This document shows positions 1-64,000 of a DNA stretch of 64,000 nucleotides, piece by piece. Under the pieces are notes generated by a model. That model was not told the origin of the DNA, did not search any database, and saw only the letters and a program-made list of their open reading frames with translations. This DNA is from Setoptus koraiensis (lineage: Eukaryota; Animalia; Arthropoda). Both the position numbers and the translations under genes were made by a program. The stretch's first letter is position 1, and each line of letters opens with the position of its first letter. The stretch is taken from assembly GCA_048013815.1 (NCBI GenBank), contig CM106585.1:8990001-9054000 (forward strand). Direction: 5' to 3'.

Positions 1-939
1 CTGCACAATTGTCATTCGCTCAAATGTTTGATCCATTAGAGAGTCAAACCTGGCGCACTCCGAAGACAAGATCAACACAAAATCAGGCTGCCAAGTCACA
101 TGCTTCTCAGAACAAAATGAAGGGGAAGATGGCCGATATAATTGAACAATTGAGATTGTCTGATGAAAATCTGTAGCGATTAGATTTCAGGCCCAGAAAT
201 GGTGCAACGAGTAGCTGGATACCTGGAACTCAGTGCGCGAGAATCTTGGTCAATCCGCGATATTATGGCGACAGCAAGCCAACGATGAAATACAATCCAA
301 CTAGAGACGAATGGACTAACGAGAGAAACCTAATGACCAGACCCTGGTCTTGTCTGATCCCACTGTTTCCGAGGAACGAGAAAAACAGGATTCATTTTTA
401 CTAGAAATGCTCAATTTTCGAGATATAGAGTGCGCTAAAAGTCTTTGGCTCTGTTTACTTGGACATGTTCGATTTATATGCAATCTTTTGTGTAGCGATC
501 GTCTCTTTGCTATGCTAAAATGGGGCCAAATTGGGTTTGCTCGCTACTTCCGCTTTTTCACAATTTCAATTTTCGCAAAAATGGACCCGTCTCACTACAG
601 AATTATTATCTTAGAATGGGTCCGGGTTGTTCATCAACGCGCTGGATTGATACAAGCTAGACTATCTCTACTCTCTACCAGTCATTATTGTTTCTGATTT
701 AACTCGAGCAACACAATTTCGATTCAAAAGAATAAATGATTACGAATGTCTTCTTCAGAAGATTCGAATGATAAAACTGTTGAATGTAGGACGCCTGTTG
801 TTGTCTATCTCTGTGCACTGCGCGCGTCGAACTTTACTGACGCGCGCGTGCAACACGTCATTACATTGTCTGTCGCATTGCCTCGGCGGATGCAATCATC
901 TCGCCGTTGCGAAATCACAACGGCTAGATGATTGCATCC

Positions 940-1740
940 GCCAGCAACGCCAGCACTGCCAGTCCGCCAGCATCAACACCAACAGCAACGACCACCATCA
1001 TCACCATCATCATTATTATCGCTATCATTATCATTATTATTATCATTGTTATTACTATTATCATCATCACCAACACCATCATCGTCGTCACCACCAACAT
1101 CATCCGCATCATTAGTGCAGTTGGCGATGTTTCCGAATTGGAAGATCGTCAACTGCACCGTCAATTACGGTGGTGTTGGTGGCCGGTAACAACAACAGCA
1201 GCAACAACAGACCCGCCGACACTATCGACGACAACAACAGCAGCAACAGCACCAGCCACAACAGCACCAACAACAACAGGACCAAGAGCAGCTCCCACCA
1301 CCACCGCACACCGCCGCCCAGCGCCAGAGCTGACGCCATTAACACCAACAACCTCGTTGGCCAGAACCTGTGGTGTTCGGACCAGAGCAACTGATCCGAC
1401 CGGTCCTACAGGTTCTGGCCGACGGATATGCCGGCCGCCGACGTCCTGACGAGTCTCTCGACTCGAGACTCGCCAGGATGGAGGCCGAACGGGCAGCAGC
1501 GGCAGCTCCAACAACATCAGCAGCTCCAACTACAACAGCAACAGCAACACCAACACCAATATCAACACCAATAACAACAGCAGCAGTGGCAACCACAGCA
1601 GCAGGACCAACCATGGATGCCATGGATGTTGATCCGCCACAACAGCCACAACAGCTGCAGGAGCAACAACAGCAACAATAAAATCATTATTATTATCATT
1701 ATCATTATTATTATTACTGTCACTATTATTATAATAAAAA
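940..1740. repeat. Low-complexity block of (CAT)n, (CAA/CAG)n and (TTA)n microsatellites
   Basis: Direct reading. It explains the poly-I/H/N/T/Q ORFs in the track here. Confidence 0.9.
1115..1681 (+). mobile_element. Possible decayed LTR-retrotransposon gag/protease relic
   Basis: Frameshifted VQ(C)WRCFRIG..NC at 1115-1160 resembles a CX2CX4HX4C knuckle. Downstream RPVLQVLADG...SLDS loosely resembles the start of a retroviral-type protease. It needs frameshifts and a lost His, so support is weak. Confidence 0.2.
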
Positions 1741-1784
1741 TTGGAGCGAGCTCGCTCGGCCTCTCTTCGTTAGCCAGAACGAAA

Positions 1785-2075
1785 GGTTATTCAATGATCA
1801 AAAATTGGTGTGCAAAATTTTAAACGGGGAACCTGAGCACCCCGGATGAGGCCCTATCAGGACACCCCATGTTCCCCATTCCGGACGCCTTGATTCAAAA
1901 TAAATAGCGAACGGTGAAAGAAAGTCGAAAAATAAGCACCAGAATATCAGCTGCGATGTTCAATTCATCACAAACAACGGTCAGAAGAATTTTAACCGAT
2001 CACCTCAATATGGAGAAAATGGATGCAAGATGGATACCAAGGAACTTGACAGAAGTTCGAAAAAGTGCATCGATT
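1785..2075 (+). mobile_element. Mariner (Mos1-like) transposase relic, N-terminal HTH region, frameshifted
   Basis: Stitched translation YSMIKNWCAKF/KRGNLSTPDEGPSGHP...KESRKISTRISAAMFNSSQTTVRRILTDHLNMEKMDARWIPRNLT matches the mariner pattern (xWxxxFKxG...D..RSGRP...V.RIL..HL.M.K..ARWVP..LT). It has frameshifts and a stop; no catalytic domain or TIRs seen. Confidence 0.85.
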
Positions 2076-2173
2076 AAGACAACCGAGATACCTCTCACAA
2101 TAGATAGACATAGATAGAAAGACGGATATAATGAACTGACTCTTTTTTCTCGAAACATTTTTGATTTTAATCA

Positions 2174-2356
2174 ATAGATGAGGTCAGGACAGGTACCTTC
2201 AGGCAATTTTTCCACCCAGAGCAGCTTATTACAGGCGAAGAGACTGCCGCCAAGAATTACGCTGGCGGTCATTATACGGTCGTTGACGAAAAATTAGCAG
2301 ATCGTTGTACTGTATCGCAAGAATTTTTAATTTTCCACAGCTTTGGTGGTGGTACT
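2174..2356 (+). pseudogene. Alpha-tubulin gene fragment (not in the ORF track)
   Basis: Translates to [61 protein letters not shown], versus canonical [35 protein letters not shown]...[25 protein letters not shown]. It carries an in-frame deletion of about 10 codons, and the rest of the gene is absent. Confidence 0.9.
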
Positions 2357-4575
2357 GATGACCGACAAATGGCCATCGACCATCTGAAATTCGACATTAA
2401 GTGTTCTTACACTGCTGGAAAGGAAACGAGTTGCAGTGAATATATCAGTATCTAGGCATATATGTTTTCCGATCTTTTCACAGTTACTCACGTGGGCTTC
2501 GTTGAGAGTTTGGGCAAAATTTGGAGACTATGGTATAAATATTTTCCGAATGAAACCTTCGTTTTGGTTAGCGCAGATTTGAAGTAAATAAAGTTACGTA
2601 ACTTTCATGACAGAGTAGACTGATAGTAGCAGTAAGTGGAATTCAATCAGATTTTAATAGTTTCAAAAGTACCAACCCGGCATAATACATCGGAAAGCGG
2701 TTGTGCGGAGATTCGGCAGCTCGTTGTCTGCTAACTAGCCGGCCAATTCCTCGGCTGATCGGCTACGAGTGGAAGCAGTTGATAGCCTTGCCATTACAAA
2801 CGAGCGACATTGAAAATAAAATTTCATTTATATTCACGGACGAATACAACGGCGTTTCCTATGTCCGCTTGATTTCGCCAAGTTGGAAAGTGCACATGAG
2901 GTTAGCGGTATAATGAGTTATATATATGAGTCACTATTATAATTATCATCTCTCATCTGGACTAGATCAGGCCAGAGGCAGTTGCAACTTGCAACAAAGA
3001 GAGTCAGAATCTTGTTTATGGACAGATTAGTGGTCCTAATTTGGCCTATTTCTGTAGTATTATCTGCTGGCAACTAAATTTAACTGCACGTTTGTTGGGC
3101 TTTGTTGGCGTTTGTGAGCGCTTGTTTGTTTGTTTGTTTTTCGTTTCGCGACAAATCACGCAATCTATCAATTTAGCTTCAGCTACCCAGTGAGTAAGCG
3201 GCCGAATTTCGGCAGCCTAATGATACTTAAATGTTTCAATCTAACAATTATGCCCGTGATAGACGACGCTCGCTATGGCGCTCGTAAAGAGCATTGGCTT
3301 GTATTTTTGCGAATATATGGCACGTGAAAAGTTGGCGCGAGCTCGGCACGTGAATACCACACGAATGACAATCACAATGGGCCGGCCTAACAAGAACAAG
3401 GTGACTGTAGCATTGTTTTTGTCAAGACTGGCGCGACAAGCGGCGAGATAATACGACGAAGCGAGAATATAATTAGATCGGTTATAGATAAGCGTCTAAT
3501 TGTAATCCCTTGCAGTGGCTCACATATGCAACAAAAGCACGGATATCTCCTGCGACAATCTAAATAATTTAGATTCTAAATCGCCGTGTCGTGTGATCAC
3601 AACAATTACAATTGAAACAATTGAACACGACAAACGCGAGCCCAATCATCGTCTTCATGGTCACCTGTTGGCTCATTTCGATGCAACTGAGCTGATTTGC
3701 ATATTGCATACCAATTGGCTTGTGTGTCGCCAACAATGACATCATCTTTCGGAGTGCAAGCATTTCACCATTAGTTTGTGCATATTTGATGCCTATGCAA
3801 GAAACGCACACAACAAGCGCTTATGTAAAACTTAATGACTGGCCAGGCCGAAGAAGTTGATCTCCAGAAGAAATAATATCAAGCGAGACGAACACTGTTG
3901 ACACCTACCTAGTGGCACGTTCAGCAACAAAGCGTCTTGTCGCAAGTTGCAACAACGTTTCGGACCCGAACAGCATTAGCGAGGCGGCTATTTTTTTTTC
4001 AGAGCTGCACCAAAGATAGAAACCAGCGCAGCTCATTCTTTGGCGCCAAGGTCAGCTTTTCGGGGTGATGTTCGTTCTTTATGCGATTCTTTTGTGACAG
4101 CGAAACATGGCCAACAGGAGAAGAAGCAGGAGATTTTATCTTGACGCGACGTGTTTATCGTGCATTATCATCAGCATGAGAATTAGACACGAGCGAGAGA
4201 GTTGTTGTCGCCAAACTGTCTGGCCGTGAGATGATCTCATTATTGTACGCTATTCGTCTCGTCTATCTGGCGAGCGTGCTGGCCGAAAATATAAATATTG
4301 TTGTGGTCGTAACTGTCACTGGCCGCTGGCAGTGTTTATTAAAATATTGCATGCCATTTCAATTAGCATAACACGAGCTGTCACACAGACAGCTCGCCAT
4401 CAATGACAGTTGCTGCTGTCCGATTCGTACACAAGCAACACACTGTGTTAATGCACTGTTGCTTGTGAGCCTCACCTGTGCACTTGTAGCAACAAGTGTT
4501 GTTGCTACAAGTGCAACAAGTGAGAGTGATAAAAAGCCGCGATATAACTCACCGCTACTGTGTGTGTGATTTATG

Positions 4576-4740
4576 CAACAGCAGCGCCAGCAACAACAGC
4601 AGCACCAACAACAACAGCACCAACAACAACAGCAACGACAACAACAGCAACGACAACAGCAACTACAACAGCAACTACAACAGCAACAACAACAGCAACA
4701 ACAACAGTAGCGACAAGAACGACAGCGGCGACAGTGCAAA
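4576..4740. repeat. (CAA/CAG/CTA) trinucleotide microsatellite
   Basis: Direct reading. It is the source of the spurious poly-C/N/T ORFs. Confidence 0.9.
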
Positions 4741-5923
4741 AAACAACACAGCTTTGCTGCTCGCTGAAGGCAACAAAGACAAATAAACAACAACAAGTGT
4801 TTAAATAGGTTTGTGTTGGCTAAAACAAAAGATTTGCCCACTGCTCCCGTCTATTTAGTCCAGTCAATTGTGTTGCAGACGCACGACAGAACATGGAGAA
4901 AAAGTGAATTATTGTCCAATTATTATTGTCATCGAGCCTAGACCAGATAAAGAGAACAACTGACATCATAAGTGTGCGTGTGTGTGTGTGTGTAAGGCTG
5001 CGAATGCAAAGTGGATCCCTTAATTAATGCCCTATTACTAAAATGAAGGTTATTTATATCCGAGCGGCTATAGTTGGCTCAAGTGAGAGTGTGACACGTA
5101 CACATGCGTATGCCAATGTGCGACACTGACACTTTAAATAAATTTAAATGAAGATTCAGTTCAATTTGTTCGCGTTGTTGTCACCAACCAAGAAGCAATA
5201 ATTGTCACTTAGTCGTGACTACTGTCGTAAGTGGGGCGCCAATTCCAGCCTGGATATTGTAGGCCACCACCCAGCCAGCACTAGCTGGGAAATTAGATCT
5301 AAATTGTGAACGAAAAGCAGCCAAGACAAGATGGCAACTGGGAGCAACATTGTTATTTGTCATGTTGTCACCAGTTGTTTGCAGCGGACTGACTAGTCTG
5401 TCTCTGTTGATTAGAATTTAACTGACTTTTGCCAGTACGGTTCAGAAGACGAGCCAAGTGTTTGCAAGTGTTAACACAAAAGTTAATTGATACGTTACAT
5501 AACATACAAAACAGACATTTTCAAGCGCGATTGTGTCGCAAACGAGCAGTGAGAAATGCAAAGCATGCCAATGCGGTTTAGATCGGAGAGCGAGTTGATC
5601 AGATTGCAATAGAATCGTGACCAGTGAGCACACATTAGTATTATCATTTTGCTCGTGGGCCCGATATAGTCAGCATACAAAATGAACACAAAATGAACAA
5701 AAAATGAACACAAAATGAACACAAAATGAACATCATTGGCGATCTAATCACAATCAAGCCAATCAGAATTGTAGTCAATATGGAAAGGTGTCGCGCAACA
5801 ACTCGCGCAACAACAAATGAAAACATCGCGCCTCAAAATGCAACTGCAAGTGCACCAACTAATAACTCATACGTTGTAGCAATTAATGAGCTGCAGTTGC
5901 CTCTGAAACAGATTGGGCGCGCC

Positions 5924-7649
5924 ATGTCTGTATCGGTGGCAATTATAATGATTATATTCAGTTTGCTAATGAACAACGCACAATGTCACCAAACTAATAT
6001 CACTCGCAATCAAGCTGCAAATAATAGTGAAAACTCGACGACAACAACAACAGCAACCAAACTTACAGTAATCAGAGAGGCCAACAAGTCAGAAGTGATC
6101 AGTCAGCAGCAACATGAGCAGCAAGTGGTCCGTGATACGTCATCGCTGTTGGACAATGAATCGCGACAATTATCCAAGCTGTCACAACAAGTGAAAAAAG
6201 CCTCTAGTTCCAACAACAAAGTTGCAGCAACAACCGCCAGACAACTAGACAAACGCCAGATTAATCAGCCAGGGGGCGCCGATTCAACAAATTCAAGCCG
6301 ACGAAACGATCCCTGGTATCTAGATCCCGAGCCATTGGTGTATCCTTTGAAACCCTACAGGTTTGTGTATAATGTCAAGGGCAAGAATGGACAAACTGAA
6401 CAGTATCGGCGCGAAATAGGCGATGGTCGCTTCCTGTCGGGCAGCTATGGTTACATATTGCCCGACGGCATATATCGGCACGTTGACTATGTGGCCGACG
6501 ACAGAGGCTTCAGGGCCTTCATACGAACAACCGAGCCGGGAACGGCCAATCAAAATCCGGCCAATGTCGTCATCGATTCCAATCCGGTTCCGGTTTATCC
6601 GATACTAGGACAGAACCATTTTGGCACCCATTCAACGGCTTTGGGCGGCGCGCTGGCGCCACCGCCGCCGCTATACAACACTACACATTTGCCCGTGACG
6701 AGCAACGCGGACAATCGCCTATCGCCGCCGCCAAGCAGCTATGGCGGCTCGAGTAATCTTGTGCCGAAATTCGGCTCGCGAACTCCCCTACTGAACAATA
6801 CGTCTGGCTATCAGCTGGCCCCATCGTATCCGTTGCGCCGTCCATTGCCACCAACCGCTGGCCCCAACATCAATGACGGCGGCGACCCGACCTCAGCAGA
6901 CAGGGAGCCCTATTCACCCGTTATCAGTTACAACAGGCAGCAACTTCCTTCGTCGTCGTCGTCGTCGTCGTCGTCGGGCCTCGCCAATTCTAATCGGGGC
7001 GCCAACGAAACCGATGACCCAAACAGAAACGCAGAATTGCAAAGACAATCGAAACTGCTCGCGGACAACTCTTTGGACCCAAACAGAGAGTATAACAACG
7101 CCAGCAGCTTGGATAGGCCGCTCATAGATTACAATCGTAATGCGTACAACTTTGATGCATCGAAAAATGCTTTGGATGGCGAAAATCGAGGCCAGAACAA
7201 TTATCGAACGGGCTCGCAAGATTCGCACCAACGAACGAGCAACAACGAGCGATCGCAACAAGATTCGGCATTCGGGTACTCGAGAGACTTGACTACCCGG
7301 GACAGATTGGACAATGCGGGCAAACTGTCCTACGACTTGCCTTACTCGCATTGGCCCAATCCGAAAAATGCAAACATTGAGGTCGATTCGGGACCCTACG
7401 GCAACAGCAATAAACCAGATTTACCACTGGAGCCACCGCCCATCACAAGCAACAGTCATCGTAATTTTTCCTCGGATCAGCCGGACACAGATCGAGATCG
7501 CAATCAAGAACACCAACAGCCAAATGTGGCAACGGGCATAAAGGGCCATTCGGGGAGCGGTTATTTCGGGCAACAACAACAGCGCAAGTCGCCCACTCAG
7601 AACCTCTTTTCGGGCGCCGGCAAGACGCGACTTCGCATGAATCCTCCAT
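5924..7649 (+). CDS. Cuticle protein with chitin-binding Rebers-Riddiford (Chitin_bind_4) domain, coding exon 1
   Basis: Signal-like MSVSVAIIMIIFSLLMNNAQC from ATG 5924; an upstream in-frame ATG at 5780 is also possible. The RR consensus at 6353-6568 is PYRFVYNV...GSYGYILPDGIYRHVDYVADDRGFRAFIRTTEPGTANQNPANV. GTGAGT donor at 7650, phase 1. Confidence 0.9.
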
Positions 7650-7965
7650 GTGAGTAAAATCCGTGGAATTCTTGTTCTCACACGGTTCTGTTCGAAGTAT
7701 GGGTTTGGCGTGAGATCCGCAAATTCGAAATCCGCTTAAGCTTTCGGACAGCTTTCGAGTCACGATTTTCGCGGCAATATCGCAATATCGTGTCCGAAGG
7801 AACTGTTAGAGTGCTCGTTCATACTTGTTTTTATCCACTTGCTGACGAACAAAATAATTTGGTCATCGTTATCGCGAAAGTTGTTTGAATTGTCTGAGTG
7901 CGTGCACGAGTGCCACGGGAAATCGCATGATTAGAGACAGAAACGCTCGGTTCTCAACCGATTAC

Positions 7966-8047
7966 TCGAAATCATCTGAAATAACCCGAAATCGCTCGAA
8001 ATCACTCAAAATCTTTCGAAATCACTCTAAATCTCTCTAAATCACCC
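7966..8047. repeat. 10-bp minisatellite (GAAATCACTC-like, about 8 units), intronic
   Basis: Exact 10-nt periodicity of AAAT in the sequence. Confidence 0.85.
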
Positions 8048-8165
8048 GTGAAGAGACTTTTCGAAAGTGACTTATCATTTCTGTGCCTCAATCAGATCAA
8101 TTTTTCGAATTCACTAACTTTCAAACCAACTCCTCTTTTGCTGCCATCCTTCGAAACAAATTCAG

Positions 8166-11100
8166 ATCAAGAGCTCACAATAATGGACCGTGCCAATCAG
8201 CACAATGATAGAAAAGCCAGCCATAACATGCAACCTCCGAACGCAATACCAAGATTTGACCAAGACGATGCATACCGGCAAAAATGGAAAAGTTTGCAAG
8301 ATGGCACCGGCAACATTAACATCAATGGCGAAACGGGTCTTGCCGGCCCGCCAACCACGAACAGCCCGAGCGACAATGCTACCAGTTCACCGGCAACGGC
8401 ACCGCCAACAGCCAACACTGACCACAGCAGCCGGCCTGATGGCGCCAAGGGCCAGCCCCATTTCGACCATTCAGCTGCAGCAGAGCCTACTCGACCCGAA
8501 ACGCCATCCGAGCCTCGAGTCCCGCAGGAGCCGCGAACACCCCTGGAGCCGCGACAGCCAGCCGAGCCGCGACCTCCCCTAGAGCCACGCATTCCGCAAC
8601 GGCCTGCGGTTCCCGCCGAGCCGCCCATCCCAGCCGAGCCGGCAGCACCCCGCCCCCCGGATGTGTCGCATGGCGAGCCCGATGCAGGCTCAGTGAACGG
8701 CCAAGCTGCAAGCGAGAAAGAAAAGAACGACGACAGCGCAAAATCAGATGATAACAGGCAGTCGAACAGCAAAGAATTGTCTCCGGGAGGCAAGTGGCCC
8801 GATAATGGCGCCGGCAGCAAGAATTTGTCCGGCTCAAAGGGCGCCAACAAGTCGGGCTCGGCTCACAAGTTTGGTCTGACCACTCGCCAGGGGCCTGCCG
8901 ATGAGCGTTTGGCGCTGGAGAATTTCAAGAATCTGCGAAATACTCGCATGCCAGAAAATGTAATGATGATGAACGCCGACTGGCGTTCCTTGCAGAACAC
9001 AATTGGCTTGCCGCAGCCGCCTCGAAACGATATAGCTTCGGCTTCGGTGAGCGACAAACAGACTTCGTCGGATGGCAGAAAGGCCGGAAATGGCAACAAT
9101 CAGCCTGAGAGTAACAGCAACAAGTCCAAGAGCGACCGAGATCTGGGCCGAGAGGATCGCGCAAGCCAAGACGGAGTGGCCTATTTCGACGCGCTGCGTC
9201 TGACGTCGGCCAACGAAAAACTGGCCCAATCTCACGCTGAGAGGCTCACCGAATTGGAGAAGTTTCGCCAGAGACTGCGTGCCCAACAATTGCTGCTGGA
9301 TCAGGCTCGCTTGGGAGTGCCCACGCCGAACACCAATTTGTCCAACAATTTTTCCAATCGACCCAACGGGGGCAACAGTCACAACAGCGTTGACGCCAAT
9401 CAGCTAAGTCGCTATGGGGCCAGCGGAAACTCGGGCGCCGAGTTGCTGAAACGATCCAGAGTATCCAGCTATTTGCCGAATTCTTTCGTCAGTTACGACG
9501 ACGACGACGACGACGGCGAAAATAACATTTACGACGAGCCCGACAGGAGGGGCCTAACGCCCGCCAGCACGCACAATCACAGTGTTGACAAGCTTGCCAG
9601 AAAACGCCAAAACGCCGGCCGATTGCGAGCATCCGATGGCGACAAAGTGAATGTGTCGAAACTGACCGACACCAACAGCAAGGTCAGCAAGAGCCTGTCG
9701 CAAATAGATGACGCCATAAGCGCACACAACAAGCAACTCGACAGACAGTTGGAGAAAAATTTCGAGACATTGTCGCGCGTTGATTCGACGAAATCAACGC
9801 GCCAGAATTTGCCAGCCGACGCATTGAGCGGGCCACAAGAAGCAGGCCTGTCAATAGAGAAAGAAATAGAGAAACGTTTCAGTGACTTGGCCAAGAAATT
9901 CCAACAGAATTGGCCCTCGATTCCGAGCGCAACGCAGCACCTCAAGGCGCATCTGTTGGCCTCCAAACACAGCCTGTCCGGGGACAGTTCTCGCGTGAGC
10001 CAGCCATTGACTGAGTCGCCTGGCAAGCCCGATTACGCGGACAAATATCCCACCAAACTGACTGTTCACAGTTTGATGATGCAGCGCCGACAGCAAGCGT
10101 CAGATCACTCGTCGGATCATCATGATCAATTGTCCGATTTGAAGCAGACGAACAACGCCAGCATCGCCAGTGACAGAGACAGAAAACAGGCCCAGACGAA
10201 GCACACAAACACGGCCTCATTAATTAATTACGTCGGCCAATTGGACGACGATTCTCGGCGCGCCAAACAACTGAATGGCGCGCCGACGGCCGATTCCGGT
10301 GACTTGAGCCTGGCCAACGGAAACAAACGAGAACAAAAAACCAGATCGACACTGGAGGAGGCAGCGAAAAAATCTGCCAGCGACGATCTGTCGCTGGGCA
10401 ACCATTTCAACATGAACCTAATCAATTCGCTGACCTCGCTCACGGCCTCACACATCAATCCGTTTGTTTCGCCGAGCTCGGCGACCAATTGGACACCACT
10501 CAGTGCCACTGACCACCACGCAACAACAAGCGGTTTGTTGGTTAAATCGGTGCCAGCGGGAGACAGCAACAGATCGGCTGCGACGCCAGTATCGATCGAT
10601 GGACATTTTGCCACCTCAAACGCCAGATATTTCACGCCGCCGGAACTGCTGGCCGCAACAGCCAATTACGACACAACTGTCAGCAACAACAATGGGGCCA
10701 ACCAGCGATTGCGATCGTCGGGTCTCGGCGGTGTGAGCGGCGGTGGTTTGCAGCGAGACCAGGACGCTGCGGCGAATCGCATTGGCCCCGAGGGCGAGTC
10801 GCCCAAAAAACTGCACGCAGAAGCCTTTAATTATGCAGCGAATCACCGGCACGACGGCATGACAAGCTCGCCAGAATTGTCGTCGTCACTGAGTCCCGTG
10901 AGTGCTAGCAGTTTTGAGAATCTGGCCATGATCACTTCGGAGGGATCGCAATCATTTGAGAACGGACACAGGTCCAGTATGCTGGACAGTCTGTTCTCGG
11001 GCCAGATAAAACATTTGCAGCAAGCGCCGGCCAGTTCACAATTGGCGCAATTGACAAATGTACGCGCCGCCGAGGCCAGCAACACCGGCGGCGACAAACA

Positions 11101-11660
11101 GCAGGCTAAACAGCTTTTGCATCGTCAACAATCAACAAACAATCAAGAAAAAGAATCAACGGCAACAACAACAACCACAGAGTTCTTGCAGCAAGAGACT
11201 CAGGCGAGTTCCACAACCACCAGCAATTATCATTTGCCTGGCGCGCAACAACCACCTACTGGCACCACTCCAATAGCGCCCATGTTTTCGCTAACGAACA
11301 TGGCCAGCATGGTCAGATTGAAACCACAACGTCCGCTTGCAACAACAACTCACCTATTGGCCTCTAAACAGCATGACGCAACTACTAACAGCGCCACAAA
11401 TACGCCGGCCTCGCAAACATTTCTACTTGGCCCCGAGACAAACAGCAGCAACAGTTTAGATGTAGGCAACAAATTGAACACCAAACAACAGCTGGCAAAG
11501 AATCATAAGCTGTCGCCCAATGAGCAACGGGCCTCCAGAAATGAGATCGACACTCAACCGCTGACCAGCAACGTCAACCACTCGGACAAAACTAACAGCA
11601 ATCACAGATTCATTGAGGTCGTTTCGCCCATTGAGGAAACCAATTTTCAAGCGTTTAGAG
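8166..11660 (+). CDS. Coding exon 2 of the same cuticle gene (disordered S/N/Q/P-rich, about 1,165 aa)
   Basis: 3.5-kb open frame. TTCAG acceptor at 8165 is phase-compatible with the 7650 donor (T+AT = Tyr). The exon ends at a GTGAGT donor at 11661, phase 1. Confidence 0.75.
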
Positions 11661-12115
11661 GTGAGTCATGAGCAACTGTCTGTCTGTTTATTGTTGATGT
11701 TCTATCGGAATTTAAATTGAATAATTTGAATGCCGATTTGATTTAAATTTGATTTAAATTCGATCGAGTCGCAAGTCGGCAATCGTCTGCGATTGTCGAC
11801 CGCGGCAATGACGGTGGACGGAAACATGAATGAACACAACAATCTCCACATCTCCGCAGCGGTCACTGTCCGTCCCGATCGGCCGATCTGAATCTAGTTG
11901 AACAATTTGAATTTAACAAGCAACACTCCTACTAATCATTGTTGTGTTATCTTCATCACTATCTACAATGCACAATCAGGATATCTATCTCTGTATAAAA
12001 AGCACACATGATTGATGATTCATTACTGAGCACTAATTAATCAAGATTCAATATTTCTCCATATTTTTATCTGCACCAACACGACAACAAACAACAACCC
12101 AATCATTCATCATAG

Positions 12116-12150
12116 ACGCCCAACTGTCAATATCTGCCGTTTCTGCCTGA
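12116..12150 (+). CDS. Candidate terminal exon of the cuticle gene (DAQLSISAVSA*)
   Basis: CATAG acceptor at 12115 is phase-compatible and gives a stop at 12148-12150. Other acceptors cannot be excluded. Confidence 0.35.
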
Positions 12151-13216
12151 AATGTCACGCATACGATTGAGATAATTAGTTGTTATTTTTAGTCCACTTA
12201 CTTACACAATTTTCACCACATCTGCGAGAGGACGATATTCACATCGAGCAAAACCTAGAAAAGATTTGTGCAGCTCTGGAGTACGGCTGAGAAATATTTT
12301 TCATCAATTGTCAAAGAGGAACTCGTTGCAACGAGACGCAAAGTTCATCCAAACAAATAAACTTTTAACTGACCCCTCTTTGACTGTCACTCTGTTCATC
12401 TATTCATTTAGTTTAAAAGTGCTGCCACATTACTGCATCCAGAGTATGCGATATATCAGTTCAACAGCTTCCATGAGCTCTGGCAATCTACACAGGAAGC
12501 TGTTAATCAAATCAATCTAGATAATCGTGATAAGCGGGTACAGTTGAGAAAAACGGTACCGCGACGCCTTTTGGAGGCTGTCGAACTCACATGGTACAAA
12601 AACAAAATTAATTAGAGTCTCACTTAATTAACACGTCGTTAAGTTCATGTTTCTATCGTTCAAACTAGTGTGCAAATAAACATTTTCACTCGGTGATTCA
12701 CCCGAATTCTCAGATATTCAATATTCTTCAATTAATATTCTAACCAGAATGATTAAAATTCACCCACATCTTCCTAGATACTTTATGAAGCCACGGTAAA
12801 CAAAATTAGATCTCTACCATTCACGAAACAAGTTTCACAGAGAAAATACTGACCGAGCAAATAATCTTTTCCAGCACAGTGCAACTAGAAAGTGAATGTC
12901 TATTTCTAGCATCTACATAGATAGCGCACCATGTTATCCCACCCTTCCAATGTAATTGACTGTCAAGTTGCATTCATGCTAAGCTTGCGAAGTTTTTTCT
13001 AGTTGATCTCGTTTTTTAACGAGATTATAATGGGACATGACTTAAGGAACGGTAGCAAGTCCCGTCCCAACAAGATGGATAATGTGTAAATAAGAAGTTG
13101 AAACGCATTGCGAGAGTTATTTTTAGATTCAGACTTAGTTTGGACAGTTGTTTGTCGCAAGAACTTTCCGATGTCACAAAGTATATTCTGTCAACTGAGT
13201 AAGATTGAATACAAAA

Positions 13217-25955: not shown

Positions 25956-26366
25956 TGAAGTATAGTTGGCAAGACACAAGAAAACTAGACTACTATAGAT
26001 GTTATTTATCTAACACTATTATTGGAAATAATAATAATGATAATAATTTAATGAAAACATTGCTAAAAACATTATGTGCGTGTTGATGTGCAGGATAGAG
26101 TTGTAGTCAGTCTACAGAGAGATAAGTGGAACAAAGATATTGATGAATGATTCTTTAAACTAGTTGATTGTTGTTGTGGCCACAATTGTCGATCTTATTG
26201 TATGAACATGACATTGCTATATCAGCAATCATTATCATAATGATGATTATTGTGAAGGAGGCCACCACTCGCTCAGTTTGTCGAAGATATCCAGTTGTCC
26301 AGTGGCTGTTGTTGATGTCGAGACTTATGTCGATCTTTTCACTTCTATCTTTATGGTACCAATCAC

Positions 26367-27146
26367 CTATAAAGTTCCAACCGCTCCAACTCCTGATGCT
26401 CCTTTTGCGCCAACTGCACCAATAGCTCCAGTTGCTTTGCCGGATTGGCGCTCGAACTCACCACTAGATTGACCAGCACCAACTTTATCTTGCTCAATGA
26501 ATCCTTCTCTGTCGCGGAATCCCTGGTCAATGTTGACATCCTTGATTGTTTCGTGGCCGAAACCCTTGTTGTCTGTCCTGATGTTTTCACGGTTGTGTCC
26601 GCTGATGTCCTTGAAGGCGCCAGCGGTGTGGCTTGCACCAACACCCGACTTATGGAAGCTTCCGCGCTCACGTTCTCCTTGGATCGAGCCAATAGCTCCA
26701 ACGGCTCCCACTGATCCAACTGTGCCAGCACCGACGGCACCCGCTGGTCGGCTACCGCGAAATCCGCCCTGACCGCCGGAAAATTTCAATGGTACTTGAG
26801 ATGATGAGTGATGTGTAGCACCATGAGAGCCTCTTCCGCTTGAGATCAGTAATTCTTCAAGGGATACTTCGTCCAGGCCTGATGACGAGCCGTAGCCATG
26901 GTGACCGTACGAGCCGGAGCCCGACAACAGATAAGATTGACGTCTGAATTCTAATTCGCGCAACAATTCATAATCGCTAACATACTCCAATTGGCATTGA
27001 TGGTAGTGTGATGATGATGGGTAGGATTGTTCCACTGCGTAACTGGACACAGGTACTTCGAAGCTGGAGCTGCTGCCGTGAGCAGCCACCAAAACCGCCA
27101 GGCTCATTGTCGCCAGACACAAGCTAATAATCTTTGCCGAGGCCAT
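26367..27146 (-). CDS. Secreted G/S/H-rich protein, paralog A (259 aa), probable structural or cuticular protein
   Basis: Signal peptide MASAKIISLCLATMSLAVLVAA from ATG 27146, motif CQLEYVSDYELLRELEFRR, and a C-terminal 107 aa about 88% identical to paralog C. Confidence 0.85.
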   Translation of the reverse strand: MASAKIISLCLATMSLAVLVAAHGSSSSFEVPVSSYAVEQSYPSSSHYHQCQLEYVSDYELLRELEFRRQSYLLSGSGSYGHHGYGSSSGLDEVSLEELLISSGRGSHGATHHSSSQVPLKFSGGQGGFRGSRPAGAVGAGTVGSVGAVGAIGSIQGERERGSFHKSGVGASHTAGAFKDISGHNRENIRTDNKGFGHETIKDVNIDQGFRDREGFIEQDKVGAGQSSGEFERQSGKATGAIGAVGAKGASGVGAVGTL

Positions 27147-27296
27147 TGTGTTGTCCTGTTGCGTTGTTGTTTCCAAATTGGATCGTCTAAGTCGAGAATT
27201 GAGAAAAGACAATTAATATAATGAGTTGAGAGATTGAGAGTTTGAAAATTGAGACTTTTGCGGTGTAAAATTTGTTCACTCGTTCACCGTGCCTAC

Positions 27297-27395
27297 CTGA
27301 TAATGATTGCTAGTGAAACTGATTACTGGTTACTTCTTGATTGGACAACCCAAGTGGTACTGATGACAATCGGCAGCGGACGGCTCGCTTAAATA
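27297..27395 (-). promoter_or_regulatory. Core promoter and non-coding exon 1 of paralog A
   Basis: On the minus strand: TATTTAA (27395-27389), TCAGT Inr (A at 27361), CAG|GTAGGC donor at 27296 and acceptor at 27156 (141-nt 5'UTR intron). Alignable to 50121-50220. Confidence 0.7.
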
Positions 27396-29719
27396 CTCTC
27401 AGTTTCAATTGAAAACATACAAATCCAATATTTTCGCTATGCAACGTTCGCCCCATCTGTCCTTGATTACGCTGCACGTATGGACCACGTAAGCCGACCG
27501 AAAATCAAGTGCAGCCAGCAACAACAACAACAGCAATTGATTTGCAATGGGCGCCGTCGATGTCGATGACAGGCTCAATTAATTAGCACGAGCAAACAAT
27601 GCTTGCTCATGTTGCCGATTTGATTTGTTCATCGTCAGTCGACTCGCTGGCGGCTTGATACTTCCGATGATGCGCTTGCTGTGTGATTGCTGGCTGCGTG
27701 TCACGTCACCCGGGAGCCGACACAAGAAAAGCGAGGACGAGAAAAACAAAACAGAGAGCAAATGAAACAAACGAACAAAATGAAACAAATGAGACAAAAT
27801 GAAATGGCAACAATTAGCCACCAGGTAAATGAGAAAATTATTTAATGCACAATCTCTGGAGCCAAGCCACTTGTTCACATTGTGAGCGCGATTAGTTGCG
27901 ACTCGAAACGAGTTTAACAGACCACACCAATCTCGGCCACTTGCAGAAATGTTTGCTCATGTTGATTTGGTTTTGCTCCAGTGGCACCAATGAATAATGC
28001 GCTGCTTACGTAACTATTTGCTGACTATGTACACTGGCTGAAAACAGATAACAATAATAATGAAAGTTCAACAATTAAAGCAGCAGCAGCAGCCAGTTTC
28101 GTAGTGTCAGGCAATTTAGATTGAGTTTGCTGTTTCATTTGTTTTTTCATCGGTGAGCACTCATTTGGTCGATTAAGTTTTATAATTGCGCGCAACGAGT
28201 CATTTATCACGGATTAGTTAGCGTTGGTGCCAGTGCTGACGGGTGACAAATGAGCTTCACTCGATTGCCCTCTCTGCGGCCCATTATTATTGGCCCAACT
28301 AGGCCCAGTAATAAGTAGCAGTGATAATGGCGATAGTCGTGCGAATACCCCAAAGTGCCATTAAAAAGTAAAATCGAAAATAATCACAAGTATTGAAATA
28401 TCTGCGCCGCGGCCGGGTTAGTGTGTAACGCGCCGGCGAGAGAGAGAGAGAGAGAGGGGGGGATCGTTACCGATTTGAAATGAGATTTTCGAAAGTTAAC
28501 ACTGACTTTTGTGGGGCCATCTTCGAGCGCTATAAACTTTCAATTTTGTCACTGGTGTTTCAATTTAGTCACTAGTAAGCGCAACCCCAAATTATCATTA
28601 CCCGAAAACTATCATCACCTAAGTGACACACAAAATGGCTATTTACTGCAAATGATAACTGTCTTCTCTTTTGGGTGGCTGTGCCGCTGAGAAGCGACGA
28701 TAAAAGTCTTGCTCCTCGAATAATAGATATTAGATTTTGGCTTCAGAATGGATGGTTGCATGGCAGGTATCACAAAATGTTGGCGCCCTCGCTGGGGCAC
28801 ATAAAATGTCGCTGACTCCATCTCTTTCGCTCAACTCCAAATAAAGTCTCCCTCCCCCTCCCACTTCAACCACAAACCACATTTCAAGTGTGCATTTGAA
28901 TGCGCTTAAAATTGCAGTTGTTGTTTTGGGCGCCAGTGGACACACGATCATTACGTCATAATAGCTGCTATTAGGTCACAACATACAGCAATGGGCCGGT
29001 GATCAAAAGTGATTTAGGCCGAGCAGTGGCTGCAGCCCAGCAGTGGATGTAGACACTAGAGCCTAGTGAGTAGAGATAGAGAGAAATTGATAATGTTAAA
29101 ATAGAGCAAACATCATCAATTTTAATTTTCTCTTTCTTTTTCCATTTTGTGCCCGAACTGTTATAGCAGTATATGATAGTATATAGACAATGACAACTAC
29201 ACTTTAGCGCAATTATTAGCCAGCCAAACGGGCCTTTCTGTGGCAGTGTTTTTTTTTTGATGACTATTCCACAATGTTTCTATCCTTCGTTTGCTCTTTC
29301 GGCCCGTTGTGACAGCCAGTGGATTAGATCACTAGTGTCGCTAATGACAAATGATGACCTTACGTGTCACACGATCTCATCGGTGACTTATTGGCGGTTA
29401 ACAGGCAAAGTGACTTAGTGGAGATGACTTGGTCATCATCATTTGGTGTTGCCATTAGGCGAGTTTTACCACTCGATGATGATCAATTGTCAGTTGTCGT
29501 CAATTGAGACAAATCGTTGCAACGGCCTGCTCAGGTACTCACACAACTCGTGAGCCATCGTGTAGCCCTATTGTGTGCCGTATGGTAGCTGGATGACTGA
29601 GTCACAATTGTTGACGAGTCACAAGAATTGATTTTGCCAGCGACAATTGGCAAATAGATTATGTGATCAGCGAATTATCATTAATTGTTGCCAATTGTCA
29701 ACGTGCGATGTGGCGCTGA

Positions 29720-29936
29720 TATAAATAGATCGACAACTGGCCGTCCGGCGACACTTGATAACTTGATAACACTTGGAGTTGCGACTTGATTGATCACCGA
29801 CACACACACAGTCCAGCAAAACAAACAGCAAACAACAGTCGGCGGTCGAGCAAACAATCAATCGTCATCGTCACATTAGAATAGACGGCAAACAGTATAT
29901 TTGACAGCGTCAATTGAACGCCAGGCCACAAGTCAG
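29720..29936 (+). promoter_or_regulatory. TATA box and non-coding exon 1 of paralog B
   Basis: TATAAAT at 29720, CAG|GTGAGT donor at 29937, and CAACAG acceptor at 30077, 3 nt before the ATG (141-nt intron). Confidence 0.65.
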
Positions 29937-30080
29937 GTGAGTGCACGCGTACAGCAAAGTGTCACAACTGTCACAGTGTTTAAAACTAACTTGTCACTCT
30001 ATTATATAACTGACTTGTCACTAAATTACATCGACTAACTCATCGTGTCACATTGGTCGTGATTTATTGCGCAACAGACA

Positions 30081-30878
30081 ATGGTTTCCGGCAGCAGCAG
30101 CAGCAGTGGCAATTTGGTGGGCCTGCTCACGAATGGGGCCCTCGTATTGGGCGCCATGTTGAGCGTGGTGTCGTGCTTCTCCGAGGAGGTGTATCCGTCT
30201 GAGGAGTTGCAAGTGAATCAGCGTCAGCATTTCCGAAGATCGCTGCCCACGCACAATGTTGGCTTTTCGCGTGGTCAGTGTCTGGACATACTGTTAGACG
30301 AGGAACTATTGAACGAATTGACATTTCGTCGTTTGCAGCGCCAACGTTTGGCTCACCGAGGCGGCGAAGTGTCGCCATTGCATCATGGCACTCACATTGG
30401 AACGCCACTGGCTGTCACAAATGGCGCTCATCATCATCATCATCATCATGCGCATCACCCTGGCGGACAGGTGTCGCAAGAATTGGTGGCGGGTGGCTTT
30501 GAGCAGGATTCGGCGGGCCTTGTTGGCGGTCAGTTTGAGCGAGAGCACGAGCACGATCACGCGCAATTGGACAACAAAAAATTAGAATTGGGTCATGTTA
30601 GTGGTCAGTTTTCGGATGTTGGCGCCAGCGACAAGAAAGTGTTTGAATCGGACACAAAGTCGCACGGATTGTTTGGTGGCAAAGACAAGCACGTTCGGCT
30701 TGAGGAGGACGCAAATGTGCGCGACCGGGAGGGCCGCTTCGAGGGCGACCTGCTCAAGGCAGAGAAATCGCGCGCCGTCTTAGATCACGATCGCAAGGCG
30801 AGCGCCGCCAAATTGGTCGGGGCCGGCGTGAAGCACTCGTCGGGCTCGTTCGTGGGCGCAAAACAACAGGCAAACTAG
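30081..30878 (+). CDS. Secreted His-rich protein, divergent paralog B (265 aa)
   Basis: Hydrophobic leader ending LGAMLSVVSC, motif CLDILLDEELLNELTFRR, poly-His tract, and a C-domain (HVSGQFSDV...DTKSHG...RDREGRFEGD...GVKHSSGSFVG) alignable to paralogs A and C. Confidence 0.8.
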   Translation: MVSGSSSSSGNLVGLLTNGALVLGAMLSVVSCFSEEVYPSEELQVNQRQHFRRSLPTHNVGFSRGQCLDILLDEELLNELTFRRLQRQRLAHRGGEVSPLHHGTHIGTPLAVTNGAHHHHHHHAHHPGGQVSQELVAGGFEQDSAGLVGGQFEREHEHDHAQLDNKKLELGHVSGQFSDVGASDKKVFESDTKSHGLFGGKDKHVRLEEDANVRDREGRFEGDLLKAEKSRAVLDHDRKASAAKLVGAGVKHSSGSFVGAKQQAN

Positions 30879-31146
30879 ATTATTATTGTTGTCGCCAACA
30901 ACTGATTTGTCGTTGTTGGTGGACACGCCGCAAACTGTTGTTGTTGTTGTTGTTGTTCAACACGGCCGACATGAGGCCCGCCAATACGAGACAACGCTCG
31001 CACAATGCAAATCAACCAGCCGCTTGGATATCAATCAATATGTTGATTCTATTATTATTATTGTTAGTGTTATTATTATTATTATTATTATTTGCAGCAA
31101 CATTGTTCCGCCAGAGGCGCTGCCAGCGACAACGGCAAACAGCAAC

Positions 31147-31209
31147 TGGACAACATGGCGCCCAACATTGGACAACATGGCGCCCAACACTGGACAGCAT
31201 GGCGCCCAA
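31147..31209. repeat. 22-bp tandem repeat x3 (TGGACAACATGGCGCCCAACAY)
   Basis: Units start at 31147, 31169 and 31191. Confidence 0.9.
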
Positions 31210-33002
31210 AAGAGCACAATCTAGCTCGAGTTGAACATCTCTAATTAGCCCCATTCAGCCCCAACCGGCCCCAACCGGCCCCATTCAGCTCTATTCAGCC
31301 ATTCGGGTTACAACAGCAACAACAACAGCAGCAGCAATGTTATTATTGTATTATTATTATGTAATAATAAAAGGCATCAGCCAATTACATGTGATCATGA
31401 GACCAATTACCGCCCTCTGTCAATCAATCTGCGCCCCCGCCGCGGCTCAGTCTACGCCGCGGCTCAGTCTGCGCAACTGTGGCAACTGCGAGCAACCCGG
31501 GCCCGGCCGGAGCCGTCCCGCGTGCCGCATGCAAATTCTAATTAGTAATCACTCTGCTCTTTCACTTCATCAACCTGCGCTGCTCGCATAAAATAATTAG
31601 CCCGCATCCGCCCGATGCCCTCACTTAACTTGCTGCCCAGTGCGCGGTCCGCGGTCCGCTATCCGCAGTCCGCAGCGCCAAGTGGGCGCAAACTACAAAC
31701 TACGCGGTCCCCACAGACAAACTAATTAGTTACCTGTTTCCCCGTTGTCGTTGCCGTCGCTGCTGCCGTCGTCGTTGTCGCTCTTTCCCCCCGCCCATGC
31801 AAATCAAATCATCTCTTGGTGCGCCGGAGCGCCCATGCGGTCACAGGCCCGGGGTGACACGGGGCCCAGGTAGCTGTTACGTGACGATCAGCTGCTCGGC
31901 GGGCCACATTAGCAGTGTTGTCAGTGTTGGCGTGGCGCGCACAACAACCGCGTCGATGCAACAACAATCAACAGATACAACCCAAAATAGACAATGTATG
32001 TCGCTGTTGGCGCGATCCTGACTGACACCCGCCAACGACGGGTTGCGTAATCTGCTCAGCCCCAATCAGCTGCTCGTTGTTGCGCTGTCAGTTGTCATTG
32101 ACAGCGAGCAAGCCGAGCGTTGGACACATCAGAATAAATCAGTCAATTGCCGCTAATCAACTTGCTCCCGTTGTCCGCTCTCTGTTGCCCGTTTGTGTTG
32201 CGTCACAACTTTGTTACATAACTTGCCACCGGCCCGAACGGCCGCGCCGTGTGACGCGCGATTGCGCCAGCGGAAATGAGCTTACGGGGGCCCTCTTATT
32301 TTACCTTTCGCGTCACCACTAAGACGACGACGACGCCGACGACGCCGACGATTATCCGCCAGCGACCTACAGCGAGCGCTGCACAGCCGACCTGTGCTGC
32401 GGACTGTCCATCTTGCGTCGGACCCTGGTCGCACCGCCGCGGAACCCGCCCCGTGCGCCCTCCGAGCCGCACACGCGGGGACGATCTGGCGGCCCGGACG
32501 CGTCGGGCCTGATTAGCCAGTCGGCGCGGCGCTCTTCTGATTGACTTGGCGAGCTGTCGGCTGCCAACTAACAAGTATTGTAAGTGCACAATTTACACAC
32601 AGCGACAGGGGGCGCACAAAGCAGCAGCGGCAGCAGAGTGACACTAATCGAGCCATCTAATCTAATTATTGGCGGCCGGACATGGCGCACAAACGGGCGA
32701 CACGGGCCAATTATGTTAGTGCGCGCCGGGCATGTTGTGTCGTCATTGGCACACGACGGACATTATTATCGAGCTCATTGTTTTTTCGGCCGGCGCCGCC
32801 GTCTCCATGTCCCGCGATGTCGCTGCCGATGTGGCCACCGGCCCGATGTCGGCGCTGGCCCGATGTCGGCGCTGGCGTCCCGTCGCCCAAAACTGTCAGC
32901 GTTTGTGCGGCCCGAAACAATCGCCGAGCGGGCCCCATCGATCATGCAATTGGGCCCCAAACACGCTAGCCGGCGCCGTCTATTAATCGACGGGGCGCAA
33001 CA

Positions 33003-33251
33003 TTACATAATAAGCTGCTGATTTGACACACACATATGACACATAATGGACGTGGCTGTGTGTGTGTGTGTGTACACACATAATATTATGTCTGACATTA
33101 CGTAACATGCCAGCGAGTTTACAACTACAGACAACAACTCTAATTCCATTATGTGCGCCAGTGGCGTCGCACTTGTTTTGTCGTGACAAGACGCGCCGCG
33201 CGGCCCGCAATACATTACGTAATACACTACACGTAGTAACGTATTACGTAA
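33003..33251. promoter_or_regulatory. Cluster of PAR-bZIP/NFIL3-type sites (TTACGTAA x3, TTACATAA x1)
   Basis: Sites at 33003, 33098, 33215 and 33244. Function is inferred from the consensus only. Confidence 0.4.
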
Positions 33252-34041
33252 TGTGGCGGCTGTATTTTAGCGGCGCGTTGCGTCTCAGCGGTGCTGCCCG
33301 TAACAAGTTTGGCGATAATGATAAATTTGAATATGATGATGATGATTTAAATTAGATTTCGCCCGGCCGCGCGCGCTCGCTCGCTCGCTCGCCGATCTCA
33401 TTATGTGCAAATTGTGTGAAAATTATGCGCAAATTTTTACTGGCACAGCGCCACTGATGATCTAATAATTGGCAGTGTGTGTGTGCCCGGCGCCGCGCAA
33501 TTTTATTTTATTTTTATTGCCGCGTGCGTGTGTGTGTGTGTGCGTGTGCGTGTGTCAGAGGTAAATTAGATCATCTCATTTGATCATCTCGCCCGTCTCG
33601 CTGGCCACGTGTTCCACGTGTCAAAAGTGGACCTGGCGCGCGCGCGCGCAGCCCGTGCTCATCAGCACGTCGAGGGCGGCGCGTGCCCGCCCGGCCCGGC
33701 CTGGCCCGGCCCGCCTGGCTGCAACGGGCGGCCGTTGCGCCAGAAATCGCCAGCGGAATTGGTCGCGAACGGGGCCAACTCTCCGCCAGTTCGTTTGTTC
33801 CGGCGAGTCGCTCGCCGGCGCCCCAACAGGCAGCCCCAACTGGCACGGTGGCGCCACCAATTACGCATTTAATCATGCCGCTCTATCTAGGGTTATAATT
33901 GAATTTTCAATCACTGTGCGCTGCGCGGCGGCCGGCTCGCACTTGGCCGCTCGCTATTTAACCTATTTCCTATTAGTTTTATCCCTATTATTCTTTTCTC
34001 GTTCTGGCGCAAGCGGTTGTCGTCGGCGCGTTGCCGTTGTT

Positions 34042-34101
<60 letters not shown>
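34042..34101. repeat. (GTTGCC)10 hexanucleotide repeat
   Basis: Direct reading. Confidence 0.95.
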
Positions 34102-34105
<4 letters not shown>

Positions 34106-35529
34106 TTGTTGTTGCTGCTGTTGTTGTTGTGCAAAACATCGGCGAGCGGCATGAAAGCGAGTTGATTTGATTCGCAATTGAATTCGCAGACAACACGAGC
34201 GGCAAATTAAGATGATGATGATGTTGTTGTTCGCCAATGCAATTTTGTGCGTGAGTTACGTAACTCAGTTAGCAGGCTGGCCTGTCATCATCATATCTGG
34301 CCAGTGTCTGACAGTGGCCGGCAGCCCAAACAAATTCAATCATTCAATTTAGTTTGGGGCGCGCGCGCACACACACAACGGCCAATCAAACGGCGATCAT
34401 CGGCCGCTGTGTGGCTCGCCGGCCGCTTCGAAAAGCTCGCCGTTGTGCCCATTTCGAACCGTTCGAAGCGTTCGACAGTTCGAGGGTTCGGAGCGAAGCA
34501 AGTGGCCATTGTTGTCAGCGGCCTGGTAAACAACACAACGGACCGTTATCGATTGTTGCTCTCATTGGGTTGCCGACATTGTTTAAATTGTTCCAACAAT
34601 TGCGCGTTGCCGCCGTTGTTGCGTCACACACAATGCCACTAAACTAATGAGAGCCAACAGAGAGAGAGAGAGAGAGAGAGCGAGCCATAGTTCACATGCA
34701 CACACTGTTAGAATACAACACGGAATACACACACAGCCGCTAGAATTGAATCAGTACTGGCGAGGGCGTAAATTCGATCTGATCAGATCACATGAGATCA
34801 GATCTGATCCGATTCTCGCCGTAGATTCAATTCTATTCTCTATTCAATTCTAACTGTCAATTCAATTTGCGTTGATTCAATCAGAATGCGCACACACACA
34901 CAAACTGAATGAATAACTTGGCCGGCCAGCAAAAAGGGGCCAACCCAATAATGGCTGCACGAGCTGCTCACGAGCGGCACAGGCGCAAACTGCTGTGCGC
35001 AAACGGGAGCTATGCGCGAGCTCACAAAGTGGGCGCCCTAGCTCGTTGCGATCAAGCCGCTCAGTTCTCCACTTTGGGCATCTTGCTCAGGCGCGGCTCA
35101 CTTGTTTGCGCCGTCGGTCGCTTCAGTTGTTTTGTTGTGCTCCGTCAAGAGGCACGAGCTAGCGACAGGAATGCAAAAGTCAGTTTGAAAGTGCAACGAC
35201 ACCAGACACAACAACGGGGGCGCCCACAATCGGTAGCGGATAAATGAAAAAAGTTTCGCGCGACAATTTGCAAGTTTCGTCTATTGAGGCCCGCGTAAGT
35301 TAGTGCAGTGCATCAACGGTCAGCGTAGCGGCCCACGATAATATAGCTCAGTTCTTCAGCACAGTGGACAGCCAGTCGGGCCAGCGGGGGTCGGCACCGC
35401 AGCCAGGGACATAGCAACAAGGTGAGTTGACAGGTGAGCGCACGCATCGGACAATTGTCACAAAGTTACAAAAAAGTTACAAAAATCAATTATCAAACGG
35501 CTGACGACAACAAGTTGTTCACGCAATCG

Positions 35530-35587
35530 CTGTCGATTGCTGTCAATTGCTGTCAATTGCTGTCATTGGCTGTCAATCGCTGTCAAT
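35530..35587. repeat. 10-bp minisatellite CTGTCAATTG x6
   Basis: CTGTCA at 35540, 35550, 35560, 35570 and 35580; the first unit has CTGTCG. Confidence 0.9.
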
Positions 35588-36710
35588 GTCATGAGCAATG
35601 ACCTTGTGCCTGGGATGTGTTGCCGTTGTTGTGACAACTTTGCACCTGTCACCCAGTTTGACACAAACTGGGTGACAACACAAACATTTCTAGTGTCAAC
35701 AGCAGCAGTTGCTCATAAACAACAGTGGTGTTCGTGATACTAATTATAGATTTACATTGTTTCAGACGCAACGTCATCTCGGTGCTCGCTTGCAATGACA
35801 CATTTGCGAATTTAGGTGCAGCGCCAACAATCTCTGGTATGCATTTTGCGTGTGTTTGCTTGTGTCGACAGGTGAACATGATGAGACAGAGCAATTTGCT
35901 GATCACGCGTCGCGACACGGTGACTTTGAAAAAGCTTGTTTCGGCTTGTCCTGTGCCTTTTTCTTTTTTCTGCCAGACGACAGTTCGTCTGGCTGGAAAA
36001 TGAAAAAAAAATGAAAAAAAAACGAAGCGATTCGTCGCTAAAAAGTCTATTGATAGAATTAGTGTCTGGAAACTGATGCCACTAACGCTATTAATAATAT
36101 AACCTTAAATACAACGCGACCCGAGCTGGCCTATTGAGCCGAGCTCGGCGCGTCGACGGAACGATCCCGTTCGCTCATCGCTCGCTGCTCGCAGCCCGAT
36201 TGTGGGCCCAATTCAGTGTCGAGCTCAAATCTGATGCCAATTTGACGAGGGGCAAGGGTCAACAAGCGCCGCACAAAATCGCCCCAGTCGACAGCGAAAT
36301 CTCGCATTCTTTCGCCCGGCCCAGACGCTGTCAGATACCTTTACCTGTTGATGTGCGCTGATGAAATCATCTGACTGTATCACCTCTGAATCAGGCGGCT
36401 GTTGCGCATTCGGTATCGAGCAGGCCGGCTGACACAGACGAGCACGCTCAGACAGAGTAGCTCTATTTGTGGGTGCTGCAACCTTGTGACTTATTTCGCG
36501 TCGAGCTCATTATTGTCATCGCGGCGCCGTCGACTATAAATGCGTTTCATTTTGCACTTGTTCACTTTCCACTCTTCACTATGCGTGCCGTATGATTAGC
36601 TGGCAAGAATTACACAAATAGAAAAGCTCGTTGTAGTGCAAAAAACTTTTAATTCGTCAACACTTGTATTTGTGGCTTGCCGAAATACTTTTGTATCAAC
36701 GCGAAACAGA

Positions 36711-36870
36711 TTTCGAGGAATTTCAAACCATTTCGAGAAATTTCTAACCATTTCGAGAAATTTCAAACCATTTCGAGAAATTCCAAACCATTTCGAGAAA
36801 TTTCGAGAGATTTCAAACAATTTCAAGAAATTTCAGACAATTTCAAGAAATTTCAAGCAATTTCGGAGAA
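36711..36870. repeat. 10/20-bp minisatellite (TTTCGAGAAA/TTTCAAACCA, 16 units)
   Basis: Almost every 10-nt unit starts TTTC. It lies directly upstream of the homeobox gene's first ATG. Confidence 0.9.
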
Positions 36871-36895
36871 CAGTGCCAATCCGTTAGTTTGCGAA

Positions 36896-38899
36896 ATGCT
36901 TTTCGATGCCGATGGAGACAATTCGCGTCTTTCGGAGGCTCGCGATAGCAACAGTGATGAGCGCGACAGTATTCAAACAGACAATGTTTTCGCCCGACAA
37001 TGTAAGCGCTCGAAATCAATTGACGACAACGACAGCAGCTCGATGATAGAAACGCCGTCGTCGTTGTCGCCAACAATTGACGACCGTCCCAACCAGAAAT
37101 GTCAGAAGCAGCTCGATTTCAAGCTGAACTCGTTGTGTCAAAAAGAGACCAGTGCACTGTATCGGTCACAAAGTTCCCGTGGGCGCGCCGACCTCATAGT
37201 TGGGCACGACGATGACGACGACGACGACGACGAAAATTTCACATACAATAACAAGAGAATGTTCGGTGATGATTGCACTGCCCTCAACGGCAATTTCGAC
37301 AAGCTCGGCAAGCTCGACAAATCATCACTGGTGTACCTCATGTTGGCTTGTCAGCAGCGACAGCATTCGTCGGCCAGCAGCGATGCAACAGCCGAATACG
37401 TGTCGTTGCCTGACTGTATGCCAAACAAGAGCTGCTATAGCGACAGTGGCGGACTGAGGCCCGTCGTTGGCCAAGACAGTGACGGACTAGGGAACGCAGA
37501 CAGAAAACACAAATTTGGTGGCTCGAAAGTGGCCGAAGACGCAACTATTGATGGTCAAGCAAATGAACGGGATCAATTGTCGATCATGAGAGGCAACAAC
37601 AACAGCCACTTGTTGACCAACCAATTATCGAGGCGTCGCATAGCGGTTGACGTTTGCTGCAAGTCTGTCGCTCAGGTGAATCACTTGTCAGAAAAATCAC
37701 TCGCCAGCAAACAGTGTGCCAAATCTAGCCAGCAAACATTTGCGACAAGCCATGATGACGCAAGCAGACAATCGTCGTCACCATTGTCAGCATTGATGAG
37801 ATGGTGCGATAGTGGCGACGTCAGCAGTGTGCTTGATTATAGTTGCAAGACAGCGACAACAACAACCTGTAACATTAATACATGTAATAGCATCAATCAC
37901 TGTGGCGCCGGTGAGCAACTGGCAACCGGAAGTGAGCAACGTCCGCACAGTAACAATGCTGAGCTGCCGTCAAATGATTTGCTGGTGCGACCACAGCAGC
38001 CAACATTGAAATCGTTGCTACTGATGCAAAAGAAGGGCCCCGTTGATGGGAGCAAGGAGACAGCGTCGCTAGCGGAACCCGCAACTGAGTTTTGTGGCAG
38101 ATCGCTATGTGGCGCTGACGTGACTTGGAGCGACATGAAACACAGCCCGGCTAAATCGGTTGAATCAACTAATTTAGCAACTCTGTTTGCGTCCAACAAA
38201 CATTTGAACACTCTGCAAAATGCTGCCGCCGTCAATGGTAGCGCAATTAGAAATAGACACCAACAACAAATTAAACCGATCAACCGACAACAGCTGACAA
38301 ACGATGCATGGTCGCGATTAAACAACAACGAAATACCGGCACAAACAACAAATTATACTAATAATCACAATTTTCCAACTCCCGCACAATTGTTGCCGGA
38401 TGGCAAATCTCAGCAAGTGAGGTCTTGCGCTTCCGGTAGAGAGGCCCAGCAGAACAGGACAGCATCAGCTAAATGGTCGCAGCGTGCGCGCTCTAAACAT
38501 CCGGCGATCAGCTCATTGCTAGTGACACAACAAATAACGACAACAGGTCAGCACCAGCGACAGCGCTTTGGCGCCACTGATTTCTCCACGCCGCCAATTG
38601 ACAATCAGCAAGCCAGCAGCGTCTCGATCAATCAATGGACCCACAGAGACAATTTCAATTCTTCTCGGCACAATAATGATTACAGTGGCAGCAGCAGCAG
38701 CATCAGCACAACAAAATTAATAGTTGGCAATTGTAATACTCACCTGTCCAGTTCATATTCACCTGATGCTGCTGCTGCTATCGTAAACAGCGACAACACA
38801 ATGGCGCAACCACAGTCCGTCTACTGTCTGGCCAATCAGACGGCGCCCATGATTAGACAGGCCGGTGAAAATGTTGCCGGCGCTATCGACCAGCAACAA

Positions 38900-38930
<31 letters not shown>

Positions 38931-41540
38931 TGAATGCCCTAGTTTACGCTCAATGGCATCAACGACAACAACAACAACATTCGGCGAGTATCTTGTCGAA
39001 GGGGGCGCATCAGGTTGGCGCGAATCATCAGCATCAATTGCATCACGATTTACGTGCATCGTTGGCGGCAACAGCGCCCACAACGACGCTACCTGCTAAA
39101 ACGCCAGCTAACGGTCAACAAGTGGCCCATCATCAATTTAATCAATTGCACCATCAGCTGCACCAATTACACAATCATCAACATCATCATCAGTATCAGT
39201 CTCATCTTCATCAGCAAAACAATGACAACAGTTTGTTGTTGTTGCGTAGAAAACAACGCCGCAACAGGACGACTTTTAGCACTTATCAATTAGACAGATT
39301 AGAGGAGGCCTTTGGGCACACTCATTATCCCGACGTGTTCACCCGCGAAGAGTTGGCCGTTAATATTGGCCTCACAGAGGCGCGAGTTCAGGTGAGTTCA
39401 GGTTTGCGGCAAGTCGCCAATGCCGGTCTGCTTGTCTCAGTTGGGTCGAGGCAAGCAGGCGCGACAACCCAATTTAAGTCGTTTTCAATCCAACCTGCTC
39501 CGAAGAAATTTTCGATAGAGAAAATTTCGGAAGGAAATTTCGGGAGAGAATCTAGGGAGAAAATTTCGGGGGAGCATATTTCGCCCGAAAATTTCTTCGG
39601 AAGCAGGTTGGATTGAAAACGACTCAAATTGGGTTGTCGCGCCCGTTTGCCTTGACCCAACTGAGACAAGCAGACCATCATTGGCGACTTGCCGCAAACC
39701 TGAGTGATGAAAAATATTTTCTATGACCTTTCATGCTGATTGTAGAGTGACAAGAGGTCAATAGCAGCATTTTTCAACCTCAGCTCAGTGGTTTTACATT
39801 CAATCAATAGCTGAATGATTTCGGTGGTTTCGCGGCCAGCAACGATCTAGTTGCGAGCTGCGCAAAAGATTTTCTCAAATGCGATTGTAACCAGCGACAG
39901 ATTTCCAGAGGCCTCGCATTAGTTTTTGAAGCACAACGATCGTAATTTGTGTATCTCATGTGTCAATTGTTGTTTTACAGGTTTGGTTCCAGAATAGACG
40001 GGCAAAATGGCGCAAATACGAACGCAAGGTGGCGTCCGTGATGAATGGCGATCAATGCAATCAGCCAACAATGAACAATAATCTCAGGTCGTCGTTGCGA
40101 GGATCCGAGGAAAGTTTAAAAGAGGCTTCCGATGGAAAGACGGCGATTAACAGTTCCAAAGACAACAGTCGTGATACAACACCAACAACGGATAATAACA
40201 GTGGGCATAACGACGACGACGACGACGACGGCGACGACGACGATGTCGACAAATCAGGCGGAGACAGCGACCAGAAATGGCATCTCCAACAGGCCGGCAA
40301 TTTGGGCGCGTCTCCTGTCGACGGCGCCACTGTTTGTGACGAAAACGATGATAGGCCTCGCAAAGAATCACGCCGCACCAATCATCACGAGCAGACCACT
40401 AGATTGAGATTTTCGCAGGCAAACATAGAGAGAATGTCCATTAAATTGCTGGCAACAAACGATGATTGCATAGAAGAGATGAACGAAAACGATATGATTT
40501 CTAATATGATTTCCGGTGATAATTCGCACACTGTTGCGTCATTGGCAATATCATCGTCGGCGTCGGCGGCAGCCGCAAGCCAAAACACATTGGCACATTT
40601 GAATGGCAATAGCAATCAGCATTTTCAATACAGCGGCAGCAGTAGCAACAACAACAAGAGGTCAGTTGGTCAAACGAACAGGAAAGAAGACGAAGAGTCG
40701 TGCAAATTGAAGCAGTACGAATGGAACGACATCGAAATAGTTCCGGCGAGCAGGGCAAAGGCGAAAGTGGTGCCACCTAGACGAATTGGCGCAGACAGTC
40801 TCAGTCAATTGAGGTCGCAGGCTGATTTGACATCGATGGCTGACCAGCAGCAGCAGCAGTATCGAGAGTCACCTGAAAATAACCCGATTTATCCGTCGTT
40901 GTTGTTGCCGTCAATGGGCAACTCAGGCAACAATAGTGGCAGCACAATTGTTTTAAATCAGTTGTCATCGGCAACAACAAAACTAGATCATCACCAGCAA
41001 CAGCATCAACTGCATCCATACGCCGGCAACGGCAAGCTCGAAACAGACAATCCGTTACATAACGGCACCTGTCTCGGTAGGTGGCCGCATCATTTACCTG
41101 TTGCTGCTGTCAACGGGTCCATAATGGCGTCGGTCAACGGTCAGCATGCCGTTAATTCGAGCGCTTGCTTGTCGAGTCTGACTGCAGCGGCGGCGGCGGC
41201 CGCCGCAGCGGCCGCAGCAAATCGTCAGGCTAGCGTCAATTCTGCGGCCGCTGTCATGGCGAGCAACGGTCAAGATTATTTGCAATTTCGCACCCATTTT
41301 CTCAGGTACCAATACGATCAACAGGTCAAAATGATGATGGCCAATATGTCATCGTCGTCGTCGTCGTCGTCGGCCGGCCAGCATCTCAGGTTGACGACAT
41401 CGGTGGCGCCGTCGTCGTCGTCAATGGCACCAGATAACGGTGCCTTCGCAATGGCGATCAATCAACAGTCTACAACAACAACAAATGTAAGCAGCAACCA
41501 AATTAACCCGTCGAGAGCCGATGAAGAGCAGTCTGCGTGA
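36896..41540 (+). CDS. Q50 paired-like homeobox protein, Drgx/aristaless-like; join(36896..39391, 39981..41540), about 1,351 aa
   Basis: Spliced homeodomain (LRRK)[46 protein letters not shown]|[15 protein letters not shown], with a GT-AG intron at the canonical Q|VWFQN position. [12 protein letters not shown] and WRKxER best match DRGX as I recall it. The start codon is uncertain and upstream exons are possible. Confidence 0.9.
39398..39703. mobile_element. Long inverted repeat (foldback/MITE-like) in the homeobox intron
   Basis: Arms at 39398-39514 and 39586-39703 differ by 6 substitutions and 1 indel, with a 71-nt spacer. TGAGT direct repeats occur at 39393 and 39701. The inverted repeat is certain; the mobile origin is inferred. 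Confidence 0.6.
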
Positions 41541-43965
41541 TCCGCTACAGCGACAATTCACGAGATCGCCCACGAGATTGTTGTCAGCGGGCACAGTTAA
41601 GCAAATACACAGGTCAAGTGACGGGTTCGCAAAATAATATTTAAACAGGCCGATGCGTCACGTCAAACAAACTCGGAAATCTCGCGCGAAATCAACGTCT
41701 GACCGGCAAACTTGGCTCGCACTTTTCAGCGATTTGACGGCATTGGAGTAGACGAATTCAAACAGAGGCCAGCCGATTCATTGTAGATCAAATATTACTT
41801 CGTGCGGCTAATTAAACAGTTTAATTAGTGGAGACATCATATCATCGCGGGTATCGGATCATTCTGGCCATACAAACACTCTTGGACACACTATAGAAGG
41901 CAATGCATAGACTGGATAGTGTAGATACATAGATTGCAATAGATAGTGATAACGTGGATAGTATATATGAGTATTTATGAATAAATATTGTAAAAACTGC
42001 CCAAACACTCTGCTGCGGTGCGCCGATTTTTTTTTCGCGAAATCCACTTCCTGAATAATGCTGCTAACCGAAATCTGATGATTACTGCAGTTGCGATAAC
42101 GACAGACAACTGATCGGTGAGGAGAAAAGAATCAGTATACTCAAAATGGGTTTTTATGACATACAAACGTCAAAGTTTTCGGCTTTTTTTGGTTATTGTT
42201 TAATTGCAGGATTCATTAATAGCCGCTCTTCATGTGAAAAAAAAAAAAATGCGCACGCGGTTTTCCAGGCTTGCTGCTCCCGCTTTTTCGTCAATAAAAG
42301 TTCTGGCTGCTTCTTTTATAATTTTGCAACAAAAAAGAAAATAAAATATAGGGAAGCATGTGGTTGGTAGCTAAAAACACTCGAGATGAATTACATAATT
42401 AGCTGATGCAACTTCATTCAATATTGGACACATGTCCGGAAAAATCTAGTGCGCACATTAGTTGAAATATGATCTGGGAGAATTCATTAGAGCATATTCT
42501 ATTTGCGTGTGGGTTTTCATGACAGAAAATGTCGAATTTCGATGTTTTCGGTGAATGTAAATAAGGCCCCAAAGACTTATGTGGCCCGAGCCGACGAAGT
42601 TTCAGAGTTTTTTACGAGAATAATTTCAGTTCTGAACCGATTCTGTTATCGTCAGTGATCTGCACCAACAATCGAGTCAAGTCTAGTTGTGGTGAGTCTC
42701 TTGATCGGTGCGATAGTGGTGAATAGGAGTCGATAAAACAAACAAATCACCATATGTTGTATACATTATGCTTGTCTAGCAAGGTTAACGCTGGCGAGAT
42801 TCTATTGTAGCGACCAATGACGATTGATATCTACAACTACTCCTGCAATGCTTGGTCTTTGTAATTATCTTGCTAATTATCTCTAAATGATTGATTGATT
42901 GCTAACTGGTTACATGTGCACCTCTCAACAATGGCGATGCCAGTCGGAGATTGGCGAAATCAGGCGACCATCTCAAGTGAGCCGCATGCGCTAACTACTT
43001 GTTAGATTGCACAATCAAAGTCACGAGCACAATTAGTGTCAACAATTGCTTCTCGACAATACAAACAATGCAAACAATGCAAACAATGCAAGCATACCTA
43101 CAAACCATCGAACATATATCAATTTTGAACCGTATGGGCCTAAGAATATTGGCTACGCAATTCGACAACAATTGCACATAGGTGCTCGTGTCCAACAAAG
43201 CAATCGCAGCGACCTAGCGACCCCATTTAAGATGGTTGTTGGTTTTGAAAATCTTTTCGCGTCCGTGAACCCTCATTGAAATTTTTCCTCTGTCGCGACA
43301 CGAGAATGCGCCTATTGGCGACGAAAACTTTCTTAGACTGATGCGCTCGATAGTGATCAATAGAGGGACAAAAATCAGTTATTATCTCTATTCTCGCTTT
43401 TCCACAAACTCCAATGACATGGCCCGATTGTTGATGGCAAACGTGGGCCGTTATTAGCCGTGACCGGAAGTTGCTCTCTGGTTATTGATTGACGATTGTG
43501 CACACATTACGGGACGAATGTGACTATGAGCTGAAACACACACATATAAGCCACATGTAAGTAATCACTAGGTACACCAAAATTGGTGAAAAACTATCCA
43601 AAGTAGGCTTGTGGAGTTTTTTCGCTTTCCGACCGTCGAAATGGGTCGCATCGGTTGCTTTAGATCGTATCTCGGTTGTTTTGGACCGCGTCTCGGTTGT
43701 TCCGAGACACGAAACTCAAAAATTCATCAAGAATATTTCAGCATGTATAGTTTACGAGTGAGTCTCTGTTGCAACTAATTATTATACGACTACTTGTTGG
43801 ATGGCAATCGCGACGAGTGCAGCTAAAATTGGCCAACTGCTATAATTGATTTATTTGATTTGATTCATTAATTTGATTTATTTGATTTGATTTATTTGAT
43901 TTGATTTATTAATTTGATCTATTGATTCGATAGGGAACAACAATGGTGACATTGCTAGATTATAT

Positions 43966-45913
43966 TTAGGCGACCTCTATTTGTTGTTGTTGTTGCTGCT
44001 GCTGGCGTGATATTAATTCTTGTGATATGCGACGCTGTTTACATGCCACCGCGGCCACTAGTGCCGCTCCTCGGCCACTTCCGTCCTGCGAGAACATCAA
44101 ATTAAATTTGTATTGTTCCTTGGTGAGCTCTCTCGTCTTTTTGTTCATCAACGAATGAAAATGTGGATGATATTTGAAGACGGAGCCGTCAACGCCGACA
44201 GTTGTATGGGGCCGTTGCATCTTGTTCAGCAGTGTGGCCACGGCCGCCGAAACCAAATGTGCCGCCCTGGTGGACACTCGCGAACAAATCAACTGCACCT
44301 TTTGGCAGTCGTCGTCGCTGCAATCGTCTAGCTCGAAGGCCTCTTTAAGGGCCATTCTGGTCCATTTGGTTTCGTTGTTTTCGTACACGTCCGTCTCCAC
44401 CATACTGACATATTTTGTTCCAAACGAATACAATTCACACATTTTCTTGCTGCCTTGCCCATCGAATATGAGCCCTCTATTTACACACAAATCCACTATT
44501 ATTCTGCGACACAGCTCGCCGATGTACAAGCCAGAGATCATTTTTTCGAAGCGTTGCTTGCCCTTATTGAGCGAATTGTCATCGATTTCTCTGTCCCATT
44601 GCGTGGCAACGAAATCCAGCACGCCGTTGTCGCCGAAGGCGCCCCATTCGGTGTTGACAACAATCTGTTGCGGTTTGCCTGGCTGCTGCTGTTGATGGTT
44701 GTTTGTTGTCGCTTGTTTGTCGTCGCTACCTGTTGCTTGTTCCTCGTACAAATGAACATTGTCTATTGTTTCCATGTAGCAAGCGTTTGTGCCGGTGCCC
44801 ACGATCAAACCGACACGACATTCGCGCTCGTCGTAGGCGCACGACATTAGCGTACCTGTTGTGTCATTTACCACCGCCATTACCTCTATGTCGATATCCG
44901 GCCTTCTGGCTATGGCCTCTGTGAGCAATTGCACAACATCTTGGCCCTCGACGCCGGAACATTTGAAGCCCTTGGTCCAGTTGACTAGTTTTGCGCGAGC
45001 CAGGCCCTCTTGGCGACAGGGAAAACTAAATGTAAAACCTAGCGGTAAGCGATGATTTTTCAAATTGTGTTTCTCCGTGAACGAACACAAACAATTGGCA
45101 ATGTGATCAAACAGTTGCTCGCCAGTGCCCAACATTATATCCTGGGGCACACTGTACACCTCGCTGTCCATGTGAAATTGTTTGCTCTCTAATTCCACCA
45201 GTATAACGCGAAAGTTAGTTCCGCCTAGATCGAGCGCCAAGAATTTGCCCTCCTCTGCGCCACGCGACAAGCGTCAAATAACAAGTAATAAAAGATATAT
45301 AAATAGCAAGTAAATTGGCAATTTATCATTAGTAAATTTGTTATTAGTAAATTACGATTTGGTGTTATTATTTGGCAAGGCTCTTGCTAAGCCATTAGCA
45401 CCGCTTACCTGGCTCCGCAAAGTGGCCGTGTCCTGTGATTGCGCAATGTTTACGACAGCGATAGATTACGGCCATTACGAGATAGTACAATTAGATGATG
45501 TATAATTAGACGGAGACAGTTAGTTTAGTTTAGGTTACACGATTCATGGATGAATCGGTGATCTCGCACACACAACGTGGACTAACCCTCGTGCGACTCG
45601 TGACCGTCGTGCCTGACGTAGGTGGGGTACATCTTGACATTTGCCACGGGATTTGTCTCTCTGTGCAGGCCTCGGGCAAATTCGTGCACCAATAGAGCGC
45701 AAACATCCTCGAGCTGATGGTGTTGCAACACGAGGTTCCTAGTTACAGATTCCACCTGTCGTCAGTTGAATGATTAGTTGTTGATTAGTTATTAATTAAT
45801 TAGTTGTTGATTAGTTATTGATTAATTATTGAGTAGTCGGGCCGCGATTGGTTGTCACTAATTGTGTCACTATCACGCGTGCAAAGTGATGCAAAAATAC
45901 TCACAGTTTCCAT
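43966..45913 (-). CDS. HK: Hexokinase; join complement(45905..45913, 45587..45755, [45409..45432], 43966..45254), 488 or 496 aa
   Basis: MET|VESVT...VKMYPTYVR in exons missed by the track; GKFLALDLGGTNFRV, LPLGFTFSFPC, VVNDTTGT, IVGTGTNACY, NTEWGAFG, FEKMISG, VDGSVFKYHP and DGSGRGAAL motifs. All junctions are GT-AG and phase-consistent. Confidence 0.96.
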
Positions 45914-46264
45914 TTGATTGCTAGTTTTGTTTGCCTAATTTATGCTGAGAATTGGATATGACGATGAGCGTCGAGCGATTTGCGACCGACACTTGCAGTA
46001 CGAGTGGCCAGAATAGTTGACGAGTTGTCGAAATCACTGTGTTGTCGCTGCCGTTGACTAGACGCTGAGTTGACTAGACGCTGGCGATTGCGCAATTTGC
46101 GAACAATACTTGATAATTGCTTATTCCGGCTTATTGGTCTGATCTGGATTGATCTTATATATTCTTATATTTGTTGTTATATCATGTGTATATATATTGC
46201 GACGGCAACGTTATTTTGCTGAGCGATTCACAACTACTAAGCTCATCTTGCCACTTGTAGGCGC

Positions 46265-46272
46265 TTTATATA
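46265..46272 (-). promoter_or_regulatory. Candidate TATA box of hexokinase
   Basis: TATATAAA on the minus strand about 350 nt upstream of the ATG. Confidence 0.4.
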
Positions 46273-47070
46273 GTGCCTGTGTTGGCATGGTGCTGACAGG
46301 CAGTTTTCTGTTATGAATAGTGAATTATCATATCGTCTCATCTAACGATCATCATGATGCTGCTGTGTTTGTTGTTTTTGTTGCTGATTTAATTGTCAAT
46401 TTTAAACAGCACACGCACCAACCAATTACAAGTTGACGGATTGGGATGGGATAGATAGATTGGGTGTGAGTTAATTAGAGCGGCGACGATTGACGTCAGA
46501 GAAACAAGTGTTTGATTATGCTAAATTTCGTACGATTATATCTTGTTGTGTGCAACTCGTCTAGTGCTAGCTCTGCCCCTCATTGTCGCTTTCGAGCTTG
46601 GCTTGTCAGCCACGCTTGAAAGGCACAATAAGTGAGCTGAAGTTGATATAAAATAAAATATATCATACATCTAAATGGCGCACTCAATCATCTCTATCAA
46701 CAGTCGCTATCTTTGCAGCTCTTAAACAACTATCCGACATTGATGATATCCGACTCTTTATTATTCAATTGGAATATAGTTTGCCCTTTCAACACCAGTG
46801 AGCCTTTTTTTTCGCATATTGTCGATTGTCATATGACGACTAGTTTACAATTGCTAATGCTCGCTGCCAACACACAAAAACAAAAACAACATTGACGGAG
46901 ATCAAAAGAATCAAATCGTCAATAATTACAATTGCCGCGGCGATAAATTTATAGTTGCATCTGCAAATTTGTATAGCTGTATCTGCTGCGGGCTTGATTC
47001 AGTCGCTCAAGACTTTTCGCTGTGCCACTCTTGAATTCGTCGCTGCCTCTATCTTATCTCAGCATCTGAA

Positions 47071-47210
47071 AATATCTGAAAATATCAGAAAATATCAGAA
47101 AATATCAGAAAATATCAGAAAATATCTGAAAATATCTGAAAATATCTGAAAATATCTGAGAATATCCGAAAATATCTGAAAATATCCGAAAATATCTGAA
47201 AATATCTGAG
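47071..47210. repeat. 10-bp minisatellite AATATCTGAA x14
   Basis: Exact 10-nt period with T/A/C variation at one position. Confidence 0.95.
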
Positions 47211-49011
47211 AATGCGTGGAAATGTGTCCGATCTCTTCGATAAGAAAAGTAGCCGAGATACGAAGTGCGTTGTTGCGCTATCAGAAAACGAAATCTGTAG
47301 GATTGCTGTTATCTAACAGCAACCATTTGTCATTGTTTACATTGTTTGTCGTCAGCTGTGTTTGTTGTTCTCGGGCAGGTTTGTCTGTCTGTTTACAGTT
47401 ACTTTTTTCAACCATCCTTAATTAACCAATTTGATCACTGTTGCGCAACCAATCGAGTGTCCCCAAAAACACTGACCCTAATGCCACTAATGCTGCACGC
47501 CACTTCCTGTCACAATGATTGTCGTCACTTTCACATTTCCGAGTGCAACAGCAAACATTTTTCCGATTATTGTGCCAATTGTCATAATTGTGCGCACTGT
47601 ATATTAGTCGCTGTAAAATTTTTTGCCCTTTCCATTCGAACATACAAATGTATCGAGCAAACAAGTGCGAAAAAGTTTTTTGCATCAATTTACTCTATTT
47701 CCACTCGTCGATGCTCGATTTCTTCCGCTAGTTTCAGTGTATCTCCTCAATTGTCGGCTGCTTGCGATGCCACTCGATCTAATGAGACCAACTGGTTGCG
47801 TTGGTTTATTTTTATCTTATCAGGCCTATGTGTAACAGATGATGGTTGTGGCAGTTTTTTGCTTGGCAGACACGAACATTTGATATCTATTCGCTATTAT
47901 CTGTACTGTGTTTGAGTCATTTGATATAACGCAAAATGGCAATACTGATTATGAGCCGGGCGCACGAGAATACGAGATTGACACAAGTTGCGATTGAACG
48001 ACGACAACTTCATTCTGGCACTATTCACTAATAACTTATCAGTGGTATTTATTTATAAATTTACTAGTTGAGCATTATGTATGCGATAGCATCACAACAT
48101 TTACCACGGATTTACCCCGCAAATGTGAAGACCGTGAAACAATAGAAGATGATGCTCTTGCGCTCGTTACGGCTGCACTTGATCGGATGAACACTGCAAT
48201 CTTTTTCCATGTTCGTATTGATCATCACGATCAAATGATCATCATTATCATCATTATCAATTGCAGCAACTAACAACCAACTTGTGGGCCATCCATCTGA
48301 TCCTATTCATTATTGCATCAGTTATACAAACAAAGTATCGATTAACTGCTCTCTTTTTTCATCGCTTTCCATATTCTCATCAACATGCTGTTGTCGTGGT
48401 TGATTCTTTTTCAGTGTTCGACAATTCGTTTGATGCGGCAACAGTTTGGCGGCTATTTGTTGGTTCGCGTTGTATTCGCTGGTATCGCCTGTAATTTTCA
48501 ATTGCGTCGTTACGAATGGGTAGCCCCAACGGTCAATAAAACTTGTCGCTGCAACATGATGATTGTTTTGCAAACAATATGACCAGCAGCCAACACAAAC
48601 TCGTGGTGAGACACCTGATCAGCTGATACCGCTGATATAACTTTCTATTGTGTCAGTGATATCGGACCGCTGATATCTGTGCCATTTTCGTTTATTTTCG
48701 GATTTTCGTGAACACGAAAATCCGAAATAAATATCGAAAGGCACATGTTTTTGCCACATGCAAGCCGAGCGAGATTGTAGCAGCAATTGGCAACTGTAAT
48801 ATACTGTTGTCTGGCAGCGATTGCAACAACTGTAAATGTGAGAAAGATGTCAATCATTAATTATATCAATGGGGCTCCGGCCGAACCGAGGGGTTCGCCC
48901 AGGCTTTTATTGGTGCTTGCAGGTACACTATTAAATTGTTTATTGTCTACAGTATCAATTGATGGAAATTAAAATATTATAAGGATGGTCCGGTTTTATT
49001 CACGTAAATGT

Positions 49012-49890
49012 TCATAAACTACCCACTGCTCCCACTCCCGACGCTCCTTTGGCCGCCAAAGCTCCAATGGCCCCTGTCGCCTTTCCTGATTGTCGGTCGA
49101 ATTCGCCACTGGATTGACCAGCACCAACCTTGTCTTGGTTTATGAATCCCTCACGATCGCGGAAATCTTGATCAATGTTGACGTCTTTGATTGTTTCGTG
49201 ACCAAAACCTTTGGTGTCGGTTCGAATACTTTCGCGGTTGTGTCCGCTGACATCCTTGAAGGCACCGGTTGTGTGACTGGCACCAACGCCCGATTTATGA
49301 AAGGCTCCGTGTTCGCGTTCACCCTGAATGGTACCGACGGCGCCAGCTGCGGCCAACGATCCAACAGTGCCAGCACCCACGGCACCCGATGGTCGACGAC
49401 CGGGGAACTGGCCGGTCTGAGTGCCCGACAATCTGACTGGTCCCGGTCCACCGTGGAATGCCGACGATGATGATGAGTGGCTGCCGCCTGAACTGACCAC
49501 TAGGGGTCTGACGACGGGTCCGTGGCCACCGTGTCCGCCTAATCCGCCTTGATAGGCGCTGCCCGAGCCGGTGCCCAAGCCGGTGCCCAAGCCGGTGCCC
49601 AAGCCGGTGCCGTGCAATTTTCCGCTTGATATGAGCAATTCCTCTAATGAGAGCTCATCGAGTGTCGATGAGCCGCCATGGTGAGACAACGACGATGAGT
49701 AGCTGTGGCGTCTCACTTCTAATTCGCGCAACAATTCATAATCGCTGACATATCTCAATTGGCAATGGCTGTTGTAAGACGGGTGCTCCAAAGTGTGCCC
49801 AGTCGACTCATACACGTTACTGTGAGCCGCAACCAAAACTGCCAAGCTCAATGTCACCAAAGCCAAGCTCATTATCTTCATTGAGGCCAT
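49012..49890 (-). CDS. Secreted G/S/H-rich protein, paralog C (292 aa)
   Basis: Signal MASMKIMSLALVTLSLAVLVAA from ATG 49890, motif CQLRYVSDYELLRELEVRR, GTGL x3 repeat, and a C-domain near-identical to paralog A. Confidence 0.85.
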   Translation of the reverse strand: MASMKIMSLALVTLSLAVLVAAHSNVYESTGHTLEHPSYNSHCQLRYVSDYELLRELEVRRHSYSSSLSHHGGSSTLDELSLEELLISSGKLHGTGLGTGLGTGLGTGSGSAYQGGLGGHGGHGPVVRPLVVSSGGSHSSSSSAFHGGPGPVRLSGTQTGQFPGRRPSGAVGAGTVGSLAAAGAVGTIQGEREHGAFHKSGVGASHTTGAFKDVSGHNRESIRTDTKGFGHETIKDVNIDQDFRDREGFINQDKVGAGQSSGEFDRQSGKATGAIGALAAKGASGVGAVGSL

Positions 49891-50120
49891 TGCGTTGTCC
49901 TGATCTGAATTAAGTGCCCGCAAGTTGGTCAGTCACTAAAAACTCCTGAGTAGTTATCTAAATGGCTGGTTTGTGGCGGAGAAAAGATGGCATCAGGGCG
50001 TTAGATCAGTAATATTGTTATATATTGTTTATTGGCGTTAGATTGTATTGAAATTTCACTATTGTAATAGCCGGGATTACGCATGTAGTTTTTCAATGTT
50101 TTCAGCAACTCTCGCCTTAC

Positions 50121-50220
50121 CTGATAATCAACTGGTTGTTAGCTAAACTGATTGGTTAGTTCTGATTGGACAACTCAATTGGTACTGATGATTGTGTCCA
50201 AACCGGCGCTCCCTTATATA
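50121..50220 (-). promoter_or_regulatory. Core promoter and non-coding exon 1 of paralog C
   Basis: On the minus strand: TATATAA (50220-50214), TCAGT Inr (A at 50186), CAG|GTAAGG donor at 50120 and acceptor at 49900 (221-nt intron). Homologous to 27297-27395. Confidence 0.7.
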
Positions 50221-51794
50221 CAATTTTGAGCTTGCAGCGAGACAGTGAGCCATCGGAACGCGAATATCGCGGCTCGATGTGTATCAATTATCTAATTGCA
50301 GTCATGCGACAACAGCAACAATTGATTTGCAATAATGGCTTCGCTGTGGCCAACATCAATCAGTCGATATGCGCTATTAATTAGAAAAGTTAAACTAAAC
50401 ACGACGTTATGTCAGATTAATCTCTGCCGCTGTGTCAAGTGGCGGCTCGGCTCACAATTTAATTCATTAAGTATCAAGCTCAATTGATACTTATATTTGT
50501 CTGTGGCTGGATATTTCATGATTTGTAATGTTACGTGGTGTCGGCGCTCTCAGATGAAACTAGACCGAGAGCCGTCAAAATACAACGTTGCCATCATCAC
50601 GCATTATGCCACTAGACTGTCGCATCGGTCTAGACGGCCCTCGTGTCTAGTCTAAATGTAGCTGAAACAACAATGCCGAATGCTAGATGCTGACGAAAGG
50701 GTAATTTAGACGAGCCACAATGATCAAGTTAAATAATTAGAAAAAGACATGTCGCGAAAAGATATTCGCTGCGCGCCATAGCTCAACGATCGTTGCTGTT
50801 TCAGTGCGTTTTGCCTCTCATTTTTGAATTGCCCCCAGTTCCAATACTCACGATCAAACCAACTCTCACCTGGCATGGCAGCCCACGAGCCAGAGAGTTT
50901 CTAAGAGCTAGCGTCCAGCATCTAGACAGAGTCGAGCTCGTTCTTCAACTCTCTGGCAAGTTGTTGACAAGAACTTCTTGTCAAGACAGTTGTGACTCTT
51001 CAAAGTTATTCAAATTTTGCGCGTTCGCTAAGACAATGTAAGATTGTGACGCCAAGCAGACATTCAACACAAACAACTTATGTAATACTTGGCGCCTTGT
51101 TAGCCCTTAATTAGACACCACTTAACGTAGCCCGATTTTTACGCTACCAATCTTTTTGATGCAGTCTGTAAATTTGTCTGTTATTTGCAATGCAGGGTGT
51201 CACATTAACTGCGCCATCTAGTAGATGCCGTTCGAACTGCTACCGAAAAAAAAAAACTATCACCAGGTGGCGCTTCTTTCTCGGGTTTGACCACAGCGCG
51301 GCGCTGTTCCTAAGAACCATCCACTAGGGGGCGGTGTGGCGTTCATGGCAAATTCGTATGTGAATATGTGCATGTGTAAATATTTGTGTGAATATTTGTA
51401 ATTGGCGTAAAGTAGTGCCGTGGTTAAAAGTTGCCACAAACTCACAAGTCACTTGTGTCAGTTGTGGAGCTGGCACACGCGATGGCGCCACCTGCGCCTG
51501 ACTGGTGTCGATATCAGTTGGATTCATTGAGAGTGTGGTATATCTACTGTACTTATTCATATACCAGGTAGTTTGTTTTACTAAACTACTTGTACTGTAG
51601 TTGTTGTAGTTGTTGTAGCGTATATTTGAGCGAGTTTCGCCCCTATTTGGACGACTGAGCATGCGCACAAGGGGTGCACAATTAGTAGTATCATTATGAT
51701 GAACAATTCAACAAATTAACAACAGCAACAGCAACGGCAACAGCAACAACATTGGAGAACCGCTAGTAAAAAAGTCGTTTCTCGACAGTGTTAA

Positions 51795-53386
<1,592 letters not shown>

Positions 53387-54258
53387 CACAATGATTGATT
53401 GGTTGATCACACAACACAAACACTACACTCTATAAATGTGATAATGTTGCTTTGTTATAGGACTGCATTATAATATTTGGATATATATATATTTGAACAA
53501 GAATCGCCATTCGTCATATCGCGATATATGAATATAAAATTGGCATTGTGAATATGAGAATGAGTATGAATATGAATATGAATATGACATGATTGTCTTG
53601 AGCGAGCGATGCTTGTCGCTAATATAGGCCTGCCTGGCAAGCTACAATTTGCAGTTATTTGCATTTATCGTGTCAGACAAACAATTGTGGCACGAACAAT
53701 GGCATCGCAGCACAACAAGCAGCAGCAGCAACTTATCACCTGGTCTAACCTGATCTCACCTGATCTCAAACTGTCTCTCTATGGCTTGACACAGTCGACA
53801 TACAGCGTACACACACGTAACACGAATTGAAATGAACCAATTGAAATTGAAATCAAAAATGAAAATGAAATTGAAATTGAATTCGAAAATGGCCACTCTA
53901 ACGACGACAACGACGACCGATGAGCAAGGTCGGACACAATTATGTTATTATTACTATTACCATTATTATTATTATTATTATTAGTGTATTATTATTGTAT
54001 ATAGGTGTCGCGTTGGTGCCATCCTATTGCTCCTATATTGCCCATTTCAGAACCATTTATGATGATTCGATTGTATTCACTCAATATTGGATTTTATTTA
54101 TTGCATTTATTGGATAAACAGCAACTCTAACTCGAGTCTGTCAGGCTCGCTCGTTAGACCACCAACCGGCGCCAGCGCCGCCAGACACCGCAACAAGCAG
54201 CAGCAACAGCAACAGCAGCAGCAGGTTTACCTGTTGCAACTCACCTGTTTCAGTCGGC

Positions 54259-54321
54259 GCTCACCTGGTCGAACTAGGAGCTCACCTGGTCGAACTAGGA
54301 GCTCACCTGGTCGAACTTGGA
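54259..54321. repeat. 21-bp tandem repeat x3 (GCTCACCTGGTCGAACTAGGA)
   Basis: Direct reading. Confidence 0.9.
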
Positions 54322-54472
54322 GCTGAGCCGAGCCGAGCGACTGGCACATGCGTCAGACCGGTCTGACTGTGCAGCCGAGAGCAAGCATCTAATAAAGTGA
54401 GATGATCGAGTATATTCGTGATAATGAACAAGACACATTTGATAATTGTTAGCTCCATTTGTTTGCATATCT

Positions 54473-54585
54473 CTCTCTCCCTCTTTGCGTCTCTCTCCCT
54501 CTCTGCGTCTCTCTCCCTCTCTGCGTCTCTCTCCCTCTCTGCGTCTCTCTCCCTCTCTGCGTCTCTCTCCCTCTTTGCGTCTCTC
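54473..54585. repeat. 18-bp CT-rich tandem repeat x6 (CTCTCTCCCTCTCTGCGT)
   Basis: Direct reading. Confidence 0.9.
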
Positions 54586-57084
54586 CCCTTGTGCTCAGGC
54601 AATTTTGATATTGATCATCTCTGACAGCTTCATTTTGTGCCCAATCGCCAACGGTCGCCTTGTCAAATAATCTCATTATTCACTGCTTATATTTATTGTC
54701 TCGCTGTGTGCGAAAGCGTGAGCATTTTTGAGCCAACTTGTCCCACTCACGACACAGGTAAGAGACTCGATTGAGCAGTCTCTCGCTGTGACAAACAACG
54801 CGCCAGTCGCTGGATTAAGCGCGGTGTCTGTTGCTCAACATGACACTTACATTCCAAAGGTGTTTTGTGCACTTTTGGTGGTCACTCGACCACCTGAAGT
54901 GACATTCAATTCAATTGGGTCGTGACGTCTCTATTATCATCATCATCATTATTCCAAACAAAACTTTTTTCAAAACTCGCAAACTCTCTCACATTTGGCC
55001 TGCCTTCGACGCGACAATGTCACTTGTTGTGCTCGTTGGCAGCCACAATTCTGCACAATTCTGCACAATTCTGCACAGTTTGGCTTTGGCTTTGGCAAGT
55101 TTTACAAATGCATGCAAATGCCACTCGCCACTGGCCAATTTCGCCACCAATTGGCAGCGCCTCTGCTGGCGATTGCAGGCATCTCATCACCCTGGATCTA
55201 TTATTCACAGACCATCCATAGTGAATAGTGCACGTTTTGGCTGTCGCATTGTGTGCTATATGGGTTCATATGATATATTTATATGTGATATATGTCGTAT
55301 ATGTTGTATATGTTGTGCCATCTTTATGAGACTCGCAAATGCTATAAACTCACACGAAATTGTTTGTCACCTGTTCGTGCAACCACATAAGTGGCCAAGG
55401 CACAATGCGAGCGAATGTGCACGATCAATCATCGGATATTCAAACGCATATTCAAATGTTAAAACGCATTTGAACGCAGTTCGGTTGAATGTGAATATAT
55501 GCCGATTGGATATATTTACACCTGAACTGTGATTTGTGTTTGCGGTGGCGCTAGCGTCGCGATGCCGAACAGTTACCGCTCAATTCATTACGAGCCGCAT
55601 AATGAATTGCCCGAGAAATGCTTGCAGTTGCCTATGCAGGCAACACAATGTAATTATGAGCATTGTGTAACAAATATACAAATTACACAATGAATGTACG
55701 AATATGAATTGTTGCCGCGCTCAAAAAACAACTAAAACAACCGGCTCACCCGGTTGAGCGACTCGATTGCGCAACTAAAACAGTGATATATGATAGTTTA
55801 AAAAGTCATAATTTGATAATTTGCATGCCCATCAGTGCGTGTGTGCAATATGCGCTCGCTGTCAAACGTTGGAACGTTCGAATGCGTTGGGATGTTCGAA
55901 TTGTCGAGCGTTGGGATGTTCGAACGTTGGAGCGTTCGCATTCGAACGCTCGAATAAATAGAGACGTCGGTGCAGTTGCGCAACTTGTTGAGACTTAATT
56001 TGAATATGAGTTGCAACACGGCACAGGCGAGCACAACAGCGCTTGCGTCATTGTGGTCGCTAACGAGGCCACTGACCAGTGCGCCACAGACCACAAACGA
56101 GATCACCTGTGGTTTGCCCGCGAGCTCGGTTGTGTTTGCTGGAAACGCCGTTCGCTCGCAGTTCGACGGCAACTCCAAGAGACGAAACAAGAGACAAGAG
56201 AGACGAGACACACACGAGAGATGAGACCAGGGATTAGGTAATAGGCAATAAGTAATAATAATAATGCTAATAATACCGCTCGAGTGGCTGGCCCGACGAG
56301 CTGGCTCGCGAAGCCATAATGCTCGCTAACTCAATACAAGAATACTCTGTTAGCTACAACAGATTACGACTTATTTTATGCTCATGGCGGCAATTTGTTG
56401 CCACTCACCTGAGCGCTCACCTGAGCTCGTCTGGGCTGTTTGTCGGCCGCTGCTGACACTTGCTTATGGCGAGATGAGGCAAACATTTTAGCGAGCATAA
56501 CATTGTATTATCATTATTATTGTTGCCAGCGAGTGACTCATGACGAGACGAGATGAGACTCGGCGCAATTAACCGACGATTGTTGCTTGCACAAATAAGC
56601 CGCTGCAGCAGCCGACTTGCCGCAACTAACTTGCGACAGCAGGAAGTTTGTACAAATATAAATATAAAAATAAAAATAAATAAACGCACAAATATAAATG
56701 TATCGGCCGGCGAGCTTTGCTTGCGTGTGGTCTGTCAGTGTGGCTGTTGCGTCAGCTCATTATGTATTTATATTCATATTCATATTTATATTCATATTTG
56801 TGTGTTTGTATTTATATTTTGCGACGATTGGCTTATATGCGCAGGCAACATGTGCGAGTTTATTAGCATATTTTGTATTGTAAAAATGTTGTTGAACAGT
56901 TTAACAACATTTTAACATTTTTCAGCATTGCGCAATGTTTGTTATTGTTTGTTTGTTTGTTGGTTGGCTCTCTGCGGTTTGCTGTCACACTGCACTGGTG
57001 GCGCTCGTTGGCGCCACATAGTGGACGGCGCCAAAAGTGTCCACATCGTGCCTGATTGAGTTCTCGCCTTGATCAACGATCAAG

Positions 57085-57136
57085 TGACCAGCGATGAGCT
57101 GACCAGCGATGAGCTGACCAGCGATGAGCTGACCAG
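57085..57136. repeat. 15-bp tandem repeat x3 (TGACCAGCGATGAGC)
   Basis: Direct reading. Confidence 0.9.
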
Positions 57137-57330
57137 TTGCATTGTCGCTGCTGATGTGCCAATCAATTGTGCGTAATTTACTGTTAGTCGGGCCGGCCGA
57201 CAGTTGGCAATTTGCCGCTGGCTCGCTCATTGTGTCCGCTCACCGTTTGTTGTTGGTCAGTGGCACAACAACACATCGGATCGGTTCACTGGGCACAGCA
57301 GCGCGTGCGATCGTGCGTATTATTTCCACG

Positions 57331-57375
<45 letters not shown>

Positions 57376-57921
57376 GCACCAACAACAACGACAACAGCAC
57401 CAACAACAACAAATGCCGCCGCTGCCTATAAACAAATGACGACACCAATTGTTGTCCAGTCGCGTTCACATGGGATCAGTGGGCGCTTCACCTAATCGAG
57501 GCGCGCCAGTGCCAGTGTTCGAAGCAGTTCGAGGCAGTTCGAAGCTGCCGGCTCACAGCGGGCCAAATGGAGTTGGCAGCGAAATTGCGCATCGTTTATA
57601 AGTTGTTGCGAGCCACAACAACATGCAACTTACAAACAAATCACGCCAATGAGCGGCTCCATTATTGAGCGCCGATACAAACTATATTTAAATGGCCAGC
57701 AAATTCGCAATGCCTGCGGTAATAGCCGCAACAGCCGGCCTAACACCGGCCATAATGCCCATCCCGTGTGCGCTATGGGCTCTATAAAGCACGCGGAACA
57801 CGCACGCACGGGCCGCCACGGGCTCTATAATGGCGACCAGCACTTAGTGGCCCGTGCGGCCGGCCTCGGTCCGAGCTTCGAAGCGCCGGCTTTGAGCTCA
57901 CAATTGCGAACGTTGCAACTG

Positions 57922-57984
57922 CGAGCTCCGAAATGCGAACTTCGAGCTCCGAAATGCGAACTTCGAGCTCCGAAATGCGAACTT
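57922..57984. repeat. 21-bp tandem repeat x3 (CGAGCTCCGAAATGCGAACTT)
   Basis: Direct reading. Confidence 0.9.
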
Positions 57985-59006
57985 GGAATTGGCCGCTAGC
58001 GAACGATCGCCAGTTTCACCACAATTCGACCCAAAGCGACGAGTAATGATGCGTTCGTTTGTGCCTCGAACGGCTCAATTTCGCCGCGCTGGCTGGCGTG
58101 TTATTTGGTCGGACGGAAGCCGCTCGCTTGCGACTCGCATGCCCCGAACCAACTTGCCCGCTAACTAGCTTCTCGAGAGCCTATCAAGCGTCGGTCAGGC
58201 GGCGGCCAGTTTGCAGCACGTAAATGGTTTGGCGCCTATAATGGTGGCCTATTGTCGCAGCGCCCCCTATAACAGGGCCCTCTCGCGGCCGGCACGGGGC
58301 GCGCTGCGACACAGAGAGGCACAAAGAGGCGCAGAGAGACACGGAGCGACATAGGGAGACACAGAGAGACATGGAGCGACATAGGGACGCATGGGGAGAC
58401 ATAGAGGGCATGCCGGTGCGCTATGATTAGCGCCGGTGTGGTCGCCACTGAACTAGCGAATAATCACTACAAATAATAACATTTAAATTGTGTTCGTGGG
58501 GCTTATAACCTATAGGGCCTTGTGAGGCGTTGTGGGCGCCGAAACGAGGCCGCGATTTGTTGGCAAATATGCAAATAACATATCGTTCAGTTTTTCGTTG
58601 GCCGGCTCGCTGTCGGCTAGCCAATGGTAATGGCGATAATTGAATGGCGCTGCAACAAGAGCGGCCAGCGCGCAAACTGGGCGCCGCTGTCAAATGGCTC
58701 GATGGTGCCGGACAATATGATAATAATAAGATATGATTAGATTATCAGCAGCGAGGGGGGCGACAAAGATAATAGCAAAGATAAAGAGCGCCGCTCATTT
58801 GAATAGATTGAACGGATTGGCCGGGATTAGGTTAGATTAGATTAGCTGTCACTTGTGCCGTTATTTGTTTGTTTGTTGCATTATGACAGCAGCAGCGCCA
58901 CTGGTCAGCTGACTGGCCGGCTAAGTGCTGCTGTGCAACGTATAAATTAAACACTTGAGCCATTTGTGCCAGTGCCGCCGCCCAGCAGCACACGCGCTCT
59001 CGAACC

Positions 59007-59126
59007 GTTCGAGTCGAGCCGTTCGAGTCGAACGTGCGAACGCGAGCCTTCCCCCGTTCGAAGCCGCCCCCGTTCGACGCTTCCCCGTTCGACGCTTCCC
59101 CGTTCGACGCTTCCCCCGTTCGAAGC
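59007..59126. repeat. 14-16-bp degenerate repeat with core CCGTTCGANNC
   Basis: GTTCGA cores at 59007, 59021, 59056, 59072, 59087, 59102 and 59118. Confidence 0.85.
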
Positions 59127-62100
59127 CGCTCCTGTGCGAACCTTGTCGCGTTGAGACGTTCGAATAGTCGAATAGCATGTTCGCTGGTGTTTGCGGGCCG
59201 CCTGCCAATTGGTGGCACTGTGAAATTGGCAGCATGAATGGGCCAGAATAAACAAACCGCCGCCGCGGCCAGTATCAAATTGATTTTTATATCCAATCCG
59301 TTAGCAGCGCCATGAGACAAAGTATGATAACTGGCAATGTTATTGTTGGTTTGTTATTGGATTAGCCGGCCACCAGCAACCGATGGCGCTCGAATGGGAT
59401 CAACGCACGAGTGCCACTTATACTGTGCTGCTGTAAATTGGCATTCGTATAACCGTTGGATATTATTTCAATTGCATCCAATCCAATCAAATAATATCCA
59501 ACATCATGTCGATAATATCATCTATTTCCACTGCAATTGCCAGCGCGCTCTCGCAAAACATTTGCAAAACGTTGGATTGGATTACACGCAGCCACTGGGC
59601 TCGAAATTGGCGGCTCTATTGGCGGCCCCAATAGAGCCAACAATTTCGAGCGCGTGAGATATCCAGTCAAGTGTTTGATTGTTGTTGTTTGTTTGTTTGT
59701 TTGTCGTGTCGCTGTCATTTGTTCATTTGTTTGTTTCTTCATTTGCTGTCACAATGGTTCGGTGTCTCTGTTTGCGCGCAACTGTCAAACAACTTAACTC
59801 GACCAGCCACCTTTTTCACTTTCTCGCTGCCTTTCATGCGCCCATTATTTGATGCTGTCACCGATATGCCAACAATATCGCTCATCAATATCCAGATATA
59901 TCAATACATGGAGCGGTTGATTATTCGCCAAAACTGACGCTAAGTGCACGCTTAGCCCTAGTTAGATCGTTCATGAAACCTATGGTGGCGCCATTTGAGT
60001 TTATCCGTCTACAGTGCGACACTCAAACGGTTTGAGTCAAACAATTTGAGTGTCAGACCCATTCAATTATAGCCGGCTGTTGCAAATTATAGCCGCTTGT
60101 TGCAAATTGCTGGCACCCAATTCGGCGACGAAATATGCGACGAAATATGCGCCGAGCAAACAATGCCCGCCACAGCATGACGCAATTGCTGTAGACACAG
60201 TACAGTACAGCCAGTCGGTCAGCGAGAGCCACCAAGTGACAAAACGACGTCGTATCAATTTGGTCGCTCGAAGCTCGTCGCTCGAAGCTCGTCGCTCGAA
60301 GCTAGTGCGCGCAATCACGCGAATGAATATCAATTTATTTTTGTTAGTTTTGAGTAGAAAAATCCCATTTGTGTCACCGTCTCATTATGAGAATATTTAC
60401 TGTCCCATTGAATTGAGCGCAACTCATTTCGCGCTATTATGACAACTCATTTCGCGTGATTACGACAGCTCAGTTGGCGTGATTCTAGTCAGAGGGAGCG
60501 CCCCAAATTTACTATTCACATTAATTTTTTTTTAATTGAATGCATCGACGATGAGAAATGTTTTTGTGGCCTCGTCCTTTTTCGTACCCTTTTCTGCGTC
60601 CCGCGGCCTAGTTTACAATAGCGTATGGTTGTTGCAATTGTTGTGGTTGTCGGTTGGTTGCGTGGGTCAGGGTGCATGAACAAGCGCGAGTGGCGACTCT
60701 CAGCGAGCGCTCGCATTTTGATTGATGCCGATGATGAGGCCAAATTGGCCAATTGGCCCCAATTGGGCCCAATTGGCGCCACTCGGCAACTGCTCAAAAT
60801 CAATTATCATGTCGGCTGTGCACGTGTCAGTTGTTCCCACACACTACAGTGGCAACAGTGGCTGTGACAGCGGTTACATAACTGTTACTGTAACACTGTT
60901 GTGACTGTTGTTGTTGCGAGCGTCGTTGTTGCGAGTGTCGTTGTTGTGACTGTTGTTGTTGCGAGTGTCGTTGTTGTTGCAACAGCTCGCATGTTGTATC
61001 AATTGGAGCGAGCAACGGAAGCTCGCTCTATTTATTTAATTGTGCTGCTGGCTGTTTGCATGCGCTCGTTGTTTGCATGATTGTTGGTTTATTTGTTTGT
61101 TTGTTTCGTAAGTGGTCACGGATAATGCGATTGCATTAGCATTTATGCTCGCTTACTCCGTCACTCGATGGCAACAATCACTTGGCGTCACTTTTAGCTG
61201 TTGCATAATGCCCGCCGACCGCTGGCCAACAATTTGATTGAGCCAGCGTTTGACAGCGCCCCTTTTGATTGAGACAAAGAGTTACTTACAGTTAGTTTAT
61301 AGGGCGTTTGTTGCTTGCTGTTGTTACGCAATTACCGGTATGTAGTGGTTTGGCGGCCGGCGGCCGGCAGCCAGTTAATGCCAGTTTATAGGCAACTCGA
61401 GCAACTGACCGACGCCACATTGGACGTGATCATTGCCCATGTGCCCGTGCCAGTTAGTGCTGATATGGCCTATATATTACGCACTACACATTACGTAACA
61501 ATAATATACACGTATTACATGTGAGACAAGACAATGTATAATATAATAACATTACACGAGAGATTACATAAGAGTGACACACGGCAGTCATACGAGCGCT
61601 GTTTGGGGTTTGGTTAAGTGGCACACAGATAAAATGGCCAACTGAGGAGCCATTAAGTGAGCCATAACGACCGCTAACTGGCTGCATAAGTGGCCCCTGT
61701 GCATGCGGGCCCCGTGGGCGACATGGGTTAACATGATTTGATTTGCGACTATTATTTTGGCGCCATTTGATTGTGTTTGTGTGCGATCATTAAAACAATT
61801 CCGAGCGAAAATGCGCCAACTGCGCTGTGCCAATTTTGACCGTTACAATGTCGTTTGTTGTTGCTGTTGTTGTTGTTGTCGCTGTTGTCGTCGTTGTTGT
61901 CGTCGTTGTTGTCGCTGTCGTTGTTTGGCATGGATAGTGGACGGCAATCACGACAGCGCGCTGGCATAACAAATATCGGCGCGACAAATGGCATTAATGA
62001 CAGCCAACCAGTGAGTCATTGGACACAAAGAAGAATATGAATTGCTCACTTATTTGCTGCTGGCCGCGGATTATTTTATTTTATTTTGTTATTGGCACCA

Positions 62101-62704
62101 CGACACGGGCGACAACGCCGACGACTGGCGACAATGAGGCCATGAGAAGAACGAGAAGCGATGACAAAAGCCGCTGTGCGACAACGGGCCCAATAGGTAA
62201 GTGGGCAGCGGTTTTAATCGTGCGCGTTGTTGTCCATTGTTGATGTTGTTGCTGTCAGAGCGAGTCAATTGTTGTTGCCGGTGGCGCTGATTCAATCATT
62301 GGATCAATTTGAACGCCAACAACAACAATAATGGGCCTCTAACTACACGATAATACGCTCGCGAAAGCGGCCCTAAAGTACAAGCCAATAAAGCGCCATC
62401 AGAGCCCTTTTCATTTAAGCCATTTATTTTGACACCGATATTTTGATATCGGGCCGGCTCACAAGTTGTCAGTGCCGCCTGGCAGTTGATTATCGCGGGC
62501 CGGTACGATCGGCGGTGCCGGCCGGTATCGGTCACATCGGCCGGCGACACAATGGCAGCACCCGTTGGCCAGCAACAGGAGGTTGGCTCAATTAGCGCCG
62601 CCGGCCAGACGGGCCCGCGCGCATAATTGATTAACTGATTCGGTGGGCAGTGAGGCGCAAGCGCAACAATTGAGCAACGACAACTGCGCGCTTCCTGTTC
62701 GCCC

Positions 62705-62850
62705 GAGTGGCACAACAACAACCGAACAACGACAACAACCGAGCAACAACCAAACAACCGAACAACAACCGAGCAACCGAACAACAACCAAACAACCGAA
62801 CAACAACCGAACAACAACCAAACAACCGAACAACAACCGAACAACAACGG
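62705..62850. repeat. AACAACCGAAC-type degenerate tandem repeat
   Basis: Direct reading. Confidence 0.85.

Positions 62851-64000: not shown

Follow-up and report, generated by a model that had tools for sequence, protein, structure and literature searches.

Low-complexity material proteins are known from several invertebrate structures: those of the squid beak and the Nereis jaw are His-rich and consist of Gly/His/aromatic low-complexity sequence, and spidroins and silk fibroins combine conserved non-repetitive terminal domains with a long repetitive core. DUF4779 (PF16009) is an uncharacterised arthropod family whose proteins are named 'histidine-rich glycoprotein-like' or 'spidroin-1-like'. 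The glycine-rich proteins of arthropods are secreted and disordered and carry aromatic residues that are spaced by Gly-rich stretches; the customary threshold for this class is at least 20% Gly, and for one such protein of ticks, whose aromatics are regularly spaced, phase separation into cement-like solids has been reported (both from the review PMC11772090). The three proteins described here, which are encoded within a 64-kb window (the whole stretch of DNA that was analysed), can be likened to the glycine-rich proteins, but no sequence similarity to them was detected, and the three are set apart by their charged, conserved C-domain and by the Cys-helix at the N-terminus.

Genes and shared architecture

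The genes A (26367-27146, minus strand), B (30081-30878, plus strand) and C (49012-49890, minus strand) had been proposed in an earlier note to form a three-member secreted family. They are indeed intact single-ORF genes with the coordinates first noted, and encode precursors of 259 aa (A, single coding exon), 265 aa (B, the divergent member) and 292 aa (C). A and B are arranged head-to-head. A segmental duplication that comprised a family member together with a homeobox gene was considered and rejected, as similarity between the two homeobox genes is confined to the homeodomain (46% over 52 aa), and they are not recent paralogs. Upstream of A, a putative TATA box, initiator (TCAGT), non-coding exon 1 and GT donor (27295-27391, minus strand) are conserved with a putative core promoter, non-coding exon 1 and GT donor of C (50119-50216, minus strand); a block of 78 columns is 78% identical between the two upstream regions, with flanks at about 35-45%, and an intron is predicted in the 5'UTR of both genes.

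Common to all three proteins are a signal peptide, a Cys + helix + RR module, a low-complexity spacer and a polar C-domain. The signal peptides, called from hydropathy and predicted N-terminal helices, agree with the earlier proposal, since all three N-termini are hydrophobic. In A, the signal-peptide-like N-terminus (residues 1-23; 27078-27146, minus strand) has its maximum 15-residue hydropathy of 2.55 at residue 6 and an AlphaFold helix at residues 2-24, and it is probably cleaved between VAA and HG. The Cys-helix-RR module was assigned by motif match and spans C51-R69 in A (26940-26996, minus strand), C67-R84 in B (30279-30332, plus strand) and C43-R61 in C (49708-49764, minus strand); it is kept in P0001, the positional ortholog of B in a sister species. 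Its invariants in the three-way alignment are C51, L53, D58, E60, L61, L62, E64, L65, R68 and R69 (A numbering). As expected from the earlier note, AlphaFold predicts a helix here in A (58-76, pLDDT about 70-76) and in B (64-93, pLDDT about 66-68), and the RR lies inside this helix in both. The accompanying claim that the module holds the only Cys of the mature protein is safe for A and C, in which one Cys is kept, whereas B has Cys32 at its predicted signal-peptide cleavage site (VVSC before and F after the site; VVAC and F in the ortholog), and this residue may stay in the mature protein.

The Gly/Ser/His spacer is the rapidly changing part of the three proteins. C has a (GTGL)n low-complexity spacer (49558-49611, minus strand) that is absent from A, and the composition of B reveals a poly-His tract (H7-A-H2; 30429-30458, plus strand), at the matching position of which P0001 contains a His6 tract. 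A second acidic Leu-rich motif, LDEVSLEELLISSG in A (26835-26876, minus strand), is common to A and C (LDE[VL]SLEELLISSG) and missing in B. The polar C-domain with its GA-rich tail comprises residues 153-259 in A (26370-26690, minus strand), where it aligns to B and is predicted to be disordered, and residues 186-292 in C (49015-49335, minus strand), where BLASTP and codon comparison show it to be conserved with A; the homologous C-domain of B lies at 30510-30875 (plus strand). Invariant in the three-way alignment are H173, G176, F178, D180, D192, K194, G197 and R211-D212-R213-E214-G215 (A numbering), and Phe and Gly are interspersed among the charged residues, with Gly/Ala/Val-rich brackets in A and C. 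Two details of the earlier description apply to part of the family: the extended pattern RDREG-x2-E-x-D fits A and B, while C reads RDREG-FINQD, and the tail is hydrophobic in A and C (mean Kyte-Doolittle value of the last 20 aa +1.1) but not in B (-0.23).

The motifs D.[ED]LL.EL..RR and RDREG each match three times in the six-frame translation of the window, only in A, B and C, as compared to 0 and 0.04 matches per window in a shuffled control (n=50 windows). No fourth member was found in the window by tblastn of A, B and C (E<=10) together with ORF reading at 31.5-36.5 kb and 53.5-64 kb.

Mean AlphaFold pLDDT values are 44 for A and 42 for B, with values of about 66-76 confined to the helices of the signal peptide and of the N-module; apart from these two elements A and B are predicted to be disordered, an inference that is weak with an AlphaFold input of four sequences. 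None of the three proteins contains Trp. In the presumed mature forms, G+S+H+A amounts to 46-47% in A and C, and His to 9.9% in B, and the longest regular repeat in the 259-292 aa of A, B and C is about 18 residues.

Homology and selection

A and C are old paralogs. They align with a BLASTP E-value of 2e-80 and are 82% identical over the C-terminal 142 aa; over the last 107 aa they differ at exactly 13 positions, as previously reported, and dN there is 0.07. Third codon positions are 48% identical and positions 1 and 2 82-91%, and the dN/dS of 0.115 overall (range about 0.07-0.12, with saturated dS) bears out the purifying selection that had been suspected from the diverged third positions. 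For the C-domain, dN is 0.107 and dS 1.56. The dS between A and C (at least 1.6) exceeds the dS of 0.74 between the two species, and orthologs of both genes would accordingly be expected in the sister species.

B is more distant, with BLASTP E-values of 2e-6 to A and 8e-7 to C. The earlier note had made its membership depend on an alignment by profile comparison, and such an alignment was obtained: {A,C} against {B, ortholog} gave an hhalign probability of 92% (E 6e-7) over 77 columns, so that, judged by alignment, B is a true distant family member that is homologous to A and C. Between B and P0001, dN is 0.167 and pS 0.70 (saturated), which corresponds to an omega of about 0.08 with the pair's own dS and of about 0.23 with the dS of 0.74 of the neighbouring SF3A3 gene. 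Start and stop positions are kept between the paralogs and between B and P0001. The family is under strong purifying selection.

Searches for relatives

An exhaustive HMMER profile search of 1.84 billion representative proteins (sources including NCBI and UniRef; E <= 0.001) returned P0001 as the one relative and no named mite or tick protein, and the family is thus undetectable in this collection outside one sister species. Pfam hmmscan gave no match for A, B and C (E<=1) nor for P0001 and the isolated C-domains (E<=10), and NCBIfam had no match for the family. PDB sequences matched the family profile only insignificantly (E >= 0.31), and most of these matches, which run from chain residues 1-3 onward, we take to be expression tags that match the His stretch. 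An exact-sequence look-up of A, B and C in a collection of 15 billion proteins gave no record, nor did contig look-ups for B and C, a word-index homology search with whole C and the C-domain of A gave nothing, and one JGI metagenome scan with back-translated motifs resulted in 461 pattern matches, 0 of which were confirmed by tblastn. Rfam at gathering thresholds found nothing over 25900-51000. On the evidence of these searches, A, B and C constitute a real lineage-restricted family of a familiar kind, i.e. secreted low-complexity arthropod proteins, with no match to a described family. The organism that carries them is a long-branch arthropod and probably an acariform mite. The gain is mainly one of annotation, as three conserved genes and one ortholog would otherwise be labelled 'hypothetical' by any pipeline.

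A possible material function and its alternatives

The best explanation, to which we give somewhat less than even confidence, is that A, B and C are secreted, largely disordered proteins of the extracellular matrix or of a material such as cuticle, mouthparts, cement or eggshell. Mechanistically, the Cys-helix module would pair chains by helix association and an intermolecular disulfide, and the His/Gly/aromatic low-complexity parts could then drive self-association, possibly in a metal- or pH-dependent manner. Such a mechanism is precedented, because a tick glycine-rich protein is reported to phase-separate (PMC11772090). Secretion, dimerisation and the material role are what we infer for all three proteins, and it is the composition that points to a polymer, cuticle or cement role. 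If true, an arthropod lineage that has received little study would provide short self-assembling proteins that are accessible to genetics; uniting a dimerising helix with a His-rich switch and with Gly/Ala segments, they would be of interest for biomaterials research and mite biology.

On the side of such a material role we counted the cuticle gene of the R&R type in the window and the cuticle-like language-model neighbours of the family. Counted against it were that no cuticle, silk or cement family model matched, that Gly stays below 20%, that, at 260-290 aa, the proteins are short and without the extended regular repeats that fibres typically have, and that the conserved C-domain carries a high charge, an unusual property in a load-bearing material. 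A much more specific proposal, which we regard as very unlikely, is a previously unseen class of arthropod biomaterial, in which the disulfide-paired helix would set the chain register, and the His-rich, pH- or metal-sensitive spacer together with the Gly/Ala/Val segments that flank the charged core would switch a soluble store into a solid, such as a stylet, cement, eggshell or spermatophore, possibly triggered by processing at the RR.

Which other functions could be considered for such secreted proteins? They could act at the host interface, as salivary or effector-like proteins delivered by a parasitic or plant-feeding mite. Of the words of genes C and B, 91-98% are present in sequencing runs that carry the label of another, heavily studied organism, whereas four deep RNA runs with the same label gave zero reads over 25500-31300, even on the SF3A3 neighbour, and the label is evidently not that of the window organism; the apparent occurrence of the window organism inside runs of another organism suggests, albeit indirectly, a host-associate relation. 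Orphan, clustered genes with signal peptides are typical of effector repertoires, and a Gly/Ala-rich protein family is said to help spider mites feed. We nevertheless consider this function fairly unlikely, as the strong and long-lasting purifying selection, with saturated dS in the paralog and ortholog comparisons, is unlike that of fast-evolving effectors, there are only three copies, and named mite or tick proteins are missing from the profile search results. If it were true, A, B and C would be candidate host-interface factors.

The RR, invariant in 4/4 sequences, invites comparison with pro-proteins, which would be cut by a convertase at this site to yield a bioactive N-terminal peptide or a Gly/His-rich C-terminal product, e.g. 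an antimicrobial peptide. The assembly gated by a cut at the RR, as proposed in the earlier note, would be a variant of this. Gly- or His-rich antimicrobial peptides that are made from precursors are known in chelicerates, the N-termini are hydrophobic as in prohormones, and B and P0001 share a second conserved FRR site upstream. However, the RR is placed within a helix in both AlphaFold models and could just as well form i/i+3-4 salt bridges with Glu residues of that helix, and in A and C it is no furin consensus (R-x-[KR]-R), because there is no Arg at P4; P4 and P6 are both Glu. Neither short conserved peptides with a Gly amidation donor, nor a Gly-dibasic amidation signal, nor repeated copies of a peptide were read in the sequences, A has only one dibasic site, and the most conserved unit is the charged domain of 107 aa and not a short peptide. 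Such a processing-based function thus appears quite unlikely.

A third alternative concerns ancestry and is compatible with the material reading: the proteins could be highly diverged members of DUF4779, as the earlier note had cautiously suggested. DUF4779 clusters are the top named language-model neighbours, they are of arthropod origin and similar in size (205-354 aa), and their names suggest a His-rich composition, as in A, B and C. A scores 0.85 (159 shared features), the C-domain of C 0.74-0.78 and B only 0.61, all below the reliability line of 0.9, and a score of 0.8 is attained by one in three shuffled proteins. At the level of sequence models the kinship found no backing: with E-values of up to 10 allowed, the Pfam model of DUF4779 matched none of A, B, C and P0001 and none of the isolated C-domains, and no DUF4779 protein was recovered from the 1.84 billion representatives (E <= 0.001). 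We therefore rate this descent as rather improbable; literature searches on DUF4779 and PF16009 returned no papers. GPI-anchored surface proteins were rejected for want of a hydrophobic C-terminal GPI signal: over the last 20 aa, mean hydropathy reaches no more than +1.1 in A and C and is -0.23 in B, Lys occurs in the tails, and the end of B is polar.

Comparison with known systems

The nearest language-model neighbours of the family, which serve as leads only, are all arthropod low-complexity, cuticle-like or His-rich clusters. An R&R (Chitin_bind_4, PF00379) cuticle-protein gene lies at 5726-7654 (Pfam 1.7e-13), about 19 kb away; R&R cuticular proteins and A, B and C are both of the secreted arthropod type with Gly/Ala/His-rich flanks, but Pfam hmmscan finds no R&R consensus in A, B and C. 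As compared to spidroins and silk fibroins, A, B and C are short and have no Pfam match. All three proteins stay below the 20% Gly criterion of the glycine-rich proteins: with 18.2% and 19.6% Gly in the presumed mature proteins, A and C are borderline, and B clearly falls short with 11.2%. GGY, GXG or GGX repeat arrays were not seen in A, B and C; C contains (GTGL)3-4, Gly/Ala/Val stretches of the GxxG type occur in A and C, and Gly repeats are essentially missing from B. The squid beak and Nereis jaw proteins, to which no homology was shown, contain far more His than the 5-10% of A, B and C. As an analogy to such His-rich materials, the GHHGYG and GGHGGHG stretches of A and C and the poly-His tract of B suggest a pH- or metal-switchable self-association.

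A family of three related genes

The window, which is eukaryotic in sequence, contains three intact open reading frames, gene A (26367-27146, minus strand, 259 aa), gene B (30081-30878, plus strand, 265 aa) and gene C (49012-49890, minus strand, 292 aa), that constitute a genuine orphan family. A and B are arranged head-to-head with a spacing of 2.9 kb, and C lies 18 kb further along, past genes for a homeobox protein and a hexokinase. Sequence comparison leaves no doubt that A and C are paralogs (C-terminal 142 aa 82% identical, BLASTP 2e-80), and B is a distant yet significant relative of both (BLASTP 2e-6 with A, 8e-7 with C). An earlier note had proposed three members with a signal peptide, a Cys followed by a helix with an RR pair (N-module), a low-complexity spacer and a polar C-terminal domain (C-domain), and the alignment of B to A and C had been set beforehand as one point on which this could be refuted; in a profile comparison, A and C aligned significantly with B and its ortholog over 77 columns (hhalign probability 92%, E 6e-7). 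Motif counts provide evidence that is independent of this local alignment: across the window translated in all six frames, D.[ED]LL.EL..RR with a Cys before it, in a collinear N-terminal position, has exactly three occurrences, all of them in A, B or C, and the pentapeptide RDREG likewise has exactly three, solely within these genes, as compared to 0 and 0.04 per shuffled window, respectively. With minor corrections, the proposed family is thus confirmed, and tblastn detected no fourth copy within the window.

Several other features were noted in the surroundings. Two homeobox genes of different classes (36677-41540 and 51798-52784, both plus strand) are alike only in the homeodomain (46% over 52 aa), which in the first gene is split between the long reading frames 36677-39616 and 39960-41540. 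A cuticle-protein domain of the chitin-binding R&R type (1.7e-13) in a 643-aa reading frame at 5726-7654 (plus strand) identifies the organism as an arthropod. Downstream of this frame is a 1207-aa reading frame (8048-11671, plus strand) without any Pfam domain, whose low-complexity stretches gave weak, chance-level tblastn matches to the Gly/Ala segments of A.

Selection and the ortholog of B

Substitution patterns indicate that A, B and C are real genes. Over 245 aligned codons, A and C differ with dN 0.187, dS 1.63 and omega 0.115 (C-domain: dN 0.107, dS 1.56), and the final 107 residues contain exactly the 13 replacements counted in the earlier note, at a saturated pS of 0.76, which bears out the purifying selection suggested there. 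Stop positions are kept in this pair as well as between B and P0001, the one relative in public data, which comes from the Logan assembly of run SRR33593474 of a sister species. By position, P0001 is orthologous to B. Both species share an 80-nt non-coding element downstream of the stop (31351-31430, corresponding to 1176-1251 of Logan contig L001; 400-470 nt past the stop of B) that is 89% identical, whereas the coding sequence is just 72% identical. The element includes AATAAA and several CAATTA/TAATTA-like sites, matches no Rfam family, and could be a conserved 3'UTR/poly(A) region or an enhancer of the nearby homeobox gene. The true start of P0001 is probably an upstream in-frame ATG, from which the protein begins with MVISNSNN, matching MVSGSSSS of B.

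Between B and P0001, dN is 0.167 and pS is saturated at 0.70. The neighboring gene for splicing factor 3a subunit 3 (SF3A3; 24390-25955, plus strand), an intronless, uninterrupted frame of 521 aa, has dN 0.049 and dS 0.74 relative to its sister-species copy from the same run, and in comparison B is constrained (omega about 0.08-0.23) yet evolves about threefold faster than this housekeeping protein. The GC3 of B is 0.62 in the window (30081-30878) versus 0.42 in the ortholog (L001 50-775), and that of SF3A3 is 0.42 and 0.41; this local compositional shift inflates the apparent dS of B (about 2.0 versus 0.74 for SF3A3). GTT/CAA and ATT trinucleotide microsatellites are plentiful and flank genes in both species (30929-31103, 27520-27545, 31310-31340, ends of Logan contig L002), and as they end both Logan contigs, they may explain why orthologs of A and C were not assembled.

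Lineage and transcription

SF3A3 shares 90% identity with one Logan protein, and its identity to named proteins is just 55-60%; among these, the best matches come from an oribatid mite, a scorpion, a horseshoe crab, spiders and ticks. The single uninterrupted frame together with an identity of at most 60% is indicative of an arthropod lineage that is poor in introns and on a very long branch, which we infer to be chelicerate and probably an acariform mite, possibly an eriophyoid. The RNA runs X20, X21, X23 and X24, labelled organism A (1.6-1.7 billion letters each), gave zero reads on 25500-31300, including the 3' end of SF3A3, and other runs with this label contain 91-98% of the sampled words of B and C. 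This makes it most likely that organism A is a host, with the organism of the window (organism B, sample S3) as its associate, probably a parasite, pest or commensal. A hint of transcription comes from a few runs typed "RNA?", which contain 16-28% of the words of C and 5-23% of those of B.

Upstream of A and C, a common block of about 75 nt (78% identical) takes in an initiator-like TCAGT and a short putative non-coding exon with its GT donor; the predicted intron beyond is diverged. Upstream of B there is a TATAAATA box, and an intron is predicted from the donor cagGTGAGT and an acceptor immediately 5' of the ATG.

Protein features and possible role

All N-termini are hydrophobic (maximum 15-residue hydropathy 2.2-2.6) and putatively signal peptides. 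AlphaFold, with an input of only four sequences, gave mean pLDDT values of 44 (A) and 42 (B), and besides the signal-peptide helix the sole element of moderate confidence is the N-module helix (A 58-76, pLDDT about 70-76; B 64-93, about 66-68); the remainder, including the conserved C-domain, is predicted to be disordered. The presumed mature proteins have no Trp, no N-glycosylation sequons and slightly more acidic than basic residues. G+S+H+A amounts to 46-47% in A and C, and His to 9.9% in B. The earlier statement that the module holds the only mature Cys is true for A and C, but B may retain Cys32, at the predicted signal-peptide cleavage site, as a second one. In the C-domain of B, Phe residues within G-x-F-[ED/S]-x-[DE] contexts (140, 152, 177, 188, 198, 220) appear to follow a rhythm of roughly 11-12 residues, and in A and C a charged core is flanked on both sides by Gly/Ala/Val stretches.

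We tentatively regard A, B and C as extracellular material or matrix proteins. A salivary or host-interface function appears unlikely. Descent from DUF4779 as a very diverged member, which would be compatible with a material function, is doubtful: in a protein-language-model atlas the family sits among arthropod low-complexity clusters, and the best named neighbor is DUF4779 ("histidine-rich glycoprotein-like", "spidroin-1-like"; A 0.85, B 0.61, C-domain of C 0.74-0.78), but all these scores are below the reliability threshold of the atlas, and this kinship thus remains a lead. In Pfam, neither the members nor the isolated domains matched any model (DUF4779, R&R, Retinin, spidroin and further silk/cuticle models among them) with E up to 10, no relatives turned up in NCBIfam, among PDB sequences or in a JGI metagenome scan, and a HMMER profile search of all 1.84 billion representative proteins found nothing besides P0001. 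That the proteins are cleaved pro-proteins or antimicrobial precursors is similarly improbable, as the invariant RR and a second conserved FRR site in B would suit such processing, but the RR lies within the predicted helix, P4 and P6 are Glu and not Arg in A and C, and the RR may instead form helix-stabilizing salt bridges with conserved Glu. Of the earlier interpretation, the homologous family under selection stands, and its RR-cleavage gate for assembly is not favored.

As extracellular material proteins, A, B and C could be paired by the Cys-helix module, and their disordered His/Gly/aromatic regions could mediate a multivalent self-association that is possibly tunable by pH or metals. The kind of family is familiar, as secreted (here by prediction), low-complexity, lineage-restricted proteins are known from arthropods. 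By the customary definition of glycine-rich proteins, a Gly content of 20% or more (PMC11772090), A and C rank as borderline and B falls short. The proposed self-association would resemble the phase separation reported for a tick cement protein that is disordered and has spaced aromatic residues (PMC11772090).
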